Source: a virus. Taken from it: a DNA stretch of 64,000 bases. Position 1 is the first letter of the stretch, and the number at the start of each line of letters is the position of its first letter. The stretch lies in the IMG/VR virus record IMGVR_UViG_3300021599_002733. One strand, given 5' to 3'. Both the position numbers and the translations under genes were made by a program. Below the pieces are notes generated by a model. The model was not told the origin of the DNA, made no database searches, and saw nothing but the letters and a program-made list of their open reading frames with translations. This document shows positions 1 through 64,000 of this stretch, one piece after another.

Positions 1-30
1 AATATAATCAAAAATACTCCAAGAAACATA

Positions 31-228
31 TCAAAAATATTTTTTGTTTAAAATATACCAAACCAAAGAACCAATAAACCCTCCATAAGTAGCAACACCA
101 GCTCCAATTCTAGGATACCAATCATCCAAATACCCACTGTCAAGCCATTCAGGGTAAAGAAAAATTCCAACATATCCTAATCCAACTACGGGAATTAAAT
201 GAAATATATGTTTGAGGATTTTTGTCAT
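31..228 (-). CDS. small membrane protein (2 TM)
   Basis: Two hydrophobic segments; overlaps stop/start of upstream gene. Confidence 0.6.
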   Translation of the reverse strand: MTKILKHIFHLIPVVGLGYVGIFLYPEWLDSGYLDDWYPRIGAGVATYGGFIGSLVWYILNKKYF

Positions 229-551
229 TTTTTCTTCTTTTTTTCTTCTAGTTCATTTAAATATTTTATTGCCTTTACAATTTCAGCACATTTTTCATAT
301 AGTTCATGTGCTTCATATTTAGGTAAATTCGTTTCCAACACGTATACAAAATCTTGTCTATCCACGGTCACATCCAATATCATCTCTTCTTCCTCTAAAA
401 AGACAGATAGAGCGGGGATATGGCGTTTTCTCCCTTTAAGGTTTTTCAAGATGGTTTCTACAAGAGCTTGGGCAATTCGAATATCACCTTTCTCGACCAT
501 ATTCTCAAATTCCTCACTGTTGTTAACTGAAAATTCTTCCATTTTTGTCAT
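225..551 (-). CDS. hypothetical protein with C-terminal UVR-like helix
   Basis: YEAHELYEKCAEIVK resembles the UVR E.YE.AA.I pattern; operon-coupled. Confidence 0.55.
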   Translation of the reverse strand: MTKMEEFSVNNSEEFENMVEKGDIRIAQALVETILKNLKGRKRHIPALSVFLEEEEMILDVTVDRQDFVYVLETNLPKYEAHELYEKCAEIVKAIKYLNELEEKKKKK

Positions 552-552
552 A

Positions 553-708
553 CTAAAATAATTTTAAAAACCCCGGGTCTATATCTTTTCCCTTTAGTTG
601 TTGTAACTTCTCATCATTTTTCAAGATCTTGTCTGCTAAACGTTCCAAATGTTTGGATTTTTGTTTTTCATAGTCTTTAACGATCTTGTTATGTTTTTTG
701 TTTTTCAT
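553..708 (-). CDS. small basic protein (51 aa, not in ORF track)
   Basis: Hand translation MKNKKHNKIVKDYEKQKSKHLERLADKILKNDEKLQQLKGKDIDPGFLKLF*; fills gap exactly; late-type motif ATATTTATC upstream. Confidence 0.65.
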   Translation of the reverse strand: MKNKKHNKIVKDYEKQKSKHLERLADKILKNDEKLQQLKGKDIDPGFLKLF

Positions 709-730
709 TTCAATGATAAATATTGAAAAT

Positions 731-1381
731 CTACTTATAAGATACTAGTGAATATGGATCGTCACTATCATCTTTATCTTGCAATCCAAGCTCGCGTAAC
801 ATTTTCATTTGATAGTCATCTAGTTTCATTTTTTCCTCCTCTAATTTCATTGTAACTGAACCATGACCTTCAAGTTTTTTAATTTCATTTTCAGTAAATA
901 CTTGACCATAGAATAGGAAATAGCAATTATAGCAAAGGAGTTGAACATTGTTTAATCCGTAGTGTTTTGTGTTTCCATCTTTAAAATGCATTATGAGAGG
1001 CATCTTATAGTCAGTTACTCGCCTTTCTCTAAAATCACAGTTACTACAGCATTCCTCTATCAAACCAGCTTCAACCATCCTATATTTTAGTTTTTCAGAG
1101 CTCCAATGCGAGGCATCTACTCTACCTTCAACAATATCTAGAATGGCTGGTTCTTTTTTATGGAAATTGGATTGTGTAATAAATTTTGGGATGCCTTTAC
1201 CACTTTGGTTTTTGTGTATCTCAAACAAACTTAAACCCGTTTCCTCATCTGTGTAAAATTTCATCCAAGGTTTCAAATGCTGGTAGGAACAGTTCAGGTA
1301 GCGAGCTGCAGCCTTAACAGATTTTGTTTTTTCCATTGCACTCAAAATCTCAGGTTTGCTTAAGTCTCTTCTTTTAGGCAT
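731..1381 (-). CDS. HTH + Zn-finger HNH-like nuclease domain protein
   Basis: N-terminal SVKAAARYLNCSY HTH; CSNC...HFKDGN...N.QLLCYNC HNH-like core. Confidence 0.65.
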   Translation of the reverse strand: MPKRRDLSKPEILSAMEKTKSVKAAARYLNCSYQHLKPWMKFYTDEETGLSLFEIHKNQSGKGIPKFITQSNFHKKEPAILDIVEGRVDASHWSSEKLKYRMVEAGLIEECCSNCDFRERRVTDYKMPLIMHFKDGNTKHYGLNNVQLLCYNCYFLFYGQVFTENEIKKLEGHGSVTMKLEEEKMKLDDYQMKMLRELGLQDKDDSDDPYSLVSYK

Positions 1382-1659
1382 TATTCTTCGTCGGGGATAT
1401 CGTTAATGTTGAGTTTGGATGGTTCTTCATCGTGTTCCTCTATTTTATCAAATCTTGCTTTTTGTTGAGATTTCAAATATTTTTCATATTGGTCATCCTC
1501 TAAAAACATCACTTCATTACATGTATGGTCTTTTTCTCCTAATGTAACAATAATTCCCTTTTTAGCTCCTGTTGTAGAACAATCAACACATGTTCTAGTT
1601 CCAGGTAGTGCTTTTAGGCGTAGTGGATTAATCTCATCTTGACAGTGGATACATTTCAT
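1381..1659 (-). CDS. TraR/DksA-type C4 zinc-finger protein
   Basis: CIHC.DEI...RLKALPGTRTCVDC. Confidence 0.75.
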   Translation of the reverse strand: MKCIHCQDEINPLRLKALPGTRTCVDCSTTGAKKGIIVTLGEKDHTCNEVMFLEDDQYEKYLKSQQKARFDKIEEHDEEPSKLNINDIPDEE

Positions 1660-1664
1660 AACTT

Positions 1665-2048
1665 TTATTTTAATTTATTTAGGTAAGTGTATAATTGGTT
1701 TGTATTTGTTATAATGGTACCTTTTCCATTTTCATCTATCATATTGTATGCTTTCCCTTCCAATAATTTTCTTTCCCCACACCACCATAAAATGATTCCT
1801 CCTTTTAAAGGGCCATATGCTTTTACAATTAGGTTTTCTATTAGCTGGAAGTATGGGTCTTCATATCTTATCATATCAACTCCCAAATCCAATAGGGCCT
1901 GTGAGCGATCATCCAATGTTGTAAGTGTATCAACCATAACCATAAAGAATTTTTTATCGCGTTTGGTAACGGATTTTTTATTTTCACTTACACTTACACC
2001 TTTCCCAGCAAATTCTTCTAGATTTTTGATATATATGTCCATAATCAT
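1665..2048 (-). CDS. hypothetical protein
   Basis: 127 aa ORF in gene-dense minus-strand run. Confidence 0.6.
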   Translation of the reverse strand: MIMDIYIKNLEEFAGKGVSVSENKKSVTKRDKKFFMVMVDTLTTLDDRSQALLDLGVDMIRYEDPYFQLIENLIVKAYGPLKGGIILWWCGERKLLEGKAYNMIDENGKGTIITNTNQLYTYLNKLK

Positions 2049-2051
2049 GTT

Positions 2052-2210
2052 TTAGATTTCTTTGATTTCAAATATTTGAAGGAATTCTTTTTGATCCAAT
2101 TGTTTAATTTGAGATATTAAATGGATAGCTTCTTGGAGATTGCTTGCTTTTATTTTTCCTTGTGGTTCTCTTTTAGAATCAAATTTGCTATAATAAATAT
2201 AAACTTTCAT
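2052..2210 (-). CDS. small hypothetical protein (52 aa, not in ORF track)
   Basis: MKVYIYYSKFDSKREPQGKIKASNLQEAIHLISQIKQLDQKEFLQIFEIKEI*; AAAGTTATG start right after promoter 2226-2256. Confidence 0.65.
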   Translation of the reverse strand: MKVYIYYSKFDSKREPQGKIKASNLQEAIHLISQIKQLDQKEFLQIFEIKEI

Positions 2211-2225
2211 AACTTTTAATTTTCT

Positions 2226-2256
2226 TCAATATACAAAAAATATTTTTAAAAGACAA
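2226..2256 (-). promoter_or_regulatory. host-RNAP-type (early/middle) promoter TTG-N20-TATATTGA
   Basis: Same exact spacing recurs at >10 intergenic sites; resembles Bacteroidota -33 TTTG / -7 TAnnTTTG. Confidence 0.65.
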
Positions 2257-2261
2257 GTCTT

Positions 2262-3017
2262 TTATATAAATTTTAAATTTGTTAAAGGATCATGTTTGAT
2301 ATGAGTTCCCCACTTATATTTAGCATACATATGACCGTTTTGCTCTGCTTGTTGTCTTTTTTCCCCATTTGTGGAGGCAGAGGCAAAATGATAGAAGTGG
2401 CAATTCCATGTTCGAATCATTTTAAGTCCACTCAATTGACATTTCAAAAAGAAATCCCAGTCAGCAACCATACCCATCTGGTAGTTCTCATCCCATCCTC
2501 CTACTTTCAAGTAATCTATTTTAGACATAAAGATAGGTAAAGTAGAGCCACATTCCTCCACTTTACCACCAGAGGCGTAGTGGTATTCAAATAATCTAAA
2601 TTTTTCCAAGTCAAATGTTTGTGGTTCTGTTCCAAGATCCTCTATGATGAATTGCTTGAACATTGAAGGGTAAGGCTCTATTTGATTAGGTGATATTACT
2701 GCTCCTTCTTGCCAATCATCCTCTAATGTTGTATCCCAAAAGCGAGGAAACACATTATCGTCATTCACTATTAATATTTTCTCGTGTTGAGCGTTGTATA
2801 CACCCAAATTTGTTCCCCTACATAAGCCAACATTTTCCTCTAAATTTAGAATGTCTATATGTTCAGAATATTTTTCAAGTACTTCTTTGTTTATGTCATA
2901 AAAACCATCCACAACAACAATAATTTGGTTTTTGTTCTGTTGACCCTCAATTGCTGAACGTAAACACAAATCTAGCATTTCTGGTGATTTGTAAGTTGGT
3001 ATAATTACAGATATCAT
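2262..3017 (-). CDS. glycosyltransferase family 2
   Basis: MISVIIPTY, VVVDG, NDDN (DxD), GGWDE, DWDF motifs. Confidence 0.9.
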   Translation of the reverse strand: MISVIIPTYKSPEMLDLCLRSAIEGQQNKNQIIVVVDGFYDINKEVLEKYSEHIDILNLEENVGLCRGTNLGVYNAQHEKILIVNDDNVFPRFWDTTLEDDWQEGAVISPNQIEPYPSMFKQFIIEDLGTEPQTFDLEKFRLFEYHYASGGKVEECGSTLPIFMSKIDYLKVGGWDENYQMGMVADWDFFLKCQLSGLKMIRTWNCHFYHFASASTNGEKRQQAEQNGHMYAKYKWGTHIKHDPLTNLKFI

Positions 3018-3706
3018 ATTTTACCCCAGTTTATGGTTGGTGAAAGCATATTCCCTTCTACGTGTGTTGAATATCCAGGAACACAAGATATTAAGTTGGA
3101 TCCAATGCTCCAAAGGTGAGTAAATTTATCGTGGTCTTTTGTCCATTTTTCAACTAAATCGCAATATTGAACATGGATATCAAAATGTTGTTTTAACGTT
3201 TTAAATTTACAAGCATATGTGTTTGTGGTTGAGGGTGTTGTACGCCAATGAATTGTAGGGGTTGCTATGATTTTGGATTGTAGAGATTCATACATTGGGA
3301 GATAGTATTTGTCTGGGTGGTCATATAGGGTGTAGTAATCTGCTCCTATATATTCAAATCCTTCAAGTAAAATATCTACCCATCCGGGTTTATGTAGGTA
3401 ATCGTCTTCTAGAAAATATATAATATCTTCATCACTATAGTTTTGCTCTATAACATAGTTTAAAAGGTTTAAGAATGATTGAGCATCGTTTCCTCCTTTT
3501 ACAGATACTTTATTTACGTTTTTACCATTTAGAAAATGTTCTTCAATACTACCATTCCCCGAGTCATGGAATGCTGTATATTCTACTCTGTTATCTAGAG
3601 TTGAGATAAGCGAGTCAAATATTTTTTCCCTGTCAAACCAATCGGGGCGTGGTTTGTTGTGTGAGTTTGAGGAGAAATTACAGTGACGTTGAAATACTCG
3701 TATCAT
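3014..3706 (-). CDS. putative glycosyltransferase (GT-A fold)
   Basis: IIYFLEDDYLH DxD motif; GYSTH C-terminal His; cluster context. Confidence 0.7.
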   Translation of the reverse strand: MIRVFQRHCNFSSNSHNKPRPDWFDREKIFDSLISTLDNRVEYTAFHDSGNGSIEEHFLNGKNVNKVSVKGGNDAQSFLNLLNYVIEQNYSDEDIIYFLEDDYLHKPGWVDILLEGFEYIGADYYTLYDHPDKYYLPMYESLQSKIIATPTIHWRTTPSTTNTYACKFKTLKQHFDIHVQYCDLVEKWTKDHDKFTHLWSIGSNLISCVPGYSTHVEGNMLSPTINWGKI

Positions 3707-4557
3707 AAATTAAAATATTTAAAAATTTTTTCAAAGGTTAATTTTACATCAGTTTGTTGTTGAGTTTCTAGATTTTGTAGGTGATCAATTAATAGATGCC
3801 TAGTTGAATTAGCATATTCTAAATCATCCATCCCATAAGCTATCCCATATTTAAAAGCAGGTTGTGTTTGAACGATTGTTTCCTTTGAAACATCTTTATA
3901 AGGTACAATTATACTTTCACACCCACACTGAGCTGCTAAAACATTTAAATAAGTTTCAGTATCATAACTATAAAATCTTTTACAAGTATTAAATAAATTT
4001 ATTAAATTTTCATCAGAAGTGTTATATTGGATTTCTATTGAATTTGGGGGGTGAATTGGTTGGAGGGAATTTTTTTCGTTTGATTTTTTTCTGTAGGTAA
4101 AGCAAGCATCTATTTTTCGTTCTAGTCCGTAATCTTTAAAAGTATCTAGTTTAGGATCTATTATATGTAAGTAATTTGGTTCCCTTAACCCATCATAAAA
4201 ATGTTCATGGAAATACAACCAATAATCATTTTCACTCCAAGTAACAATATTGTTATCGTATTGTGGAAGGTGGTGGTGGTTTAAAATATATCTAACTATG
4301 TTTTCCCCCCCAAAAGGATTACCAGGTTCAATTTCGGGATATATTACTATATCAGTTTCTGGGTTTATAGAGTCTGCTATTTTAGTTGAGTAATTTTCAT
4401 TTAAAATGAAGTAATCTATAGGACCGTTTAATTTTAAAGTAGGGTATAAACTAGCATCATATCCTAAATTATTCAACATATGACACAGTTTATGAAGTAC
4501 TATAACCCCACCAATGGAAGGGGAATATGAAGGTGCGGCTATTATTATTTTATTCAT
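3703..4557 (-). CDS. putative glycosyltransferase-like (GT-B) protein
   Basis: GGVIVLHKLC..L N-terminus, IVIYPE, FYSYD..TYL...AAQCGC; start placed at MNKIII. Confidence 0.55.
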   Translation of the reverse strand: MNKIIIAAPSYSPSIGGVIVLHKLCHMLNNLGYDASLYPTLKLNGPIDYFILNENYSTKIADSINPETDIVIYPEIEPGNPFGGENIVRYILNHHHLPQYDNNIVTWSENDYWLYFHEHFYDGLREPNYLHIIDPKLDTFKDYGLERKIDACFTYRKKSNEKNSLQPIHPPNSIEIQYNTSDENLINLFNTCKRFYSYDTETYLNVLAAQCGCESIIVPYKDVSKETIVQTQPAFKYGIAYGMDDLEYANSTRHLLIDHLQNLETQQQTDVKLTFEKIFKYFNL

Positions 4558-4558
4558 T

Positions 4559-5143
4559 TTATTTTTTAGCGGGAGTACCAACATAAACCCCAGATTCTAC
4601 AATATCTTTTACTACTCCAGCATTTAAGCCAATAGTAGATAAATTATGTATAGATATTTTTTGTTTAATGGATGCATTAGTTCCTATATAAACGCAATCA
4701 TGTATTCTACAGTTACCTGATATTTTAGCTCCAGGAGCTGTAGTGAAATAGTCTCCTATTTCACAATCATGGCCTATAGTGGTTTGAAGGTTCAGATGTG
4801 CATGATCTCCAACAACAATATTTGTTGTTAAAATACACCCAACACATACAATACTACCTTTTCCAATTTGTACATCATTTCCCAAAATTTGAGCGGATTG
4901 ATGTATAAAAGTAAAGTATTGAGTTTCTTTAGGTAAACGTTGAACCATATTAAACCTATCTTTAGGGTCACCAATTGCAACTAAAGCTTCATGTCTTGTT
5001 GGATCAAATTCAGATAGAGGGAATATATGCTCACTATTTTCTTTCCAATACTGGTCATCTATAAAGCATTTCATGATGGGATTTCCCATATGAGCCTTTA
5101 TTTCTCTAGCAAACCCACCTGCTCCTATTAATACTTTTTCCAT
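4559..5143 (-). CDS. sugar O/N-acetyltransferase (NeuD/PglD family)
   Basis: IGAGGFAREI Rossmann start, VAIGDP, hexapeptide repeats, IGHD, VGTPAK. Confidence 0.9.
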   Translation of the reverse strand: MEKVLIGAGGFAREIKAHMGNPIMKCFIDDQYWKENSEHIFPLSEFDPTRHEALVAIGDPKDRFNMVQRLPKETQYFTFIHQSAQILGNDVQIGKGSIVCVGCILTTNIVVGDHAHLNLQTTIGHDCEIGDYFTTAPGAKISGNCRIHDCVYIGTNASIKQKISIHNLSTIGLNAGVVKDIVESGVYVGTPAKK

Positions 5144-5778
5144 TATCTGTTTGATTTAGTGTAAATTTCAAATTTAGATAAGTCTGGGTAGGGAAGCTCA
5201 AGGTCTTCATTGTGTTTTGGTTTCCCATTCATATCATAGAATTGGTTCATAAGCAACAATCCACGAGCAGCTAATTCAGGCATCATGTAAAAATTCCACC
5301 CTAACATGTCTAAATTGTCATCGTGGTAAGAACATTCACGTCTACCACTATACCTTGCTCGTTTAAACCAAAGATATGCTTCGTGACTATCGGTTAAAAT
5401 AGCTCCACCTTTAGATAGCTTAAAATGTTTGTATGGACCCGTAAATGAAACACACATATGAGTTCCTGGTTTGTACATATTTGAAGTGAAAGATAAAGCA
5501 GAGTCCCAAACGTTAGTTGGTTCTAATTGGTAGGCACCCTTAATTGTTTTACCTTTAACTTCTCTAAATTTTACTTTAGCTCCGGCGTGTATGATTTCGC
5601 ATGGTACTGAAGGATATGTACGGGATGGTATAGTGATTTCTGTCCCATTAACTTTCTCATACATTAATGCTAGAAACAGAGCATTTGATTGGTTATCCAC
5701 TGTTACAACATATGGTGCTCCTGTATAGTCAGATAAACGTTTTTCAAATTCATTTGTTATATCATATACATTTTTCAT
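5143..5778 (-). CDS. DegT/DnrJ/EryC1-family PLP sugar aminotransferase (short form)
   Basis: FEKRLSDYTG...SNALFLAL, DSA, SFTGPYKH (PLP Lys), GGAILTD, GWNFYM. Confidence 0.8.
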   Translation of the reverse strand: MKNVYDITNEFEKRLSDYTGAPYVVTVDNQSNALFLALMYEKVNGTEITIPSRTYPSVPCEIIHAGAKVKFREVKGKTIKGAYQLEPTNVWDSALSFTSNMYKPGTHMCVSFTGPYKHFKLSKGGAILTDSHEAYLWFKRARYSGRRECSYHDDNLDMLGWNFYMMPELAARGLLLMNQFYDMNGKPKHNEDLELPYPDLSKFEIYTKSNR

Positions 5779-6566
5779 ATTTCTATTACTTGTTGGTTTG
5801 GGTATTGGAAATGGCATATTCCCTCTACCATTATATTTTTATGACTACAATCTTGTATATTGTATTTTTTTACTATTTGAAGTAAAGATACATATTTTTC
5901 TTGAGGGATCAAATGATATTTTGAAAGATTGTTTCTTTCTACACATTGTTTTAAAAAAGATTCACATGACCATCCTTCAATATATTCCCAAATTTTCCCA
6001 CTATAATTTGAAATATTTTGAATATATTCATATGTTTCATCCATATATGTTTTATCACTAATATAATCGCATTTGGGGATGTTTAGAAAATAAAAGTTTC
6101 CTTGAGGGTAAAAATCTTCATCAATTATCCTTTTAAAATCAAAATCATATTGTACCATCCCACCATAACCAATCCCATTCAAATAATAAAAATCAGCTTC
6201 CTCTACTTGCTTATCTAAAATAGATTTTTGAATGATTACATCATTTGATACTTTACAAAGCCATTCTTCATTATTCTCTTTACACCAATCAAAAATTAAA
6301 TTTTCTAAATCAATATACCCATGGTTATGTCCTCTATTTACTTTAGAATCTAAAATAACACAATTTGGGAAATATTTTTTCCACATTTGAGTATTTTCTT
6401 TTTGAAGGGGAGAACTATAGTTAGTAGATACTATAACTTGCTTAAATTCTTTTAAAACTGGGAGGTTATAAAGGATATATTGTTCTAAGAGATCTATATC
6501 ATCTTGGGATGAAATATATCCCATACCCCCATAAATTGATTTGTTTATTAGTTCTTTTAAAACCAT
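5775..6566 (-). CDS. putative glycosyltransferase-like protein
   Basis: NRGHNHG..DL...WLCKVSNDVII resembles GT-A core; cluster context. Confidence 0.45.
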   Translation of the reverse strand: MVLKELINKSIYGGMGYISSQDDIDLLEQYILYNLPVLKEFKQVIVSTNYSSPLQKENTQMWKKYFPNCVILDSKVNRGHNHGYIDLENLIFDWCKENNEEWLCKVSNDVIIQKSILDKQVEEADFYYLNGIGYGGMVQYDFDFKRIIDEDFYPQGNFYFLNIPKCDYISDKTYMDETYEYIQNISNYSGKIWEYIEGWSCESFLKQCVERNNLSKYHLIPQEKYVSLLQIVKKYNIQDCSHKNIMVEGICHFQYPNQQVIEI

Positions 6567-6567
6567 T

Positions 6568-7161
6568 TTATTTCTTTTTACCCCAAAACATTAAGTCACA
6601 GTGGTTGGTTTCTATTGAAAATTCATATGAATCGAAGATTCCATCAATATCACAAAATTCTCTAATATCTTCTTCTGTTACATTTTTATAGTATTCATTA
6701 TCCCAATCTTCCCTTTCAACGTTTGGCATTGTTTTCCAATTATCTATTAGGTTTCCTTGAGATGTTTTCCCTTTTGCTTTATCGATAGCATCTTGTGTTG
6801 CAGTCCCATGCACAGGTCTTCCAGTTGTAGCGCAAGTCCATATAAAATAACCACCAGATTTTAACATACGAATAGCATTCATAATACTTTCTTTATAGAA
6901 TGGATTATGTTCCCAACATTCACATGATATAATAGTGTCAAACGTTCCATCAGGAGCATCATATTCATTTGCGGGACAAGCAACATCTACCCCAGGTCCT
7001 GGGAGCAAATCTAGTCCTATAAAGTCACAGTTATCAAACCATGGTTTTTCATTTCCATTAACATCGAATGAACCAATATCCAATACTTTACAATTTTGAA
7101 ATGAATTTGGAAATTGATTTTTCATCCTATCTAAATAATCTCGTTGTTCTTTATGTGCCAT
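6568..7161 (-). CDS. SAM-dependent methyltransferase
   Basis: VLDIGS motif I, GLDL, FDTIISCECWEH, LKSGG. Confidence 0.88.
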   Translation of the reverse strand: MAHKEQRDYLDRMKNQFPNSFQNCKVLDIGSFDVNGNEKPWFDNCDFIGLDLLPGPGVDVACPANEYDAPDGTFDTIISCECWEHNPFYKESIMNAIRMLKSGGYFIWTCATTGRPVHGTATQDAIDKAKGKTSQGNLIDNWKTMPNVEREDWDNEYYKNVTEEDIREFCDIDGIFDSYEFSIETNHCDLMFWGKKK

Positions 7162-7167
7162 AGTTGT

Positions 7168-7791
7168 TTAAATTTCGTTATATAACTGGTTTTGTTTTTC
7201 TTGTTTCTCTATGGTTTTAGGGTGGTATAGGGCTAGTTCCTCCATTTCTGGCAGGTCTGTTATAGTTTTAAAACCAATTAAAGTTTCATGTACTTTATTT
7301 TCCCACTTGATTTCGGGGGTGTTTTTGTAGATGCGCATTTGCCTATCAGGCCAATTAATCCAACCATTTCCATTTACTCTCCAACCCCATACTCGAATAT
7401 GTTCTTCTGTAATACCTTTTACAGTATTAACTCTAGGAACTCTATAAACGTCAATATCTGGGTTTAGCTCTAGTATGCTAGGTAGATTTTCAACTAGGTA
7501 TTGGTTGGGGATTTCATCGGCATCAATGTTTACTATATAATCTCCACTACACAGACTGGTTAATTTATTCTTCCAGTCTGCAAAGTGTCGATCGAATTTC
7601 CCTTTATGCCAGGCAAATTCTCCATTAATTGAATGGGTCCTTAAAAAGGTTTCCACTTCCGAATCACCATTTGCTTCATCATATAGTATTACAATATTGT
7701 CTTGTGAACGTTTGTGTTGAAGCAAAAAGTGCACTAAACGTTGAATTTCTACAAATTCTCGACATACTGTAATTGCGTATGTTATTTTCAT
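7168..7791 (-). CDS. glycosyltransferase family 2
   Basis: IDADE, WPD.Q.R, VHE motifs. Confidence 0.88.
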   Translation of the reverse strand: MKITYAITVCREFVEIQRLVHFLLQHKRSQDNIVILYDEANGDSEVETFLRTHSINGEFAWHKGKFDRHFADWKNKLTSLCSGDYIVNIDADEIPNQYLVENLPSILELNPDIDVYRVPRVNTVKGITEEHIRVWGWRVNGNGWINWPDRQMRIYKNTPEIKWENKVHETLIGFKTITDLPEMEELALYHPKTIEKQEKQNQLYNEI

Positions 7792-7803
7792 ATAAATATT
7801 GGG

Positions 7804-8256
7804 TTACTCAGGTAATACTCCAATATACGAAAGAGCTTCTATATAATCACGCTCTTCAAAAACTTTCATATTTACCATATCCATCTTGTGAGTTTGGGTT
7901 TTACCCATTACTTCTTTTCTTTCTCCCTCAGGTACCTCAATTGCTTTTACAGCACCCCATCCCCAACTTGAAGCATTTGGACCATATGCAAACACCATAC
8001 CTTGTTCAGGGATGTTGATTGTGTTTGGGAGCCATACAAGATTTGTTTCTGAATCTTTCCAAGCTAGTTCCTTGTATAGTTCTGGGATGTCTTGCATTTG
8101 GGTTTCATAAAATTCTTCTCCTTCTTTCATAAAGGTATTTGTCCAAAACCCACAAGACAAGCTCAAATATGTTGCTATTTCAGGGTTAATTTGAGTTTTG
8201 TAGCAGAGGTCTCCTCCACTTTTAGGGCAATTGATTATTTCTTCTGTTGATATCAT
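7804..8256 (-). CDS. hypothetical protein (Cys-containing N-terminus)
   Basis: 150 aa ORF, CPKSGGDLC...SCGFW. Confidence 0.6.
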   Translation of the reverse strand: MISTEEIINCPKSGGDLCYKTQINPEIATYLSLSCGFWTNTFMKEGEEFYETQMQDIPELYKELAWKDSETNLVWLPNTINIPEQGMVFAYGPNASSWGWGAVKAIEVPEGERKEVMGKTQTHKMDMVNMKVFEERDYIEALSYIGVLPE

Positions 8257-8261
8257 GGTGT

Positions 8262-8804
8262 TTATTTTTTTCTTATTATAAATTCATTTGATCTTTTTTC
8301 TATATCAAATTGTTCTTTACTTACAAATTTATCAACTATTTTAGAAAATACTTTCATTCTTAAATTCCCATAACTGTCTTTGGAATATGCTTTAAAATAC
8401 AATATAGGATATTGATTTTTTTCTATAAAAGGTAATATTTCATCTTTGCATATTTTGGAAACAGTATCTAAATAGTTTTTCCCTTTTAATTCTTTCTGCT
8501 TAGCAAACCCATCATCCTTTTCAGGAAAGTAAAAATCTAAGATCCAATAGTGGTTTTCATCGTATCCACCCTCTTTTAAAGTTACAACAAAATAAGGATC
8601 ATCTTCATGTTTTATTTTAAACATCATCTCACCACTATCTCTTACAATTTTTTCATAATCGTAACTTAATTCAGGGTTTAGAAATTCTGTAAGTATAGTA
8701 TTGGCAAAAAAATAATATTCTTGTAATCCTTTATTTTTTAATAGTTTTACATCTTCATGGAATAAGATCTCAATAAGTTTCCATTCGTTAAACTGTTTAT
8801 CCAT
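8262..8804 (-). CDS. accessory protein, paralogue-like of 29559-30047 and 42495-42956
   Basis: Shared C-terminal pattern T/A(V/I)....FI.K.....F......R.K(V/L)(F/Y). Confidence 0.5.
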   Translation of the reverse strand: MDKQFNEWKLIEILFHEDVKLLKNKGLQEYYFFANTILTEFLNPELSYDYEKIVRDSGEMMFKIKHEDDPYFVVTLKEGGYDENHYWILDFYFPEKDDGFAKQKELKGKNYLDTVSKICKDEILPFIEKNQYPILYFKAYSKDSYGNLRMKVFSKIVDKFVSKEQFDIEKRSNEFIIRKK

Positions 8805-10098
8805 TTACCTCTACTTTTTTAAGTTTTGGGAGCTCTATACGATTAAGTTGAGGTAATTTTAACTCTACACGTTTTGGAAAATCAGGTAACTTTTGTGTTA
8901 AAATAGTATCTAATTTTTCTTTCATTGTATCAAATGAGAATTTTGTTCTGCTGTGAAATCCTTGCCGTTTAGCATTATCTGTATAGTTTTTATAGTTTTC
9001 AAACATATCTTTTAGATAGTGTCCAACATGACCATGATCCACTGAGAACCATTGTGCCTCTTTTAACAGCATACCATTTGCTGCCGCAGGATGAATATTT
9101 GTTAGTTGACCGGGAAGAAGGGTAGTAAATTCAGGGTTAAGGTAATCTATATGTCCACTCCAATTTGTTGTGATGATTGGTTTGTTGGTTAAAGAAAATT
9201 CAAGTAATGGACGTCCGAACCCTTCTCCCTTAGTCAAGCTAACCATAGCTTTTACTTTTGAATGATTATACAACTCATTCATTTCTGAATCTGTAAATTC
9301 ACCATGAAGTAAATATATGTTAGGTAGGTTTTTAGAGTTTACGGTTGAGGCAATTGCTTTAATTCGTTTTACAAGCTCATTTCTATCCATATAAGAGGCT
9401 CCAACTTGTGTTGTTTTCAAAATCAACGCTGGTTTCTTTGTTTTGTTTTTAAATGTCTCGTAAAATGCTTTGATTAGCAACGTAATATTTTTTCTGTCTT
9501 CTCCAATTGGAGTATTTCCAATCCAATGTCCTACAAACAGATAAGCGAAGTCCTCTTTCATATCCTGTAGTTTAAAGTTAGATTTTACAGGTTTGTATAC
9601 CTCTGTATTTGCTCCCTCAAACAATATCTCACCATCTCGAGTCCATTCAATATTTCCCATTGATTGGTTTGTTTGTTGGTCACGTTTTTCAAACTTTGAA
9701 TTACGTAAAATATCAATTGTATGATTTGAAGAACCCAAAATCAGATCCATTCGTTGACATCCTTCAACCCACTCAGCAGGGGCAATCGTTGATTCTATAC
9801 CTGCTGTAATTCCAATGTTGTATTTTCCGATTGGTTGAAATTCATTTGGTACAGTAATTTGACACCAAATTTCTGGTTGGGAAGATAATTGTGGGTTAGG
9901 TAAAATGTGGTTCTCCAAGAATTTCCATTCTGGGTTTGTTTCAATGAACCCAAATGGGGTATTTCCCCATCGTTGAGGCAATACTTTTACCTCGTATTTA
10001 TCTAGCTCAATTATAGCTTTAACTACATCTCGCGAACGTGCTCCGTAACCACTAAAAGTATCTATTGGACACGAAATTACAAATGTTGGTTTACTCAT
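8797..10098 (-). CDS. glycosyltransferase family 4 (GT-B)
   Basis: SGYG, DRKN, GEGFGRPLLE, PIITTNWSG. Confidence 0.9.
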   Translation of the reverse strand: MSKPTFVISCPIDTFSGYGARSRDVVKAIIELDKYEVKVLPQRWGNTPFGFIETNPEWKFLENHILPNPQLSSQPEIWCQITVPNEFQPIGKYNIGITAGIESTIAPAEWVEGCQRMDLILGSSNHTIDILRNSKFEKRDQQTNQSMGNIEWTRDGEILFEGANTEVYKPVKSNFKLQDMKEDFAYLFVGHWIGNTPIGEDRKNITLLIKAFYETFKNKTKKPALILKTTQVGASYMDRNELVKRIKAIASTVNSKNLPNIYLLHGEFTDSEMNELYNHSKVKAMVSLTKGEGFGRPLLEFSLTNKPIITTNWSGHIDYLNPEFTTLLPGQLTNIHPAAANGMLLKEAQWFSVDHGHVGHYLKDMFENYKNYTDNAKRQGFHSRTKFSFDTMKEKLDTILTQKLPDFPKRVELKLPQLNRIELPKLKKVEVNG

Positions 10099-10349
10099 AT
10101 AACTTGTTTTAATTTTATTTCAGGTATAAATTCGGTTGGTGATTGAACATATTCATATTGCTCGAGTTCTTCCTCATGCAAACATATAAGTTCTGTAGTG
10201 TTTTTATTATCTTTTGTAAATGCAAACAATATGATTTCCCCAGGTTTAATTTCTCTTCCCGAAGTATACGCTTTAAGGGTTACTTTCTCAAGTGCCTCTT
10301 GTGTAACTATTTTATTTTCTGTAAATTGGTGTAAAAAATGCTCTCTCAT
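10095..10349 (-). CDS. hypothetical protein
   Basis: 84 aa ORF coupled between two GT genes. Confidence 0.55.
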   Translation of the reverse strand: MREHFLHQFTENKIVTQEALEKVTLKAYTSGREIKPGEIILFAFTKDNKNTTELICLHEEELEQYEYVQSPTEFIPEIKLKQVI

Positions 10350-10352
10350 ATT

Positions 10353-11786
10353 CTAGTACAATAACTCGTGACACAATTCATCTTCTTCAACTTCATTAAC
10401 GTTGATGAATTCATATTTTTCTCGTGGAGTCCACGTGTTAAATAATTGATCTATCGCGTTAATTGCTCTTTCTCCCATTCTTCCTCCAGTAAAACCTCCT
10501 TCATTTAAGGCAAATTCTCTACCTTTTAAACCAAGTACAGAACGTTCTTCTTTACTCATGTTGTACAATTGTTTGATACAATCTGCTGCATCCTCTGGGT
10601 TGCATCTGTCATCCCAAATGTAAGGTGTGGTTGGTGAGCCTTGAATTGAGCGATTTGAAGGGTAAACTGGTAAAGCCCACGCACCGTGTTTTTTATAGTG
10701 ACCTGTATGGTTTGAAGGTATTTGTGGAGATGGTACAAACCAATTTCCATTTTCATCTCTAAAGCCCATTTGGTCTTGCATTCCACCTGTAACGTTTGCT
10801 ATGATTGGAGTTCCTGCAAGTATTGCCTCTGTTAGAGATAGGCCCCATCCTTCGTTAGAAGTTAACAAAATTTGAGCATCCGCTATATTGTATAACATGT
10901 TTAGTTGAGACGAATCAAGTTTATTTGTTGAAAAATATATTGCGTTTGGATAGTCTTTAAAGAATAGTTTACGTACTGCCTCCAAATCCGTTCCATGCTC
11001 CGAAATAACTTCTGTGTGAAGTACAAAAGCACATTTATCTGCTTTTTCTTTCGGTAGTTTATCCAAAAAGTAACGAAACGCAAGCATAGTGTCCGGAATT
11101 TGTTTTCTACGAATGTTTCTTGAATTAAAGAACAATACAAAATCTTTTTGTTCTCCCTTAAACAATTGCTTTTTAAAGTCAACTAGCGTTGGATCTGCCT
11201 CGTTAAGCGGTTTAAAAATGTTCTCGTTTAGCCCGTGCGGAACATACTCAATCACTTTGTTTTTCGCTTTTTCCCCCAACACTAACTCGTTTATGAGTTT
11301 TGTTTGCTTTGAAATCGCTAACAACGCATCACACGACTCGTAAAATCCTTTGTTGTACAATGGTGTTGGTAAATCATCCCAGATGTTCAAATAAATGATA
11401 GGGCATGTTTTTCTAATCTCGTTTTCAATGGCAAACAACCAATCAAAATACCTAGGATCCGTAATCAACATGATTGCATCTGGTTTTTCTACTTGCATCA
11501 TTTGACGAATCAAATCTGCATCTCCATATCCATTAACAGGATATAGTGTAACGGAAGAATCTGTTAAGCCCGAGTTTGTGTTTGTGTCTTGGGACAGGTC
11601 AAAGCGTTTTCCTTGATCGGGATGTTGAATTGCTCCCCCTAAATTTACCCAATTGAAATGTTGAGCTGTGTTTATAACTAGCTCACGTGCAACTGTTGCT
11701 ACTCCCGAATGTACACGAATATCGTCACATATTAGGAGGATTTTTTTACGTTCGTTTTTTGGTAGATAACCGAATTTTTCTTTCAT
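10353..11786 (-). CDS. glycosyltransferase family 4 (GT-B)
   Basis: HSGVA, RNIRRKQ, NEGWGLSLTEA, PIIANVTGG. Confidence 0.9.
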   Translation of the reverse strand: MKEKFGYLPKNERKKILLICDDIRVHSGVATVARELVINTAQHFNWVNLGGAIQHPDQGKRFDLSQDTNTNSGLTDSSVTLYPVNGYGDADLIRQMMQVEKPDAIMLITDPRYFDWLFAIENEIRKTCPIIYLNIWDDLPTPLYNKGFYESCDALLAISKQTKLINELVLGEKAKNKVIEYVPHGLNENIFKPLNEADPTLVDFKKQLFKGEQKDFVLFFNSRNIRRKQIPDTMLAFRYFLDKLPKEKADKCAFVLHTEVISEHGTDLEAVRKLFFKDYPNAIYFSTNKLDSSQLNMLYNIADAQILLTSNEGWGLSLTEAILAGTPIIANVTGGMQDQMGFRDENGNWFVPSPQIPSNHTGHYKKHGAWALPVYPSNRSIQGSPTTPYIWDDRCNPEDAADCIKQLYNMSKEERSVLGLKGREFALNEGGFTGGRMGERAINAIDQLFNTWTPREKYEFINVNEVEEDELCHELLY

Positions 11787-11830
11787 AACTAAAAAATGAT
11801 TTTTTTAGGGTTTATTTATAACTTATTTTT

Positions 11831-11861
11831 GTAATATAACTATTTAATCTTCATTTTCCAA
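11831..11861 (-). promoter_or_regulatory. promoter TTG-N20-TATATTAC
   Basis: Exact 20-nt spacer, upstream of GT cluster. Confidence 0.6.
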
Positions 11862-12041
11862 GGATAGATCACTATGGTTGTGAACTTTTTTTCTAAAATC
11901 CTCATCCGTTAAATACAAATGGATTGCTCGCTCGCTTAATTTTTGGAAACTGAATTTGCGTTTAATGCACTCTACTCTAAAATTTTCAAACAAGTCTTTA
12001 TCAATTTTGACGCTTGTTAATGTTTGGTTTTTTTCACTCAT
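11844..12041 (-). CDS. putative ribbon-helix-helix DNA-binding protein
   Basis: LTSVKIDKDLFENFR...SFQKLSERAIHLYL RHH pattern; start placed at MSEKN. Confidence 0.55.
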   Translation of the reverse strand: MSEKNQTLTSVKIDKDLFENFRVECIKRKFSFQKLSERAIHLYLTDEDFRKKVHNHSDLSLENED

Positions 12042-12081
12042 ATACGTTTGGTTTATATTATCGTATATAAATATATTAGTA

Positions 12082-13026
12082 TTAGTGGTAAGTCGCTGAG
12101 CAAAGATGAGTTTTGTGAAAAACACACCACTTGCAATTATCGTTTAGTTGTGGTTTGTGCTCTACTTTTTTGTATCCGTTTGTATCAAACACTTCGTTTA
12201 TAAACTTGTTTATTGATTCTGTTGCTTTTTTTATTTTGATTTTACCTGTTGCCGGTTTGAAAATTTGTATTCGTTTGATAACATAGTCTTCACTTTCGTA
12301 TAACTTTCGTTTTACAATAAAGAATTCTACATCAATGTTTTCTTCGGGGAAATTGTATAGTTCGGAAAAATATTTTTTGTATAAAATAAGTTGAAACTGC
12401 TTGTTTTCGTCTTTTTTCTGCTTATCGTTCCATCCACTAGTGGATGTCTTCAAATCTATTATTTTGATTCTATTGGTTGGCTCATGATACATTACCACAT
12501 CTAGATAACCTTGATAAACTATGTTGGGGTAGTTTGAGTTTGGAGATAGTACAATTGGAACTTCACACCCCACTAAATGCCATCCACGTTTGGAGAAATG
12601 TTTGCCTTTGTTTTTTGCAAAGTCACGGATGATAGCTTCCCCATCCTCATAGAATTCTCTAAGTTCCTCTGGGGAGGAAAAATGTTGTTTGTTGTTTGAT
12701 TTGTATTGTTTGGTATATTCTTCACGTAATATGTCTTCGAACATTTCGGATGTGTTGATTTTGTCTGCTTCAACCATGCTTTGCTCGTACATTACTGTTA
12801 GGTAATGTTGGATTACTTCATGTAATGCGGTTCCAAAAACAGTATGAATAGTGGAGGTGAATTGTTTATGTCCTTCAATGTATTGTAGAGAATATTTTTT
12901 GGGACATTCATTGTACATTGAGAGTTGAGAGTATGAAATTGATTTTTCACTTGCCCAATCTATGTCTCGTTTAATTGCATTACGGATGTCTTTTACAATT
13001 TGAGGGATAACTTTCTTTTTAGCCAT
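12082..13026 (-). CDS. PD-(D/E)XK nuclease, Cas4/AddB-like with Fe-S cysteines
   Basis: SYSQL...CP, GTALHE, GYLD...IIDLKT, QL..Y, CKWC.....C. Confidence 0.85.
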   Translation of the reverse strand: MAKKKVIPQIVKDIRNAIKRDIDWASEKSISYSQLSMYNECPKKYSLQYIEGHKQFTSTIHTVFGTALHEVIQHYLTVMYEQSMVEADKINTSEMFEDILREEYTKQYKSNNKQHFSSPEELREFYEDGEAIIRDFAKNKGKHFSKRGWHLVGCEVPIVLSPNSNYPNIVYQGYLDVVMYHEPTNRIKIIDLKTSTSGWNDKQKKDENKQFQLILYKKYFSELYNFPEENIDVEFFIVKRKLYESEDYVIKRIQIFKPATGKIKIKKATESINKFINEVFDTNGYKKVEHKPQLNDNCKWCVFHKTHLCSATYH

Positions 13027-13030
13027 AACT

Positions 13031-13061
13031 TCAAGATACAAAAACTTTATTGCTTATCCAA
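13031..13061 (-). promoter_or_regulatory. promoter TTG-N20-TATCTTGA
   Basis: Exact spacing, directly before ATG at 13026. Confidence 0.6.
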
Positions 13062-13062
13062 G

Positions 13063-13128
13063 GAAAAAGAAACCCCCATGATAGCGAACGTTGGGGGTTT
13101 CGCCGTTACTGTTTGGTAACGGTCCTAA
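13063..13128 (-). terminator. double-hairpin GC-rich element ending in intrinsic terminator (possible structured ncRNA)
   Basis: CCGTTAC/GTAACGG stem then GAAACCCCCA/TGGGGGTTTC stem followed by TTTTT. Confidence 0.6.
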
Positions 13129-13132
13129 AATA

Positions 13133-13366
13133 TTATTTGATGATGCCAGCTAAACGCTGCATTTTTTTAATTTCCTCTATTTCTGTTCCATCACCCACTA
13201 CAGCTTCATAGTCCATCATTCCCAATGTTCCTCCAAAGCGAGATAAATCGATTGCGTTTTCTGCTACGCGGTGTAGGTCCATATCATCGTTTGCATCCTC
13301 TCTAGCGTATTCTAGGAGACGGATGAATAGAGGAACGTCTAGTTTTATAGTGTCTTTTGGGTTCAT
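13133..13366 (-). CDS. small protein with C-terminal MQRLAGIIK tag
   Basis: DVPLFIRLLEYARED...; ends EIKKMQRLAGIIK. Confidence 0.7.
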   Translation of the reverse strand: MNPKDTIKLDVPLFIRLLEYAREDANDDMDLHRVAENAIDLSRFGGTLGMMDYEAVVGDGTEIEEIKKMQRLAGIIK

Positions 13367-14088
13367 AGGTCTTCTCCTGTTTCTTCTCTATATTTAGCTT
13401 TAGTAGCTTCAAGAGCTGTTTTAAGATTGGAAAGTGCTTCTTCATAGTTTTTCAAATTACTTTCTGAAAAATTTGATGTGTCTTCGCTTTCAAGATCAGA
13501 GATAAGTCGAGCAAGAACCCCAGCATGGTTTTTAGTCATATAGCCTGGTCCTCCTTCTAGTGGGTTTGCTTCTTCTAGTTCTTCTTCTACTTCATTTAAT
13601 GAAGTACCTTTGGTAAAATGCTCAAATGCAAGTTCGTAATCTGTTTTTTCACGATCGAAAATATTTCCAACCATTCCCATACCAACGAAGTTTTCGTTTA
13701 GAGAGGAAAATTTTCTTCTTTTTAAAGAATTTAACCACATTTTTACCCCAACAATAGGTTGATCTTCAGTATGAGTATCAAACCACCCTAATTTTTCATA
13801 TTCATCAGGATTTTTTGATTTTTTAGAAGTTTTCATTGTTACCTTATCTAAATCTGTGGAGGGAGATATAGTTATAGTAACAGTTGAAATATTTTCACCT
13901 GTTTGGGATGAGTTATTATCATATTGGAATGAAAAACTATCTCCCATATCTTTAAAAGTATCAAATGATGAGGCTAAAGTTTTTAAATCCTCAAAAGATG
14001 TTCCTTTATCTTCTTCTAATTTTGCTTTATATTCACTTTCTGTGATTACTCCTGAAAGCATTTGCATGCGTAGTGTTTCTTTATTCAT
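13363..14088 (-). CDS. tagged cargo protein (MQMLSGVITESEYKAKLEE leader)
   Basis: Leader homologous to 15451 and 23260 genes; late motif at 14103-14111; internal SLNE repeats. Confidence 0.7.
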   Translation of the reverse strand: MNKETLRMQMLSGVITESEYKAKLEEDKGTSFEDLKTLASSFDTFKDMGDSFSFQYDNNSSQTGENISTVTITISPSTDLDKVTMKTSKKSKNPDEYEKLGWFDTHTEDQPIVGVKMWLNSLKRRKFSSLNENFVGMGMVGNIFDREKTDYELAFEHFTKGTSLNEVEEELEEANPLEGGPGYMTKNHAGVLARLISDLESEDTSNFSESNLKNYEEALSNLKTALEATKAKYREETGEDL

Positions 14089-14110
14089 TTTAAGTATTTT
14101 ATTATAAATA

Positions 14111-14329
14111 TTATATATTTTTTGCTTCACGCAACACTTTTAGAGCTTTTTGCATGTACAAAATATCATCAAGTTTTTCCTGGATGGAGTGTTCTAACCA
14201 TTCCTCTAAAGATAAATCGCCGCGATCCAAATCTGTTCCGTATTTTTGTTTTCCTATAGTGGCTCTATCAACGAATTTGTCTATAATGGAATCTACAATT
14301 GAATCTGTAACCTTAATTTCTCTTGTCAT
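14111..14329 (-). CDS. small alpha-helical NTP-pyrophosphatase-like phage protein
   Basis: G..KYGTDLDR.DL...EWLEH..QE.LD.ILY. Confidence 0.5.
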   Translation of the reverse strand: MTREIKVTDSIVDSIIDKFVDRATIGKQKYGTDLDRGDLSLEEWLEHSIQEKLDDILYMQKALKVLREAKNI

Positions 14330-14760
14330 TACTTTAATAGTTTATCTGCTTCTTTATCGGTTATTCCCATTTTGTATAGGACTCCTCTCACACCATGTTC
14401 ACGTAAAAGGTCCATATATTCTTCTGCTTCACCCAAACTACATTCAAAATGTTTAGCTACATAATCTATTGCTTGAAGGTTTTTCTTGCGCTTGCTTACC
14501 TTTAAATACTTGAAGAACGTTTTTTGTTTTGGGATCATCTCTCTATAAATTAAATATATTTGCTGTTTGTTATCGTATGGTATAGTTTGGATATAGTTTA
14601 CAAGTTCAATGTAGCGTATATCCATCGATACGTATCTGTTGATCATGTAAGAGTTCCAACTATCCCACGATTCTTGCGAAATATTTTCAATTGGTGATTT
14701 ATAGAGGGTGATTTCATTTAACCACCCCCATAAATCTTTTATTTCTTTCTGTTTACTCAC
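14329..14760 (-). CDS. clamp loader small subunit (T4 gp62-like)
   Basis: YMINRYVSM...IPKQKTFFKYLK...VAKHFECS..EAEEY; near large subunit. Confidence 0.7.
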   Translation of the reverse strand: MSKQKEIKDLWGWLNEITLYKSPIENISQESWDSWNSYMINRYVSMDIRYIELVNYIQTIPYDNKQQIYLIYREMIPKQKTFFKYLKVSKRKKNLQAIDYVAKHFECSLGEAEEYMDLLREHGVRGVLYKMGITDKEADKLLK

Positions 14761-14993
14761 AGTGAAATATCTTTGTATTCCTCTCTAATTTCAGGTGGAA
14801 GAGAATCTGTTAGAATTTTCTTTGACTCTAGATCGTAAAATACAGGGATTGGAATAAGAGCATCCTCGTCTGCTCCAATTAGAAACTTAGAGATTTTACG
14901 AATGATAACTGCTTGTCCAAATAATTTTTCTCCGTTGAATCCTTCAACAGAGGTTGTTTGTTTGAAATCAATGTTTGGTGCTTGTGCTTGCAT
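14757..14993 (-). CDS. hypothetical protein
   Basis: 78 aa, RKISKFL.G...D..IPIPVF. Confidence 0.6.
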   Translation of the reverse strand: MQAQAPNIDFKQTTSVEGFNGEKLFGQAVIIRKISKFLIGADEDALIPIPVFYDLESKKILTDSLPPEIREEYKDISL

Positions 14994-15015
14994 TTTTAAA
15001 AGTTTTACATATCAA

Positions 15016-15056
15016 TAAAGATAAGAAAAAGCCTGCTGGTAGGCAAGCTTTTCTAT
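15016..15056 (-). terminator. fused terminator hairpin + promoter (AAAAGCTTGC-CTACCA-GCAGGCTTTT / TTG-N20-TATCTTTA)
   Basis: Near-identical copy at 22874-22914; related at 60845-60884. Confidence 0.7.
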
Positions 15057-15451
15057 GAAGGTTTATATGTTCTATCATCAATAACGTTCCTTCCATAGTT
15101 AATAGCTTCTTCTTTACTCTTATGATTAACAGATGTAAATAAATGGTCACCCTCAGTAAAATAAGCGGCTACTGACCAAGTACCAAATGGGTCTTGTCTT
15201 ACTATTATTATAACACCGTCTTTATATTCTTTGTAAATTTCCCCAACACCATCTGTTACCACTATATCGTCCATCCCTATATCTTTAAATCTACCATGGT
15301 ATAGATCAGCTGCATCTTCTTTTTTCTTGGCTGCTTCACGAGCAACTCTTTCATCAAAATCTGGGTCAAAGGCCTCATTTAATTTAGCAGCATATTCACT
15401 TTCAGTGATAATACCAGCTAGTTTTTGCATGTAAAGAAATTCTTTGTTCAT
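15053..15451 (-). CDS. tagged cargo protein (MNKEFLYMQKLAGIITESEYAAKLNE leader)
   Basis: Leader nearly identical to 23260 gene; late motif 15472-15480. Confidence 0.75.
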   Translation of the reverse strand: MNKEFLYMQKLAGIITESEYAAKLNEAFDPDFDERVAREAAKKKEDAADLYHGRFKDIGMDDIVVTDGVGEIYKEYKDGVIIIVRQDPFGTWSVAAYFTEGDHLFTSVNHKSKEEAINYGRNVIDDRTYKPS

Positions 15452-15484
15452 ATCGTTTTATTTTGTTTTATTATAAATATTATG
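15375..15484. repeat. ~110 bp dispersed repeat (late promoter + leader), copy 1
   Basis: Aligns by eye with 23184-23293 at high identity. Confidence 0.8.
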
Positions 15485-15486
15485 GT

Positions 15487-15693
15487 TTATTTTTTAGTTA
15501 CTTTTTCTTTTTTATATTCTATAAAATCATGTATAAAACCTGCTGCCACTATTAAGTTCATTCCAATAGAGGCTAATATTTCATATATATCTTCATACAC
15601 ATTTGTGCTTAAGTGGATATGTCCTACCATCCAGAAAGGTACGGCTAAGTTTCCAGATACCCACGAAAGAGTATATTTTAGGAAATATTTCAC
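15487..15693 (-). CDS. small membrane protein
   Basis: Two hydrophobic segments; GTG start overlapping clamp loader stop. Confidence 0.6.
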   Translation of the reverse strand: MKYFLKYTLSWVSGNLAVPFWMVGHIHLSTNVYEDIYEILASIGMNLIVAAGFIHDFIEYKKEKVTKK

Positions 15694-16616
15694 AGTACTT
15701 GAGGTTTTTTAGCCTCTATGATTTTAGCTATACAAGAAGCTATATTAATTTCTTTATCGATTCTGAAGTTTGCTTGGTATAGGTGCTCGTTCAATATAAT
15801 TGCTATCATACCTTCCTTTCCGGGTGCATATTTGGAGCTATATTCAAACAAAGAGCGGTATAGTTCTTCAAAGTCTTTTACTCCACTATCTGCTATAGTT
15901 TGTCTAATGGCTTTCCAATCTGGTTTTGATTGGGCTAGCTCTTTCAAAACGGATTTAATGTAGTTGTTTGCTACTAGAACTGTTTTATCCAATTGAATAC
16001 AATCATCTTTTACAGACATTTGTAAAACGTTTAACATTTTACGCATGTCAGGATAATATTGTACAATTAGTGTTTTAAGATCTTCTGGCTCATATGAAAT
16101 GTTCAATTGATCAGCTAGTATCCAAGTTAAATGGTTGTAAACGTCTTGTTTAGTTGGTGGTACAATTTTAAGTACCTGACATCTGGATTGTAGTGGGTCA
16201 ATTATTCGCTCTACAAAGTTACAGGTTAAGATAAAGCGTGTTGAGCGAGAGAATGTCTCTATTACGTTTCGAAGAGCGGCTTGTCCTTGAATGGTGATAA
16301 AATCTGCCTCGTCTAGAATTACTACTTTGATGCTTTTCCAAGATGCAGCGCTTGCAAACCCCTTTACTTTCTCTCTAATAGTGTCAATTCCGTTTTCATC
16401 GGATGCGTTTAACATGAGATAATCGCAATCTAGGTTTTTAACTATAATTTTGGCTAGAGTTGTTTTTCCCGTTCCTGCCGGAGCATAGAAAAGCATATTT
16501 GGTATATCGTTTTGATCAAGAAAACGCTGGATTGTATCTTTAACATGTTGGCTACCAACAAAATGTTCTAGGGTTGTGGGGCGAAATTTTTCATTAAATA
16601 AGGTGTTTTCCTTCAT
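15690..16616 (-). CDS. clamp loader large subunit (RFC / T4 gp44-like AAA+)
   Basis: EKFRP, PAGTGKTT Walker A, LNASDE.GID, ILDEAD, LQSRC (SRC), DMRK. Confidence 0.95.
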   Translation of the reverse strand: MKENTLFNEKFRPTTLEHFVGSQHVKDTIQRFLDQNDIPNMLFYAPAGTGKTTLAKIIVKNLDCDYLMLNASDENGIDTIREKVKGFASAASWKSIKVVILDEADFITIQGQAALRNVIETFSRSTRFILTCNFVERIIDPLQSRCQVLKIVPPTKQDVYNHLTWILADQLNISYEPEDLKTLIVQYYPDMRKMLNVLQMSVKDDCIQLDKTVLVANNYIKSVLKELAQSKPDWKAIRQTIADSGVKDFEELYRSLFEYSSKYAPGKEGMIAIILNEHLYQANFRIDKEINIASCIAKIIEAKKPQVL

Positions 16617-17353
16617 AGTTGCAACTTGTTTTTTATAACCTTTTCGTTTAATTCATCTTCCCATAATCTAATAAGAAGTTGATTATTTTCCAAACAGATT
16701 TTGTTTTTCTTTAAATCGTTTTTTCTGCTTTTAATTTGAGAAAGGTTTAATTCATGTTCCTCTAAATTTTTTCCATGCCAATAATTTCCATCTATTTCTA
16801 CTAAAACATCCATATCTGTAAGATAAAAATCAAAGTGATGGTGTTTGAATTTGTAATTTTGGATATAAGGTATTCCCCATTCTTCCAAGTATTGTTTAAA
16901 TATTCTTTCAGGTTTTGTATTCGTCTTAATTTCAGATAACGTATAATATAATGAATTGGCACAACTTCTACATAAATGTTTATTTGTGGTTTTTTGAATA
17001 CTATTTAATTGGGTATCACTTAAATTTTTCCGTTTGTGTTTTTTAATATTTCCACAGTTTGAGCAGGTTGAGGTAAATATTCTATCTTGTTTTTCCCCGT
17101 ATTTGCTAATATGCCATTTTTTTACAGCACAACTATTACATTCTCTATTATTTTTAACTGCTATCCTATATGGGTCTCTTTGTAGGAGAGAAATTTTATT
17201 ACATGTTGGGCAAGTATATTCAAATGTTTGTTTATTTGAAGATAACATACATGGTTTACATGTATTTCCTTTTCCGAATTTTCCTTTTTTGTTGTTGTAA
17301 TATTGATCTAAATGTTTTGATTGTTTACAAACATTACATGTTTTGGTTTCCAT
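16613..17353 (-). mobile_element. free-standing homing endonuclease, Zn-ribbon repeats + DUF559/Vsr-like nuclease
   Basis: Multiple CxxC, then TKPE...FDFY...VEIDGNYWH...ND..K...LIRLWE; own late motif 17367-17375. Confidence 0.8.
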
Positions 17354-17365
17354 AGTATAGTTTTA

Positions 17366-17449
17366 TTATACATATTGAAGGTAATCCCTTTTTCGCCAAA
17401 GGCATTGACCATTTTGAAAACGCTCTACATATAACGTATTTTCTTTCAT
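17366..17449 (-). pseudogene. relic 5' end of clamp loader gene (MKENTLYVERF...)
   Basis: First 11 codons match clamp loader start MKENTLFNEKF; sits right after the operon promoter. Confidence 0.75.
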
Positions 17450-17453
17450 AACC

Positions 17454-17491
17454 GTAATATACAAAAAAAGCTTGCAATTTGCAAGCCTTTT
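17454..17491 (-). terminator. fused terminator hairpin + promoter (GCTTGC-AAATT-GCAAGC-TTTTTTT; TTG-N20-TATATTAC)
   Basis: Perfect stem, U-tract, exact spacer. Confidence 0.7.
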
Positions 17492-17502
17492 AAGTTAAAA
17501 TT

Positions 17503-18060
17503 TTATTCTCCTTGTTTAAACCACCCAATATACCTTAACCTATTTTCAGGCCAATATCTATCCAATGTTGCTTTATCTACTGGGGTGTCAAGCCATTTGT
17601 CTCTTAGTTGATAGTCAGTGTATCCACTTTTTGGGTCGCTATGGGAAACATGTACATTCCCATCCCTATCAGTGTTATAATAAGTGTTAGCTAGTTCATA
17701 GTATGTTGGGTCTGGTCTTCCACTTCCATTATCTGTTGTTAATGGGAGAAGATTTTTACTGTAGCGTTCTCTTGCTGTTCTATCTTCTGCATCTGATTCT
17801 TCTCGGTATGTTCTTACCCAATATTCACTACGAAGTTTGTTGAAGATTTTTGTAACTTTACTTTTTTCTTGTGGGGTCAAAGGACGACCCATTTTATCTT
17901 CAATAAAGCTTTTAACTTCGTATTCTCCATGGTATTTGTTTTCTTCAGTAAAAGGATTATCTTTTACATATTGAGCTACTTCAGCGGAAATATCAATTTC
18001 TTCTTTTAAGATTTTTTGAATTTCCTCTTTAATGATTTGTTTTAGTTGTTCCTTTTTCAT
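17503..18060 (-). CDS. putative virion internal protein (LKQIIKEEIQKILKEE leader)
   Basis: Leader shared with 39097-39474. Confidence 0.55.
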   Translation of the reverse strand: MKKEQLKQIIKEEIQKILKEEIDISAEVAQYVKDNPFTEENKYHGEYEVKSFIEDKMGRPLTPQEKSKVTKIFNKLRSEYWVRTYREESDAEDRTARERYSKNLLPLTTDNGSGRPDPTYYELANTYYNTDRDGNVHVSHSDPKSGYTDYQLRDKWLDTPVDKATLDRYWPENRLRYIGWFKQGE

Positions 18061-18066
18061 TTCATT

Positions 18067-19047
18067 TTATTTTATAATTCCTGCTCGTCTTAGCATTTGA
18101 TATCTTTCAAAATCAAAATCTAAAGATTCTTTCAGTTTTGTTTTAAAGTCAAAAGCTATTGGTTGTAGAGCTGCTCTTTGAGATGCTGTTATACCTGTTA
18201 CAACTAGTTTGTATTTTCTTTCCTCACCTTCATCAACAGGGGAAATTTCAAATTTTGCATTTGGAACGTCTCCAAGTTTTGCTTGCAATTGTTTACGAAG
18301 TTTATCTGCTTGATCAGCTGTGTTTACAGTGGTAGAAAGTGGTGGAACTTCCTCTGCTTTTGGTTTTTCTATAGTTTGTGGTGTTTCTGTATCACCTGCT
18401 TCTATGCTGATTACTGTATAGCCTACTCCAGCGTTATCAAATACAGTTTTTAATACTTTTTCAAGGTATGCTTTTGTATTGAATGGATTTTCCATAGAGG
18501 AAGGAAATATGATTTTCCCATCTTCTACTTTGTAGTTTACATCCTTTTCCAATTTACCAGCATATTTTTTCAAGTTTGCTGGGGTTTTCATTGGAAAGTA
18601 ATTTGCTCCGTAACGGCCAACTAGCTCTTTTGGTAAACTTTTTCCAGGGAGAGAAAACAAGTAATCATTTAAACTACCATCGTTTCCTTCTGCTTGCCAT
18701 TTTTCATAGCCTGCTTCTGCTTCTTTTTCAGTAGCTGTCCATGCTTGGGGTACTCTATTTTTGATGTCTATAAGTTTGAATGCTTTTTCATCTTCCGAGC
18801 GAGAATCCCAGTCTTTCCAAGCAGCGCCTGCTTTTTGTGCAGGGATAGAAGGACCAAATGCTTTTGCAATAGCTTTAGGGTCGCGCATATTTTGCGCATA
18901 TATACCGTAATTTTCAATGTTGTCTAGTGCTTTTAGAGCATCATCTAGTGATTCTGGGTCAATGGCTAGATCATATTTGACACGAAGTTGTTTTTGGTCT
19001 CCACCTTCTTCATCTTCTATTTCACGTAGTATATCTGTTAATTTCAT
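18067..19047 (-). CDS. putative virion internal protein (MKLTDILREI leader; C-terminal MLRRAGIIK tag)
   Basis: Late motif at 19051-19059; both tag types present. Confidence 0.6.
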   Translation of the reverse strand: MKLTDILREIEDEEGGDQKQLRVKYDLAIDPESLDDALKALDNIENYGIYAQNMRDPKAIAKAFGPSIPAQKAGAAWKDWDSRSEDEKAFKLIDIKNRVPQAWTATEKEAEAGYEKWQAEGNDGSLNDYLFSLPGKSLPKELVGRYGANYFPMKTPANLKKYAGKLEKDVNYKVEDGKIIFPSSMENPFNTKAYLEKVLKTVFDNAGVGYTVISIEAGDTETPQTIEKPKAEEVPPLSTTVNTADQADKLRKQLQAKLGDVPNAKFEISPVDEGEERKYKLVVTGITASQRAALQPIAFDFKTKLKESLDFDFERYQMLRRAGIIK

Positions 19048-19058
19048 ACCTATAAATA

Positions 19059-19325
19059 TTAATAGTCTCCGTAAATGTTAAAACGTTTGGGTGGTTCAGG
19101 TGGAGCTACTGGGATTTCTTCTGTTTCGATTCGGATAACAAATAGTTCACTGTTTAAAGGTTCCAACCTAAAATGAGCATTTTCACCTGTTTTCTGGAAC
19201 CATGCCTCTAGGGTTTCAGTTAGGGAGCCATGTTCTTCTGTCTCCCCAACCAAACACCACGTATCACCTTTTCCTTTTACGCGTGTGGCGATCAATTCGT
19301 TGTATTCTACTTCTTGTGTTTCCAT
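19059..19325 (-). CDS. hypothetical protein
   Basis: 88 aa, directly downstream of groEL. Confidence 0.6.
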   Translation of the reverse strand: METQEVEYNELIATRVKGKGDTWCLVGETEEHGSLTETLEAWFQKTGENAHFRLEPLNSELFVIRIETEEIPVAPPEPPKRFNIYGDY

Positions 19326-19326
19326 A

Positions 19327-21267
<1,941 letters not shown>

Positions 21268-21271
<4 letters not shown>

Positions 21272-21630
21272 ATTTCGATTGATTTTAATAGATTGTCTAA
21301 TCCGGTTTTAACTTCTTTCCAAGTTGCAATATATCCTTTGATAGAGGAATATTCACCTTGGTTTTGATAGAATTTTTGTTTTGCAATACTGTTGAGGGCA
21401 TTTGAAAAGCTACTGTAGTATCCAACAACTTTTTCTTGTTCTTTACCTGTTGCTTCTTTTCCTCCAAATCCACGAGTAGAAACAACTGTTTCCATTACGG
21501 TAAAGTTTGTAGCGTCTTTGACAATATAGAAAGGCTCCATTGAAGGATCCTTGATTGTGCAAAGTGTAGATTGTGGATCAACATTTTCGCCTCTAGCGGG
21601 ACGACCGCGTCGTGTTTTTGTTTCTTGCAT
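21268..21630 (-). CDS. hypothetical protein with N-terminal RRGRP (AT-hook-like)
   Basis: 120 aa; VGYYSSF..AL..I. Confidence 0.6.
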
Positions 21631-21653
21631 AACTATACTTTAAATTTATAACT

Positions 21654-21684
21654 GTAATATACGAAAACTATTTTAAATAGACAA
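21654..21684 (-). promoter_or_regulatory. promoter TTG-N20-TATATTAC (groES/groEL operon)
   Basis: Exact spacing. Confidence 0.6.
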
Positions 21685-21691
21685 GCTATTT

Positions 21692-21955
21692 TTATAAAGA
21701 ATTTAAATATGATATAACTTCAAATAAAGTATCTCGTATTTCATTTTCCCATCTAGAATCAGGTTCAATATCAGGGAGATAATTAGATGCCATCCATAAA
21801 TCTACAACACTAGTATATAATCTTTGTAAATCATTTATGGCTTTTGTGGATAATTTATTATTATTTTTAAATTCAACAATTTTAGAATCAACATATTGAA
21901 TTAAATCTAAAATAGATTTATTATCTTCTTGAAGATTAAACATCATACCCTTCAT
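21692..21955 (-). CDS. hypothetical protein (possibly frameshifted C-terminal half of 21936-22121)
   Basis: Overlaps upstream ORF by 20 nt; NLQED near junction. Confidence 0.5.
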   Translation of the reverse strand: MKGMMFNLQEDNKSILDLIQYVDSKIVEFKNNNKLSTKAINDLQRLYTSVVDLWMASNYLPDIEPDSRWENEIRDTLFEVISYLNSL

Positions 21956-22121
21956 CTTTCATTGTATTTTTTAAATTATTTAGGGCTTTTCGTACACCTT
22001 CAACATAATTTTTATACCATAGTTGGGATTTTTGATATGTATATTCTTCTTCAGTAATTACACCTGCCAATTTTTGCATTTGAAGATATTCTTCGTTTAA
22101 TTGCTCTTCTTGGTTTTCCAT
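21936..22121 (-). CDS. tagged small protein (LNEEYLQMQKLAGVITEEEY)
   Basis: Tag homology; late motif 22127-22135. Confidence 0.65.
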   Translation of the reverse strand: MENQEEQLNEEYLQMQKLAGVITEEEYTYQKSQLWYKNYVEGVRKALNNLKNTMKDEGYDV

Positions 22122-22134
22122 TTTATTATACATA

Positions 22135-22869
22135 TTAAAAAGCTCTGTCTTCTTTTCTTACCATATAATATTCACTGCGAGAATCTCCACTAGTGAATTC
22201 TAGTTTCATCAAACCACTAGCGTTCAAATATAATTTACCTTCTTTCAAATCCTTGTTTATATTCAATATGTTTTTAAACTGGTTAGAGTTGAATGGTAGT
22301 TTAATGTTGTCTTTTTCTATTTTACCATATAGCTGGTATGTAATTTTGTTGTTGTGGCCATTTTCATCTCCAAATGTAAATAAGCACATTTTGTCTCCGT
22401 TCAAATCTATTTCGGTAGAAACTACCATATTGTCGATGTCTCCAAGTGCTGTTTTTGCTTTAACAAGGTTAAGCAAATCTTCCGAGTCAAGGGGAAATGT
22501 AGCATCCCATTCCATCTCTGTTACAGTTCCTACTTTGGATATTAAAAGCGGGTCTGCTAAAGCATATGTTAGGTTAAATTTGCTGTCTTGAAAATGTAGT
22601 TTGGTTGGTATGCTTTTGTGTTTTTCCAATTCAACAAGTAATTCACCTTGTGTGATGTTGAGCAAGCTCAAGAATTTTTTAGTGTCAAAGATGGCTAGCT
22701 CACAATCCTCAATGTCAATGTTTTGACAGGTGATTTTACCTATAACTTCTTTGTTTATAGACATAAAGTCTATTGTGAGTGTTTTGTCTTTGATTATCCA
22801 CTTGACGGATTCGTTTTCGCCCAAGTAGTATTTGTTGATTGCTGCTTGTAAAACTAATTTATTAACCAT
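22135..22869 (-). CDS. DNA sliding clamp (T4 gp45/PCNA-like)
   Basis: Size 244 aa, AIFDTKKFLSLL, YALADP, GLMKLEF...YYMV; near PolB and clamp loader. Confidence 0.75.
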   Translation of the reverse strand: MVNKLVLQAAINKYYLGENESVKWIIKDKTLTIDFMSINKEVIGKITCQNIDIEDCELAIFDTKKFLSLLNITQGELLVELEKHKSIPTKLHFQDSKFNLTYALADPLLISKVGTVTEMEWDATFPLDSEDLLNLVKAKTALGDIDNMVVSTEIDLNGDKMCLFTFGDENGHNNKITYQLYGKIEKDNIKLPFNSNQFKNILNINKDLKEGKLYLNASGLMKLEFTSGDSRSEYYMVRKEDRAF

Positions 22870-22873
22870 GTGT

Positions 22874-22914
22874 TAAAGATAAGAAAAAGCCTGTCGGTAG
22901 ACAAGCTTTTCTAT
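22874..22914 (-). terminator. fused terminator hairpin + promoter, copy of 15016-15056
   Basis: AAAAGCTTGTC-TACC-GACAGGCTTTTTCTTATCTTTA. Confidence 0.7.
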
Positions 22915-22930
22915 AAGATTTATTTATTGA

Positions 22931-23260
22931 TTAACGATAATCATTATAATAAACAGTTTTACCTGCTATATCCATTGATTCTACTTTATTATATGGGTCC
23001 CCTTCAGGGAAAAGTTCTAACATATGTTCTTTATCAAAAGAAATATCTATACCTTCTTCTCCATCACCAGCAGTTGCTACTTTTGGATCACCCATAGTTT
23101 CAAAGTTAGAAAAAACATCACCTAATTTAGATGTAATTTCATCCATATTCTGATTTAGAAAATCAGCTATATTTCCTTCAGTTTCATTTAATTTTGCTTT
23201 GTATTCACTTTCAGTGATTAAACCAGCTAGTTTTTGCATGTGTAAAAATTCTTTGTTCAT
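22931..23260 (-). CDS. tagged cargo protein (MNKEFLHMQKLAGLITESEYKAKLNE leader)
   Basis: Leader homology; start placed at MNKEF. Confidence 0.75.
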   Translation of the reverse strand: MNKEFLHMQKLAGLITESEYKAKLNETEGNIADFLNQNMDEITSKLGDVFSNFETMGDPKVATAGDGEEGIDISFDKEHMLELFPEGDPYNKVESMDIAGKTVYYNDYR

Positions 23261-23293
23261 ATCGTTTTGTTTTATTTTATTATATATATTATG
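23184..23293. repeat. ~110 bp dispersed repeat (late promoter + leader), copy 2
   Basis: Aligns with 15375-15484. Confidence 0.8.
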
Positions 23294-23307
23294 AAATATA
23301 AGAAAAG

Positions 23308-24015
23308 TCACTTATACTTCCAAATAAAACCCCCAGCTTGTTTTTGTTTCCCCGAAAGGCACCCTGCTATGTCTCCAGATCCTAGCCATTTTTTTGCTTC
23401 TGCCCGGCTGGTCCATTCTTTTATAAAATTACCTTCTAGGTCATGTTGAGTTATAGGTTTATTGTTGCGGGTTTTTCCTCTACTTGAATTGCTTATGTTT
23501 TGTTTATGTTGTTCTGTTTTAGGGATACCTTGGAGTTTTATTCCAACTTGAGGTTTCTTTTTGCCTTTATTTCCCTCCCCTATTTTTTTATTTCTAGTGA
23601 GATGTGAAGATATTTTAGCTCCAAATTCTTTGGGTCGTTTTATCCCTTTAGGGTAACCATTTGTTCCCATTTTCTTTTGGGATATTTTCCTTGCCCATTC
23701 GGGTTTATATTCTCTTTCTAAGGTATATTTTTGAATTTTTCTTTTAGCTTCTTCGGTTTGAAATTCAGGCCCACCCCCACCTTTTTTTCTTAGGTTTACT
23801 ACTTCGAACCCCCATTGTCTAAATTGTTCTATCCAATATGATTCAATAGGGCCCCAATCTTTACGATCTAAACTATTTATTTCATCTATGTAAATATAAA
23901 TAATTTGAGAACCGTAAGTTTTGATATGGTCATTCTTCCTTGAATTTTTTGTTTTTCCGATATAAACTTTGTTGGGGTCGCCGTAACAGTTTGTTACAAG
24001 GTATATTTTTGTCAT
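23308..24015 (-). mobile_element. free-standing GIY-YIG homing endonuclease with NUMOD3/NUMOD1-like domains
   Basis: KIY.....VYIGKT..R, ESYWI, GGGG, EQHKQNIS repeats, PITQHDLEGNFIKEW...AGGFIWKY. Confidence 0.85.
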
Positions 24016-24062
24016 ATGTATTATCGTATTATTGTCCGATTATACATATTGAAAAATTACAG

Positions 24063-24086
24063 AAGAGCGCAAGAAATTGCGCTCTT
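24063..24086 (-). terminator. hairpin after polB
   Basis: AAGAGCGCAA-TTTC-TTGCGCTCTT 10 bp stem. Confidence 0.7.
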
Positions 24087-24088
24087 TT

Positions 24089-26818
24089 TTATGAAAATGC
24101 AAAGAATTGTGATCTATAAGGGTTTAAAGAGAGTTCCCATCCAATATCATCATACACAGTTTGAAGTTTGTTACGGATTACACTATCAAATAGTCCATCC
24201 CTATCTATATAGGTGTCTATTAACTGAGTGATTTCTGGTGGATCGTTATATCCGTTATAGCCTATAACATCTATTTTGTATGGGTTTGGTTTTAAATATG
24301 CTATATACATCTTATCTCCAATTGTAAATTCAGGGTATTTACGTTGGAGGTTTTTAAATTTAAGTAGATCATTATATATAATACTTGCTTTCGTATTGAT
24401 TGGACATTTCAATTTGAGTTTAGAGAATAATTCACCAGCCATAGGCTTACGCTCAATATACTCGTCTAGTTTTTTCAATCCAGTTGGTTTAAGCAACTTT
24501 ATCCACTCTATAGTGTGCATTGAATTTTTAAAGTCCATTACAAACTTGTCAATTTCGGTTTTGGATTTACCAAACAGTATACTTTTGATTAGCTCTTCTC
24601 CAAAGTTTCTAAAGTATGGAGGGAAATTGGATTTCATGATGTCCAACCCTTTCATCTCTAGTTCCTCGATTTCTACACCTTCTTTGTTTACAATGTAAAT
24701 AGCGTAACGGCGTTTACCAGCCCAATATGCTTTTTCAGCAATTACTTCCTGCTTTAACACAAAGTGGTGTTTACCAGTCATATTGAACAGATCATGCGTT
24801 ATACTGTTTAAGTTTGCATTTGCAACATCCTGTAGTTCCTCTGTTAATATCAACAATCGTTTAATTTTTTCTTCACGATCATTGTAGTTTAGATCAGGGT
24901 TACGGTGTTTGAGCAGATCTGTAAGTTCCATGTAGAGCGAATCTGTATCTGATGCGATAACAAATTCCTTTGGTTCAATGTTTAATTGGTTGGATATATA
25001 GTTGTTTACAAATATGATTGACTCTTTCGTAAGTCTTTGTCCGCTGTTTGTAATAGCGGCAGAACATATTTTAAATCCATCTGTAAAACGCCATGAATTA
25101 ATAGCGTATGTACCGTACAATGCATTTTGTAAGATTTTAAATGCCATTTGGTACAAATCATATAGTTTGTAGTTTGCCCAATCTTCTGCTTTACCTGCTG
25201 TTTTCTTAAGTGCTCTATAGTGCTCTCTTTGATCGAACCAATCCTCTAATACCTCACATGCTATACTTTTTTTATCTGTTCTGAATAAGGCTCCACTAGC
25301 TGATATGGTCCAATTGTTTTGTTCAATTAGTTCTATAAGGTTAGAGGTAGCAATGGTAGCATCCTTTAAAACATATCGTTTTTTGTCTAGTTTTTGGATG
25401 TGTATTTTTTCTTCCGGATCACGTTTACGTAACTGCTCAAGTGAATTGTATTGTTCATAGTTGTTTTTTGTAACAATTCTACCCATTAAAGTTTCAACAC
25501 CCAAATTCAATGATTTGATAATTGAAGGATATAGCGAGGTAAAGTCAAGGTCAGATACATCCGAATATAGTCCTGGTTTAGGGTCAAGTAAATATCCTCC
25601 AGCGTACGAATCGTATTTACGGACTGTTTTGATGTTGCGCTGTAGATATTTGTTTGATAGGGTTTTAACAACTACTGTTTTATCCTCTATACTGTAGATA
25701 TGGCCTTCAATTGTTGGGGTTCCTCGTTGTTGTACAACATGATCTCCCACTTCCAATTCTCTAATGGTAGGGTTTGTGGTGGTTGGTTTGTTTGGCGCTA
25801 CTATACCTTTACGTTTCAAGTATGTTAATATTGCACCTTCATTTAATGCAGTATTATAGTAGATAGATTCGTATGGTGTATGACATAGGTGGGAGATCAA
25901 GATAGTCAATTCAATGAATTTTTGTTTTTCCTCTAGCGCCTCTATAATTTCAACATCTCGAATGTTGTATTCAACATATTTGAGTGGGTCTTCTTTAAAC
26001 AATGTATCTAAATTACCATTGTATTCTATTTTACCTAGTTTAGCATATTTTAAACCAACATCACCCAACTTGTATGATGATTCTTCTTTCATGATATACT
26101 TTTTTAACAAAAGCATATAATCTAGGCTGTTAACTAGTCCAATTGAAATTGGAGAGTTCGGGTTATAGATATTTTCATTGATTTTACCCACAGGAGATAA
26201 ACGAAATACTTCATCCCCCAAACGCTTTTTAATACGGTAGTATAGGTATGGAATATCAAAGAAATCACTGTTGTATCCTACAACAATGGTTGGATCAATT
26301 TGTTCCCATTTGTTTAAAAACTTGCGGATAAGATCATCCTCGCTTTTACAAGATACAATTTGCTTACCTTCAACTGTTGTGGTTTGAATGTTTTGCTGTT
26401 TATCTAAGATAAAACATATTTTTTCCTTTGCTCTAACATCAATTAAAGCAATAGCGGTTATTTCAGCATTTGCTTCCCTGATGGTGGTTGGTGTAAGAGC
26501 ACCTAAAATTTCAATCTCAATATCCAGATACACTGTGTTGTGGTATTCTGGCATATCATCTGTTTTGTAGTATAGATCGCGTAGTAAAACTAGTTCACGG
26601 TCAATATCTTTCTCTAAGATGTTTGGATTTGTTTTATCATATTTGCCTTGGAAAGGGGAGCATCTTTCTCCAAAGAGCGTTTCACACTCCCCTTCATTGT
26701 CTATTTTGTAGAGTGTAGGCCAATATTGAAAGCAATTGATACCTTTTTTATCATCACGTATATAGTAATGGTATTGATCATCGCCAGGTTGGCGGTTATA
26801 GTAAATTGCTTGGTACAT
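24089..26818 (-). CDS. DNA polymerase family B
   Basis: DIE exo I, GYNSDFFDIPY exo II, YNIRD exo III, DFTSLYPS, KILQNALYG, SDTDS, KRRY, KG. Confidence 0.97.
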   Translation of the reverse strand: MYQAIYYNRQPGDDQYHYYIRDDKKGINCFQYWPTLYKIDNEGECETLFGERCSPFQGKYDKTNPNILEKDIDRELVLLRDLYYKTDDMPEYHNTVYLDIEIEILGALTPTTIREANAEITAIALIDVRAKEKICFILDKQQNIQTTTVEGKQIVSCKSEDDLIRKFLNKWEQIDPTIVVGYNSDFFDIPYLYYRIKKRLGDEVFRLSPVGKINENIYNPNSPISIGLVNSLDYMLLLKKYIMKEESSYKLGDVGLKYAKLGKIEYNGNLDTLFKEDPLKYVEYNIRDVEIIEALEEKQKFIELTILISHLCHTPYESIYYNTALNEGAILTYLKRKGIVAPNKPTTTNPTIRELEVGDHVVQQRGTPTIEGHIYSIEDKTVVVKTLSNKYLQRNIKTVRKYDSYAGGYLLDPKPGLYSDVSDLDFTSLYPSIIKSLNLGVETLMGRIVTKNNYEQYNSLEQLRKRDPEEKIHIQKLDKKRYVLKDATIATSNLIELIEQNNWTISASGALFRTDKKSIACEVLEDWFDQREHYRALKKTAGKAEDWANYKLYDLYQMAFKILQNALYGTYAINSWRFTDGFKICSAAITNSGQRLTKESIIFVNNYISNQLNIEPKEFVIASDTDSLYMELTDLLKHRNPDLNYNDREEKIKRLLILTEELQDVANANLNSITHDLFNMTGKHHFVLKQEVIAEKAYWAGKRRYAIYIVNKEGVEIEELEMKGLDIMKSNFPPYFRNFGEELIKSILFGKSKTEIDKFVMDFKNSMHTIEWIKLLKPTGLKKLDEYIERKPMAGELFSKLKLKCPINTKASIIYNDLLKFKNLQRKYPEFTIGDKMYIAYLKPNPYKIDVIGYNGYNDPPEITQLIDTYIDRDGLFDSVIRNKLQTVYDDIGWELSLNPYRSQFFAFS

Positions 26819-26838
26819 AACTTTTATTTAAAGTAAAA

Positions 26839-27087
26839 TTACTTTTTGGTTGTCTTTTTAACTACTTTAGTTTCAACTGTTTCTTCCACAGCTGTATCTT
26901 CTACAACTACATCTTCTACAATTACTGCATCTTCAATAACCGGTGTTGATTTTTTAGCTACTGGTTGTGGGTTTAATGTTGCTTCTAGTTCGTTAATCAA
27001 GTTAGACATTTCTGTAAAACGAATGTTTGGTTGAGACCAATTCAATTGGTGTTTCAATTCTTGGATGATTTCTTGTGCGTTTCTCAT
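26839..27087 (-). CDS. hypothetical protein with V/E/D low-complexity tail
   Basis: VIEDAVIVEDVVVEDTAVEE repeats. Confidence 0.55.
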   Translation of the reverse strand: MRNAQEIIQELKHQLNWSQPNIRFTEMSNLINELEATLNPQPVAKKSTPVIEDAVIVEDVVVEDTAVEETVETKVVKKTTKK

Positions 27088-27090
27088 ATA

Positions 27091-27711
27091 TTATTGGTTT
27101 AAAAATTTACTTAAATCTGGTCTAAAGTAGTTGATGTTTTTCATCACTTTTTTGTCAGAGCTTCTATAGACGATATAATATGACCCAACCTTTTCATAGT
27201 GACATGGTTCGCCTTGTTCTTTGGATCGTACCTCAACTGTAGTCTGCGCTTCTTCTTCACTTGTACAAGCTTTGCTAAGATTCGAGGCTTGTACTTCTTG
27301 ATACGCGGGCCATACTTTATCCTTAAGGCCATGTAGCATAGCCCCATTACCAAGCGAGACATAGGTAATGTCACACAAAGCATCAAGAACTTCAACAATG
27401 TCCCCTGTTTCACACGCATGTTTATATTCCTCTAATTCTTCCAAAATAAAATTATAGACAAACATCCACTCCTTCTCATCGGGAATGACCGGGTTATAAT
27501 TATTTGGTTTTCCCATTACTGCATTGAATTCTTCAACTTCTGATATGAATGGTACATAGGTTTGTTTTAGGTCATTAATTTCCTTGTTTAATGTATTCCA
27601 TTTCTCAATCACATCATCTCCAAATTCAATTTTGGACATCATGGAAAGATCTATTGCTTGGAATTTTAGCAATTCAATTAATTCTTCTTGTTTTTTTTCT
27701 AGTTGTGTCAT
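27091..27711 (-). CDS. MazG-like NTP pyrophosphohydrolase (PRA-PH family)
   Basis: V.EFN...EELEEY...EVLDALCDITYV..G...EV..SNLSK...K..K...Y..PDL. Confidence 0.85.
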   Translation of the reverse strand: MTQLEKKQEELIELLKFQAIDLSMMSKIEFGDDVIEKWNTLNKEINDLKQTYVPFISEVEEFNAVMGKPNNYNPVIPDEKEWMFVYNFILEELEEYKHACETGDIVEVLDALCDITYVSLGNGAMLHGLKDKVWPAYQEVQASNLSKACTSEEEAQTTVEVRSKEQGEPCHYEKVGSYYIVYRSSDKKVMKNINYFRPDLSKFLNQ

Positions 27712-27874
27712 TTTGGTTTTCTATTAAATGGTAATATAATCTTTCGCTTACAAGAGTTTTCCAAACATTTATTCGCTCTTGAGATAAACTGTTTTTCTTT
27801 TTAGGGTCTATCAAAATTTGAAGATTCCCTTGCAATTCTGCATTTATTAATGCTAGTATTTCTTCTCTATCCAT
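27674..27874 (-). CDS. hypothetical protein
   Basis: 66 aa coupled ORF. Confidence 0.5.
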   Translation of the reverse strand: MDREEILALINAELQGNLQILIDPKKKNSLSQERINVWKTLVSERLYYHLIENQNDTTRKKTRRIN

Positions 27875-28286
27875 GGTTTGAAATTTTCAAATAATCTGCA
27901 ATAGGCTCAGCATTTTTTTCTTCCCATGGGTATACTATCCATTCATCTCCAACTTCCTGTGAGTATACTGTTGGGTTAAAGATGGAAGTATGTGGTTTAA
28001 AATGTAAACATGCAAATTTTAGGTTTGGGTGTTTTTTATATATTTCTAAAAATGTGTTTCCACTATCACATATATCATCTACTATTAATGTATTTTGAGA
28101 TATTTTTTGTACCAATGGTAAATTCAATTTATGTGATAGTATAACAGCGGGAACCAAACCACCTCTAGGTAAACCCATAATGGAGTCTATTTGGAAGTGT
28201 TTCATTTTGATTTTAACTGAAAGTAGGTTGGTTAGTCTTTCAATTTCATCCCAATTTAAATATATTTTAGATTTGGTGTCCACCAT
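27867..28286 (-). CDS. purine phosphoribosyltransferase (Gpt-like)
   Basis: GLPRGGLVPA, LIVDDICDSGNT PRPP loop, WIVYPWE. Confidence 0.9.
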   Translation of the reverse strand: MVDTKSKIYLNWDEIERLTNLLSVKIKMKHFQIDSIMGLPRGGLVPAVILSHKLNLPLVQKISQNTLIVDDICDSGNTFLEIYKKHPNLKFACLHFKPHTSIFNPTVYSQEVGDEWIVYPWEEKNAEPIADYLKISNHG

Positions 28287-28965
28287 TGTTAATTTTTAAT
28301 GAATCAAAAAATTCTTTACGTGCTTGGTTAGTGTCATCTAAAAATACACCAGACGCTTTAGTTGTAATCATTGAAGCACCTTGATGTTTAACACCCCTAC
28401 ATGAAACGCAATTGTGGGTTGCTACTACAGTTACAATTACTCCTCTATTCAATTCACAAATTTTGTTTACAGCATTGTGGATAGCTGAAGTTAATTGTTC
28501 TTGTATAGCTCCTCTACGTCCGAATAGCTCTACAATGCGGTTTAGTTTGGATAAGCCAATTACTCTACCTTCTTCTCCAACAACATATCCAATATGAACA
28601 ACTCCTCCAATTGTTTGGTGGTGGTGGGAGCACATTGAGGTAATTGGAATATTTCTTTCAATTACAATACCATCGTATCCATCCGATGGGAAAGATGTGA
28701 TTTCGGACATTGCATCGTATCTACCTTTCCATAGATCAAATACATATGCTTTTGCTACACGGCGAGGAGTATCAGATGAGTTTGGGTCATTTCTCCAATC
28801 ACAACCTAGTGCATCTAAAAATTGTCCATAAGCTTCTTCTGCTTGATCTACCATTTTCCATTTCTCTTGTTCTGTTAATGGGAAACCAGGTGCAACTCCA
28901 TTTGCAAAACCTATTTGCACACACTCTAAATCGTCGTGCTGTTTTTTACGTTTGTTTTCTGACAT
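28267..28965 (-). CDS. folE: GTP cyclohydrolase I
   Basis: TPRRVAK, SMCSHH, GLSKLNR, IQEQLT, HNCVSCRG. Confidence 0.95.
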   Translation of the reverse strand: MSENKRKKQHDDLECVQIGFANGVAPGFPLTEQEKWKMVDQAEEAYGQFLDALGCDWRNDPNSSDTPRRVAKAYVFDLWKGRYDAMSEITSFPSDGYDGIVIERNIPITSMCSHHHQTIGGVVHIGYVVGEEGRVIGLSKLNRIVELFGRRGAIQEQLTSAIHNAVNKICELNRGVIVTVVATHNCVSCRGVKHQGASMITTKASGVFLDDTNQARKEFFDSLKINNGGHQI

Positions 28966-28974
28966 ATACTTAAA

Positions 28975-29265
28975 TTAATCTTTAATTGTAATTTCTTTTA
29001 TGTTATATTGGCTCATATATCTTTTAATATACGATTTTCCTATACCAATATCAACTATTTCAAAACCTTCTGGTATAAGAGGTGTATGTTTTCTAGTGGT
29101 AATGATTGTGTCTACATTAAAATTTACATAAGTGTTAAGGTAATGTTTTTTACCTGTTGGTTTTTTGTAAACAACGCATGTTACAATTTTTTCAGAAGCA
29201 GGTCTACCTGTTCGAACAAATGGTGTTTTAGATGCGATTTTTTTAGAAGGTCTGCCTCTTCCCAT
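28975..29265 (-). CDS. basic hypothetical protein with GRP (AT-hook-like) repeats
   Basis: GRGRP...TGRP. Confidence 0.55.
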   Translation of the reverse strand: MGRGRPSKKIASKTPFVRTGRPASEKIVTCVVYKKPTGKKHYLNTYVNFNVDTIITTRKHTPLIPEGFEIVDIGIGKSYIKRYMSQYNIKEITIKD

Positions 29266-29280
29266 AACTTTAATTTTATT

Positions 29281-29311
29281 GTAATATACGAAGGAGCTTT
29301 CGCTCCTCCAA
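29281..29311 (-). promoter_or_regulatory. promoter TTG-N20-TATATTAC with GGAGC-GAAA-GCTCC hairpin in spacer
   Basis: Exact spacing; GNRA-capped stem. Confidence 0.6.
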
Positions 29312-29316
29312 ATATT

Positions 29317-29562
29317 TTAGCGATTATACAAAGAACGTATTTCATCTTTAGTTTTAGCGCCCACTGCTCGCCCAATTTCCATTCCATTTTTAATGACTAA
29401 AACTGTTGGCACCGAACGTACATTCCATGTTGTAGCTGTTTGTGGGGAAGCCTCTACATCAATAAATGTGATAGGCATTTCGGATTGTAGCGATTCCATT
29501 ATAGGTTTAAAGGTTCTGCATGGTTGGCAGTAACCTGCTGAAAAATATAGTACTTGTTTCAT
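29317..29562 (-). CDS. thioredoxin
   Basis: FSAGYCQPC, VRSVPT, G.E..R.VG. Confidence 0.9.
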   Translation of the reverse strand: MKQVLYFSAGYCQPCRTFKPIMESLQSEMPITFIDVEASPQTATTWNVRSVPTVLVIKNGMEIGRAVGAKTKDEIRSLYNR

Positions 29563-30047
29563 TTTGTTATTTTTTTATTGTTTTGTATCATAAATCCATT
29601 TTTATGATTTCCTATTACATAATCATCTGCTTTTAAATTTACTTTAATATATTGCATCCATATATTGTTTTTTTGTCCAAGTTTATCAGGTTTATCTTCA
29701 CCTTCAATAAATAGTTGGGAGGGTTGATATTTTTTGATGAATTCATTTATTACTTGAATAACAGTAGAGATAATTTTAAAAAAATGTTTTAAATCGGTTT
29801 TAAATGCTTCTACACTTTGGTTATTGATTGTAAATTCAACTTCATATCCTGTGGAGCCTTCTTTAAATCTATGAAACATGACATTAACATTATTTTGTTG
29901 GTCATCTCTAAAATTGGTGAAAATTGTATTTCCTACTCCATTAAATAAAAAATCTTTTTCATATGGTTGAACACGTTGTCCTATTTCTAGAAGTTTTTGT
30001 TCACTTTCGTTTAGATTTTGTTTATAATTTTGGTAGGATCTTGCCAT
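29559..30047 (-). CDS. accessory protein (LNE/LLE leader), paralogue-like of 8262-8804 and 42495-42956
   Basis: FKIISTVIQVINEFIKKYQP..L.IEG...KNNIW..YI. Confidence 0.55.
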   Translation of the reverse strand: MARSYQNYKQNLNESEQKLLEIGQRVQPYEKDFLFNGVGNTIFTNFRDDQQNNVNVMFHRFKEGSTGYEVEFTINNQSVEAFKTDLKHFFKIISTVIQVINEFIKKYQPSQLFIEGEDKPDKLGQKNNIWMQYIKVNLKADDYVIGNHKNGFMIQNNKKITK

Positions 30048-30115
30048 TTTATTTTACTATGATATAGTTAATTTTAATATCTCCGAATGTTGTTGTGGTT
30101 GTGTAATACATATTT

Positions 30116-30466
30116 TTATCTTTTACCTCCATCATATGGAACCGCATGTCCTTCCAATATAAGAGTGTTATTAATACTGGGGGTGTTTAGATCTAAGTAT
30201 AGTTCTCCTAAACATCTTCCATATTTGTCTATTCCAAAGGATATAAGTATAAAATGGTTTTTGTTTATTTCTAATAATTGTTGTAAACGGGTTTTTGCTG
30301 CTAAACCTTTTGTTTTTTCTTCTTGGTTAGTAGTACGTGATTCAGGTGTATTGATTCCGTTTAGGCGGATGGTTATTTTTTTCCAAGTATCGAATCCTAA
30401 ATCTACTGTGGCTAAAACTGTATCGCCATCTATTATTTTTTCTACTTTTGCGTTGTATGTGTACAT
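30116..30466 (-). CDS. thermonuclease (SNase-like)
   Basis: IIDGDT, IRLNGINTPE, DKYGR.L, GHA..YDG. Confidence 0.88.
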   Translation of the reverse strand: MYTYNAKVEKIIDGDTVLATVDLGFDTWKKITIRLNGINTPESRTTNQEEKTKGLAAKTRLQQLLEINKNHFILISFGIDKYGRCLGELYLDLNTPSINNTLILEGHAVPYDGGKR

Positions 30467-30467
30467 A

Positions 30468-31244
30468 TCAAACTTCTCTTTTAGTGTCATAAGCAATAAT
30501 GTGGTCCCTACCAGTCATATTATATCCCTTTTCAGCACACATTTCAAATACAAGTGGATACATTTTAATTAGTTCCTCTCTACTGTCACCCGCAGGCATA
30601 ATATATGTTTTATGTTTTGGGATGTTCATTTTCAAACGAAAATCTTCAATTTCTTTTAAATTTTCTTCTGTGCTGTCCCATACTGGTTTGTAGTGGAAAT
30701 CTGTGTGGTATTCTATCATTTGAGCTATGGCTTCATAGTTCAATCGGAGTTTGTTGTGTTGGGATACCATCTTTTCATCTGTGATTGTACCTTGTGGAGT
30801 AGGGGTTCCAATAACAGGCACACTATTAGAAAACTTAGGACTAAGAGAGATAAGACCAATAGGATAATCAGTTTCCACAAAATGACTACCTTCAGTTTCA
30901 ATTGTAATGAGAATATCTCTTTCATGAGCAAAATGGGTTAACTCGTTAACTAAAGCAGGATGCATAGTTGGAGCACCACCTGTTAACATCATTTCCTTAA
31001 TGTGTGGGTTTTGGTTATATATTTCAATGATGTTATTGAATGTGTATTTACCTTTTTCTGGGTGGATTGAAGTGTAAAAAGAATCACACCACCCTCCTTC
31101 GCCAAAATAACACCTGTGGGTACACCCAGTAGTTCTAACTGCGATTGTAGGTCTTCCAAAACGGCTACCTTCAGATTGTACACATCTATATAGTTCTACT
31201 ATTGGTAGTACTTTGTTATAGTCTTCTATTCTTTTATTCTTCAT
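30468..31244 (-). CDS. queE: 7-carboxy-7-deazaguanine synthase (radical SAM)
   Basis: VQSEG...G.P...VR..GC...C...WCD, LTGG.P, IETEG, SLSPK. Confidence 0.88.
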   Translation of the reverse strand: MKNKRIEDYNKVLPIVELYRCVQSEGSRFGRPTIAVRTTGCTHRCYFGEGGWCDSFYTSIHPEKGKYTFNNIIEIYNQNPHIKEMMLTGGAPTMHPALVNELTHFAHERDILITIETEGSHFVETDYPIGLISLSPKFSNSVPVIGTPTPQGTITDEKMVSQHNKLRLNYEAIAQMIEYHTDFHYKPVWDSTEENLKEIEDFRLKMNIPKHKTYIMPAGDSREELIKMYPLVFEMCAEKGYNMTGRDHIIAYDTKREV

Positions 31245-31710
31245 ATATTGAGCTATTGTTATCGTTTTCAAAACATTCTACTTTGATGCATTTGCATCTT
31301 CCACCATCTGTTTTAGATAGTACTTCATTAAATTTGTCAAATACAAGTTTTGCACATGACTCTGCTCCCATTTTATCCATAACACGAAGTGCACATAGGC
31401 CTTCCATTGCTGCAGATTCAAAGAAATCTAGGTATGGATCATCTTTTTCGATCAACAATGTATGATCCCACATATGGTTCATCCAATCTTTCAAACCATT
31501 TCCTTTAGGTGCAGGTTTAAAACCACCATAATCTACAATCCAGTTCATATCATCTAGTTGGTTTTCCTCTAGTGGTTCGTTTGAAGCGAACCATACTTTA
31601 AATTTTAAAGCATAGCCATGCAATAGCTCACAGTGTGAGTGAGATGCTCTCCATTGTCTTAGTGCTACTGAATAATTTTCGAATAGTTTTGTTGAAATGT
31701 ATCTTCCCAT
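31234..31710 (-). CDS. queD: 6-carboxy-5,6,7,8-tetrahydropterin synthase
   Basis: HCELLHGY, WIVDYG, WDH, AES, E...N. Confidence 0.88.
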   Translation of the reverse strand: MGRYISTKLFENYSVALRQWRASHSHCELLHGYALKFKVWFASNEPLEENQLDDMNWIVDYGGFKPAPKGNGLKDWMNHMWDHTLLIEKDDPYLDFFESAAMEGLCALRVMDKMGAESCAKLVFDKFNEVLSKTDGGRCKCIKVECFENDNNSSIYEE

Positions 31711-31713
31711 GGT

Positions 31714-32013
31714 TTATTTTATAATTCCTAAATCTTTTAATTGTTCAGGTGTTAATGATTTAATTGGTGCAATACCGCTAATGTCTGGTTTAGGTTCTGC
31801 TAAAAACATTTCTTTAGCCGATGTAGGCGCTTTATGTGATTGTATGCGTGATAATGGTTCTTTCTTAAAGAAATAACCTGAGATATCTACATAACGAAGT
31901 AGTTCTTTATCACCTTCAATTGTTGTTGTTCCATTTGATGCTTTTAACATCACAATTTTATATCCAAATTTATTGGATAACCATTTGATAAATTTTACGT
32001 GTAATCTTTTCAT
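31714..32013 (-). CDS. hypothetical protein
   Basis: 99 aa between queC and queD. Confidence 0.55.
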   Translation of the reverse strand: MKRLHVKFIKWLSNKFGYKIVMLKASNGTTTIEGDKELLRYVDISGYFFKKEPLSRIQSHKAPTSAKEMFLAEPKPDISGIAPIKSLTPEQLKDLGIIK

Positions 32014-32016
32014 AAT

Positions 32017-32934
32017 TTAATTATTGTGTGTTTCTAATACTTTTGTTACTTCATTTACTACATGTTCCCATGTTACTTCACCATTTTCATCAGCATATTC
32101 TACAGGATCTTTACGTCCCAATTTAATAAATGCCTCTACACGTTCAACAGATGAAGCTGATTTATAGTCTGAGTACCATTTTGATGTTTTTTCTGCTTTA
32201 GAATAACGTCCTAATATTGATGGGTCTGTTATAATCGTTTTGGTAAATGAATCCCAATGAATTGGTTTATAAGATGTATTTGTTCTTGAATATACTTCAT
32301 CAAAATCTAAAAATAACTCTTTACATAATACTTCTCCATCTTGTAAAATGGTAAATTTATCTCCTTCAAGATATGGTGTAAAGTAACCTACTTTATCTGC
32401 ATCCCAATTTCCCATTCTAAAGGCATGGTCATCTGCATCTCTAAATTCTTGTCTGCAATCAGGATAAATTGCATGATCACCTGCATGAATTCCCATTGCA
32501 ATATCGCATTGCTCACCTGTTTTATTTGCTACTGAAAGTGCAACTGCTTGAACAATAGAGGCAAATATTTTGTTCCGGTTTGGAACAACTGTTGCTTTCA
32601 TGTTTTCTTCAGCATAGTGTCCTTCAGGAACATCATCTCCACCTGTTACTAAAGCTGAATCTAAAAGATCAACTAATCCATTTAATTGGATTTGACGGTA
32701 AGTGATAGGGGAATATTTACCGAAATCATCTCCTCTATGGTTGGTTTCATAAGAATTATCGTTTAAATAAACTACCAACGATTGAGCGCGTTCAAGCTCA
32801 ACTCGATGCTTTTGTCCATAATCAAATGAAATTGCTGTTACCGTGTCGTATTCTTTAAGACAACGTAACAAAAGTGTGCTGGAATCCATTCCTCCACTCA
32901 GGGAAATCACTACATGTTTTTTGTTTTGTTTCAT
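32017..32934 (-). CDS. queC: 7-cyano-7-deazaguanine synthase
   Basis: SLSGGMDSS, FDYGQKH..E, TVVPNRN, YPDCR. Confidence 0.93.
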   Translation of the reverse strand: MKQNKKHVVISLSGGMDSSTLLLRCLKEYDTVTAISFDYGQKHRVELERAQSLVVYLNDNSYETNHRGDDFGKYSPITYRQIQLNGLVDLLDSALVTGGDDVPEGHYAEENMKATVVPNRNKIFASIVQAVALSVANKTGEQCDIAMGIHAGDHAIYPDCRQEFRDADDHAFRMGNWDADKVGYFTPYLEGDKFTILQDGEVLCKELFLDFDEVYSRTNTSYKPIHWDSFTKTIITDPSILGRYSKAEKTSKWYSDYKSASSVERVEAFIKLGRKDPVEYADENGEVTWEHVVNEVTKVLETHNN

Positions 32935-33368
32935 ATATAACTGTTTATGTTTATGTGTTTATTGGATGCGATATCTTTGGATATATCAGTGAATATATTT
33001 TTCATTTGGTTGTGTAATGCGGGTAAATCATTGTAGTTGATATGGTGTGATGGTTTATAGTAATCGGCTTCAACCATACTAATCAAGTCCTCTAATTGGT
33101 CTAGATTGCCTAATGGTTCTCCCCACAATAATTTAATCAAATCACGTTCTTTTAAAGTACCTTTAGAGTAACGTTTTATACTAGCTACCCAACCATTAAA
33201 TTTTCCTCTCCAATGTGATTGGTTTTTTGAATCTTTATACATTAATATTTTTAGCAATTCCATACTTGTGTTGAGACTAATGTCACGTACTTTATTCATA
33301 GCGGTTTTACGGTTGTATGCTAGCTCAAATATACGTGTTTCCATTAATATGTCCAACAGTTTGATCAT
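32931..33368 (-). CDS. accessory protein with MIKLLDILME leader, DUF29-like helical domain (tentative)
   Basis: ELLKI.......SHW pattern reminiscent of DUF29. Confidence 0.45.
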   Translation of the reverse strand: MIKLLDILMETRIFELAYNRKTAMNKVRDISLNTSMELLKILMYKDSKNQSHWRGKFNGWVASIKRYSKGTLKERDLIKLLWGEPLGNLDQLEDLISMVEADYYKPSHHINYNDLPALHNQMKNIFTDISKDIASNKHININSYI

Positions 33369-33613
33369 AGTTTATTTTCGAAAATTGTATTAAATGATTC
33401 TTCTAAATAATCCAAAGCTTCATCTATATTTTCAAACAGATAATCTTCTTTTTCTATTGTAAGATCTTCTAAAATTATTCTTTCAAAAGTTTCTTTTACT
33501 AAATTTAAAAAATTCTTTGTAAGATCGGGTTGGTGTTTTTTAATATAAGGTAAAGCTTTATCTAATCTTCTACCTAACCACACCAATTCACTTATTTCTT
33601 TTTCTGATTTCAT
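33365..33613 (-). CDS. hypothetical protein
   Basis: 82 aa coupled ORF. Confidence 0.5.
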   Translation of the reverse strand: MKSEKEISELVWLGRRLDKALPYIKKHQPDLTKNFLNLVKETFERIILEDLTIEKEDYLFENIDEALDYLEESFNTIFENKL

Positions 33614-33761
33614 CAGCGATATATTTAATGTTTTTAGCTAATTGATCTACTTTTTCTTTAAATTCAGGGTCAATACCTTTTTTTTCTTCTTGTATGCCGG
33701 CTAGTTTTTTCATACGTTTTCTTTCTTCGTAATCTCTTCCGGCTTTTTCACATGGTCCCAT
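33588..33761 (-). CDS. small tagged protein (57 aa, RMKKLAGIQEE; not in ORF track)
   Basis: MGPCEKAGRDYEERKRMKKLAGIQEEKKGIDPEFKEKVDQLAKNIKYIADEIRKRNK*. Confidence 0.65.
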   Translation of the reverse strand: MGPCEKAGRDYEERKRMKKLAGIQEEKKGIDPEFKEKVDQLAKNIKYIADEIRKRNK

Positions 33762-33762
33762 A

Positions 33763-33906
33763 TTATAGTTTATTTGCTATTTTTTTAATAGTTTCTTCTT
33801 CCTCTGCTGTTAAACGCAAACGTGACATTGGCTTTAATAATTTTAAAATCAAATCATGCCATTCTTGGTCTAGTGTATTACTGTTAGGTGGGTATTTCTT
33901 TGCCAT
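33763..33906 (-). CDS. small hypothetical protein (47 aa; not in ORF track)
   Basis: MAKKYPPNSNTLDQEWHDLILKLLKPMSRLRLTAEEEETIKKIANKL*; fills gap. Confidence 0.55.
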   Translation of the reverse strand: MAKKYPPNSNTLDQEWHDLILKLLKPMSRLRLTAEEEETIKKIANKL

Positions 33907-33908
33907 AA

Positions 33909-34208
33909 TCAAAAAGGTAAATCATCATCACCAAGATTTCCCATCCAATCATGACCTTTAGGTAAATCATCATCTATATCGGATTGAATTTGCCCTGGTA
34001 GGGTTTCTAGGAAAGAAGTTGTTTCTTTTAGAAAATACATTTCTAGAAAATCTCTTGGGTATAAAAGAACTTTACCTTTAAATTTTGAATTTGATACTTC
34101 ACGGGTTTGAGCTTTAATTCCTTGTTTGCTAGCAGCGTCCCATACTTCTTTACCTAATTTTTCACCTGCTGGTTTTCTTAGGTAATCATATAAACTTAAA
34201 TATTCCAT
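33909..34208 (-). CDS. hypothetical protein with acidic DDDLPF C-terminus
   Basis: SLYDYL.K.AG..LG; SSB-like tail; start at MEYLS. Confidence 0.6.
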   Translation of the reverse strand: MEYLSLYDYLRKPAGEKLGKEVWDAASKQGIKAQTREVSNSKFKGKVLLYPRDFLEMYFLKETTSFLETLPGQIQSDIDDDLPKGHDWMGNLGDDDLPF

Positions 34209-34224
34209 AACTTTTAATTTTGGT

Positions 34225-34255
34225 TTAATATACAAAAGAAAAATATGGACTCCAA
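34225..34255 (-). promoter_or_regulatory. promoter TTG-N20-TATATTAA
   Basis: Exact spacing. Confidence 0.6.
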
Positions 34256-34256
34256 A

Positions 34257-35051
34257 TTAGAGTCCATTTATTTTTCTAAACATTTGAACATTATATTCTA
34301 CAAGATCTTCATTTACAAACTCCAAACTTATATCTTGATATTTGTTCATGTTAGCTATTGGTTTGGAAGATAAACCCATGTTTGTATATGGCATTTCTCC
34401 AATAGCGGCCATTACAGGGTTTGATGTATCAATTGATTCTATACATTTCATCCCATTATATAAACCAAATTCAATAGGAGATGCTGTTCCAAGCAAATGT
34501 ACTCTATCTGTGTCGGTTAGTATTTTGTCTTTTAGCAATTGTGATATAACTGTAAAACGTCCAATTGCTTTTCCAAGGTCTTTGTTTGGGTGAGGGCACA
34601 TTTCATTGTAGTATGAAGCACCATATGAATATGCTATCTTTTTATAGCCAAAATCTTTATATGCTTGTGTACATAGAACAGCTTCGTGGTAAGATTTTGC
34701 TTGTACTACAGCTACTTTCATTACTCCATCAGGTAGTTCAATTTGAGACCATAGTTTTGCATTTCTAACTGAGGCGTCTTTGTCCTCCCAAACATCAGGT
34801 ACAATAAATTCATTTGGTTCAAGTTTATTTATCCAATACATTAAACGATCTGTATTATATGCTTGACCTAATTCATGGAGTGAATTATCCATTACAATGT
34901 AGCGGGCTACATTTTTTGAGTTAAGAAAGAATGTACTATATTCTTCGTTTTCATCCATCAAATGGGGTAAGAGGTAATCAAAATCATTGAACTCTCGACT
35001 TTTCTCTAAAAGACAAAAAGGAACTTCATGTGATATTTTCATTTTTTTCAT
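34257..35051 (-). CDS. TGT-fold protein, putative DpdA-type 7-deazaguanine transglycosylase
   Basis: MDNS, VPDV, AVVQ, VHLLG, SIDTS in TGT barrel order; next to queC/D/E/folE. Confidence 0.7.
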   Translation of the reverse strand: MKKMKISHEVPFCLLEKSREFNDFDYLLPHLMDENEEYSTFFLNSKNVARYIVMDNSLHELGQAYNTDRLMYWINKLEPNEFIVPDVWEDKDASVRNAKLWSQIELPDGVMKVAVVQAKSYHEAVLCTQAYKDFGYKKIAYSYGASYYNEMCPHPNKDLGKAIGRFTVISQLLKDKILTDTDRVHLLGTASPIEFGLYNGMKCIESIDTSNPVMAAIGEMPYTNMGLSSKPIANMNKYQDISLEFVNEDLVEYNVQMFRKINGL

Positions 35052-35078
35052 AACTTTAAATTTTATCGAATATAATAA

Positions 35079-35684
35079 CTAAATTTTGTACCTCCAAATA
35101 TATCCAACAGAAGTAGCATTTTCTCCTTTTCTTAAAGCATTGTTAATCGCTGTAGGGTTTCCACCAACATTTCGAGCTGCTTCTTCAATGCTGGGGTGTT
35201 CTTGGATAAAATTCCCTTGTTTGTCATATTGGAGGACAGGTTTGTTATTGGATGGGATAGGTTTTCCTTTTTTAGATTGGCTTATTTTAAGTTTATTTTC
35301 TTCACTTCGTGTTTTACCTTTCCAATGGGAATTTTTTCTTTTACCTACATTCAATTTTCCTTTTTCGCTAATAAGTTTTCTGGTGTTTTCGTTGTGGGCT
35401 TCTACCCCACCTCCTCCAGGGTTTGAATTTAAACCTTCACTATATGAGTTATAGAATTCAATCCAGTATTTTTCTCGTTGAGCTAACAAAATTTCAATAT
35501 CTTCTATCACTTCAAATGTATGGTTTTCAAAACCGTATATTTCAAAGGATTGATTTAATTTTGGTTGTTTTTCAGTTTTACTACTATTCTTGTAATTCAT
35601 CCATCTAACATGGATATTTTGTGAACATCCTATATAAACTTCTCCTTTTGGGTTTGTAATTTTATAAATTCCACTTTTTTTCAT
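35079..35684 (-). mobile_element. free-standing GIY-YIG homing endonuclease (NUMOD3 + NUMOD1)
   Basis: SGIYKITN...YIG.S.NI..RW, REKYWI, GLN...GG, SEENKLKIS, PVLQYD..GNFIQE. Confidence 0.9.
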
Positions 35685-35704
35685 GTTTCCCGTTTATTAT
35701 ACAT

Positions 35705-35741
35705 ATGTGGAAGACAATAAAAAATGCGGGAGACAGTAAAA
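35705..35741 (-). repeat. tandem 18-bp imperfect direct repeat overlapping HEG late promoter (TTTTAYTGTCTYCCRCAT x2)
   Basis: 35705-35722 and 35724-35741 differ at 3 positions, all third positions of F-Y-C-L-P-H codons. Confidence 0.85.
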
Positions 35742-35746
35742 TATTT

Positions 35747-36232
35747 TTACTCTTTTACTACTAGTTCTTCTCCTATCAATGCAAAGTATAGGTTTTGGAG
35801 TTCATGAACATGGATTAAATCTTTTAAAGACCAAGTTGGAGGTGAAATTCCTTCCACTGTAATACCCATATGTTTTCTTTCAGGGTTAACAAAAGATTTC
35901 ATAATGATGATGTTTTTTAATTTGTAAATATCACACCCACTCATATTATAATCTTGTTTAACAAACCCAAATTTTAACAACCATTCTTCTGTTAGTGGGA
36001 TTGGGTCAATGTCTAAATCTCTACATCCACTATGGATGGTTCCACCCATTATTTTACCTGGGATTTCATAGAAGCAGATGATTTTGCATCCTTTCATTGC
36101 GGAGCCATCGTTAAATCCAGTTATTTGGAATTCATTGGTTTTATAGATATCGTATCCTGTCTCCCATCCATCTTCAAAGATTTCGTCTTTTATTTTAACC
36201 CAATTTCCAATCCTTAATTCACTTGCTCTCAT
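35747..36232 (-). CDS. conserved Bacteroidota-phage protein (ELRIGN...PIPLTEEWL family)
   Basis: MRASELRIGNWV, PIPLTEEWLLKFGF, VHELQNLYFAL.GEEL. Confidence 0.7.
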   Translation of the reverse strand: MRASELRIGNWVKIKDEIFEDGWETGYDIYKTNEFQITGFNDGSAMKGCKIICFYEIPGKIMGGTIHSGCRDLDIDPIPLTEEWLLKFGFVKQDYNMSGCDIYKLKNIIIMKSFVNPERKHMGITVEGISPPTWSLKDLIHVHELQNLYFALIGEELVVKE

Positions 36233-36236
36233 GACA

Positions 36237-36503
36237 TCAATTATATGCAAAATTTTTCTCTTGGGCAACTACTCTATATTCCATTTTACCATCTTCTGTT
36301 TCTTGAAAACGCGTAGCATCATATCCAATCCATTTCATACCCCATTTAGTGGTTCCTGAGTTTGAAATACCTTTAAGGATGTAAACTTGTTGATCTAAAA
36401 AATTACAATATTCTTCTTCTACATGGTATGTTTGTCCTTCTTTAACACTTGCTCCACGAGGGAGATTTTTGTCATTGATACAAATTACTTTTTTCATTTC
36501 CAT
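36237..36503 (-). CDS. hypothetical protein
   Basis: KVICIND...GYDATRF. Confidence 0.6.
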   Translation of the reverse strand: MEMKKVICINDKNLPRGASVKEGQTYHVEEEYCNFLDQQVYILKGISNSGTTKWGMKWIGYDATRFQETEDGKMEYRVVAQEKNFAYN

Positions 36504-37012
36504 TTTATTTTGTGATTTAATACTTTAATAGCATATCCATTTATTTGAGGATATCCTGTGTTATAGTATCCAAACACAATTCCCCAATTTTTATATTTTT
36601 TATACAATCTACGAAGCATTTTCATAGAAGTACGCACATTGTATTTTATATCAGTTTTTAATTGTTCACGAGAAACATGGTCTTTGTTTAAACCTCTAGC
36701 AGTAGAAAGCAATACCTGCATTGGTCCCAATGCGTTTGCACAGGAGGTTTGTGCAGGGTTGTATCTCCAATGGAATGGTCCATTATATCCTGTTTCTACT
36801 TTAGCTACTCCATAAGCATATCGTTTAGGGATATTGAATGAATCAGCATAGTATTCTATATAATGATACATTTGAATACAAGGAGGATCTGTTGGTGTAA
36901 CAGGGTGCATATCCCGAAGTGGTTCTTGTGGTGGTGGGGATGGGGGTGGGGTTAAAGATGCTAATAGCAAAAGCCCCACAGATGATCCAAATAAAACTTT
37001 TATCTTATTCAT
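36494..37012 (-). CDS. lytic transglycosylase (SLT-like) with N-terminal signal anchor
   Basis: VAKVETG catalytic Glu, ALGPMQV, NV...., GYYNTG. Confidence 0.8.
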   Translation of the reverse strand: MNKIKVLFGSSVGLLLLASLTPPPSPPPQEPLRDMHPVTPTDPPCIQMYHYIEYYADSFNIPKRYAYGVAKVETGYNGPFHWRYNPAQTSCANALGPMQVLLSTARGLNKDHVSREQLKTDIKYNVRTSMKMLRRLYKKYKNWGIVFGYYNTGYPQINGYAIKVLNHKIKWK

Positions 37013-37322
37013 TAGTGACAGCATTTTGATAAATACGATTAGTATACATTTTAAATATAGTCATTCCGATTTTATCTGAATAAATGACATATTTTCCTGT
37101 TTTTCTATCTAGCATGAGTAATTCGTTGCTTTCGTTTACAGCAATAGAGATTTCATCAGCATCATAAGCATGAGAGTAGGGGTTATCTTGTACATGAGGA
37201 TTAGTATGAGGAAATCTTTTACCAATAAAGAATCCAATTACTAAAGCTCCTACAATGATAGCATATGTAAATGCTTTTTTAGCAAAGGCCATAACCTTTT
37301 CTTTGTTCAAAACTGTTTTCAT
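37005..37322 (-). CDS. membrane-anchored protein
   Basis: TM YAIIVGALVIGFFIG; start at MKTVL. Confidence 0.6.
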   Translation of the reverse strand: MKTVLNKEKVMAFAKKAFTYAIIVGALVIGFFIGKRFPHTNPHVQDNPYSHAYDADEISIAVNESNELLMLDRKTGKYVIYSDKIGMTIFKMYTNRIYQNAVTNE

Positions 37323-37344
37323 ATAACTTATTTTTAGATTTAAT

Positions 37345-37857
37345 TTAAGATACGGAAGGATTTTTAGGAGGCCTACCTCTCCTTTCAATTTTTTTACCAG
37401 AACGTTCAAATGTTTTTAAACAATACATATAAAATTCCTCAGTTGTACCATCAAAGTTTATAACATGTGTTTCATATTCCTGGCTGGTCAGAATAAATTC
37501 TCGGGTAAAGTTCTTTTTTAGCTCAGCTAACAGATCAACTTCTATTTTGTTAAAGTCTTCCCATAAACGTTTTCTACGAGCTAAATCAACAGCATGTTTT
37601 TCTAGTAAACGTTGAATATCACCTCTATATTCTTCTGCTTTTGCATTGATTTCCATCTCACAAAACAACGCTTGCCAATAATAGTGGGAAAATTCATATT
37701 CTTTATTTTGAATACGTTGTAAAAACGTTGCTCCTTTTGGGAGTGGTTTTGTTTTTGAATCAAAACGCCTCCACCATCTAAATTGATTGTAGTTTAGCGG
37801 TTGTAATTTTTTGATTTCTTTAAGTACAAGATTGGGATTATTGATTCTATATAACAT
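37345..37857 (-). CDS. hypothetical protein, C-terminal RRGRPPK AT-hook-like
   Basis: YNQFRWWRRF; 170 aa. Confidence 0.6.
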   Translation of the reverse strand: MLYRINNPNLVLKEIKKLQPLNYNQFRWWRRFDSKTKPLPKGATFLQRIQNKEYEFSHYYWQALFCEMEINAKAEEYRGDIQRLLEKHAVDLARRKRLWEDFNKIEVDLLAELKKNFTREFILTSQEYETHVINFDGTTEEFYMYCLKTFERSGKKIERRGRPPKNPSVS

Positions 37858-37872
37858 AACCTTAATTTTAAT

Positions 37873-37903
37873 AAAATATACGAAAAAATTTTTAATGAGC
37901 CAA
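37873..37903 (-). promoter_or_regulatory. promoter TTG-N20-TATATTTT
   Basis: Exact spacing. Confidence 0.55.
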
Positions 37904-38950
37904 CTAATAGTCTATTTGATCTTCATTTTCTTTTTTAAGTTTATTTAATTTTTCTTGAAGTGGTTTAACTGCAGCCTCTGTTCGTTTTCCTATAGCCCCT
38001 GATTTTTTGATTCTTTGTATTTCTTTTTCAAGATGTTTTATTTCGTCTTCGTTTTTTGAGGAAGGTTTTGATTCGATTTTTTTTTGTTTTGGTGTGGGTG
38101 GTTTTGGAATAATTGGTTCAACTTTTGGTTCCCCATACATACTCATTACTGGTTTTAGGTTAGCGAACGCTTGGTTTGTAGCTATAACAAGTACAATTGC
38201 TAATGGATCAAACACAAATATAATTAACAGGATAAATATATTAGCTATTTGTTTTATAGGTTTACCTGTAATTTCGCTTACATATTTTACCGCCCCGAGT
38301 TCATTACCCAACTCAGCTTTAGATTGCATATCTAGAATTTGTATTTCAATATTGGTTAAACTATCGTTTAATACCTCTATTTTTTTAGATATTGCATTTT
38401 TATTTTCTGTAGCTGTATTTAATTGGGATTCGAATGCTTTTCTATTTCCGTTATTGGCTTTGGTAATGAGTTGGCCTGTTTTTTGATCCACTGTTTGTGT
38501 TGTAGTGTTTGAAGATAAAGCGTTTCGTAAATTGGATATATCTTTGTCTAGAGTTTGTTTTTCAACGGTCAACTCATTTTTAATTTCCTCAAAGCGTTTC
38601 TTTTTAACCTCTATATTGGCTATTCTTTTATCTCCGATTTCCATTTTGGAAATATTTTCTTGAAAGCCTGTGGTTAATAAACCATAGATACCTAACGAGG
38701 TAATAAAGGATAAAACAACAAGCGCAACAGTCAAATATATTTTTAATGTTACGTATGTTTTTTTCCACTGGTCATGTAGGTAGGTTGCAATGGCTATTTT
38801 GGATATTTCCAAAAACGAACCCATTACTATAACAGGTATAGCTACACTAGCAAACAATATGGAAAGACCCATTACACTATAATAGGCTGCGGTGAGAGAT
38901 AAACCAACCGCACAAAACAAGATAAAATATGGTAAAAGTTTTTCTTTCAC
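37904..38950 (-). CDS. multi-pass membrane protein with coiled coil
   Basis: 3 N-terminal TMs (AAYYSV.GL, LEISK, TSLGIYG.L), coiled coil, IIFVFDPLA TM. Confidence 0.7.
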   Translation of the reverse strand: MKEKLLPYFILFCAVGLSLTAAYYSVMGLSILFASVAIPVIVMGSFLEISKIAIATYLHDQWKKTYVTLKIYLTVALVVLSFITSLGIYGLLTTGFQENISKMEIGDKRIANIEVKKKRFEEIKNELTVEKQTLDKDISNLRNALSSNTTTQTVDQKTGQLITKANNGNRKAFESQLNTATENKNAISKKIEVLNDSLTNIEIQILDMQSKAELGNELGAVKYVSEITGKPIKQIANIFILLIIFVFDPLAIVLVIATNQAFANLKPVMSMYGEPKVEPIIPKPPTPKQKKIESKPSSKNEDEIKHLEKEIQRIKKSGAIGKRTEAAVKPLQEKLNKLKKENEDQIDY

Positions 38951-38954
38951 TGTA

Positions 38955-39095
38955 TTATCTTCCTTGTCCTCGATTTAACTTTTTGTAGTTTTTAGAGGAT
39001 TTCATTTTTGATGTTTTGGATTTTGCATGAATTCCAGGACGAGAAACCTTAGTTGTTTCCAAAACGTTAGAAGCATTTGCTTTAATTTTTGCCAT
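38955..39095 (-). CDS. small very basic protein ending RGQGR (46 aa; not in ORF track)
   Basis: MAKIKANASNVLETTKVSRPGIHAKSKTSKMKSSKNYKKLNRGQGR*. Confidence 0.7.
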   Translation of the reverse strand: MAKIKANASNVLETTKVSRPGIHAKSKTSKMKSSKNYKKLNRGQGR

Positions 39096-39096
39096 T

Positions 39097-39474
39097 TTAC
39101 ATTACAGTTATGTTTTGGGGATTTACAATAAATGATTTTACCCCATCAACGCGTTTAACACTTTTAATTATATCCATAACTTTTTCACGGCTAAATCCTC
39201 CAGATTTCATAAATGGATAACCGTCTATTTTTAAATTCAATATTACTCTTAAATTATCATTATTTTGAGAATATCCATCATTTTCATCCATATCAACTGT
39301 TGATACAATTGTTACCCCAGTTAATGATCGAATATCTGATAAGATTTCTTGTTGTGGACGAGTAGTGGTATTAGTGATAAGAATACCTTTGACTTTAAAT
39401 TTGTCAACGTATTCCTCGTTTAATACTTTGGATAGTTCCTCTTTAATTATATGTCTTAAGTTTTCTAATTTCAT
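39097..39474 (-). CDS. putative virion protein (LRHIIKEELSKVLNEE leader)
   Basis: Leader shared with 17503-18060; internal IRSLTGVT / VKRVDGVK repeat. Confidence 0.55.
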   Translation of the reverse strand: MKLENLRHIIKEELSKVLNEEYVDKFKVKGILITNTTTRPQQEILSDIRSLTGVTIVSTVDMDENDGYSQNNDNLRVILNLKIDGYPFMKSGGFSREKVMDIIKSVKRVDGVKSFIVNPQNITVM

Positions 39475-39935
39475 TATCTATATGATATATATGATGTGGA
39501 ACCATTCTTTTTTACAGCACGTAAAATTTGTTTACGTTGTCTTCCATTTGATTCGTATGAGACATGTACCCAATCTGGGTTTGAATCGGTTCCAAATTCC
39601 CAAATTAGTTGATCAAACTCTAAATTATCTTTAATGTAATTAAATATTTGAGCATTTGTTACGTTTGTTCCATCCATATCGATATCTGCTGCTTCACCTG
39701 AGCAGTGTTGGGAAGAAGAAGACCCTCCTACAGCTCTATTAAGGGCTGAAGATCTATAACCTGAGCTTAGGATTATAGAGCGAGAAAAATGTACACGGAT
39801 TGGTTCTAAAATTTTTTCACAAAGTAATTTTATGTTTGCTAAATGAGCATCCGTTGGCATATTACTTATACCCGCACGTTTTGCTGTTGAGCTTCTGGTA
39901 AATTCGGCTAGTTCAAAATGTTCGCTTAATTGCAT
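39474..39935 (-). CDS. peptidase M15 family endolysin (Zn D-Ala-D-Ala peptidase)
   Basis: SSGYRS..LN.AVGG...SQH..GEAAD, WVHVS. Confidence 0.9.
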   Translation of the reverse strand: MQLSEHFELAEFTRSSTAKRAGISNMPTDAHLANIKLLCEKILEPIRVHFSRSIILSSGYRSSALNRAVGGSSSSQHCSGEAADIDMDGTNVTNAQIFNYIKDNLEFDQLIWEFGTDSNPDWVHVSYESNGRQRKQILRAVKKNGSTSYISYR

Positions 39936-39940
39936 ATGTT

Positions 39941-40402
39941 CTATTTTGTAAAGTATAAATTTGCTTCTGCTTCTCTACGTCTAACTAAACCTTTTAGAGT
40001 TTTACCTCCAGCTTTTACCCATTTCATAAATTCAGCTCTAATGGTTTCGTCATTCGGATTTGCGTTTACTTTTTTAAGTAAAGTAGAAGACTTAAGGTTT
40101 GCAGGACCTAAATTATATGCAAAAGAAACCAAAGCATCAAATTGGTTTTGATTAACATCGTCTCTACAATATGAGTCTACGTATTTTTCAAATGACTCTA
40201 ACATATGACGTAGCAAATCTGTTGCATCCTGCTCAGTAATTGCTTTATCGGCCATAGTTACTTTTTTACCGTTTGGGTAAAATGTAGCACCATATCCAAT
40301 AGTTGGAACACCCGCTGGGCATTTGTAGGGTTTGCTTTTAAAACCTTCAAATGATTTGATTAGTTCAATTCCTTTTGGACCTGTTGAAGTTATTTTAGAC
40401 AT
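39941..40402 (-). CDS. lysozyme (GH24) endolysin
   Basis: IKSFEG...Y.CPAGVPTIGYG, FDALVSF.YNLG, GL.RRREAE. Confidence 0.93.
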   Translation of the reverse strand: MSKITSTGPKGIELIKSFEGFKSKPYKCPAGVPTIGYGATFYPNGKKVTMADKAITEQDATDLLRHMLESFEKYVDSYCRDDVNQNQFDALVSFAYNLGPANLKSSTLLKKVNANPNDETIRAEFMKWVKAGGKTLKGLVRRREAEANLYFTK

Positions 40403-40604
40403 CTTCCTTAAAGAAATTGGTTAAAAATTTTCCAACTACACCAATTGCAAATAATGTAATTCCAACCCATTTATATCCAGCTAAATCAGCAGGGATACCC
40501 ATTAAAGCTACACCTAAGAGTGCATCACCTAGTTGTCTCCATTTTTTTGGAGTAGGACTATAGTAATTTTTTTTCATTTTGGTTATGTGTTTTAACATAC
40601 TCAT
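40395..40604 (-). CDS. putative holin
   Basis: Small 2-TM protein directly upstream of lysozyme; PTPKKWR.LGD. Confidence 0.55.
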   Translation of the reverse strand: MSMLKHITKMKKNYYSPTPKKWRQLGDALLGVALMGIPADLAGYKWVGITLFAIGVVGKFLTNFFKEDV

Positions 40605-40645
40605 AACTTTAAAATTTTAGGTTTGTTATACATATTATAGATTGC

Positions 40646-42370
40646 TTAACCTTCACAAGCTACACAACTGTCATCTCGTTGAATAGCATCTCCTCTTAAA
40701 ATACTTTCTGAGCGCATGTAGTATAAGGTTTTGATGCCTTCTTTCCAGGCTAGTTTATGCACATCACTTATATATTTGGGTGAATCAGATGGATCAAACG
40801 TTAAATTTAACGAGATAGCTTGGTCTACATATTTTTGTCGAATACCATTTTGTCTAACGATTTCGTACGGGTTAATTTCTTTGAATGTTAAGAATATTTC
40901 TTTTTCCTCATCTGTTAAAATATAGTCAGGTAATCCCATAACAGAACCTTTATCACGAGCAATTTGTTCCCAAACACTATCAATATTATATCCTTTTGAA
41001 TCAAGTAGTCTTTCAAGGGTTGGGTTACGCTTAATAAATGTACCTTTTGCTGTTTTCAAATTGTATACATTTGCGGGAATAGGTTCAATTGAGGGTGATA
41101 CACCACCTGAAATATGAGCATTAGATACAGTAGGAGCTATTGCTAAATGGTGTGTGTGACGTAATCCTGTTCCTTTACACCATTCTGGTTCTCCGTATTC
41201 TTTAGCTTGATCACGTGATGCTTTTAGAGTTTCTTTTTCAATGAAATCAAACATCAAACGTGTGTAAGAATTTGCTTGTAAGCCGGCAAATGGGATATTT
41301 TTTTCTTGTAAAAATGTATGCCATCCCAATACTCCAATACCAATTGCTCTACCTTTTGTAGCTGAGCGGTATGTATTTTCCATGAAGCGGATATTTTTGG
41401 AGCGATCTATAAATTCTTGTAATACACCCTCTAAAAACCAACATGCTAACTCAGGCAATGTCATTCCATTTTCAAATGTATATTCTTTCCATTCATCCCA
41501 ACGTGCTAAATTCAATGAAGATAAACAGCAAATAAATGAATGTAATTCGTCTGTGTATAGTGCAATTTCAGAACAAATATTTGTCATGGAAACATGTAAA
41601 TTGTTCTTTTTATATGCTTCTGGGTTATTGTCGTTCACGTTATTTTCAAACATGATATAAGGTTCGCCGGTTTCTAAACGTGTTTTCAATATTTCACCCC
41701 ATAATTTGATTGATTTTGGATCTTTATTTTCAACTTTGTTCATAAATTCATCATCAACTACAATACATTGATGTAAATTTAAACATTGACGGTTAATATC
41801 TCCTTTAGGACGTCGAATCATTAAAAATTCTTCAATGTCTGGGTGTGATATATGTAAGTTAACAGAAGAAGCACCACGTCTAACTGAACCTTGGTTTGTA
41901 GCTAAAATAGTTGAATCGTAAATTTTACACCATGGAACTACTCCTTCAGATACTCCATTTCCAGAAATTTCTTTACCTCTACCTCGGATTCGAGATACAC
42001 CAATTCCAACGCCTCCACCTTGTGAGGACAAACGCATTAGCTCAGCGTTTGTTAGAGCAATTCCCTCAATCGAGTCATCTGTGTCAATTCCAAAACATGA
42101 GATAGGCATACCACGTTCTGTTCCCATGTTTGAGAGAACAGGTGAAGCTAAACAGAGCCAATTTTTAACCATCGCCTCGTAAAAGAATGGTTGCAAATCT
42201 TTACGTTTTAAACGTTTAGCTGCTGCGCGAGAGACTCGTTTAAATGCTCCATAAACGTCTTCATCAGGTAATAAATAACCTTTAGAGATCATTGATAGAG
42301 AAATCTCGTTCATAAATTCTGGGTAGTGTTTGCCTTTAACCCATTTGCTTGTATCTACTTGTATGCTCAT
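40646..42370 (-). CDS. nrdA: ribonucleotide reductase class I alpha subunit (no ATP cone)
   Basis: ASPVLSN, ISCF, GGGVG, TNICSE, CCLSSLNL, IAPT, DQAIS.N, KTLYY, CVACEG. Confidence 0.95.
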   Translation of the reverse strand: MSIQVDTSKWVKGKHYPEFMNEISLSMISKGYLLPDEDVYGAFKRVSRAAAKRLKRKDLQPFFYEAMVKNWLCLASPVLSNMGTERGMPISCFGIDTDDSIEGIALTNAELMRLSSQGGGVGIGVSRIRGRGKEISGNGVSEGVVPWCKIYDSTILATNQGSVRRGASSVNLHISHPDIEEFLMIRRPKGDINRQCLNLHQCIVVDDEFMNKVENKDPKSIKLWGEILKTRLETGEPYIMFENNVNDNNPEAYKKNNLHVSMTNICSEIALYTDELHSFICCLSSLNLARWDEWKEYTFENGMTLPELACWFLEGVLQEFIDRSKNIRFMENTYRSATKGRAIGIGVLGWHTFLQEKNIPFAGLQANSYTRLMFDFIEKETLKASRDQAKEYGEPEWCKGTGLRHTHHLAIAPTVSNAHISGGVSPSIEPIPANVYNLKTAKGTFIKRNPTLERLLDSKGYNIDSVWEQIARDKGSVMGLPDYILTDEEKEIFLTFKEINPYEIVRQNGIRQKYVDQAISLNLTFDPSDSPKYISDVHKLAWKEGIKTLYYMRSESILRGDAIQRDDSCVACEG

Positions 42371-42513
42371 TTATTTTGTTTTGCTTTTATTAGTTCAATT
42401 AGATTTTCTAAAGTTAATATATTTTCAACTTCTTCATCCTTTATTTCAATATTATATTTAGATTCAATAAGTTGGAGAATCTCAATTTTATATATTATAT
42501 TTTCTTCTCCCAT
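42367..42513 (-). CDS. acyl-carrier-protein-like mini protein (48 aa; not in ORF track)
   Basis: IEILQLIESKYNIEIKDEEVENILTLENLIELI matches ACP helices II-IV; no DSL serine. Confidence 0.6.
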   Translation of the reverse strand: MGEENIIYKIEILQLIESKYNIEIKDEEVENILTLENLIELIKAKQNK

Positions 42514-42956
42514 ATGAATATATCTGAGTCTATTAATTCTGCTTTGTTTGTATTTTTAAAGTCAGGGAAATGTTTAGTTAAATAATAATCATAAAGTTTA
42601 ATCCTAGTATTACCATCAGCCCCATATTCAAATTGTTGGATGTTATGTTTATCTACCCAATATCTAATTAACCCAAAAATAGCAGCTAAAATTCTAGATG
42701 AATATGGAGAGTTTAATAATTGAGTTAAATTTAAATTTTCATATTTTTCATCAGAACTACCAAAATTTATAGATGGTCTTTTAGGATTAAATAAAGGAAG
42801 AATTGATAAAATATAATATTGATCTTTATATTTTAATTCAACTCTAAAACGTGTAGGAGAATCTCTATCAATTCTGTATTCAATATCTTTAGAACCTAAT
42901 TCTTCGGGAGAATATATATCAATTATTTCGTTTAATAAGTCTGTTAATTTTATCAT
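42495..42956 (-). CDS. accessory protein with MIKLTDLLNEI leader
   Basis: Leader shared with 19047 and 33368 genes; RIKLY paralogue motif. Confidence 0.55.
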   Translation of the reverse strand: MIKLTDLLNEIIDIYSPEELGSKDIEYRIDRDSPTRFRVELKYKDQYYILSILPLFNPKRPSINFGSSDEKYENLNLTQLLNSPYSSRILAAIFGLIRYWVDKHNIQQFEYGADGNTRIKLYDYYLTKHFPDFKNTNKAELIDSDIFIWEKKI

Positions 42957-42965
42957 AATGATGTT

Positions 42966-43916
42966 CTATAAATCGCTCCAATCAGCGGTGGATTTTGAAT
43001 AATCGGTTACTCTATTTGCAAAAAAATCTTGATGTGTTTTACCACTTGTTAAATGTCCGAACCATTCTATTTGTTTTAAGAGGTTTGGATCAATATCATT
43101 ATAGATAGCTGAATATCCAAGTTCTATTAGTTTTTGGTTTGCTCGTTCTTTGATGAAATTTTTGAGTTGGTCTTTGTTTAGTCCTTCAATATCACCCATT
43201 TCAAATGCTCTATCTATAAAGTCAAACTCTAATTTTACAGACAAATCACATGCCTCAAAAATTGCTTGAGTTAGTTCTTTTGTATCTAGTTCTGGGTTTT
43301 CCTCTAGTAGTGTCCTATATAACCAACATCCTGCTTTTGAATGTAAAGATTCGTCACGTACAGACCACTCTACAATCTGGCCGGTTCCTTTCATTAAGTT
43401 ACGCAATTGGAAAGACATTAAGATAGCGAATGATGAGAATAAATTTACACCTTCTGTAAACGCTGAGAATATAGCTAGTGAAAGTGCTTTCTCATGTAGT
43501 GTTTCTCCAGGTAGTTCAACTAGGCGATCGATTTTGGCTTTTGCTTCTTCATCTTCCATGAATGCCTCAAAATCATCTAATCCAAGTTCCTCGTTTAAGC
43601 GAGCATAAGCCTCAGCATGTATCGATTCAAAATCAGCGAATGCACACGCCATAGCTTTAATTTCGTGTTTAGGAAACCATACTGCCACTTTTGTTGCCCA
43701 ATAATCGTTTACATACGTTTCTGTTTGAGCGAATGACTTTAAAATGTTTCCAATTAGATTTTTTTCACTTTCGGTTAATTTAAGTTTCCAATCATTCAAA
43801 TCAGATGATAAAGGTACCTCGTCTGCTAGCCAATGAGCTCTGTGTTGGTCTTTGTAAAATTCAAATGCAATTTGGTATTCAAATGGTTTGTAATGTGGGC
43901 GTAGTTCTGTAATCAT
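42966..43916 (-). CDS. nrdB: ribonucleotide reductase class I beta subunit
   Basis: W...EV, ESIHAEAY (radical Tyr), EGVNLFSSF, RDESLH, DFF..RVT.Y. Confidence 0.95.
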   Translation of the reverse strand: MITELRPHYKPFEYQIAFEFYKDQHRAHWLADEVPLSSDLNDWKLKLTESEKNLIGNILKSFAQTETYVNDYWATKVAVWFPKHEIKAMACAFADFESIHAEAYARLNEELGLDDFEAFMEDEEAKAKIDRLVELPGETLHEKALSLAIFSAFTEGVNLFSSFAILMSFQLRNLMKGTGQIVEWSVRDESLHSKAGCWLYRTLLEENPELDTKELTQAIFEACDLSVKLEFDFIDRAFEMGDIEGLNKDQLKNFIKERANQKLIELGYSAIYNDIDPNLLKQIEWFGHLTSGKTHQDFFANRVTDYSKSTADWSDL

Positions 43917-45268
43917 GTGTTTAATTCAAAAAATTTATGAGACAACATTCTTCTATCTAGGTCATCAAAATTGGTATTTTTAGATGGTGATTGCCTAGGT
44001 TCATCATCTGGGTCTGGGGTATCTGTAATTTCAAAATGCCCAGTGGAAGTATCAGCATTTAAATAAAAGGTAACTCCATCCATTCCATATCTGTTTTTCA
44101 TAACGTGAAATCTACCTGTGTTATTTACTTTATCTTCTTTTTTTCTTGAAAGTGATAGGGCAAAGTCTGTAATCATCATTTTGTCGTAACTACCGGCTGC
44201 TTTATCACCTTCAATAACATCATCTTTTGATCCTGCACGGTTAACTTGTGATACACTCCATATTGGGAGATTTAATTCACGAGCTAGACCCTTTGTGCTA
44301 GTATAAATATCATCTATTTCAAATTTACGATCTGTAGATTTGCGTTTTGATGAAAGAAGATCTACATAATCTATAATGATCAAATCTGGTTGGATTCCTA
44401 GCGAGATGATTTTTTTAATATGAGACTCTATTGTATTAATTGTTGCTTTTCCTGTTGGGAATTCTTTAATAATCAATTCACCTTGTAGTTGTGGCATTAC
44501 TTCTTCTACTTTATCTCGGTTTTCCAATATTTTGTTAACTGGGATGTGGGTAAAGAAAGCATCGTACCGTCTGCCAACATAATCTTCACCTAGTTCAAGA
44601 GTGTAATGTAAAACGTTATACCCCATTTGAACAGCATATCCGCCTAAAGCAACAAGTGACCAAGATTTACCACCTCCTGGGTTACCAAATATAAGGCCAA
44701 AATCTCCATTTCCAAGTCCACCTTGTAGCATTTCACTAATTTCAGGCCAAGGGGTTGGAACCGTATTTCGATTATCTTCTCTATACCTTGATTCAACATC
44801 TTTATTATATTCATGTCCTATATTTTTATCTTGTCCCGCTTTCATTGCATTTTCAATCATCATTTTGATTGAATCATAATCGCCAGCTTTTAATAGATCT
44901 ACACTACTTAATAGTGCTTTTTTTAGTTGTTGGTTTTTACAGAATGTAGAGAATTCTTCTTGTACATATTCTGTATCTTCTTCACTAGATTTATAAGCTT
45001 CTCTAAGTTGTTCTTTAACAGCAACTTGTAAAACCTCATTTGAGATTTTTTTCATCTCTGTTTTTAACACATCCATAGATGGATTGGTGTGATATTTTTC
45101 GTAATATCTAAGTATTTCTTTGATTATCCACTTATGAGCATCTTTCCCAAACACATCTGGGTCAAGTATATCGTTAATGTTTACAAGGAATTCCTTGTGG
45201 GTTAATAATGAAGAGATTACTTTGGTTTGGAACTGTGGTCCATATTCCTCGATTGAATGTAACGTCAT
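43913..45268 (-). CDS. replicative DNA helicase (DnaB / T4 gp41-like)
   Basis: GNPGGGKS, TLEL, IIDYVDLL, SQVNR, KNRYG. Confidence 0.93.
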   Translation of the reverse strand: MTLHSIEEYGPQFQTKVISSLLTHKEFLVNINDILDPDVFGKDAHKWIIKEILRYYEKYHTNPSMDVLKTEMKKISNEVLQVAVKEQLREAYKSSEEDTEYVQEEFSTFCKNQQLKKALLSSVDLLKAGDYDSIKMMIENAMKAGQDKNIGHEYNKDVESRYREDNRNTVPTPWPEISEMLQGGLGNGDFGLIFGNPGGGKSWSLVALGGYAVQMGYNVLHYTLELGEDYVGRRYDAFFTHIPVNKILENRDKVEEVMPQLQGELIIKEFPTGKATINTIESHIKKIISLGIQPDLIIIDYVDLLSSKRKSTDRKFEIDDIYTSTKGLARELNLPIWSVSQVNRAGSKDDVIEGDKAAGSYDKMMITDFALSLSRKKEDKVNNTGRFHVMKNRYGMDGVTFYLNADTSTGHFEITDTPDPDDEPRQSPSKNTNFDDLDRRMLSHKFFELNT

Positions 45269-45304
45269 TTGCTTATAACTTTTATTTGTAAATATAATAA
45301 TCCT

Positions 45305-46333
45305 TTATTTGGATGTCACTAGATTTTGAAAAATATCTTTAATCCAAAATTCTACATTTCGAATTAAACCACCTAGCTGGTCTTCATTATACATATTAAT
45401 GAATTCTTTGGCATGGAGTTCAAGTGGGAATGGTTTGATAAATTCAGCAATATATTCTTTATCATCATCAGTCATCATGGGATTGGATAAATCCATGATC
45501 TTGTATTTGTTTTCAAGCATTTCTATATCATGTAGTATTCTAGCATAAACTACATGCTCTTCCATTCTTTGTTCACTTAATTCTATTATATCATCAAATG
45601 ATAGATGTTCAGTAGTTAATTCAGGGAATTTTTTGAAGAGTGTTTTCGCGCCTAACCCTTTAATTCCCGGTAGAGCATCGGAAGCATCCCCAAGAAGTGT
45701 TTTCATTAAAATAAAATTGTGAGGATCTAAACCGAATTTTTCTTTGACAACAGACTCCGTGAAAAATTCCTTTTCAATTGGTCTATACACAATTACTTGC
45801 TTGCTTACCAACTGTAGGTAGTCTTTATCGCTCGAAACTATAAATACCTTTTCATCTTCTTTTTGAGGTAATACTGAGCTTAAATGGGCTATGATATCGT
45901 CTGCCTCTACTCTATCTAGCGAGATAACTTTAACAGGTAGTGTTTGAAGGTATTCTATAATTCGAACAATTTGGGAAACTTTTGCATCATCTTCCTCATC
46001 AATATTGTCAAACAATTCATGTTTGGTTACTCGAGTTAAATTACGGTTTGATTTATATTCGGGTATAATATTTTTACGATTGTTTGAGGAACCAACTCCA
46101 TCAAATACAACTATAATTTGTGTGGGTTGTATCTGACGGGTTAGTGCTCCTAAAGATCTAAAAAAACCACCTAAACCACCAACGTGGGCTCCGTTTGAAT
46201 TTACTGCGTTGATGATGGAAAAGTTTCGAAAGAATAAATTCAATCCATCAATCAGCATATATCTTTCAGGTTGAGGAGCCTCAACATTGTTCTCTTGGAC
46301 ATTGTCCAAAAGTTTTAATAGATCTTTTTTCAT
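45305..46333 (-). CDS. 5'-3' exonuclease / RNase H (FEN family)
   Basis: LIDGLN, VVFDG, YKSNR, EADD, SSDKD..QL, GDASD..PGIKGLG.KT. Confidence 0.93.
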   Translation of the reverse strand: MKKDLLKLLDNVQENNVEAPQPERYMLIDGLNLFFRNFSIINAVNSNGAHVGGLGGFFRSLGALTRQIQPTQIIVVFDGVGSSNNRKNIIPEYKSNRNLTRVTKHELFDNIDEEDDAKVSQIVRIIEYLQTLPVKVISLDRVEADDIIAHLSSVLPQKEDEKVFIVSSDKDYLQLVSKQVIVYRPIEKEFFTESVVKEKFGLDPHNFILMKTLLGDASDALPGIKGLGAKTLFKKFPELTTEHLSFDDIIELSEQRMEEHVVYARILHDIEMLENKYKIMDLSNPMMTDDDKEYIAEFIKPFPLELHAKEFINMYNEDQLGGLIRNVEFWIKDIFQNLVTSK

Positions 46334-46344
46334 ATAACTTTTAT

Positions 46345-47433
46345 TTATTGTAAATCTTCTGGTTCGAACATATCGGAGATATCTCCTTTTTCGTCCCATT
46401 CGGAGTTGTCTTCAATGACTTTGTATTCTCCTTTACCTAAAATGTCTGCCCACTCACTAGCGTGTGATTTTTTATACTTGTCTATAGCAGTTGGTGAATC
46501 TGGGATAAATCCATGGGCTGTGCTTACAATTGTTCCAGTGGTGGCAACTCCATTGATGTGGTTTTTATCACAAGCAATTTTGGTTCGCAATGCAAATTCT
46601 ACCTTCTTTTTATCTTTTGTAGCAGATAATTTTGAAGTACCAGCGTTTGTAACATTTCCAAAAGTCAAACACAATGAAGCATCATAGTAAAATGTATCTC
46701 CACCTTTGTTTGTCATTTTGGGTTGTGACATTGGAGTTAGAGCAGGAGCAACACCTACTTTATTCACAATAAACAAGGTATTCGTGTATTTTGAGCTTTC
46801 CTTACGAGACATTACAATCTGTTGATTAATAAAGTTTCCGAATTGAGTTGCAATGGCTCCTGCGTTCCACATTGGGTTATTTGAGCCCTTTTCAATACTC
46901 ATATCACATGCAATTGAACCCACTGAATCCCATACAAATAGTAAATCGTATGGTAGATTGCCTTTCTTTTGTTCTGTTAATAGATCAATGATAAAAGTAG
47001 CAATATCTTCAATTGAATTTAGAGTACTTCTATCCCTATAGATAAAGAATCCATTTTGATCAATTATTTCACCCGTTGATTCATCTACTACATCTTCGAT
47101 ATCGAATCCCATCATTTTCCAATGGTTCCAATCGTGTTTCATTTCTGTGATTATCAAAACAGGTAATACACCCATTTTTTGAGCATTTACTGCTGTTTCA
47201 ATAGTCATTGTGGATTTCCCAGTATTACTTTTCCCACGAACCATAGCAATATGGCCCATTGGAATTCCTGGGATAGACAATGCTTCTTGTAATGCTGCTG
47301 AGAAGGGGATCCATCTTTGTTCTTTGAATTTAACATTAGAGGATAAACCCTTATTTTCTTTAAATTTGTCTAAACTGAAGGCGGACTGGATTGCTTTTCC
47401 AGCCGCCATAGTTAGTGATTTTCTTCCGGCCAT
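46345..47433 (-). CDS. RecA/UvsX-like recombinase
   Basis: GIPMG, GKSNTGKST, VWDSVGS, KGG..., KNHING. Confidence 0.85.
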   Translation of the reverse strand: MAGRKSLTMAAGKAIQSAFSLDKFKENKGLSSNVKFKEQRWIPFSAALQEALSIPGIPMGHIAMVRGKSNTGKSTMTIETAVNAQKMGVLPVLIITEMKHDWNHWKMMGFDIEDVVDESTGEIIDQNGFFIYRDRSTLNSIEDIATFIIDLLTEQKKGNLPYDLLFVWDSVGSIACDMSIEKGSNNPMWNAGAIATQFGNFINQQIVMSRKESSKYTNTLFIVNKVGVAPALTPMSQPKMTNKGGDTFYYDASLCLTFGNVTNAGTSKLSATKDKKKVEFALRTKIACDKNHINGVATTGTIVSTAHGFIPDSPTAIDKYKKSHASEWADILGKGEYKVIEDNSEWDEKGDISDMFEPEDLQ

Positions 47434-47448
47434 AACTTATTTTTAATA

Positions 47449-48288
47449 TTAAAACGGCATATCATCATCTTCATCATCAAACAAAGCATCAAATTTGTCT
47501 ACTGGTTTTGCTGCTTGTTTTTTGGTAGATAAGCTGTAGTTTGATTTTGGTTCTTCTTGAAGTTCTGCTTCAACAGTTGCTGTTTCTTCAACCTCGTTTG
47601 CAACATCTTCCTCTTCAGGATCCAAGAAATTCTGTAGGATTGATTTTAGATCTTCAAATGATTTTTTGAATTTCTCTTGCATATCCAAAATATTAGGTTG
47701 ATTGTCAAGCCAATATTCAATTTGCGAAGCATCATCTGATAGGGTAGAAGTTTTACGTTTTGGGCGAATAGATGATTTTAAAGCTTGGCGTCCACCAACA
47801 TCACCCATTACAGCCTCTAGTGTAAAGTCAAATCCTTCATTGATGTCTGTAAAGTCACCATAATCCTCATCTTCAGCTAGTGCTAAAAGTTGCATATATG
47901 TTTCTTTACCAAATTCCCATAAACGAACACCTTTGTCTTCTTCACCGCGAACGATAACAGGAGCAAAAATACGCATTTTAGGGTCTAATTTTTTGGCTAA
48001 TTGCCAATTGGTACGATCATTTGTACCACGTAGTTGCTTTGCAAATTCAACAATTGGATCTTTTTCACCCCAATTCGTTAATGCATAGATTGGAAATTTA
48101 GATAAACCATAGTGAAGGTGTACTTCTTTAAATGGGTTATTCTTGTCGAATTTTGATGGAACAATTCGAATTTGATACTTGCCTTCTGCTCTGGGCTTCC
48201 ACTGTGTTAAGGAATAATCAACCTTTTCTTTCTTTTGCCCGCTTGTTTGTAAGGCGTTGAGTTTGTTTTTAATCAGACTTAAATCCAT
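47449..48288 (-). CDS. single-stranded DNA-binding protein (gp32-like)
   Basis: WKP..G...IRIVP, DPI, GVRLWEFGK, GDFTD..EGFD, acidic DDDMPF tail. Confidence 0.85.
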   Translation of the reverse strand: MDLSLIKNKLNALQTSGQKKEKVDYSLTQWKPRAEGKYQIRIVPSKFDKNNPFKEVHLHYGLSKFPIYALTNWGEKDPIVEFAKQLRGTNDRTNWQLAKKLDPKMRIFAPVIVRGEEDKGVRLWEFGKETYMQLLALAEDEDYGDFTDINEGFDFTLEAVMGDVGGRQALKSSIRPKRKTSTLSDDASQIEYWLDNQPNILDMQEKFKKSFEDLKSILQNFLDPEEEDVANEVEETATVEAELQEEPKSNYSLSTKKQAAKPVDKFDALFDDEDDDMPF

Positions 48289-48314
48289 ATAACTTGTTTT
48301 TATTAATTACAACT

Positions 48315-48345
48315 TAAATATAATAACCTTTATTTAATACTCCAA
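48315..48345 (-). promoter_or_regulatory. promoter TTG-N20-TATATTTA
   Basis: Exact spacing upstream of ssb. Confidence 0.6.
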
Positions 48346-48346
48346 A

Positions 48347-48808
48347 TTAGAGTTCAACTATCCTGAAGATTTTTGTGTTTAATTGCTTGATCTCATTATG
48401 TTGAGTTAGCAATATACAATTTTTGTAATGTTGCCAATTTATGGCAAATCTTGTGTCAACTACTCCACCGTTTAAACTTTTGATAAGTTCGTTTAGAGCG
48501 TTAATTGTATAAAGGGAGTTTGTTTCTTTTTTTCTATGTACTAGAATAGTATTTTCTGGGATTCCATCAACATTTCCTTGATCAACATTGTAAGTGATAG
48601 CATATTCATTATTGCTTTTGACATGCAATACAAACATTTTATTATATAATATATCGTACTTCTTGGTTAACTCAGAAACTAAGGTATCTAACCCCTCAAG
48701 TGGTGTAAAAGTACAGAACAGTCTATTATTCATTGAAAAGAGATCAATTGTATCAAAATCATACTGGTGATACATATCGGTAGGGGGTTCCAAAATTGAG
48801 TTGTACAT
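48347..48808 (-). CDS. conserved phage hypothetical protein
   Basis: LFCTF, TYN, ILVHRKKETNSLYTINALN. Confidence 0.65.
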   Translation of the reverse strand: MYNSILEPPTDMYHQYDFDTIDLFSMNNRLFCTFTPLEGLDTLVSELTKKYDILYNKMFVLHVKSNNEYAITYNVDQGNVDGIPENTILVHRKKETNSLYTINALNELIKSLNGGVVDTRFAINWQHYKNCILLTQHNEIKQLNTKIFRIVEL

Positions 48809-48814
48809 AACTGT

Positions 48815-48859
48815 TTAATTAAAATTGTAAGTGTTTCCTTTTTTAAATTTGACTTGTAA
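48815..48859 (-). pseudogene. relic 3' end of polA gene (LQVKFKKGNTYNFN*)
   Basis: Matches current PolA C-terminus LQVKLKKGTNYHNIS* on the far side of the HNH gene. Confidence 0.8.
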
Positions 48860-48880
48860 TTGAATTATACACAATATTTT

Positions 48881-49627
48881 TTATATTTCCAAATTAGGAT
48901 CATAAATTTCTTTTTTTCCTATATTTCTATTTCCTCTTAGAGTATCTCCAAATTGTTGAGATATTTCTGTTGTTTTCCATAACGGAAAAAGATTTTCTAA
49001 ACTCCAACATTCTTTAATTTCTTCAACATTCAAAACATCAAATAGATTTTGTGGTTTAATATGATGAATTTCCCAAACATTTCCAAAATTATCCCAACAC
49101 ATTCCGTTCCTGAATTTGTTTTCTATATGGGATTGGAGTTGATCAAATGTATAGGAAATTATTTTGGAAAAAGATAAATTTTTGTTTTTTCCTTTATCTT
49201 TAAAAAATAAATGGAAATTTGCTTTCATAACAGTTTGTAACTTAAATTGAATGTTATTTTTATATTTTATCTTCCAATTTAATTTTCTTTTTTCTTTTAC
49301 ATTATCTTGTTTAGAATAAATTAACAATCGTTCTTTATTATCTTGATAGTATTTTTCCCAATACCCATTTTCCTTGTACTTTTTATTGAATTTATCTCTT
49401 TGGATCTGATATTTTTCTGGGTTGTTTTGTTTCCATATTTTATGTCGTTCTGTTTCTTTTTTAGTATAATATTGTTGGTTTTTTAAATATGACTGTTTTA
49501 CACTAATTTTTACACATATCTTACATCTTTTATTAAAACCATCTTCTGTGTTTTTATTTTTATTAAAATTACATAAAGGTTGGGGGGTTTCTTTTAAATG
49601 GCATTTTGGGTTATTACATACTTTCAT
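48881..49627 (-). mobile_element. free-standing HNH homing endonuclease
   Basis: N-terminal Cys knuckle, charged helical repeats, M.WDN.G..WEIHHIKP...C..L.NL.PLW; start at MKVCNN. Confidence 0.85.
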
Positions 49628-49645
49628 TTTATCATAAATATTGAA

Positions 49646-49663
49646 AGTCTCCAAGTTTTGTAA
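49646..49663 (-). promoter_or_regulatory. putative operator / target mimic TTACAAAACTTGGAGACT abutting late motif
   Basis: Synonymous variant of polA codons LQNLET at 49873-49890. Confidence 0.6.
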
Positions 49664-49668
49664 ATTTT

Positions 49669-50931
49669 CTATGAAATATTATGATAATTTGTGCCTTTTT
49701 TGAGTTTAACTTGTAATTTGTTTTTTTTAAATACTTTTAATATTTCTTTTAAAATATCTTTTTCACTTTTATCTACGTCAAATAAAAAAGAATCATAGAC
49801 ATACAAGATCAACTTTGTATTTTTTCCTCTAAGTAATTTTAAAATATCCCACAATATTAATATGTTCTGGGAAGTTTCTAGGTTTTGAAGTAAGTAATTT
49901 AATAACTTTTGTGGATTCATATCCTCCAACTGGTCTCTTTTATATATGTGTTTTGAAATTGGACATTCAATGTATCCTTGATAGTTAAAGGTATCCCACA
50001 AATCATCTGTGTATGATTGCATTTTCTTAAAAAATTCAAGGTGTTCATATTCTTTCCAAACACCACCATACATTTGTTTAAATGTTATTTCTTTAGACTT
50101 GGCGTAATCCACTCCATACATTTCAGCAAAACTTTGATGAATATCATCGCTAGAAAAAGTATAATCAAGTAAATTGGCCAAAAGAGTAGGATGATAAGCG
50201 CTAATATCCATTTCAAGGAAAAAATCATTACGCGGGATGAAACATTTTCTTTCTCCATTGTCTTTGTTTAATGCTGCAAAATTTATACCCCCAAATTTAT
50301 TGGAAGGGCGAGTTGTTGTTGTACTTAAATTATATTGGGTGTATATATAACCTCCATTATTTTTGTTAAAATATTCCTCAAATAAAGGAACATTTACTTT
50401 TATTCCATTGCGCTCTATAGCGTTAAATACAATAGTTGTTTTATCGTTATAGAATTTGTTTGGTTGTATATCAAAGTATTCTTTTAATGTATCAAAATGT
50501 CTTTCACAAACTTCATAATGTTTAACAATAGGAACAATTATGTTTATATTTTTTTGCTCTGGGTATTTGGAGTAAAAGAATGAATGTGTTGTAGTTGTTT
50601 CTTTTTCAAATTTAGGGTGTAGTAGGGTAAGGGAAACTATAGTTGGGTGGTAAAAGTAGTGTAAAAATTCCTTTTTATCTATCACATATATTTTCTCTAT
50701 ACTATATAATAGTTCTTGAACTAAATTAAAATCAACGCGAAACGTTTCGCTATGATGAACAGTCACCATATGCCCCTTACTTCCATCTACCGGTTTAATA
50801 TACACGGTAGATACGCTGTTTTCGGTTGGGTGGATGGTAGGTGAGAAAGGAATTACTTCAACATATGCTTCCTTTATTTTTATTGTGGAGAGTATGTCTA
50901 TTTTTTCCTTATCTTCTATCAACCAGTACAT
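49669..50931 (-). CDS. compact DNA polymerase family A
   Basis: IERNGI, TTTTRPS, CFIP, DISAYH (motif A), KEITF..MYG (motif B), NY.LQ, VYDS (motif C). Confidence 0.8.
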   Translation of the reverse strand: MYWLIEDKEKIDILSTIKIKEAYVEVIPFSPTIHPTENSVSTVYIKPVDGSKGHMVTVHHSETFRVDFNLVQELLYSIEKIYVIDKKEFLHYFYHPTIVSLTLLHPKFEKETTTTHSFFYSKYPEQKNINIIVPIVKHYEVCERHFDTLKEYFDIQPNKFYNDKTTIVFNAIERNGIKVNVPLFEEYFNKNNGGYIYTQYNLSTTTTRPSNKFGGINFAALNKDNGERKCFIPRNDFFLEMDISAYHPTLLANLLDYTFSSDDIHQSFAEMYGVDYAKSKEITFKQMYGGVWKEYEHLEFFKKMQSYTDDLWDTFNYQGYIECPISKHIYKRDQLEDMNPQKLLNYLLQNLETSQNILILWDILKLLRGKNTKLILYVYDSFLFDVDKSEKDILKEILKVFKKNKLQVKLKKGTNYHNIS

Positions 50932-50955
50932 GGGATGTAAGATACAAAAAGTATT

Positions 50956-51555
50956 TTACTCTCCCACATAGTATTTTGAAAAATCTTCTTTAAAGTACTG
51001 TGAAAAACCATACCACTTTTGTTTTTGCTCAATTAACGAGATCAAATTTTTATTAGTGTTATATACTTTTTCTCTATCCCCTTTTATATACCATAAAGTA
51101 TCCAATGGGGTGTATAAATCCCAGGCTATTTGTGATGATTTAGCTTTTAATTGAGAATATGTTGGTTGGTTAATTTCTACATATATCAATTCGTTGTTTT
51201 TCTTACAGAAGAAACGTTGAAATACTCCCAAGGATATATCTTTTTGGGTAGGTGTTGTTGGATTATATTGAGGTAATGATCTATTTGGGAGGGAGTTTGA
51301 TATAGATTCATTAAGAGAATATATTATTGGAGATGTTAAGTCTGTGGTTGGTGGGGTTGGTGGGGTTATGGATTGAATTGAGTTTTGAACAATTAAAAGT
51401 ATATTCTGTCCGTCTTGTGGTGTTTTACCTGTGTATTTTCTTCCATTAGATATTTCATAGTAATATCCTTTATATTCTTCCTTTGTGGTGGATAGAATAT
51501 ATTCATTACCATTGGTAAATAAATTGGATTTTATTTGAGATTTTGGAAAGTACAT
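50956..51555 (-). CDS. hypothetical (probably tail-associated) protein
   Basis: End of baseplate operon; Y.GYY...G..YTGK.P, G.FQRFF.KK.N. Confidence 0.55.
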   Translation of the reverse strand: MYFPKSQIKSNLFTNGNEYILSTTKEEYKGYYYEISNGRKYTGKTPQDGQNILLIVQNSIQSITPPTPPTTDLTSPIIYSLNESISNSLPNRSLPQYNPTTPTQKDISLGVFQRFFCKKNNELIYVEINQPTYSQLKAKSSQIAWDLYTPLDTLWYIKGDREKVYNTNKNLISLIEQKQKWYGFSQYFKEDFSKYYVGE

Positions 51556-51564
51556 TTATATTTT

Positions 51565-52212
51565 TTAATTGCTATATATTTCATCTACTATGTCTATTAC
51601 CGATCTAGCATATCCTATTCGTATGTTTTGGGTAGCTTTATATGCTTGTGGATTTGCTTTTCTATTTAAATATGTACCCGGGACTTCAAATTTTTCTAGG
51701 ACATATATTGTGCTTTCTTCAATAGATTTACTGGTTGATAGTTTTTTTAGTACAGAGGGATAGGAGGATTTTAATTCATTCCCTAAGAACTGGAGTTGAA
51801 AGTTTAGATTAAATAGTATATTTGGGTTTTTATTTGCAGCATTTTCTAGTTTCCTTCTCCTAGATGATGTCCATTGAACTATACCTATTCCTCCACTTCC
51901 TCCTATATTTGGATTACTTTCAGCCGCTTTAGGATTAGCTTGAGATTCCCCTAATATATTCCCTAAAAATCCTATAGTTCCTTCTCTAGTTATCCCTAAT
52001 GATTTAAAATAGTATGCTATTTTTCTAATAGTATCTTTTTTAGAACTAAGAGTTATTTTTTCTGCTACAAACGATCTAACCTCTCCAATCAATCCCGAAA
52101 CACTATTTAATGGTGGGTTGTTGGTTGATTCAAGTGAAGAACCTAGGGATCTTGTTCCTTCATCTATTAACTTGTCTACTATAGCTTTTATTTCTTGATA
52201 CGATAATGGCAT
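51565..52212 (-). CDS. phage tail lysozyme domain protein
   Basis: GFLGNILGES, G.GIVQWT..RR, QL.F...EL, FEVP, R..YA. Confidence 0.8.
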   Translation of the reverse strand: MPLSYQEIKAIVDKLIDEGTRSLGSSLESTNNPPLNSVSGLIGEVRSFVAEKITLSSKKDTIRKIAYYFKSLGITREGTIGFLGNILGESQANPKAAESNPNIGGSGGIGIVQWTSSRRRKLENAANKNPNILFNLNFQLQFLGNELKSSYPSVLKKLSTSKSIEESTIYVLEKFEVPGTYLNRKANPQAYKATQNIRIGYARSVIDIVDEIYSN

Positions 52213-52214
52213 AA

Positions 52215-54779
52215 CTATTCGGATTTGGATATGGTTACTGTCTCTATTGTAGTTTCCCAATCACTGTCTGAGAGTTTATGGTTTACTCCTTTGATAATAA
52301 ATCGTAGGTTCTTTGGATAATTTCTTGGGAGAAATCTAGTGTTTACATTTACTTCATTATATATCTTAATTCCTGAAATCCCATCCATAGTTACACTAAG
52401 GTTAATTGGTATGAATCCGGATGTTGGGGATGCATAGGAACCACTTGTTTCTTCTTGGATTTTGGATTGACAATATTTGTAAAATTCTGTTACTAGTGTG
52501 ATGTTTTTGTCAATAATTTCATCGTTTATAGCAGCAACATCATCGCTAAAGTAGTCGTTTGCAACATCTTTTAAAGTATACCCAAAAGGGGATAAAACTT
52601 TTGTCCAAAATTCCTTAACATATAGTTCATTCGGTTCATCAACTGAGCCGGATATGGAAGTGGTTCTTGCATTTTTAGGTGGGACATATTTTTCTTTCCA
52701 TGGATCTTGTAAACCTTTATTCCATTTGGAAAACATTGTATTTTCTACCCCTTTTGTATAACCTCCAGCAGTGGAACCAATGGTGGCCATGTTGGCAAAA
52801 TCGTTTGTAATTTCTGTTTTAAGGTTAAAATTACGAACAAAATTAGATGCGTTTTTCTGGTCTGGGTTGTATCCGTATAGTTCTAGTTCGTATGTGGGGG
52901 TGTTTATTGGTTGGTAGCTTCCATCTATTATATAAATGGTGTTTGTATCCTCATCTAGTACTGGTTCTAGGTTGTTTACACCACCTAGTGCTTTGTTTAA
53001 AGCTATGCAAATTGAATTTAAAAAATCAAATAGGTTAACATTTCCTTTTTCATCCATATTCTCGTTCAAACTAGTAAGAATTTGAGCATGGCTAATATAA
53101 ATATTCATTGTCCATCCATATCCTTTATCTAAATTTTTCCATGGGATCAATGTAGGGAAATATTCTTTTTCACTAATTTTTTCTCCTCCATTCACTATAC
53201 AAACTCTAGGATCCAATGATACTTGATACGGGAAAATATACATTCTAGTTCCCCATTCATCCAAGTCAATATTTACCATAGGAACCTCATTCCCATAATT
53301 ATCTGAGTTGGCAATTGATGGGACAACATATTGTTGGAGGAATTGGAGAAGATGACCGAATCTCATGTAAAAACCTTGATCATTAATTGGACCATTTTCA
53401 TCATCCGTACCATTATTATAGTTTAAGTATACTACATCTTTATCACCTTGATCAGTATCAAAAGAATCTAATACAGGAAAAGTACGTAATATAACTTGAT
53501 AATCACCTGCTGACGTTCTTACTATAGTATAAACATTTGTAGTGGATGGAAAAAGTGCTGAGGGGGAACTTACTTCGGTTGGTGCTGGGTCAATATTTTG
53601 AGATGTAACCCATTCTATTGATTGTTCTTTTGTGTTAAATACAGGGGAATTAACTAAAACACCTCTATCAATTTTTATAGCTCCTTCAGGTTTTTTAACA
53701 AATACACCTCCAAGTTCGGGTATTTGATTATTTATTCGGATAAATACATCTCTTCTGTCACGTCTTTGTTTTGCTGTGTATCCATCAGAAGTATTGTTGA
53801 ATTTATCTACGTATAACTTTTGTAAAAATAGATATGCAGAAATCCAATTATCAGATGGAGATGGTGGGATTGCACCATCTTCTACTACTGCTGTATCTTC
53901 CTTATACAGAGCATATGTTTGAGATATAAAATTTGAAACATCTAGAGATGGTGCAATGTTTAGTTTTAAAGATTCTATAACATCTCCTAAACTAATTAAT
54001 TCCAAAGAAATATCATATGAACCATCTTGAGCAAATGACCAACTAAAGTTAACTACTTTGGATAATAGACCATCGTAATTGCCTTTTTTGTTTTTTCTAT
54101 ACCCCTCTATTACTGGAAGGAAACCAGAATATGAGCTGTTTTTCCATCTGTCTGAGAAAAATCCATATTCTTGGGCTTCTGTTAGAGTATAGGCCATTTT
54201 TTGAAGTTTACCATCTTCCTCTAAATATAAGCTATTTCCCCACTCTAGAAATACAGTGTATCCTAGGCGCAAATATAGAAGATCTATAATTTGGAATTGT
54301 TCGGGGCTATAACACTTAATATTTACCGTTGCTCGTTTTATAGAACCTCGGTTTAAACACTTTACCTCCACACTTGTAATACCAGGCATAGGAGCCAAAC
54401 CAAACTCACTCGGTTTAGTGGAAGCATTCACATTGTATGTTCCATTTTGTGCACCCCAAATATTACCGTCTGTGGAAGAACTCATGGTTCCTCTAGGATC
54501 TAATGAACCTGATAGAAGTGTTGAGGTACCGCTGAACAATACATGGTGTTTAGCTAAAGATTCCCATGCAAATCCACCACGTATTTCTTCTTCTTCTAAT
54601 CTTTCTGGGGTAACTCGAACGCTAGAGGCTAATTTTACCCATGCTGTTTTGGAGTTTAGATATGATAATTGTTCAAGGGTTCTAGAGGAACCATTTGTTC
54701 CCGAACCATGAGCTTCTTGTCTAGCTTTAATTTGATCTCTTACATATCCTCGGAGTTGTTCTCCTATAATTTTTCCCAT
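52215..54779 (-). CDS. baseplate hub / large baseplate protein
   Basis: PMPGITS...ATVNIKC...LYLRLG..VFLEWG; C-terminal L.VTMDGISG...FIIKGVNH...WETTIET. Confidence 0.65.
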   Translation of the reverse strand: MGKIIGEQLRGYVRDQIKARQEAHGSGTNGSSRTLEQLSYLNSKTAWVKLASSVRVTPERLEEEEIRGGFAWESLAKHHVLFSGTSTLLSGSLDPRGTMSSSTDGNIWGAQNGTYNVNASTKPSEFGLAPMPGITSVEVKCLNRGSIKRATVNIKCYSPEQFQIIDLLYLRLGYTVFLEWGNSLYLEEDGKLQKMAYTLTEAQEYGFFSDRWKNSSYSGFLPVIEGYRKNKKGNYDGLLSKVVNFSWSFAQDGSYDISLELISLGDVIESLKLNIAPSLDVSNFISQTYALYKEDTAVVEDGAIPPSPSDNWISAYLFLQKLYVDKFNNTSDGYTAKQRRDRRDVFIRINNQIPELGGVFVKKPEGAIKIDRGVLVNSPVFNTKEQSIEWVTSQNIDPAPTEVSSPSALFPSTTNVYTIVRTSAGDYQVILRTFPVLDSFDTDQGDKDVVYLNYNNGTDDENGPINDQGFYMRFGHLLQFLQQYVVPSIANSDNYGNEVPMVNIDLDEWGTRMYIFPYQVSLDPRVCIVNGGEKISEKEYFPTLIPWKNLDKGYGWTMNIYISHAQILTSLNENMDEKGNVNLFDFLNSICIALNKALGGVNNLEPVLDEDTNTIYIIDGSYQPINTPTYELELYGYNPDQKNASNFVRNFNLKTEITNDFANMATIGSTAGGYTKGVENTMFSKWNKGLQDPWKEKYVPPKNARTTSISGSVDEPNELYVKEFWTKVLSPFGYTLKDVANDYFSDDVAAINDEIIDKNITLVTEFYKYCQSKIQEETSGSYASPTSGFIPINLSVTMDGISGIKIYNEVNVNTRFLPRNYPKNLRFIIKGVNHKLSDSDWETTIETVTISKSE

Positions 54780-54786
54780 AACATTT

Positions 54787-55101
54787 TTATATTCCTCTAT
54801 TTAAACTATCATATTGCGATAATATGTTAGGTATTCTTTGTGGGGATGGTATTCTAATTTGATCCCCATAATTTGGAATTAATGAATCCGTTGGTTGAGT
54901 TGGGTTTGCTCTAGTTATAACCCACCATAAAGAAACATCTCCATAATATGTTAAAGCCAAAGTATCATACCTATCACCTCTTGTAGTATACACATAGATA
55001 TCTGAAAAGTCAAGGATAATTTCAGGGTATTTTACTGTAGTATATCTTCTTTGAGGGATTTCTACAGTTTGGGTAATTGGTATGTTTGAATAACGGGCCA
55101 T
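54787..55101 (-). CDS. LysM-like baseplate wedge protein (gp53-like)
   Basis: GDRYDTLA..YYGD..LWWVI..AN...QIRIP. Confidence 0.8.
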   Translation of the reverse strand: MARYSNIPITQTVEIPQRRYTTVKYPEIILDFSDIYVYTTRGDRYDTLALTYYGDVSLWWVITRANPTQPTDSLIPNYGDQIRIPSPQRIPNILSQYDSLNRGI

Positions 55102-55102
55102 A

Positions 55103-57070
55103 TTATTGGTTTATAAATGTATGTTGAGTTCCATCCCATAGTATTTCTGGTCTGAAGTTATGGATTGGGGTAAATTTAATACCTGTTACCTTAATATACA
55201 TTGGCAATTGTCTTCCTGGGGTAATTTCCCAAGGTGATTCATCCATTACCTCGTATGTTAAACCATCCATGATACCAACTTGATTTGAAATGTAATTTCC
55301 TACAGTTAATTGATGTAAATTTCCAGCCATATATCCGTATGTAGTATACGTAGGGGCTAATGATGCAGCAAGTAAATTTAATTGTCTATACATTACATCC
55401 AAGTTATCAGATGAATCTGCCACTATTGTAAAGCCCAAAGATATACTCCTATCGAATGAATTGTATTTGTAGAATTTTTCACCGCGACCCATATATGTTT
55501 GGCTTTTCCAATCTGAATTGTATGAATCTGAAAAATTGTCTATATATGCTCTGAATTTTAATGGTTTAGGGTTATTTGTTGGGTTACCAGGGTTTAAAAT
55601 TTCAAAACGAAAATCAATTAAATCGTTTTTTGATTCAATTGAATTGGAAGTACGTTTGTTTGCGGATGAATAATATATATTATCTACTGTAGTTACAGTT
55701 TCATAATCTGTAGAGTCTGTTATATAATCGTATGATCCAGTATAGTCAATAAATCCTCTTTTTCTTCGGCTAGCTAATCTAAAATCACCTGCTATTCCTC
55801 TCCCTCCTTCTCTTGGTGGGTTTTGTTGAAAAGTATATGTGTTTGTAATAGGGTCTACATATGAACCAGCATTTTTATTTAAATTAGCTAAATATCCTTT
55901 ATTATTGTCATTAAAAAGGGAGGATATTTCAGTATTGTTTAAACCATTAACATCAGCATCAGGGTCAATAGCCAATGAAGATAATGAATTGTATTCTGGG
56001 ATTATTCCATTATATGTAGAAGTAGCTCTCCAGGTATTTCCTGTAAGGAAGGTTGAGTCTGAGAGTAATTCCCGTCCAAAAAATCTAAGTTTTTGTTGGA
56101 TTTGTGATTTATAAGTAGTTTCAGATTGTTCTGTTTGGTGTTTTAAACTGTTTCCAATTTGATATCCATTACTTCCACTCAAAGTTAACCCTTTTGTGTC
56201 TTTGCTTAAAGTTGAAAATGGGAATGTGTAATTATATAAAGATGTAAAAGTACCATCTTCTGTAATTCCTATTTGAGAGTCATCTAATCCTTGTTTTTTA
56301 CTAGCCCCTAAACCATATGTAATCTTATCATTATAAATAATACTATCGCTATTTGGTCTGGTTAAACCACCAGTATAAAAATATTTTTTATTGGTGGAAG
56401 ATAATGGATTGTTTACACCTGTTCTTTGATCAGCATGTCTAATATGAGTTCTACCAACACCTAAAACAGATCCAGGTCCTCCACCGTAAGTAATAACATC
56501 ATTACCTTGATTTAGATCATATCCTTTTACTCCATTAAAATTTTTAAGAGAATATAGAGATAAATTTACTAATTTATTTTTTTCGGAAGGTTGATCAAAC
56601 GTAACAATATCATTGTATTTGTTTATGCTTAACCCAGGCAACAACCCAGTTGGGTCAATACCTTGTTTATTTAAATGTATACCCGCGAATCCAACTCCAG
56701 CTTGCGCTAATGTGGATAATGGTGTATAAACACCTTCATTCAACGCTCCACCGGCATATCCTATACCTTTGGAAGCTTCGGTTTTTGGAGCTGTACGGGA
56801 TAGGAGGTTTTGTTTGGCTGTGAAAAGTAAACCACTAGGTGATTTCAAATCAAACATGTATTTGGTTAACCTAACAACATCTTGTGCAGCATCAATTGGA
56901 GCATTCAACCCACCACGCAATAAAAAATCTTTTGATTCTGGTAGTGGGTTATTCAGTATTGGGTCTTGAATATATGGTTGTCCGCTATCCCCACCTCCAG
57001 GTCTGTCGTTTCCAAACTTGAGAGATTTCAGTGCGGTATCACCGTTCTGTAATTTAATTAAAAGACCCAT
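55103..57070 (-). CDS. baseplate / tail tube initiator protein
   Basis: C-terminal FRAYI..FSD...W....YMGRGE....Y..F.RSISL.F domain; between TMP and LysM. Confidence 0.65.
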   Translation of the reverse strand: MGLLIKLQNGDTALKSLKFGNDRPGGGDSGQPYIQDPILNNPLPESKDFLLRGGLNAPIDAAQDVVRLTKYMFDLKSPSGLLFTAKQNLLSRTAPKTEASKGIGYAGGALNEGVYTPLSTLAQAGVGFAGIHLNKQGIDPTGLLPGLSINKYNDIVTFDQPSEKNKLVNLSLYSLKNFNGVKGYDLNQGNDVITYGGGPGSVLGVGRTHIRHADQRTGVNNPLSSTNKKYFYTGGLTRPNSDSIIYNDKITYGLGASKKQGLDDSQIGITEDGTFTSLYNYTFPFSTLSKDTKGLTLSGSNGYQIGNSLKHQTEQSETTYKSQIQQKLRFFGRELLSDSTFLTGNTWRATSTYNGIIPEYNSLSSLAIDPDADVNGLNNTEISSLFNDNNKGYLANLNKNAGSYVDPITNTYTFQQNPPREGGRGIAGDFRLASRRKRGFIDYTGSYDYITDSTDYETVTTVDNIYYSSANKRTSNSIESKNDLIDFRFEILNPGNPTNNPKPLKFRAYIDNFSDSYNSDWKSQTYMGRGEKFYKYNSFDRSISLGFTIVADSSDNLDVMYRQLNLLAASLAPTYTTYGYMAGNLHQLTVGNYISNQVGIMDGLTYEVMDESPWEITPGRQLPMYIKVTGIKFTPIHNFRPEILWDGTQHTFINQ

Positions 57071-57083
57071 ATATAAAACTTAA

Positions 57084-57299
57084 TTATTCAGGTAAGTTAT
57101 CCAAATATTTTGGTGGAGTCACGCCATTCAAATCTAATTGTGATGGGGTTGGAAATCCTGTCATGTTTGGGTTACCATTAATTGAATATTGATAGTGTAA
57201 AGTTGAACCTTGCACATCAATGTTTGCTGGTGGTGGAGTTGCCCCATCAAAATCAGTTAACTGTGATCCGTCTGTTGTAAGTTTGTTTAATAGTCCCAT
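57084..57299 (-). CDS. small late virion protein
   Basis: SQLDLNG.TP.KY.DNLP; late motif 57314-57322. Confidence 0.6.
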   Translation of the reverse strand: MGLLNKLTTDGSQLTDFDGATPPPANIDVQGSTLHYQYSINGNPNMTGFPTPSQLDLNGVTPPKYLDNLPE

Positions 57300-57329
57300 G
57301 GTTGTTTATTTTATTATAAATATTAAATA

Positions 57330-59750
57330 TTATTGAACTTTTAAAGTTGATATAGAATTTACTTTACCTGTCATTGCAATCAAAGCATCTAATCGAGCAT
57401 TTGTACCTGCATTTGTATCAACTGGTGTTTCTTTTTTAGGTGCTGTTTTGTTAGATACGGTAACTGATCCTTTAGGGGAAGAAACCATGTCATCGGCTTT
57501 ATCAAATAGGTTAGTTCCTGCTATTACTGTATCTTTGTCGTTTAATTGGATAGCTCCTTCTGGTCCGAATAGGGTGCGTTTACCGTAGCCACCACCTGAG
57601 TCCCCAGGGGACATAATGTCATTGCCTTTTTTAGATGAAGATGTAGCTAAACTAACCATTCCTGCTATTGTTGTAATCGCTAATGGGATTCCTAGACCAA
57701 ATGGGATTTTAGCAAATGACTCAAATATAGAGAATATAGCAGTCATTATAGCTTGAGCTTTCATAGCAACCAATGCAGCTGTTAAACCTACAATAATGGG
57801 TTGACCTTCTTTTAGACCATTTACAAACATACCAACCAAGTCTCCGATAAGGCTAAAACCTTCAATTAGTGGTGAAAGGAGGAAATTAATAGCTGGAAGA
57901 ACATTAGATACTATATCCATTAGTGGGGATAAGATTGATAGAATAGGGTTTGCTAACTGTACAAATAATTCTTGTAATTTTTCAACTGATTGGTTAAATC
58001 GTTCTTGTACAGATTGTTGTTCATATTGGTTAGCTAATCCTTCATCCCCTAAACGTTTTTTAGCTTCTTCCATTCCAACCTCTTTTACAAGGTTGTTAAA
58101 GCGTTCTTGTGCTGTTTTTCCTTCAACCCCAGATAGTTTAGCTAATGCTTCTCTATCCATTAAAGATTGGGCAAGTTCATCTTTTGTCATCCCAGCAGCT
58201 TTTGCTATAGCTTCTTGTTGGATAACGTTCATTTTAGCAAATTCAGCAGAAGTACCAACTTGTTTTGCTATTTCTTCAGCAGCTTTTGCTGTTTCTCCAT
58301 TTAAAGCTAAACCTCTTGCTCGCTCAAAATTTAAATCTCTACCAGTTAGTAACTCAGCGCTTAACTCACCTTCAATGGATGATTCAAATTGTAGTAAACT
58401 TTGTGATATTTTTTCGGCTTGCTCTAAGTTTAAACCAAATTGTCTTGCTCTAACTGCAGCCTCTGCTACCGCTTCCGCACTTCCACCTAAAGTTAACTTT
58501 AAAGAAGCAGATGCTTTAGATACATCCCTTAACACTTGTTTTTCGTTTATAACAAGTTTGTTGCGAGAAGCATATGCTTTAGCACCACCAAGTATTTCTG
58601 CTGTGTTTTGCTCTAGTGTTTTATTGTTTATTAGAGATAATTGCTGTATACCATATAATTCCTCATTGGTATATCCTGCTTGTTCTCTGAGTTTGGTGAA
58701 TGTTTTAAGATCAGCCTCATTCAATTTTGCATTTGATCCTAATTGTGCACCAACAAATGTTAAAGTTTCTTGGAGGTTTTTAGTGTTTAAAGCAGCATCC
58801 ATGGAGGTAGCTGCAATATTGCCTAGTTCTCGTCTAACGTTTAGGGCCTCGGAGTATGTTAAATTAAAGTCTTTAGCTAACTTTCCTGCTCCATCATCTG
58901 TTGCTTTAAGGGCAGCAGTCATTTGTGTGATAAAGCCAAGAGCAAGGTTAGCTGGGTTTAGAAGGCCTGATTTGATTTGTCCACCTATATTTTTAAAGGC
59001 AGCTCCCATTCCACTAACTGCTGTTCCTCCTTTTCTAATGTTTCCTTCTGCTTCTTTTAATGCTTCATTAGCATCAAACATGTTACCTAAAATAGGTATT
59101 TTAGATATTCCTTTTAAAGCTCCCCCAAGTATCCCTGTTTTTTTCTCAATACCCTCCGTTAATTTAGATTCTTCATTTAACAATTTGTTAGTTTCATGGA
59201 GAATAGAATCTTTTTCTTCTAAAAGACTATTAATGTTATTATATACGGTTTGAGATTGTGCAAGTTTTTTAATTTCCTCCTCAGTTAATGTATCTTTTTT
59301 AGATAAATCATCAATTGTTTGAGCAAGTGATTGTTGGTTAGATTTAAGTTTATCTTTTTCAACTCTATATTGTTCTTGTAAGGATTTTAATTGTTTGGAA
59401 GATAAAGAAGATAAACCTTTTTGATGTTCTTTTAATTTTTCTGAGATACTAGAAAGGGAATTAATGGAAGATTTAGAGGAGTTTATAGTATTTTTATAAC
59501 CCTTCACCTCATCTAAAATAGCTTTCCATGATTTGGTAATATCTCCGATACCTCCATCCATATCATGGAGAATATCATTGGCATTTTCTAATTCATCTTT
59601 TAAAACACCAACATTATCTATAAAGTCTTTAGCTTCTTTTCCACTAAAGGGGTTGGCCAAACCTATTTTTTTATAGGCCCTTTCAATGTCCGAAAGGAGC
59701 TCCTTTATTCGTTGGAGTTCTTGTGAGTTTGGACCTTGTTGTTTTGCCAT
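57330..59750 (-). CDS. tape measure protein
   Basis: 806 aa helical Ala/Leu-rich, hydrophobic C-terminal region; follows chaperone pair. Confidence 0.8.
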   Translation of the reverse strand: MAKQQGPNSQELQRIKELLSDIERAYKKIGLANPFSGKEAKDFIDNVGVLKDELENANDILHDMDGGIGDITKSWKAILDEVKGYKNTINSSKSSINSLSSISEKLKEHQKGLSSLSSKQLKSLQEQYRVEKDKLKSNQQSLAQTIDDLSKKDTLTEEEIKKLAQSQTVYNNINSLLEEKDSILHETNKLLNEESKLTEGIEKKTGILGGALKGISKIPILGNMFDANEALKEAEGNIRKGGTAVSGMGAAFKNIGGQIKSGLLNPANLALGFITQMTAALKATDDGAGKLAKDFNLTYSEALNVRRELGNIAATSMDAALNTKNLQETLTFVGAQLGSNAKLNEADLKTFTKLREQAGYTNEELYGIQQLSLINNKTLEQNTAEILGGAKAYASRNKLVINEKQVLRDVSKASASLKLTLGGSAEAVAEAAVRARQFGLNLEQAEKISQSLLQFESSIEGELSAELLTGRDLNFERARGLALNGETAKAAEEIAKQVGTSAEFAKMNVIQQEAIAKAAGMTKDELAQSLMDREALAKLSGVEGKTAQERFNNLVKEVGMEEAKKRLGDEGLANQYEQQSVQERFNQSVEKLQELFVQLANPILSILSPLMDIVSNVLPAINFLLSPLIEGFSLIGDLVGMFVNGLKEGQPIIVGLTAALVAMKAQAIMTAIFSIFESFAKIPFGLGIPLAITTIAGMVSLATSSSKKGNDIMSPGDSGGGYGKRTLFGPEGAIQLNDKDTVIAGTNLFDKADDMVSSPKGSVTVSNKTAPKKETPVDTNAGTNARLDALIAMTGKVNSISTLKVQ

Positions 59751-59787
59751 TTAATATTTTATTATAAATATTGAAACCTGCAGAGTT

Positions 59788-60091
59788 TTATTTGTACTTT
59801 GCAGGTTTCTTATATTGTTCACTAGCTTGTAGGAATTCTGGGGTGTTTACTTTTCCTGATGGGTCTATTAGGTTCTTTTGTTTACCCCCATTTTGGGAAT
59901 TGTCTATTTGTTCTTTTTGTTTGGTATAGTATTCTTGTATCTTATTGAATGTAAATTTACGTAACCAAATAGGCATATTGTATATAGTATTCCAATCATA
60001 TCCACCTTGTCCATGAAAACATATTTCATGTATTTGTGTAAAAAGCGCGGCTCTAGCCTGGGGTGCTATATCAAATGTCAGGCCAAAAAAA
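59788..60091 (-). CDS. tail/baseplate hub assembly protein (gp51-like), probably translated via frameshift
   Basis: LFTQIHE..FHG.GGY.W..IYNMP.W.R; no in-frame ATG between 60126 and MPIW; opens across T7 run. Confidence 0.65.
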
Positions 60092-60799
60092 GCTAACCCC
60101 AATTGGGATATTGACTCCAACCCCATCGTCACTGGGAAAGAATGTTAGATCCACGTCTGGTTGTAAATTTTTAATATATTCTCTTAATGCACGAGAATCT
60201 TTTGCTAACAGATAATTATCTACAAAATCACGAATATCTTTTTTCTCTCTAGCACCCTCAACTGATGTGATAATGTATTTCAATCGTGTGGTCAAATCTG
60301 ATGATGCTTCTTTGTTGATTTTCTTTAAACCTTCAAGTTCACGGTTAATGTCCTGCTCATCTTTATGTGTTAAGAAACGAAACGTTACACGGTTACCAGA
60401 ATGGGGTAAAACAAACTCAAACTCGTTTACTTTACGTGATTCAATTTCTGGTTTGAGAGGTAAGTTTTCTAGTTGGGATAAGTCTATTGTGTGAGATTCT
60501 CCGTCGTAATCAAATGAGTAATCTTTTCCATAACCTAAAACACGGGCTGCAACCATAATTGCATTCTTGTCTCCAATTAACAATTCATCATAATTGATTG
60601 GGGATACGATCAATGCTTTCATCAATTTGTCTAGCACTGTTCCATTTTTAATGTAGGATTGGTTGGTAAGAATATCCTCGTGTTTAGCTGTCATGTAGGA
60701 CATTTCAACTACTCCTTTTGATAATTCGGATCCTTCGGGATAAAGTAAACCTTTAGAAGGCAATTCAACAGTTTCTGTTGGAAGTTTAAATTCACTCAT
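60071..60799 (-). CDS. baseplate hub subunit / tail assembly chaperone (gp26-like)
   Basis: VELPSKG..Y, MTAKHEDIL, GDKNA....AR...YG, LP.S...VTF..LT, FFWP. Confidence 0.75.
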   Translation of the reverse strand: MSEFKLPTETVELPSKGLLYPEGSELSKGVVEMSYMTAKHEDILTNQSYIKNGTVLDKLMKALIVSPINYDELLIGDKNAIMVAARVLGYGKDYSFDYDGESHTIDLSQLENLPLKPEIESRKVNEFEFVLPHSGNRVTFRFLTHKDEQDINRELEGLKKINKEASSDLTTRLKYIITSVEGAREKKDIRDFVDNYLLAKDSRALREYIKNLQPDVDLTFFPSDDGVGVNIPIGVSFFWPDI

Positions 60800-60844
60800 A
60801 GATTTTATTTTATTATAACTTTATTTATCATATATAAATATATT

Positions 60845-60884
60845 GAAAGATAAGAAGCCTACCTAAACTAGGCAAGCTTCTTTT
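60845..60884 (-). terminator. hairpin + promoter module after tail tube gene
   Basis: AGAAGCTTGCCTA-GTT-TAGGTAGGCTTCT; related to 15016/22874 modules; late motif follows. Confidence 0.6.
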
Positions 60885-60922
60885 CAAAAAATTTAAAAAT
60901 ATGTTGTTGTTAGATTGTACTA

Positions 60923-61411
60923 TCAGAAATTCAATACACAGTAATCTGGCTGAACTGTCATAGTAATGTTTGTGGCAACTCCATCATCATCCCAGCTATA
61001 ATCACCAAATGTGGCACTAGTAATCATGGCTCCTTTAACTACCCATTCAGAAACGATATCTCCAACTGGTCCTACGATATTGAATGTCAAATCTTTCTTG
61101 TAGAAATCAGAATAACCATCTCTACCTGTTACAGATTCGTGATGTAAACGAACCCATTCCATTACTGCTTGAGCTCCACTTGGAGTGATTGGATCAAACA
61201 ATGTAAAATCGATAGTATTCCATGTTGTTTTTCCTTTTACAAAACGTTGAACGTTAATGTGGTTAAGAGCAACAGCTGTTTGTGATAAAGATACAGCACC
61301 CATTCCTTTTACCATATAAGATGGAATACCATCAATGTATAGAATAAATCGGTTGGTTTGTTTTGGTTCAAAAGCCGTAAAAAAGACCTCATTAGGATCA
61401 AGAATAGCCAT
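60923..61411 (-). CDS. tail tube protein (T4 gp19-like)
   Basis: EPKQ.NRF, KGK..W..I..TL.DPI.PS...V.EW, YKKD, W...GA. Confidence 0.88.
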   Translation of the reverse strand: MAILDPNEVFFTAFEPKQTNRFILYIDGIPSYMVKGMGAVSLSQTAVALNHINVQRFVKGKTTWNTIDFTLFDPITPSGAQAVMEWVRLHHESVTGRDGYSDFYKKDLTFNIVGPVGDIVSEWVVKGAMITSATFGDYSWDDDGVATNITMTVQPDYCVLNF

Positions 61412-61471
61412 AATTTTTTTAATTTAATTTGTTTATCGATGATACATATATGAAATAGAAGGAAAATGTAC

Positions 61472-62155
61472 CTAATTTTTACTTTTATTTCTATTTCCTG
61501 TTTGATCTACATATCCAAAACTTTTTGCTATTTCTGTTGTTTTAAATAGGGGTTGGAGGTTGGTGTAGTGGAAGCATTCTTTTTGTTGATCCAAATCTAT
61601 TAAATCAAAGGAAGCACAAGGTTTGATATGATCTACTTCCCAAATTTCTCCGTGATTTTTCCAAGACATTTCTGGGAGGAATTGGGTTGAGATGTGTTGT
61701 TTTAGGTAATCTAAGGAGCAATCTAAAAGTTGGATGATATTACTATTTTTATATGTTTTGTTCTTCTTTAAAACTTCATTTAATCTATTACCTAATATAA
61801 TTCTTAATTTATAATTTGTATCATTTTCCCATTTATTTTTTCTCCAAATCTTAAAATACTCTGCATTATTACGTCTCCATTTATTGTATGTTTGTTTTGT
61901 TTGGGTAGGATTATTTTTTTGGTAAGCTATACTTTTTTGATTAACTTTCTGTTTGTTTGTTTGGTAGTATTTTTTGCTGTTTAATTGGTATTTTTCTTTA
62001 TTTTCTTGATAGTAGAGTTGATTGTGTTCTCTTTTAAGGTTATTGTATTCTATTCTACATAAGGTGCAAATATTGTTGTATCCATCTTTGGATGATGTTT
62101 TTTTATAGAAATTTGAATATTCTTTCTCTTGGAGGCATTTTGTACATTTTTTCAT
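61472..62155 (-). mobile_element. free-standing HNH homing endonuclease (paralogue of 48881-49627)
   Basis: CTKC..EK...F......DG....C..C, MSW.NHG..WEVDHIKP..SF...CFHYTNLQPL; start at MKKCTK. Confidence 0.88.
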
Positions 62156-62194
62156 AATATGTCGTTTGGGTCCATTATACATATTGAGAAAAAC

Positions 62195-62222
62195 AAAAAG
62201 AGTGCAATAATTTGCACTCCTT
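62195..62222 (-). terminator. intrinsic terminator after sheath gene
   Basis: GAGTGCAA-ATTA-TTGCACTC followed by TTTTTGTTTTT. Confidence 0.75.
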
Positions 62223-62245
62223 TCCATATTTAGTTTTCCAATTTC

Positions 62246-63946
62246 CTATACTGGGAATGTTGCTCCTGTTGGTTGAAGGATAAAGTCAAGTGCTATAAAT
62301 TCTGCTGTGCGAGATGGTTGAACATAAATTTGACCAATCAATTGATTTCTATCTACCACATCAGGTGTATTGTTTGATTCATCCATAATCACTTTAAACG
62401 CATACAAACCTTGTTTTTGTTGGATTGTAGTTAAGTATGGGTTTACACGAGATAAGAAATTGTTACGTGTTGTGATTGTGTTTTGTTCAAATACTAATGT
62501 ATCAGCAATTTGTGCAATATATGCTTTCAATTCAATCATCAATCTTCTTACGTTAATTCTATCTAAAGCAGAAGCACCTTTTTGTAGTGTTTTCTGTCCA
62601 AATACAGATACTCCTGTTCTTGGGAATGTTGCAATTGGGTTGATGTTGTTTGAATACAATGCATCTCTATCTGCTTGAGACAATTTAGATTTAGCGGCGA
62701 TTACTGATGAAAGACCACCTCTATTGATACCCGCTGGAGCGAACCAAGGAGCAGATACTTTATCGTTATAAGCGTAAACACCTGGGATTAGAGTTGAAGC
62801 AGGTACGAATACTTGTTTTCCTGTTCCCGGATCTACTATGCGAACCCAAGGCCAGTAAGTAGCAGCATATGAAGTATCTCTACTTGTTGCTTGTGTTATT
62901 GCATCACCTAATATTCCACTGTAATCTACCATATCAACTACATATAAATTATCTCCTCTATTTGTAGTGTTTGTGATAATTGTTGAGATAGTTGCTGTGT
63001 GATGTTCGTTGATTAGACCTGGTGTAGATAAAATGTTGAATTGGTAGTCATCTTTGTTAGCTAACAAATTAACCATATTATCGTAGCATCCTGCTGTTAA
63101 TCCTTGTGTATTTGAAGAGTTGATTGCTTCATAGAAATTAGCACCACCCATTACAGTACCTGTTGCTCCACCAAATGAACCAGATCCATTAATTGGAAGT
63201 GATGCAGTATAAGCAGAAACAGGTTGTCCGTTATTGTCTAAATAGTTTGGTGTAGGTGTTACATTTTTAACACGTACATATCGTGATTGGTTAGCAAATG
63301 AACCTGTAGTGATTTCGATTTGATTTGTAGTTGAACTATATTCTACTACTTGGTCTCCAATTACTCTAGAGATAAAACGTGATGAATTTGGATCTAAACT
63401 AACGTTGTTCCATGTTTCCAATATTGCTTTATTGCTATTTTTGTCATCCCCTCGTCTAATCAATACATTAAATGTTCCAGATCCAGTATTTGAATTTGTA
63501 ATTTCCCATCTAACGTTATCTTTTGAACCAGAAACAAGTGAACTAGATACTTCAGCACCACCGTTGTTCATGATAACTCCTTCAGAGATAGTTTCTAAAG
63601 CAAATGAAGAAGAAGCAGCATTTATATAGTTTGAAACAACCGAACTTGTAGCAGGAGAAAATGAACCTGTTACAACACGAGTAACAATCAATGAAGTTCC
63701 TCCATTTTGGAAATAATTGTATGCTGAAACTGATGTTAAATATGAGTAAGTATTGCTACCGCTCATTAAAACATCTCCAAATCGGTTTACGTAATCTGCG
63801 TATGAGGTAACAAGTGTAGGAATTTCAACTGGTCCCTTAACTGTAGGTCCAACGATAGCTGCACCAGCTTGTACAGGTTGTCCTGTTAAAAATGTGTTGT
63901 CTATTTCACTTGTAGTTACTCCCGGGGATACTGAGAAATTTGCCAT
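62246..63946 (-). CDS. tail sheath protein
   Basis: SPGV...EID, GPT.KGP, YWPW, PWFAPAG..RG, INPI, GQKT, INVRRL, FEQN, P....EFI. Confidence 0.96.
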   Translation of the reverse strand: MANFSVSPGVTTSEIDNTFLTGQPVQAGAAIVGPTVKGPVEIPTLVTSYADYVNRFGDVLMSGSNTYSYLTSVSAYNYFQNGGTSLIVTRVVTGSFSPATSSVVSNYINAASSSFALETISEGVIMNNGGAEVSSSLVSGSKDNVRWEITNSNTGSGTFNVLIRRGDDKNSNKAILETWNNVSLDPNSSRFISRVIGDQVVEYSSTTNQIEITTGSFANQSRYVRVKNVTPTPNYLDNNGQPVSAYTASLPINGSGSFGGATGTVMGGANFYEAINSSNTQGLTAGCYDNMVNLLANKDDYQFNILSTPGLINEHHTATISTIITNTTNRGDNLYVVDMVDYSGILGDAITQATSRDTSYAATYWPWVRIVDPGTGKQVFVPASTLIPGVYAYNDKVSAPWFAPAGINRGGLSSVIAAKSKLSQADRDALYSNNINPIATFPRTGVSVFGQKTLQKGASALDRINVRRLMIELKAYIAQIADTLVFEQNTITTRNNFLSRVNPYLTTIQQKQGLYAFKVIMDESNNTPDVVDRNQLIGQIYVQPSRTAEFIALDFILQPTGATFPV

Positions 63947-63972
63947 TTTAATATATTATATTTTTATTTTAT

Positions 63973-63982
63973 TATAAATATT
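63973..63982 (-). promoter_or_regulatory. putative late promoter AATATTTATA (representative of ~18 copies)
   Basis: ATAT(T/G)TATA 10-40 nt upstream of structural, HEG and tagged genes (e.g. 59763, 57314, 60833, 19051, 15472, 14103, 22127, 17367, 24041, 35698, 62176). Confidence 0.7.
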
Positions 63983-64000
63983 GTTTTTTCTGTTAAAAAC

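Follow-up and report, generated by a model that had tools for sequence, protein, structure and literature searches.

This locus raises the question of why phage endonuclease genes should carry, beside their own promoters, short sequences that resemble a site in the neighbouring gene. The window (the whole 64,000-nt stretch of DNA analysed) is a portion of a 102-kb T4-like phage contig and holds five free-standing nuclease genes: GIY-YIG 35079, HNH 48881, HNH 61472, Vsr-like 16613 and GIY-YIG 23308 (Table 1). Several of their properties are those of Seg/Mob-type homing genes. They are present or absent between otherwise syntenic relatives, the target is altered in carriers and conserved in non-carriers, the co-converted flank is bounded by the predicted cut site in divergence profiles, and a nuclease domain is recognisable, with a strength of match that differs by gene. 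A further property recalls I-TevI, as homing-site-like sequences overlap or abut the promoters of three of the genes, each promoter being of a late type whose motif recurs 5' of structural genes and nuclease genes. The flanks of these elements are unlike the target flanks, and similarity ends sharply at the element edges.

The initial annotation had read the elements as codons spelling a conserved peptide of the adjacent gene, and the strings YCLPH (twice), LQNLET and DPNDI were found where it had placed them, together with their resident counterparts. Its proposed comparison with alleles from relatives lacking the nuclease came out positive for three of the four listed elements (35079, 48881 and 61472). 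In these three cassettes the resident allele is indeed recoded at the site, and the diverged imported tract ends there.

Table 1. Coordinates of the nuclease genes, promoter-side elements and associated tracts in the window
Coordinates	Strand	Feature	Details
16572..16616	-	Replacement recoded clamp-loader 5' end, supplied by the cassette	MKENTLFNEKF, against MKENTLYVERF in nuclease-less alleles
16613..17353	-	Vsr-like (PD-(D/E)xK type) endonuclease gene in the clamp-loader 5' end	Pfam Vsr 3.9e-5 (below cut-off); PHROG 559 8e-14
17416..17476	-	In-situ relic: original upstream region and clamp-loader codons 1-11	
24016..24088	-	Terminator, perfect promoter motif and 5' UTR of GIY-YIG 23308	Mobile module
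34962..35051	-	p264 5' end imported with the nuclease	Resident putative immune site YLLPH at 34962-34976
35079..35684	-	Free-standing GIY-YIG + NUMOD1 homing endonuclease gene	Pfam GIY-YIG E=2e-6, NUMOD1 5.5e-5; PHROG 314 2.5e-26
35696..35708	-	Late-type promoter motif of the GIY-YIG gene	Match to the recurring late motif
35724-35738, 35705-35719	-	Two tandem 15-nt target-like elements	Each reads YCLPH; together 35705-35738
48837..48890	-	Remnant of the former polA 3' terminus, left downstream of HNH 48881	
48881..49627	-	Free-standing HNH-type endonuclease gene, N-terminal four-Cys ribbon	PHROG 1035, weak
49631..49645	-	Late-type promoter motif of HNH 48881	
49647..49664	-	Intact 18-nt version of the LQNLET site found in nuclease-less polA	LQNLET read at 49646-49663; ends 9 nt before the -10 hexamer
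49669..49896	-	Diverged polA-like 3' part brought by the cassette	Recoded resident site at 49873-49890
61382..61411	-	Tail tube gene, nt 1-30, recoded	Resident putative immune allele
61385-61399	-	Resident tube counterpart DPNEV	
61472..62155	-	HNH-type endonuclease gene between sheath and tube genes	PHROG 1035 E=4.7e-11
62156-62172	-	17-nt copy of tube codons 5-10 of nuclease-less alleles	DPNDI at 62158-62172
62174-62187	-	Perfect promoter motif of HNH 61472	

Of the 28 relatives with both polA and p153, 25 lack HNH 48881 between the two. Its product, like that of HNH 61472, falls in the PHROG endonuclease VII family, with a conserved His/Asn motif and a four-Cys ribbon; neither matched any family in a Pfam search. 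C4, C9, C35, C38, H189, N212 and N233 are invariant in its alignment (A1), and an AlphaFold model built from a six-sequence alignment has a mean pLDDT of 62.7 and a poor catalytic part. In at least six loci, nuclease-less polA matches the promoter-side element of HNH 48881 at 17-18 of 18 nt, where the resident gene matches at 13 of 18; the exact 18-mer is present in five relatives (L015, L016, L018, L019 and L024). Relative to L024, the mismatch count in polA rises abruptly at the site to 13 per 30 nt, remains between 6 and 11 up to the stop codon, and drops to 0-2 downstream of HNH 48881.

The same element is kept at the same spacing in two relatives, L275 and L276. In three phages whose HNH proteins are about 55% identical, it lies exactly 9 nt before the -10 hexamer and retains 15-17 of 17 nt despite about 45% protein divergence, whereas two of the three have lost most of the true polA relic downstream. 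LQNLET, otherwise invariant, is changed to LQATET in the resident gene of L275. This phage also retains the whole displaced 68-codon polA terminus, which begins inside the site. Since the insertion point thus lies within the site and the element holds both halves, the element is not a junction scar. LQNLET is also encoded by an unrelated gene of the window (3763-3780) that scores above polA; paralogy was considered as the source of this second occurrence and rejected. Searching IMG/VR by pattern for 48881-type cassettes gave 47 places, in which the only real cassettes were the two already known.

HNH 61472 separates the sheath and tube genes, which are adjacent in all 77 relatives where both were matched. 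Translation most likely starts at ATG 62155 rather than at 62227, which places the element between the -10 box and the start codon. The element agrees at 16 of 17 nt with an allele found in 14 loci and at a mean of 14.7 over 79 alleles; the resident gene agrees at 11. Over its first 30 nt the resident tube gene differs from nuclease-less alleles by 10.3 mismatches, against 2.5 among those alleles, and beyond nt 30 divergence is at background. The element is kept in L278, where the nuclease beside it seems to be frameshifted. It could equally be a leftover of the displaced start of the tube gene. A PDB sequence search with HNH 61472 gave no match.

GIY-YIG 35079, whose Pfam GIY-YIG score exceeds the family cut-off, is missing between p88 and p264 in about 15 relatives and is carried by L004, L322 and L332. 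The second of its tandem elements shares 3 nt with the promoter motif. Both copies are retained in L004 and L332, while the DNA to their left is unrelated across the three genomes. Nuclease-less p264 alleles encode exactly YCLPH, the peptide spelled by the promoter elements, and agree with them at 11-13 of 15 nt, against 8-10 for nuclease-bearing alleles. The Cys codon has been lost in all four GIY-bearing genomes, and in three ways (CTC, GCT and ATG), but is kept in about 13-15 nuclease-less genomes (Fisher p ~0.007 by our own arithmetic, ignoring phylogeny). Compared with the close nuclease-less relative L340, p264 has 22 mismatches in its first 90 nt and then 0-1 per 30 nt right past the site. 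A megablast search of positions 34000-38000 against cultured phages found no match, nor did a PDB sequence search with p264.

How far such resemblances exceed chance depends on what is compared. Peptide resemblance to the resident neighbour, the original basis for proposing the elements, is by itself not above chance. Scoring of the upstream regions against the full set of 143 proteins of the genome gave no region for which the neighbour was the clear top match. At the DNA level, longest-exact-match shuffles (over all 3.2 Mb of loci) and plain match-count windows were weak, the latter with a background averaging 14.5 of 17. Because of this high AT-rich background, an information-weighted score was used instead of plain counts, computed against about 400 nt of each neighbour gene flanking the insertion point in nuclease-less loci, with 400 shuffles. 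The 48881 element scored 33.1 bits (shuffled 19.8 +/- 2.0; 0 of 400 as high) and the 61472 element 29.3 bits (22.7 +/- 2.2; 4 of 400). The 35079 elements scored 21.2 bits (19.4 +/- 2.1; 81 of 400), so that their DNA similarity alone is not significant (p ~0.2), though the top match is the very same site.

The gene at 16613 had been annotated as an HNH endonuclease, but its matches point to a Vsr-like nuclease instead. The first 45 nt of the adjoining clamp-loader gene carry 15.8 mismatches, against a background of 3.4. The relic upstream of the nuclease is a 61-nt exact match to L120 and gives matches of 38-53 nt to many nuclease-less loci, with homology ending after codon 11. The earlier suggestion that two of the nucleases have left a displaced gene terminus behind is thereby borne out, here and at polA, where positions 602-655 of L024 align twice, with the relic and with the resident polA end. 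A possible reverse-strand mimic between the clamp-loader relic and the 16613 promoter, picked out by eye, was dropped, as its bases are not conserved in L121, which has the same arrangement of the insertion in the clamp-loader gene. Another 5' relic was seen in L013.

The upstream regions of 83 nucleases were also scanned without bias. A first version of the scan was overwhelmed by in-situ homology of upstream gene ends. In the version used, 28 real and 15 decoy queries gave matches, most of the real ones promoter-to-promoter, and only multi-locus matches were trusted. This yielded a further GIY-YIG family (L255/L215/L216, L249 and L264) with the layout stop codon, 19-nt copy, -10 box, and with three resident alleles that are each recoded differently. 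Most of the 83 regions had no promoter-side copy at the threshold used, and a search for a neighbour copy of a 14-nt polB match was negative. The idea that each nuclease's likely target can be read directly from its promoter therefore stands for three of the window's five nucleases and one more family in relatives, but not for 23308 or 16613, which have no promoter-side mimic.

The reading favoured here, at a probability of roughly 55%, is that the three cassettes and the family in relatives each carry a copy of their nuclease's target, that the resident gene has been co-converted and made immune, and that the copy is a selected, I-TevI-like operator. Each cassette (35079, 48881 and 61472) would hold an intact or near-intact version of the site recognised in the neighbouring gene of nuclease-less phages, and the further GIY-YIG family would do likewise. 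The resident neighbour probably arrived with the cassette by co-conversion and is altered at the site, and this alteration would render the carrier immune. The sites coincide exactly with the points where excess divergence of the resident genes starts or stops, as expected of a co-conversion tract. The extra copy, abutting or just downstream of the nuclease's late-type promoter, would be maintained by selection. Consistent with this, the elements belong to the mobile cassettes, and their fixed spacing from the -10 box is kept in relatives while gene-terminus relics decay. Once produced, the nuclease would bind the operator without productive cleavage and shut off its own promoter. An intact target in the carrier genome would be a liability unless cleavage requires flanks absent from the copy; we assume that these flanking cleavage determinants are missing, which would prevent productive cleavage. 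For the putative operators, I-TevI-like autorepression is the best reading.

An unlikely alternative is that the copies are scars of cassette assembly or insertion: the cassette would have brought a replacement terminus, and pieces of the original, including the target, would remain without present function. The clamp loader is organised exactly so, with the original promoter region and 11 codons left upstream of the nuclease as a 61-nt exact match. Likewise, a second polA 3' end lies downstream of HNH 48881, L275 retains the entire displaced terminus, L013 offers one more 5' relic, and the 61472 element consists of tube codons 5-10 adjoining the nuclease start, much as a 5' relic would. However, the 48881 element is a third, uninterrupted copy, flanked by the new polA stop and the promoter and separated from the real relic by the nuclease gene, and its near-identity and fixed spacing persist over a protein divergence at which the real relic decays. 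The 35079 elements are tandem and lie within the cassette, next to left flanks that are unrelated in three genomes, and similarity stops abruptly at the element edges.

Less probable again is that the copy is a working site in cis, not an operator, that is nicked or cut in the phage's own genome, where it would boost recombination-dependent replication in the region of the nuclease gene or allow dead copies to be overwritten by active ones. Some HNH phage endonucleases, such as I-HmuI, nick carrier and recipient DNA alike. As a target, the 48881-type element is complete and perfect, not degenerate, and the apparently frameshifted nuclease of L278 sits beside a kept element. Against this, the strict positioning beside the -10 box that four families share points towards a role in transcription, and the altered resident sites of carriers suggest that self-cutting is costly. 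A coincidental origin of the resemblances, as short AT-rich strings that happen to match when read as codons, is very improbable overall and is already refuted for HNH 48881 and HNH 61472: the neighbour is not the best-scoring resident protein, LQNLET recurs in an unrelated gene, plain match counts have a high background, the 35079 DNA similarity is not significant and the YYRI string discussed below is indeed chance, but the information-weighted shuffles are rarely or never equalled for these two elements, differing positions resolve toward the element in nuclease-less alleles, and the tract boundaries and the elements of other nuclease-bearing genomes agree independently.

The putative operators can be set against known systems. 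In T4, the operator bound by I-TevI lies over the late promoter of the nuclease and is identical to the homing site at 15 of 20 nt (Edgell et al. 2004, per PMC2988022), and removal of this operator does not noticeably affect viability (PMC2988022). GIY-YIG 35079 resembles I-TevI in that a homing-site-like sequence, its second element, overlaps the late promoter of a GIY-YIG gene, and its protein has the same type of GIY-YIG + NUMOD module. I-TevI is, however, intron-encoded, whereas the genes here are free-standing, with one exact 18-nt copy and one tandem pair as putative operators, and with the target in a neighbouring gene 100-250 nt away. Proven or putative operators have been aligned for I-TevI and I-TevII (GIY-YIG) and I-TevIII (HNH), all intron-encoded (PMC2988022). 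Those of I-TevII and I-TevIII, from the T4 nrdD and nrdB introns, are target-like sequences over middle or late promoters and, like the operators proposed here, are putative (PMC2988022, Figure 4B). The initial annotation's notion that unrelated nuclease families share this logic is thus not wholly new, having been proposed for T4 intron nucleases (PMC2988022). No free-standing endonuclease with a target-like operator was found in the literature searched.

SegF, SegG and MobE share with these cassettes the position of the nuclease gene between conserved genes, a target in the neighbour of relatives without the nuclease, a resistant carrier allele and a flank co-converted up to the cut. They differ in that no promoter-side target copy was found described for them in the literature consulted; here, in addition, the co-conversion boundary and the target can be inferred directly from the genomes. 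A further parallel is the Allomyces atp6 gene with its GIY-YIG ORF, where the mobile unit supplies a substitute gene end and the original end is left as a relic. This is the terminus replacement seen at the clamp loader and polA, in a mitochondrial setting and with no promoter operator.

The targets of free-standing homing endonucleases usually have to be found by laborious mixed infections and cleavage mapping. By comparison, three likely targets in one phage and one in its relatives can be named from sequence, each through three independent lines of evidence, namely the copy at the promoter, the change in the carrier's allele and the boundary of the tract. Should the copies prove to be operators, the logic of T4 intron endonucleases would extend to free-standing ones, and autorepression through target mimics would be a design common to phage endonuclease cassettes in general, not a quirk of T4 introns. 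This would bear on how selfish genes limit harm to their carrier, and new sequence-specific nucleases could be mined, along with the sites they bind, by an inexpensive rule. A broader and more tentative proposal, to which we give somewhat less than even odds, is that in this abundant aquatic T4-like clade it is routine for free-standing endonucleases, of two nuclease folds or more, to have at their promoter an intact copy of their homing site that is under selection, and to double as repressors. Specificity, immune alleles and co-conversion tracts would then be predictable from metagenomic sequence without enzyme assay.

GIY-YIG 23308, whose product has a domain match only at its C terminus (NUMOD-like), had been listed with a promoter-side mimic, YYRI. 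The string occurs at 24019-24030 on the plus strand only, and no neighbour copy of the 5' UTR was detected at up to 4 mismatches. With no such copy, and with a 5' UTR that travels with the same nuclease to other loci, this mimic is unsupported and is attributed to chance. The module of terminator, promoter and UTR also precedes related nucleases in L011 (at a different locus), L233 and L213.

The window corresponds to bases 2553-66552 of one 102-kb contig, encodes T4-like replication and tail genes, and carries nearly every gene on its minus strand. No cultured phage was close to it in DNA comparison, and its sheath protein shares 50% identity with the Flavobacterium phage immuto sheath. The 14-nt motif TCAATATGTATAAT and near variants occur repeatedly upstream of structural genes, with perfect copies upstream of three nuclease genes; the label 'late-type promoter' is assigned from position only. 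Five nuclease genes lie within the window. Iterative nuclease searching also recovered a 502-aa ORF elsewhere in this genome, outside the window (about 85260-86768 in window numbering); it may bear a nuclease as a fusion or in intein-like form.

Nuclease genes of the window, named in the text by type and start coordinate
Gene	Coordinates
GIY-YIG + NUMOD1 nuclease	35079-35684
HNH-type nuclease	48881-49627
HNH-type nuclease	61472-62155
GIY-like nuclease	23308-24015
Vsr-like nuclease	16613-17353

In the best-supported reading, the nuclease would recognise a site in non-carriers, while carriers would be immune through an altered allele that arrived with the cassette. An extra copy of the site at the promoter would be a selected, putative binding site, acting as an operator for autorepression as in I-TevI.

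The initial annotation had proposed that homing endonuclease gene (HEG) promoters carry codon-mimic copies of a conserved site in the neighbouring gene, recoded in the resident allele. All the strings it quoted are present at the positions it gave. When six frames of each nuclease upstream region were scored against all 143 predicted proteins, the resident neighbour was never the clear winner. A third LQNLET-coding stretch (3763-3780) lies inside an unrelated 293-aa gene (BLASTP against polA, E about 0.1), most likely a coincidence and a reminder that chance six-residue matches do arise in this genome. Thus, the match to the resident peptide alone is not above chance. The YYRI at GIY 23308 is likewise a chance match and not a mimic of its neighbour; the terminator, promoter and UTR there form a module also found at other loci.

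Relatives of the neighbouring genes, taken from IMG/VR and JGI metagenomes, bear out the claim that HEG-less alleles resemble the elements more closely than resident alleles do. The polA-like gene and p153, which flank HNH 48881, directly adjoin each other, free of any intervening nuclease gene, in 25 of the 28 relatives having both; in L011, L027 and L030 they are separated by about 0.8-1.5 kb, which in L011 contains a different HNH gene. At the LQNLET site, relatives mostly have the same 18 nt as element 49647-49664, matched at 17-18 of 18 positions by six polA alleles (L015, L016, L018, L019, L020, L024) and at 13 by the resident site. Sheath and tube genes, the neighbours of HNH 61472, are adjacent in 77/77 relatives where both genes matched. 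In 14 loci, tube codons 5-10 share 16 of 17 positions with the element at 62156-62172 (mean 14.7/17 over 79 alleles), compared with 11/17 in the resident allele. For GIY 35079, both elements spell YCLPH, and this very peptide is encoded by the neighbouring p264 in nuclease-less relatives, while the four GIY-YIG-bearing genomes have YLLPH, YALPH (twice) and YMLPH. The shuffle controls used a score with G/C matches weighted and covered, in HEG-less loci, roughly 400 nt of each neighbour next to the insertion point. The element score was reached by 0/400 shuffles for HNH 48881 and 4/400 for HNH 61472. For GIY 35079 it was reached by 81/400, DNA similarity alone being not significant, and the best match is the p264 site itself.

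Tracts of divergence provide independent support for these predicted target sites. Of the first 90 nt of p264, 22 differ from L340, a close relative without the nuclease gene; immediately past the site the count falls to 0-1 per 30 nt. In polA, the site marks a jump in mismatches to L024, to 13 per 30 nt; the level stays high through the stop codon and drops to 0-2 past the HNH 48881 gene. Over its opening 30 nt, the tube gene differs from nuclease-less alleles by 10.3 mismatches (2.5 among those alleles themselves), and the window allele is ordinary from nt 31 onward. Repair of a break at the site from a diverged carrier would leave such footprints, importing the nuclease gene and the flank as far as the break. 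Site recognition in non-carriers and immunity through the altered allele are predictions strongly supported by the sequence comparisons.

The operator role is proposed by analogy. I-TevI also has a target-like sequence at its own promoter: the operator over its late promoter shares 15/20 nt with the homing site, and is bound as tightly but cut about 100-fold more poorly (PMC2988022). Target-copy operator logic is already known; what would be new is its use by free-standing endonucleases, for which no I-TevI-like report was found in the literature searched. Alternatively, the promoter copy may be a cis site at which nicking or recombination takes place.

The copy may also be an unselected scar, and displaced gene termini, as initially noted, are real at two HEGs; both served as controls for a scar versus a selected element. 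At the clamp loader, the gene's first 11 codons and the DNA originally upstream of it persist ahead of the Vsr-like gene, with an exact 61-nt match to L120. The recoded clamp-loader start follows the Vsr-like gene, and L121 shows this whole arrangement too. The second relic, the terminal 54 nt of the original polA, persists on the downstream side of HNH 48881. L275 encodes an HNH nuclease 55% identical to HNH 48881 at the same locus and retains a complete displaced 68-codon polA terminus that starts mid-site, placing the insertion point inside the site. L275, L276 and the window nevertheless each have an uninterrupted site copy too, placed after the new polA stop codon and ahead of the promoter; it always stops exactly 9 nt short of the -10 hexamer, and 15-17/17 nt are conserved. 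To the left of this copy the three spacers are unrelated, and two of the three genomes have lost most of the true polA relic. Conservation in this handful of carriers suggests that the promoter copy is selected. The resident LQNLET peptide, otherwise invariant, has become LQATET in L275, and the site carries five synonymous changes in the window, the apparent routes of escape from each nuclease. L004 and L332 both retain the tandem pair of GIY 35079, with entirely different left-hand DNA in all three genomes, and the pair belongs to the cassette. The HNH 61472 element could be a remnant of the original tube start; it is kept in L278 between a -10 box and a start codon, and the L278 tube allele has a recoding different again.

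The HNH 61472-like gene of L278 (2376-3118) and L279 matches in two reading frames and may be frameshifted, the upstream element being kept. Downstream of HNH 61472, the tube promoter (61412-61471; compare L278 3130-3200) resembles the nuclease-type variant found before GIY genes in L233 and L213, not the relatives' usual tube promoter, and the cassette seems to supply this promoter as well. Just upstream of the GIY 35079 cassette is a PHROG 10066 gene of 161-173 aa (window 35747-36268; L004 2731-3138; only 35% identity). Nuclease-less relatives lack it, except L341 (1-408), which has no nuclease gene and keeps the Cys codon.

Among 102 nuclease-like ORFs from all fetched loci, 83 distinct upstream regions were scanned for near-exact copies in coding DNA of neighbours' homologues, with reversed decoys as controls. 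Most real matches were promoter-to-promoter noise. One new GIY-YIG family emerged (L255/L215/L216, L249, L264), ordered as neighbour's stop codon, 19-nt copy, -10 box and nuclease gene. The copied site, as read in nuclease-less alleles from 15-17 loci, lies some 40 nt further upstream, and each of the three carriers has its own recoding of the resident version. At GIY 23308, a promoter-side neighbour copy was looked for and not found; the layout is thus recurrent, not universal. The window has a nuclease-less, near-consensus allele of the new family's site (2 mismatches, 20993-21010) in a 98-aa gene (20975-21271), and this phage would be among the predicted recipients of the nuclease.

A hot spot lies just past the family-B DNA polymerase gene, where the junction holds GIY-YIG genes of several families in different relatives (L199, L214, L219, L223-L227, L233, L238, L246, L251, L257, L263). 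An HNH gene interrupts the homologue of window gene 10353-11786 after residue 172 in L280 (1913-5070) and L281. A small ribbon-helix-helix-like ORF follows this HNH gene and a similar one precedes a second, more distal HNH gene; these are possibly nuclease cassettes that carry a repressor-like gene of their own.

Follow-up and report, generated by a model that had tools for sequence, protein, structure and literature searches.

An uncultured phage carries tandem operator-like copies of a dpdA coding motif before the gene of a free-standing GIY-YIG homing endonuclease

We analysed a stretch of 64,000 nucleotides (the window) from the IMG/VR virus record IMGVR_UViG_3300021599_002733, a 102 kb sequence with an estimated completeness of 63%. 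All genes at the locus described here lie on the minus strand, where an SLT-domain gene is followed by an 88-aa ORF, a 173-aa ORF, two repeats, an endonuclease gene and a dpdA-like gene, with small ORFs and then queC, queD and queE located 3' of the latter. The source phage has no close cultured relative: a blastn search of the 3.2 kb region against deposited phages returned a 51 nt stretch of Cellulophaga phage phi10:1 as its sole match. The features of the locus, and a second nuclease gene elsewhere in the window, are as follows.

36494-37024, minus strand: SLT-domain gene, first in transcription order, then the 88-aa ORF
35747-36268, minus strand: 173-aa ORF (phrog_10066), a variable gene upstream of the repeats
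35724..35741, minus strand: distal operator-like copy, TTTTACTGTCTCCCGCAT, conserved 5' of the nuclease family
35705..35722, minus strand: proximal operator-like copy, TTTTATTGTCTTCCACAT, nearly invariant among relatives
35693..35706, minus strand: phage promoter-like motif ATATGTATAATAAA, 8 nt before the ATG, a putative promoter
35671..35729, minus strand: predicted hairpin in read-through RNA (MFE -15.3 kcal/mol, z -2.3)
35079..35684, minus strand: free-standing homing endonuclease gene, 201 aa (Pfam, PHROGs and I-TevI structure matches)
35445-35675, minus strand: GIY-YIG domain of the nuclease, aa 4-80 (PF01541, E 2e-6)
Nuclease aa 117-135, minus strand: NUMOD3 (18.0 bits, under the cut-off of 20.4)
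Nuclease aa 148-182, minus strand: NUMOD1 helix-turn-helix (23.7 bits, cut-off 22.8)
35082-35249, minus strand: C-terminal block of the nuclease, aa 146-201, conserved in the family
34257..35051, minus strand: dpdA-like gene, 264 aa, DNA guanine transglycosylase family, presumed homing target gene
34962..34979, minus strand: altered site of the resident dpdA, GAT TAC CTC TTA CCC CAT (DYLLPH), weight-matrix score -3.1
34960..35003, minus strand: 44-nt recoded patch (dpdA nt 49-92), a probable co-conversion island that travels with the nuclease
48881-49627: EndoVII/HNH-like ORF, weak PHROG endonuclease VII match

The catalytic domain of I-TevI (1mk0/1ln0) aligned with the nuclease at E 8e-6, GIY..YIG, RW, RE and GxN all being in register and the conserved Arg, Glu and Asn present; the protein also matched the homing endonucleases of phrog_314 (E 2.5e-26). 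Members of its family, which share 48–100% amino acid identity, were always found immediately upstream of dpdA, and in many relatives from IMG/VR and JGI metagenomes the 88-aa ORF was followed directly by dpdA, the nuclease being absent. On a dpdA tree built from nt 131 to the 3' end of the gene, nuclease presence/absence changed at least ten times. Taken together, these comparisons identify the gene as a mobile insertion coding for a GIY-YIG homing endonuclease of the I-TevI/Seg type, which presumably cleaves DNA. Its C-terminal NUMOD1 region (GNPTAINNAL...YIWRYK) was 63–89% conserved in the family, compared with 47–58% for the catalytic half, and the linker lacked a zinc-finger distance determinant, a single Cys being present in the whole 201-aa protein.

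Over 97% of its length, the product of the dpdA-like gene shared 34% identity with the protein annotated as DpdA in Flavobacterium phage immuto, and it was likewise 34% identical to Campylobacter phage proteins; Pfam returned only a sub-threshold match to DUF6610. This homology, combined with linkage to the preQ0 genes queC, queD and queE, points to DpdA. At the other end of the locus, the 173-aa ORF lies outside the conserved cassette, and the conserved block starts at the distal copy. Among relatives, the 100 nt upstream of this regulatory block shared 23–72% identity, compared with 80–100% within the block, and the stretch 5' of it was unalignable, some genomes having a terminator hairpin there and others the last part of a variable gene.

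Read along the minus strand, TTTTACTGTCTCCCGCAT (35741-35724) is followed by a single T, then TTTTATTGTCTTCCACAT (35722-35705), ATGTATAATAAACGGGAAAC and the ATG at 35684. The two 18-nt copies are identical at 15 of 18 bases. In the frame TTT TAY TGT CTY CCR CAT, the three that differ (6, 12 and 15) are third codon positions, and each change is synonymous. A preliminary description of this DNA had given the position and identity of the copies, their synonymous differences and the DYLLPH codons at 34962-34979 in the resident dpdA, all of which we find as described. Judged by the window only, the repeat does not exceed chance (two repeats of at least 15/18 at an offset of 18–30 nt, compared with 0.9 ± 0.7 in Markov-simulated windows), so that the case rests on comparison with other genomes. 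A seed-based repeat search of the window (seed 6) did not report the pair, because the copies share no exact 6-mer.

That comparison revealed a strongly conserved element. The tandem pair and ATnTATAATAAA were kept in nearly all members of the nuclease family, down to ~50% protein identity, and in nearly all of them the start codon lay ~20 nt past ATnTATAATAAA; the exceptions were L016 and L019, with one copy, and L027, where the core was inverted. In five lineages (L014, L015, L018, L021 and L026) the 57-nt regulatory block was 81–86% identical, whilst the nuclease ORF of the same lineages was 58–69% identical and its third codon positions 56–68%. The block is thus more conserved than the nuclease coding sequence, synonymous sites included, and appears to be under selection. 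L027, the sole member without direct operators, carried a diverged nuclease C-terminus (44%), and on this single contrast conservation of the DNA-binding domain seems to track the operators. The degenerate consensus TAYTGYYTNCCNCAY occurred in the 102 kb source genome as the two copies only (the reversed control gave 0 matches), in a complete 174 kb genome without the nuclease at the dpdA site only, and in the L013 genome as both copies plus the dpdA site.

The in-frame reading of the copies leads to the neighbouring gene. In nuclease-less alleles with the consensus site, dpdA carries GAT TAT TGT TTA CCC CAT (DYCLPH) in every sampled locus, and this site is nearly invariant, synonymous positions included. 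Cys at this residue had been predicted for competitor alleles, and among the 120 closest homologues it was indeed the rule (Cys 96, Leu 14, Met 5, Ala 2, Asn 1), YCLPH and not YLLPH being the general reading. When a weight matrix built from the operators was run on both strands, the dpdA site was the top match in most nuclease-less loci (~11 bits), but scored negative in the window, L009, L010 and L012. In direct comparison, the operator was identical to local dpdA alleles at 13 of 18 positions and to other dpdA alleles at 16 of 16. We also searched the exact 16-mer core of the proximal copy, TTATTGTCTYCCACAT, across IMG/VR and read 80 loci: 20 sit 8–39 nt before a nuclease of the family, 15 lie inside dpdA homologues, in frame and with the Tyr as codon 26, and the other 45 are scattered elsewhere. 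By a rough estimate, chance would produce some tens of matches in so large a collection. None of the 15 dpdA homologues, which are 33–62% identical to the window protein, has a nuclease upstream. The earlier proposal that the copies mimic the target in competitor dpdA alleles is borne out as a sequence match, although the word mimicry may be misplaced, since the likeness could stem from descent from captured dpdA and not from convergence.

Variation among the operators is of the kind seen between codons. The 14 distinct copies contained 22 non-consensus bases, of which 14 occupied wobble-equivalent positions; adding position 10 (the first base of the CTN/TTR Leu codon) brings those of synonymous type to 18 of 22. 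Such clustering agrees with the wobble tolerance suggested beforehand and fits a nuclease whose recognition would be tolerant where its natural target varies.

Resident dpdA alleles differ from this target. In the close clade, all 11 nuclease-bearing loci showed 6–16 differences from the nuclease-less consensus of a 36-mer (codons 19–30), and none of the nuclease-bearing genomes of the clade kept the consensus site; nuclease-less loci showed 0–10 differences, with four or fewer in 10 of 18. A Mann–Whitney test of these differences by nuclease presence gave p = 0.0002, a value that is uncorrected for the kinship of the loci and therefore too strong. With correction for the tree, the association of nuclease presence with a residue other than Cys (median p = 0.125 over 8 independent pairs) ran in the predicted direction but was underpowered and not significant. 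The Cys codon was replaced by CTC or CTA (Leu), GCT (Ala), ATG (Met) and ATA (Ile) in separate lineages, whilst L013 retained the Cys and was recoded in its 5' flank, including Tyr to Phe. Protection of the resident by a Cys-to-Leu change, as first suggested, would fit the altered site of close-clade carriers, but Leu is one of several routes to such a site. Alleles with Leu or Met also occurred without a nuclease (L006, L097/L100, L121, L125-L127 and P0013). The dpdA genes of the distant nuclease-bearing genomes L020, L021, L026, L027 and L028 still contained a good YCLPH site, so either the core alone cannot determine cutting or those enzymes differ. As regards the protein, the idea that Cys27 is essential and resistance thus costly was ruled out, as the annotated immuto DpdA has Ala there and the Cys is therefore replaceable.

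The recoded site belongs to a larger mosaic. The nuclease proteins of the window and L009 are 100% identical (DNA 98%) whilst their dpdA genes are only ~75% identical, yet positions 34960-35003, altered site included, match perfectly between the two. L122-L124 and the nuclease-less L127 carry the same patch at 92–98% identity, whereas the remaining dpdA of the patch-sharing, nuclease-bearing genomes is only 74–80% identical. Conversely, the dpdA backbone of the window has its nearest counterparts (~90%) in genomes that lack the nuclease, and in these the patch shares just 73–75% identity. Such a mosaic is what homing with co-conversion would predict, and it would place the immunity determinants in dpdA nt 49-92, that is, in the core and ~30 nt 5' of it. 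I-TevI has separate binding and cleavage sites (PMC2988022), and by analogy the cut position here may lie in the 5' flank, which the operators lack.

The proximal copy also abuts a candidate promoter, its last 2 nt overlapping the promoter-like motif. The genome-wide form of this motif is AATAT(T/G)TATAATAAA, and TATAATAAA occurred 15 times in the window compared with 5 expected, 13 of the 15 being on the coding strand and mostly 0–20 nt before start codons. A simple scan for sigma-70 promoters and terminators found nothing specific at the site.

From the observed identity, conservation, distribution and mosaicism, we consider it probable that the copies are autorepressor operators of the I-TevI type which match the homing target, and that the resident dpdA is immune through its recoded patch. 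The homing target would be the dpdA stretch encoding N-D-Y-D-Y-C-L-P-H (codons ~19-30) in nuclease-less phages, and the two tandem copies, directly 5' of the nuclease's own promoter, would be copies of its core, perhaps by descent from a captured stretch of the gene. The C-terminal NUMOD1 helix-turn-helix domain of the nuclease would bind both copies and, since the proximal one lies against the promoter motif, would thereby repress transcription of the nuclease gene, as in I-TevI. We propose that the copies are left uncut because the 5' flank of the target is absent, whilst the resident dpdA would escape by means of the 44-nt patch (TGT to CTC, Cys to Leu) co-converted with the nuclease. The DNA of the copies may, in close relatives, additionally provide the 5' arm of an RNA hairpin which hides the start codon in read-through transcripts.

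This hairpin raises the question of whether the copies act at the RNA level only, hiding the start codon together with a T-run in read-through transcripts whilst RNAs initiated at the loop promoter are translated, with no DNA-bound protein involved. In the window the start-codon region and codons 2–5, as the 3' arm, are predicted to pair with a 5' arm made up of the proximal copy, the T-run and the last part of the distal copy, and the promoter motif lies in the loop, as it does for I-TevI (PMC2988022); a consistent hairpin was predicted in the window and six close relatives (z -1.4 to -5.6). However, L020, L021, L022 and L026 keep the copies although their 3' arm lacks complementarity and no hairpin forms, and RNAalifold on 13 sequences found neither a supported consensus hairpin nor compensatory pairs, a null result which downgrades the reading. 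It also leaves unexplained the exact identity with dpdA alleles and the need for the 5' half of the distal copy. We judge an RNA-only role to be distinctly unlikely, and since the copies are kept without a hairpin and without compensatory changes, the hairpin would be an added layer and not the reason for their conservation. The preliminary description had the upstream copy as a possible block to early translation; a start-codon hairpin is indeed predicted, but it is formed mainly by the proximal copy and the T-run and is absent in distant relatives.

A somewhat more plausible, though still unlikely, alternative is that the copies are captured 5' coding sequence of dpdA, arisen by terminus duplication, which now serves RNA polymerase or another factor as an element upstream of the promoter. 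The L026 cassette is flanked by a 19-nt direct repeat, and 5' of its copies a remnant of the dpdA start (22/23 nt) is joined to the last part of the gene before it. The distal copy of L026, like that of L021, stands behind an ATG and translates as M-I-Y-C-L-P-H. Captured coding DNA of dpdA may consequently be the origin of the copies, which would have been retained as a cis element, and such descent would account for their wobble-type differences. It is, though, compatible with binding by the nuclease and could plausibly have led to an operator: both the recoded patch and the co-conversion island point to the YCLPH region as the target, and if YCLPH is the target, the copies would be bound too. 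Moreover, the motif is found nowhere else in the genome, which argues against a general promoter element. That the copies are a functionless remnant or a chance resemblance would agree with the chance-level frequency of a 15/18 repeat at such spacing within the window, but not with a block more conserved than the synonymous sites of the neighbouring ORF in nuclease lineages ~50% identical, with an exact 16-mer in frame in 15 dpdA alleles, or with a motif unique in three genomes; we strongly disfavour it and hold it to be highly improbable. Operators matching the homing target are thus the reading we retain, and the interpretation first put forward is supported wherever sequence data can put it to the test.

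A comparable layout was found at the second nuclease (48881-49627), for which Pfam gave no match with an E-value of 0.01 or lower. There, TTACAAAACTTGGAGACT at 49646-49663 abuts the AATATTTATGATAAA motif before the gene. Most of 31 polA relatives that we fetched carry TTA CAA AAC TTG GAG ACC, a 17/18 match, at the LQNLET codons, whilst the resident polA is recoded synonymously as CTT CAA AAC CTA GAA ACT; a homologue of the second nuclease was absent in all 31, a count that leaves aside the content of a ~800-nt gap after polA in two of them. The occurrence of a target-copy layout at an unrelated nuclease supports what may be a general rule in this phage group.

Edgell et al. (2004) reportedly showed that I-TevI of phage T4, a GIY-YIG intron endonuclease, is a transcriptional autorepressor, and its zinc finger keeps the enzyme from cutting its own operator; to our knowledge, no other enzyme has been demonstrated to repress its own gene by way of a target-like operator. 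The nuclease described here resembles I-TevI in that a GIY-YIG catalytic domain is joined to a NUMOD-type DNA-binding domain, a homing-site-like sequence stands against its own late-type promoter (a candidate recognised here by its motif) and a start-codon-hiding hairpin, here a predicted one, contains the promoter. It is unlike I-TevI in being free-standing where I-TevI is intron-encoded, in having two tandem copies in place of one, in its linker, which has no zinc finger, and in its presumed target, dpdA and not td. Without a zinc finger, the mechanism by which the operator might escape cutting must differ from that of I-TevI. The I-TevI operator is identical to the homing site at 15 of 20 positions and overlaps a late promoter, and I-TevII and I-TevIII have putative operators which resemble their homing sites and overlap the endonuclease promoters (PMC2988022). 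Our locus shares with the latter two a homing-site-like sequence at the endonuclease promoter, a likeness that extends across nuclease families and has its parallel in the polA case; I-TevII and I-TevIII differ in being intron-encoded with single-copy operators, and an operator function is unproven in both.

Free-standing homing endonucleases that cut a neighbouring gene include SegF, SegG and mobE of T-even phages and F-CphI of cyanophage S-PM2, for which we know of no description of target-copy operators. The present locus is like these in the insertion between genes, in a presumed target located in the adjacent conserved gene of nuclease-less relatives, ~100 nt from the insertion point, in the putatively protective polymorphisms of the resident allele and in flanking markers that appear co-converted in patches; it is unlike them in that the putatively resistant patch also circulates without the nuclease. 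What would be new is a free-standing, tandem, zinc-finger-less form of the I-TevI-type layout, apparently aimed at dpdA, the principle itself being already known.

The operators could conceivably do more than autorepress. In a single infection the nuclease would sit on its two operators and its gene would be off, whilst the dpdA 16-mers of a rival phage would titrate the nuclease away and de-repress the gene; we offer such a competitor sensor as a speculation with little probability behind it. If true, the tandem copies would sharpen the switch, and derepression would come exactly when there is something to cut; were the same logic also at work at the second, unrelated nuclease beside polA, it would amount to a general design rule for free-standing homing genes.

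On the reading that we favour, the I-TevI layout would extend to free-standing homing genes in abundant uncultured phages of ~160–170 kb, where the variation tolerated in the operator mirrors the synonymous variation of the target. The locus provides a natural data set of the presumed target with its exact-match alleles, several independent recodings that may confer resistance, the spread of a patch free of the nuclease and the junction scar in L026, and it offers substrates for studying how GIY-YIG enzymes may part binding from cutting without a zinc finger. It also suggests that dpdA, a DNA-hypermodification gene, is a battleground between related phages.

A second nuclease ORF follows polA in the window, matching the endonuclease VII-like phrog_1035 (E 1.4e-4) and returning no match in a Pfam search. 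It is preceded by a putative target mimic, TTACAAAACTTGGAGACT, and the AATATTTATGATAAA motif likewise lies ahead of it. The features of this region are:

48881-49627, second nuclease ORF, after polA
49646-49663, putative target mimic preceding the second nuclease ORF
49873-49890, resident polA site, LQNLET codons

Most relatives without a homologue of this nuclease spell the LQNLET codons TTA CAA AAC TTG GAG ACC, a site identical to the mimic at 17/18 positions, and in the window's own polA the site is recoded synonymously.

Synonymous positions are almost invariant across dpdA codons 19-36, the presumed target of the GIY-YIG nuclease, in related metagenomic loci lacking that nuclease (including L001, L003 and L089-L094), whose dpdA genes are elsewhere only 75-90% identical. 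The polA LQNLET site is likewise conserved at synonymous positions, though its codons are non-preferred (TTG GAG ACC).

The slot from the 88-aa ORF to dpdA is a hot spot in which the cargo varies; its fillers include phrog_10066 genes (window 35747-36268), with between-genome identity of only 29-43%. In other loci the slot holds:

L006:3769-4001, 77-codon ORF
L125:2043-2504, CTP_transf_like gene
L110, a 419-nt gap

Some genomes without this GIY-YIG nuclease upstream of dpdA carry another GIY-YIG gene ~2 kb downstream of it, 34-36% identical to that of the window:

L002:6087-6524, downstream GIY-YIG gene
L005:6943-7374, downstream GIY-YIG gene
L121:5092-5727, downstream GIY-YIG gene

Some members of the nuclease family (L014, L015, L016, L022 and L026; 223-224 aa) have a linker lengthened by an SHWKGK... 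module of 23-25 aa. This module is a duplicated NUMOD3-like repeat and should alter the distance between binding and catalytic domains. L026 carries a junction scar in which a remnant of the dpdA start is joined to the upstream gene, whose end reads ...PLKRRGRPKKVI, and a 19-nt direct repeat, AAAAAAGTTATATAAATGA, stands on either side of the cassette. L021, L022 and L026 have an AT-hook-like peptide, RRGRPKK, at the end of the upstream gene. The regions with these features are:

L026:2380-2470 and 3150-3200, junction scar and flanking direct repeat
L021:2400-2470, end of the upstream gene

In loci that lack the 173-aa gene (L011, L102, L014), the cassette has ahead of it, 20-45 nt upstream of the distal operator-like copy, a hairpin that resembles a terminator (GCCTGC..GCAGGC, then a T-run) and would restrict read-through into the nuclease gene.

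The motif AATAT(T/G)TATAATAAA occurs at 13 minus-strand sites in the window, mostly 0-20 nt 5' of start codons and directly adjoining the ATG at two. Example sites are:

14098, minus strand
15467, minus strand
17362, minus strand
22122, minus strand
23276, minus strand
57310, minus strand
59758, minus strand
60809, minus strand

The motif is probably a late-type promoter of the phage, with very short leaders or none.

Follow-up and report, generated by a model that had tools for sequence, protein, structure and literature searches.

What is a second copy of polymerase codons doing at the start of a nuclease gene? In the 64,000-nucleotide stretch of viral DNA analysed here (the window; IMG/VR record IMGVR_UViG_3300021599_002733), the polA gene is followed by a nuclease gene, and the spacer between the two holds an 18-nt sequence, here called X, that spells six polymerase residues, LQNLET, over again. 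An earlier note made from the letters of the window had proposed that X is an operator equal in sequence to the nuclease-susceptible polA allele and that the resident allele has been recoded. To place the locus among its relatives, we compared it with polA loci from viral contigs (31 loci and 80 more).

Results

A nuclease gene between polA and its usual neighbour

In nearly all of these 31 and 80 loci, polA is followed after a gap of 5-20 nt by the gene for a 153-aa protein. The closest relative of the window, L018 (recA 98.6% identical at the amino-acid level, 153-aa protein 95% identical), is nuclease-free. Besides the window, more than 12 lineages have the nuclease gene at this locus; L018 and about 100 other relatives lack it, and every homolog examined among viral and metagenome contigs lies between polA and the 153-aa gene. 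A second HNH family (type 2, the window's being type 1) occupies the same site in L005, L038 and L116. Inserts after polA in L021 and L024 were also considered as nucleases and were rejected, being repeat proteins.

The nuclease starts at its ATG with MK(K/V)CNNPKC, which is conserved in homologs, and its C-terminal part carries EIHHIKP...N...NLxPLW with H189 and N212 invariant. An AF2 model (pLDDT 85.8) has beta-beta-alpha topology, and structural matches to the HNH nucleases colicin E9, GVE2 HNH and Gme HNH are weak (Z 3.7-3.8, Foldseek E>2; Foldseek, VIA-align). Searches of Pfam, PHROG, NCBI-style motifs and PDB sequences gave no family assignment; the sole sequence-level hint is a weak endonuclease-VII-like zinc region at the N-terminus, and one distant homolog carries PF01844. 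We class the protein as HNH-type by motif, with a weakly supported fold; its designation as a homing endonuclease comes chiefly from the genomic evidence set out below. A group I intron around the gene was considered and rejected: polA is a continuous ORF that ends before the nuclease gene, uninterrupted like nuclease-free alleles, and an Rfam search of positions 44000-56000 (E<=1) returned no match to an intron or known RNA. Neither is the nuclease fused to polA, as its ORF lies in another frame and has its own ATG and promoter motif. A DNA search of a phage collection returned no close relative and only short matches to Flavobacterium phages, and from these weak matches the phages probably infect Bacteroidota.

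The end of polA is foreign and the old end is displaced

The polA product matches Pfam DNA_pol_A at E=2.4e-5, which is below the gathering score, and the PHROG 17 DNA polymerase family at E=1.4e-10. Against L018, the window shows about 90-100% nucleotide identity as far as polA residue ~335-340, 63-78% from there to the polA stop, and 87-98% again directly past the nuclease gene, with a jump in mismatch density that places the left recombination breakpoint between 49923 and 49903. The 246-nt 3' segment of polA finds its best matches in L040 (79%) and L062 (76%), both nuclease-bearing and both genomes with the closest homologs of the window's nuclease gene; the 300 nt ahead of the foreign segment match L018 best (89%). 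These affinities indicate that the working polA is chimeric and that its last ~235 nt arrived with the insert. The pattern is that of co-conversion of flanking donor DNA, in that the foreign polA end groups with other cassettes and both flanks are L018-like.

The ancestral end of polA can still be read beyond the nuclease gene (Table 1). Some 109 nt are missing from its interior, motif C among them, and towards its 3' end it is almost the same as L018. L040, L047, L062, L049 and L035 share this deletion junction; in L034, L041, L051 and L058 the displaced end is complete and stop-free and begins at (Q)NLET immediately past the nuclease stop. All type-1 cassettes with a retained junction have CCN(T)AAYTTGGA after the nuclease's C-terminal IYxP, and X together with the AAYTTGGA of this right junction forms a 13-14-nt direct repeat flanking the promoter and the nuclease gene. 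For the origin of this repeat, the possibilities weighed were a staggered cut, an unequal crossover and insertion into a duplicated 3' end. Homology of the promoter region to the polA codons past LQNLET was too weak to use.

The element is thus described as a mobile cassette of ~1.05 kb made up of a replacement polA 3' end with presumably resistant LQNLET codons, a stop, X, a promoter and the nuclease gene, an anatomy that is very probably correct. It has the form expected of terminus replacement, in which a foreign end came in and the old end was displaced beside the nuclease gene. The co-conversion tract starts at the left breakpoint, 13-33 nt upstream of LQNLET, and it is with LQNLET that the displaced ends begin; together these place the break at these codons. 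From the breakpoints and remnants we infer that LQNLET is the homing site.

Table 1 Positions of the features discussed, numbered from the first letter of the window
Feature	Position	Strand	Basis or remark
Family A DNA polymerase-like gene (polA), 420 aa, complete, chimeric	50931-49669	minus	Pfam, PHROG, gene order
Foreign replacement polA 3' end (B')	49669-49905	minus	Identity drop vs L018
Resident LQNLET codons, CTTCAAAACCTAGAAACT (CTT CAA AAC CTA GAA ACT)	49890-49873	minus	Presumed resistant site
Presumed target-site copy X, TTACAAAACTTGGAGACT (TTA CAA AAC TTG GAG ACT = LQNLET)	49663-49646	minus	Non-coding copy of polA LQNLET codons
Promoter-like motif, AATATTTATGA	49642-49632	minus	Strand-specific, gene-start linked
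Free-standing HNH-type homing endonuclease gene, 248 aa, ATG at 49627	49627-48881	minus	Motif, model, genomic context
Right-hand junction copy, AATTTGGAAATA (NLE-)	48895-48884	minus	Start of displaced old polA 3' end
Remnant of ancestral polA 3' end, ending ...LQVKFKKGNTYNFN*	48897-48815	minus	Aligns to last ~83 nt of L018 polA
Conserved 153-aa gene	48808-48347	minus	Directly 3' of polA in nuclease-free relatives
GIY-YIG nuclease gene	35079-35684		Promoter motif upstream

X repeats polymerase codons next to a promoter-like motif

Genes of this region are all encoded on the minus strand. X begins 5 nt beyond the TAG stop of polA (49671-49669) and is followed by TTCA and then by AATATTTATGA. It agrees with the resident polA codons at 13 of 18 nt, with all six residues the same and each of the 5 differences synonymous, exactly as the earlier note had it. 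Could so short a match be accidental? When the 41-nt spacer was shuffled 200,000 times, a 6-residue match to polA arose in 113 shuffles and a match to any of 8 neighbouring proteins in 449, and with ~60 spacers scanned the odds of some 6-residue match in this AT-rich DNA are perhaps 0.1. Within the window, where identity to polA is only 13/18 nt, the evidence for X being non-random is suggestive and only moderately strong. But the same sequence stands in the same place in eight other cassettes and equals a nuclease-free polA allele; chance resemblance has next to nothing left to recommend it and is already refuted, and given these comparative data the match to polA is beyond chance. A near-copy, CAAAACTTGGAGACG, at 18267-18281 lies within an unrelated ORF (KLGDV) and looks like chance.

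The reading frame of X is not that of polA. In the window, L034, L040, L047 and L049 it is in frame with the nuclease ORF, and ORF calling starts at a TTG inside X, which would suit a coding N-terminal extension, translated into the nuclease from TTG 49654 or by read-through. We consider this highly improbable, since X is out of frame with the nuclease ORF or has stops between it and that ORF in L035, L041, L052, L055 and L058, homologs all start at the conserved ATG (MK(K)CNNPxC), and X lies upstream of the promoter motif. Because its frame relation to the nuclease ORF varies between lineages, we treat X as non-coding.

The motif, [ACT]A[TC]AT[TG]TAT[AG]A, occurs in 14 copies on the coding strand of the window and in none on the other strand. 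All 14 lie 4-29 nt ahead of an ATG, and copies are also found upstream of the second HNH gene, the GIY-YIG gene and a DUF559-type nuclease gene; we infer that the motif acts as a promoter. X ends 4 nt from AATATTTATGA and adjoins it without overlap, a spacing that is 3 nt shorter in L041/L051. Nothing resembling X was found upstream of the other copies of the motif in the window.

X equals the polA allele of nuclease-free relatives

The LQNLET codons of L018, TTACAAAACTTGGAGACC, match X at 17/18 positions and the window's own polA at 12/18. Across all fetched loci the 14-mer CAAAAYTTGGAGAC occurs 47 times: in 39 cases it stands in a nuclease-free genome, at the LQNLET codons of polA, in 8 it lies directly upstream of a type-1 nuclease gene, and none is elsewhere. 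The sequence prediction that the proposed operator equals the susceptible allele is thus borne out, both by L018 and by the 39 polA alleles with CAAAAYTTGGAGAC.

Within the 14-nt core the resident site has 3 mismatches to CAAAAYTTGGAGAC, two of them being the changes in the Leu codon. AAYTTGGAG is absent from the working polA of every nuclease-bearing genome examined, that is, 11 type-1 lineages, L060, the three with the unrelated type-2 HNH gene (L005, L038, L116) and L039. The resident variants in such genomes are either synonymous (CTA GAA or CTT GAA) or change amino acids in an otherwise invariant motif (LQATET, LQQLET, LQNSET, LQLMET, LQGYET, IQSHET), and the resident polA site is presumed to be resistant to the nuclease. 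Among near-clade nuclease-free alleles there are 0-2 mismatches to the 14-mer, with L001 as the sole exception. Alleles carrying TTA, CTA, GTG or ATG, or amino-acid variants, are common among the nuclease-free genomes of the wider sample, and CTA GAA ACA, the cassette type, is found in nuclease-free L078 and L102. Such natural alleles imply that resistant ends need not be purpose-recoded. The two sequence predictions of the earlier note hold, each with a qualification: the resident allele does differ from X, as in every nuclease-bearing genome, but it was not recoded in place, its last ~235 nt being foreign; and the nearest nuclease-free relatives carry the codons of X, but resident-type codons do turn up in a distant minority (L078, L102), which for these alleles is the outcome that the note had named as speaking against it.

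The codon usage of nuclease-free alleles bears on another explanation, that TTGGAGAC in polA has a role at the DNA or RNA level and that X restores this cis-element after the codon replacement. The TTG Leu codon is used in 17/18 nuclease-free alleles against 13% in general use, the top outlier of 186 columns when kinship is ignored; the neighbouring GAG and ACC are also enriched in these 18 alleles, and TTG is present in 26/38 LQNLET alleles of the wider sample. Yet the many other codons and residues tolerated in that nuclease-free sample argue against such an element being essential, neither a structure nor an Rfam family turned up (Rfam, 44000-56000), and X is missing both from the other promoters of the window and from type-2 cassettes. 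We regard rescue of a cis-element as improbable.

X is conserved in position and sequence across type-1 cassettes

In all type-1 cassettes X lies 3-6 nt past the polA stop and just ahead of the promoter motif, and this placement is kept even among lineages whose nucleases are 54-75% identical. The form TTACAAAAYTTGGAGACT is shared by the window, L040, L047, L062, L041 and L051, with ATACAAAAC... in L034 and ATGCAAAAT... in L035. Drift of X is seen in L049, L052 and L058, at 2-5 mismatches, and is strong in L055 (7/18). L060 has another polA-derived piece, GTGTTGTGGGATATC (VLWDIF codons), instead of X, and the type-2 HNH cassettes (L005, L038, L116) and L039 have no X-like copy.

Among X-bearing lineages the nucleases share 54-89% identity, and identity at their synonymous third positions is about 0.55-0.7. 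Over 11 lineages the 15-nt core of X has a mean pairwise identity of 0.82, compared with 0.62 +/- 0.06 for control sets of 15 synonymous third positions from the nuclease gene (P about 4e-4); adding L060 lowers the core identity to 0.70 and gives P about 0.07, which makes the test weak. Conservation does not extend to the spacer that separates X from the polA stop.

A second nuclease in the window has a similar layout

A parallel is found at the GIY-YIG gene of the window. Two tandem copies spelling (I)FYCLPH, at 35738-35724 and 35719-35705, run into the same promoter motif as at the HNH gene. The window gene just downstream of the GIY-YIG gene reads DYLLPH; the corresponding gene reads DYCLPH (TATTGTTTACCCCAT) in nuclease-free L183, L184, L185 and L187, and QYALPH in L186, which bears the GIY-YIG gene. 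By its layout this is the same design as that of the HNH/polA cassette, with an unrelated nuclease.

Operator or insertion scar

Several observations suggest that X is an operator through which the nuclease represses its own gene, in the manner of I-TevI: X is conserved above the synonymous rate, sits at a promoter motif and has a parallel at the GIY-YIG gene. This is our best reading, and we put its probability at roughly one in two. The nuclease would recognise the polA LQNLET sequence in nuclease-free phages, and the cassette would have entered an L018-like genome by break repair at these codons, so that the old polA 3' end was shifted downstream and is now in decay. The enzyme would then bind X without cutting it, as X holds only 18-19 nt of what is probably a longer site, and once bound 4 nt upstream of its own motif it would lower its own transcription or perhaps block read-through from polA.

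The main rival is that X is an insertion scar with no regulatory role. It would be what remains of a target-site duplication, namely its left half, or else of an earlier polA 3' end that had been displaced, namely its start; it would date from the first arrival of promoter and nuclease in polA and have travelled with the cassette since. Its conservation would then reflect use of the short homology in repair, or linkage, and not binding. The direct repeat that X and the right junction form around the promoter and the nuclease gene is what such a scar would leave. The polA fossil of L060 stands at the place of X and again overlaps the start of that genome's right remnant, and in L055 one more polA 3' end, decayed, intervenes between the stop and X, a sign of serial displacement that makes the region a graveyard of such ends. 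X is, moreover, diverged or lost in several lineages and absent from the type-2 nucleases at the same site. What a scar explains poorly is the retention of 14-15 of 15 core bases in five lineages with nucleases 54-75% identical, well above synonymous identity, next to a stop-to-X spacer that is not conserved. Where 18 nt match the broken end perfectly, lethal repair that disrupts polA would also be expected to be favoured, so that a neutral X should have been lost, and the two tandem GIY-YIG mimics are hard to explain in this way. We consider a scar without a role possible but rather unlikely. Both can be true, in that a scar may have been retained since it was useful, and loss of X in some lineages fits the operator reading insofar as deletion of the I-TevI operator is mild in phenotype.

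Discussion

The operator of I-TevI (phage T4 td intron; Edgell et al. 2004, as reviewed in PMC2988022) is described as 15/20 identical to the homing site and as overlapping a late promoter. I-TevI binds this operator as well as it binds the homing site and cuts it about 100-fold less, operator deletion has a mild phenotype, and putative operators are named there for I-TevII and likewise for I-TevIII (PMC2988022). The window shares with this system a homing-site look-alike at the presumed promoter of the nuclease gene, a partial site that would allow binding without efficient cutting. The two differ in that I-TevI is intron-encoded whereas the enzyme here is free-standing, HNH-type and of an unannotated family; in that X abuts the motif whereas the I-TevI operator overlaps its promoter; and in that X is closer to its target (17/18 vs 15/20) and in addition makes up one side of the direct repeat that flanks the gene.

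Intronless homing with co-conversion is described for the free-standing T4 enzymes SegF, SegG and MobE (PMC2988022, PMC2790892). As in those cases, conserved genes flank the gene, relatives differ in whether they have it, and its cut is presumed to fall in a neighbouring essential gene, with co-conversion of the flank and a donor allele that would be resistant. Unlike them, the cassette here enters inside a coding sequence, brings a replacement gene end, leaves the old end as a pseudogene and has a copy of the target at its promoter.

In fungal mitochondria, free-standing homing endonuclease genes are accompanied by partial duplications of atp6, cox1 or atp9 (PMC7487136). There too the invasion of an essential gene involves no splicing: a foreign terminus comes in and the resident end is displaced beside the endonuclease gene. 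The Allomyces atp6 case of a terminus-replacing endonuclease gene was reportedly described by Paquin et al. 1994. The present case differs in being from a phage and in that the nuclease is separated from polA by a stop and has its own promoter motif, in place of an in-frame fusion. We know of no extra target copy described for the fungal mitochondrial cases.

The HNH endonucleases I-HmuI and I-HmuII of phages SPO1 and SP82 reside in group I introns of family-A polymerase genes. They resemble the present enzyme as HNH endonucleases tied to a conserved motif of a phage PolA-type polymerase, but here there is no intron (Rfam, E<=1, 44000-56000) and polA is one continuous ORF.

It is plausible that what is new here is an I-TevI-like mimic layout in a free-standing, terminus-replacing cassette of uncultivated phages. 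Look-alike autorepression has so far been shown for one enzyme, I-TevI. Here the same layout is seen in a nuclease family that is unannotated and unrelated to that enzyme. At least 11 cassette lineages serve as natural replicates, the alleles sort clearly into presumably sensitive and presumably resistant ones, and the genome itself offers a further example. This bears on whether self-limitation through a target mimic is a common rule of selfish nucleases. It also lets the recognition sequence of a new site-specific nuclease be predicted, and provides a well-resolved phage case in which an essential gene is invaded without intron or intein by means of a spare gene end.

The L055 copy of X, CAAAAAACAGAAAC, is near QNTET-type alleles and the L058 copy, AATCTTGAGACT, near CTT-type alleles. 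The likeness of the former to QNTET-type polA (13/14) is not significant, as many allele classes share these flanks, and we offer it as a hypothesis only. A tentative and rather doubtful extension is that X tracks the current specificity of the enzyme in an arms race with escaping alleles, and that it does so as a general part of terminus-replacement cassettes: the HNH gene at the polA 3' end, the GIY-YIG gene before a TGT-like gene and possibly the DUF559 nuclease at a clamp-loader 5' end. If this were true, the mimic would reveal the homing site of an uncultivated endonuclease straight from sequence.

The window also has a paralogous HNH gene at 61472-62227. Upstream of it, where no copy of the neighbouring sheath or tube gene sequence was found, stand a terminator hairpin and the promoter motif.

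Codon usage at the presumed polA target

The polA codons for LQNLET, the presumed nuclease target, were surveyed in two sets of fetched related loci (L001-L031 and L063-L142). In alleles without an inserted nuclease gene, the rare Leu codon TTG, which accounts for 13% of Leu codons, is retained at LQNLET in 17 of 18 near relatives and, when the sample is widened, in 26 of 38 LQNLET alleles. Among the near relatives it is the top outlier of 186 conserved columns in a test that ignores kinship, and the adjoining GAG and ACC are likewise enriched. Such conservation may reflect a nucleotide-level constraint on polA.

Putative target copies beside other nuclease genes

The tandem YCLPH copies at the GIY-YIG gene constitute, as judged from sequence, a second case of target mimicry beside the non-coding 18-nt LQNLET copy. 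The 264-aa gene adjoining the GIY-YIG gene encodes DYLLPH in the window and QYALPH in L186, where a GIY-YIG gene is also present; four nuclease-free relatives (L183, L184, L185 and L187) encode DYCLPH.

At the junction between polA and the 153-aa gene, L060 carries a diverged nuclease whose promoter motif is preceded by GTGTTGTGGGATATC, corresponding to the polA VLWDIF codons, in place of the LQNLET copy. In L060 the right-hand remnant of the old polA terminus begins near ETS, and the resident (working) polA allele reads LQLMET. The LQNLET copy is absent from the loci in which this junction is occupied by a second HNH family (L005, L038 and L116), whose residents read, as listed, CTA GAG, LQGYET and CTA GAA; the L005 member is a 228-aa protein with the motif DIDHKIP...NLQLL.

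Additional and complete polA 3' ends

L055, and likewise L056 and L057, contains an additional, internally deleted polA 3' end (GTGTTCGTATATT...GAAATGACTTAG) downstream of the polA stop and ahead of the target copy, which suggests that the polA terminus has been replaced more than once. In L034, L041 and L058 the displaced 3' ends are complete, and that of L058 yields a predicted 71-aa ORF; either the displacement is very recent or these sequences may still be expressed.

Promoter motif and further nuclease genes

The motif [ACT]A[TC]AT[TG]TAT[AG]A occurs at 14 sites on the coding strand of the window and at none on the other, always 4-29 nt upstream of a start codon, and probably marks promoters belonging to a single temporal class. 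The Vsr/DUF559-type nuclease gene shares this motif with the polA-linked HNH-type gene. A paralogous HNH gene lies between sheath-like and tube-like genes and has both the promoter motif and a terminator hairpin upstream of it; the genome search gave one TAG within the match.

Coordinates of nuclease genes, target copies, polA 3' ends and promoter-motif sites
Feature	Location	Strand	Remark
Tandem (I)FYCLPH copies (n=2)	window 35705-35738	-	at promoter motif of GIY-YIG gene
GIY-YIG gene locus and neighbour	window 35079-35684 and 34257-35051		neighbour gene, 264 aa
Diverged-nuclease locus	L060:1955-2000 and 2700-2760; L061 likewise		43% identical, same site
Second HNH family	L005:5316-6002; L038:~2490-3100; L116		unrelated; polA/153-aa junction
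Additional polA 3' end	L055:1900-2000		
Displaced polA 3' ends	L034:1471-1674; L041:3207-3420; L058:2722-2937		complete, stop-free
Promoter-motif sites (examples)	window 14112, 15481, 22136, 24050, 40636, 45397, 57324, 59772		
Vsr/DUF559-type nuclease gene	window 16613-17353 (with 17367-17379)	-	246 aa; 5' end of clamp-loader gene
Paralogous HNH gene	window 61472-62227	-	31% identical to polA-linked HNH-type gene
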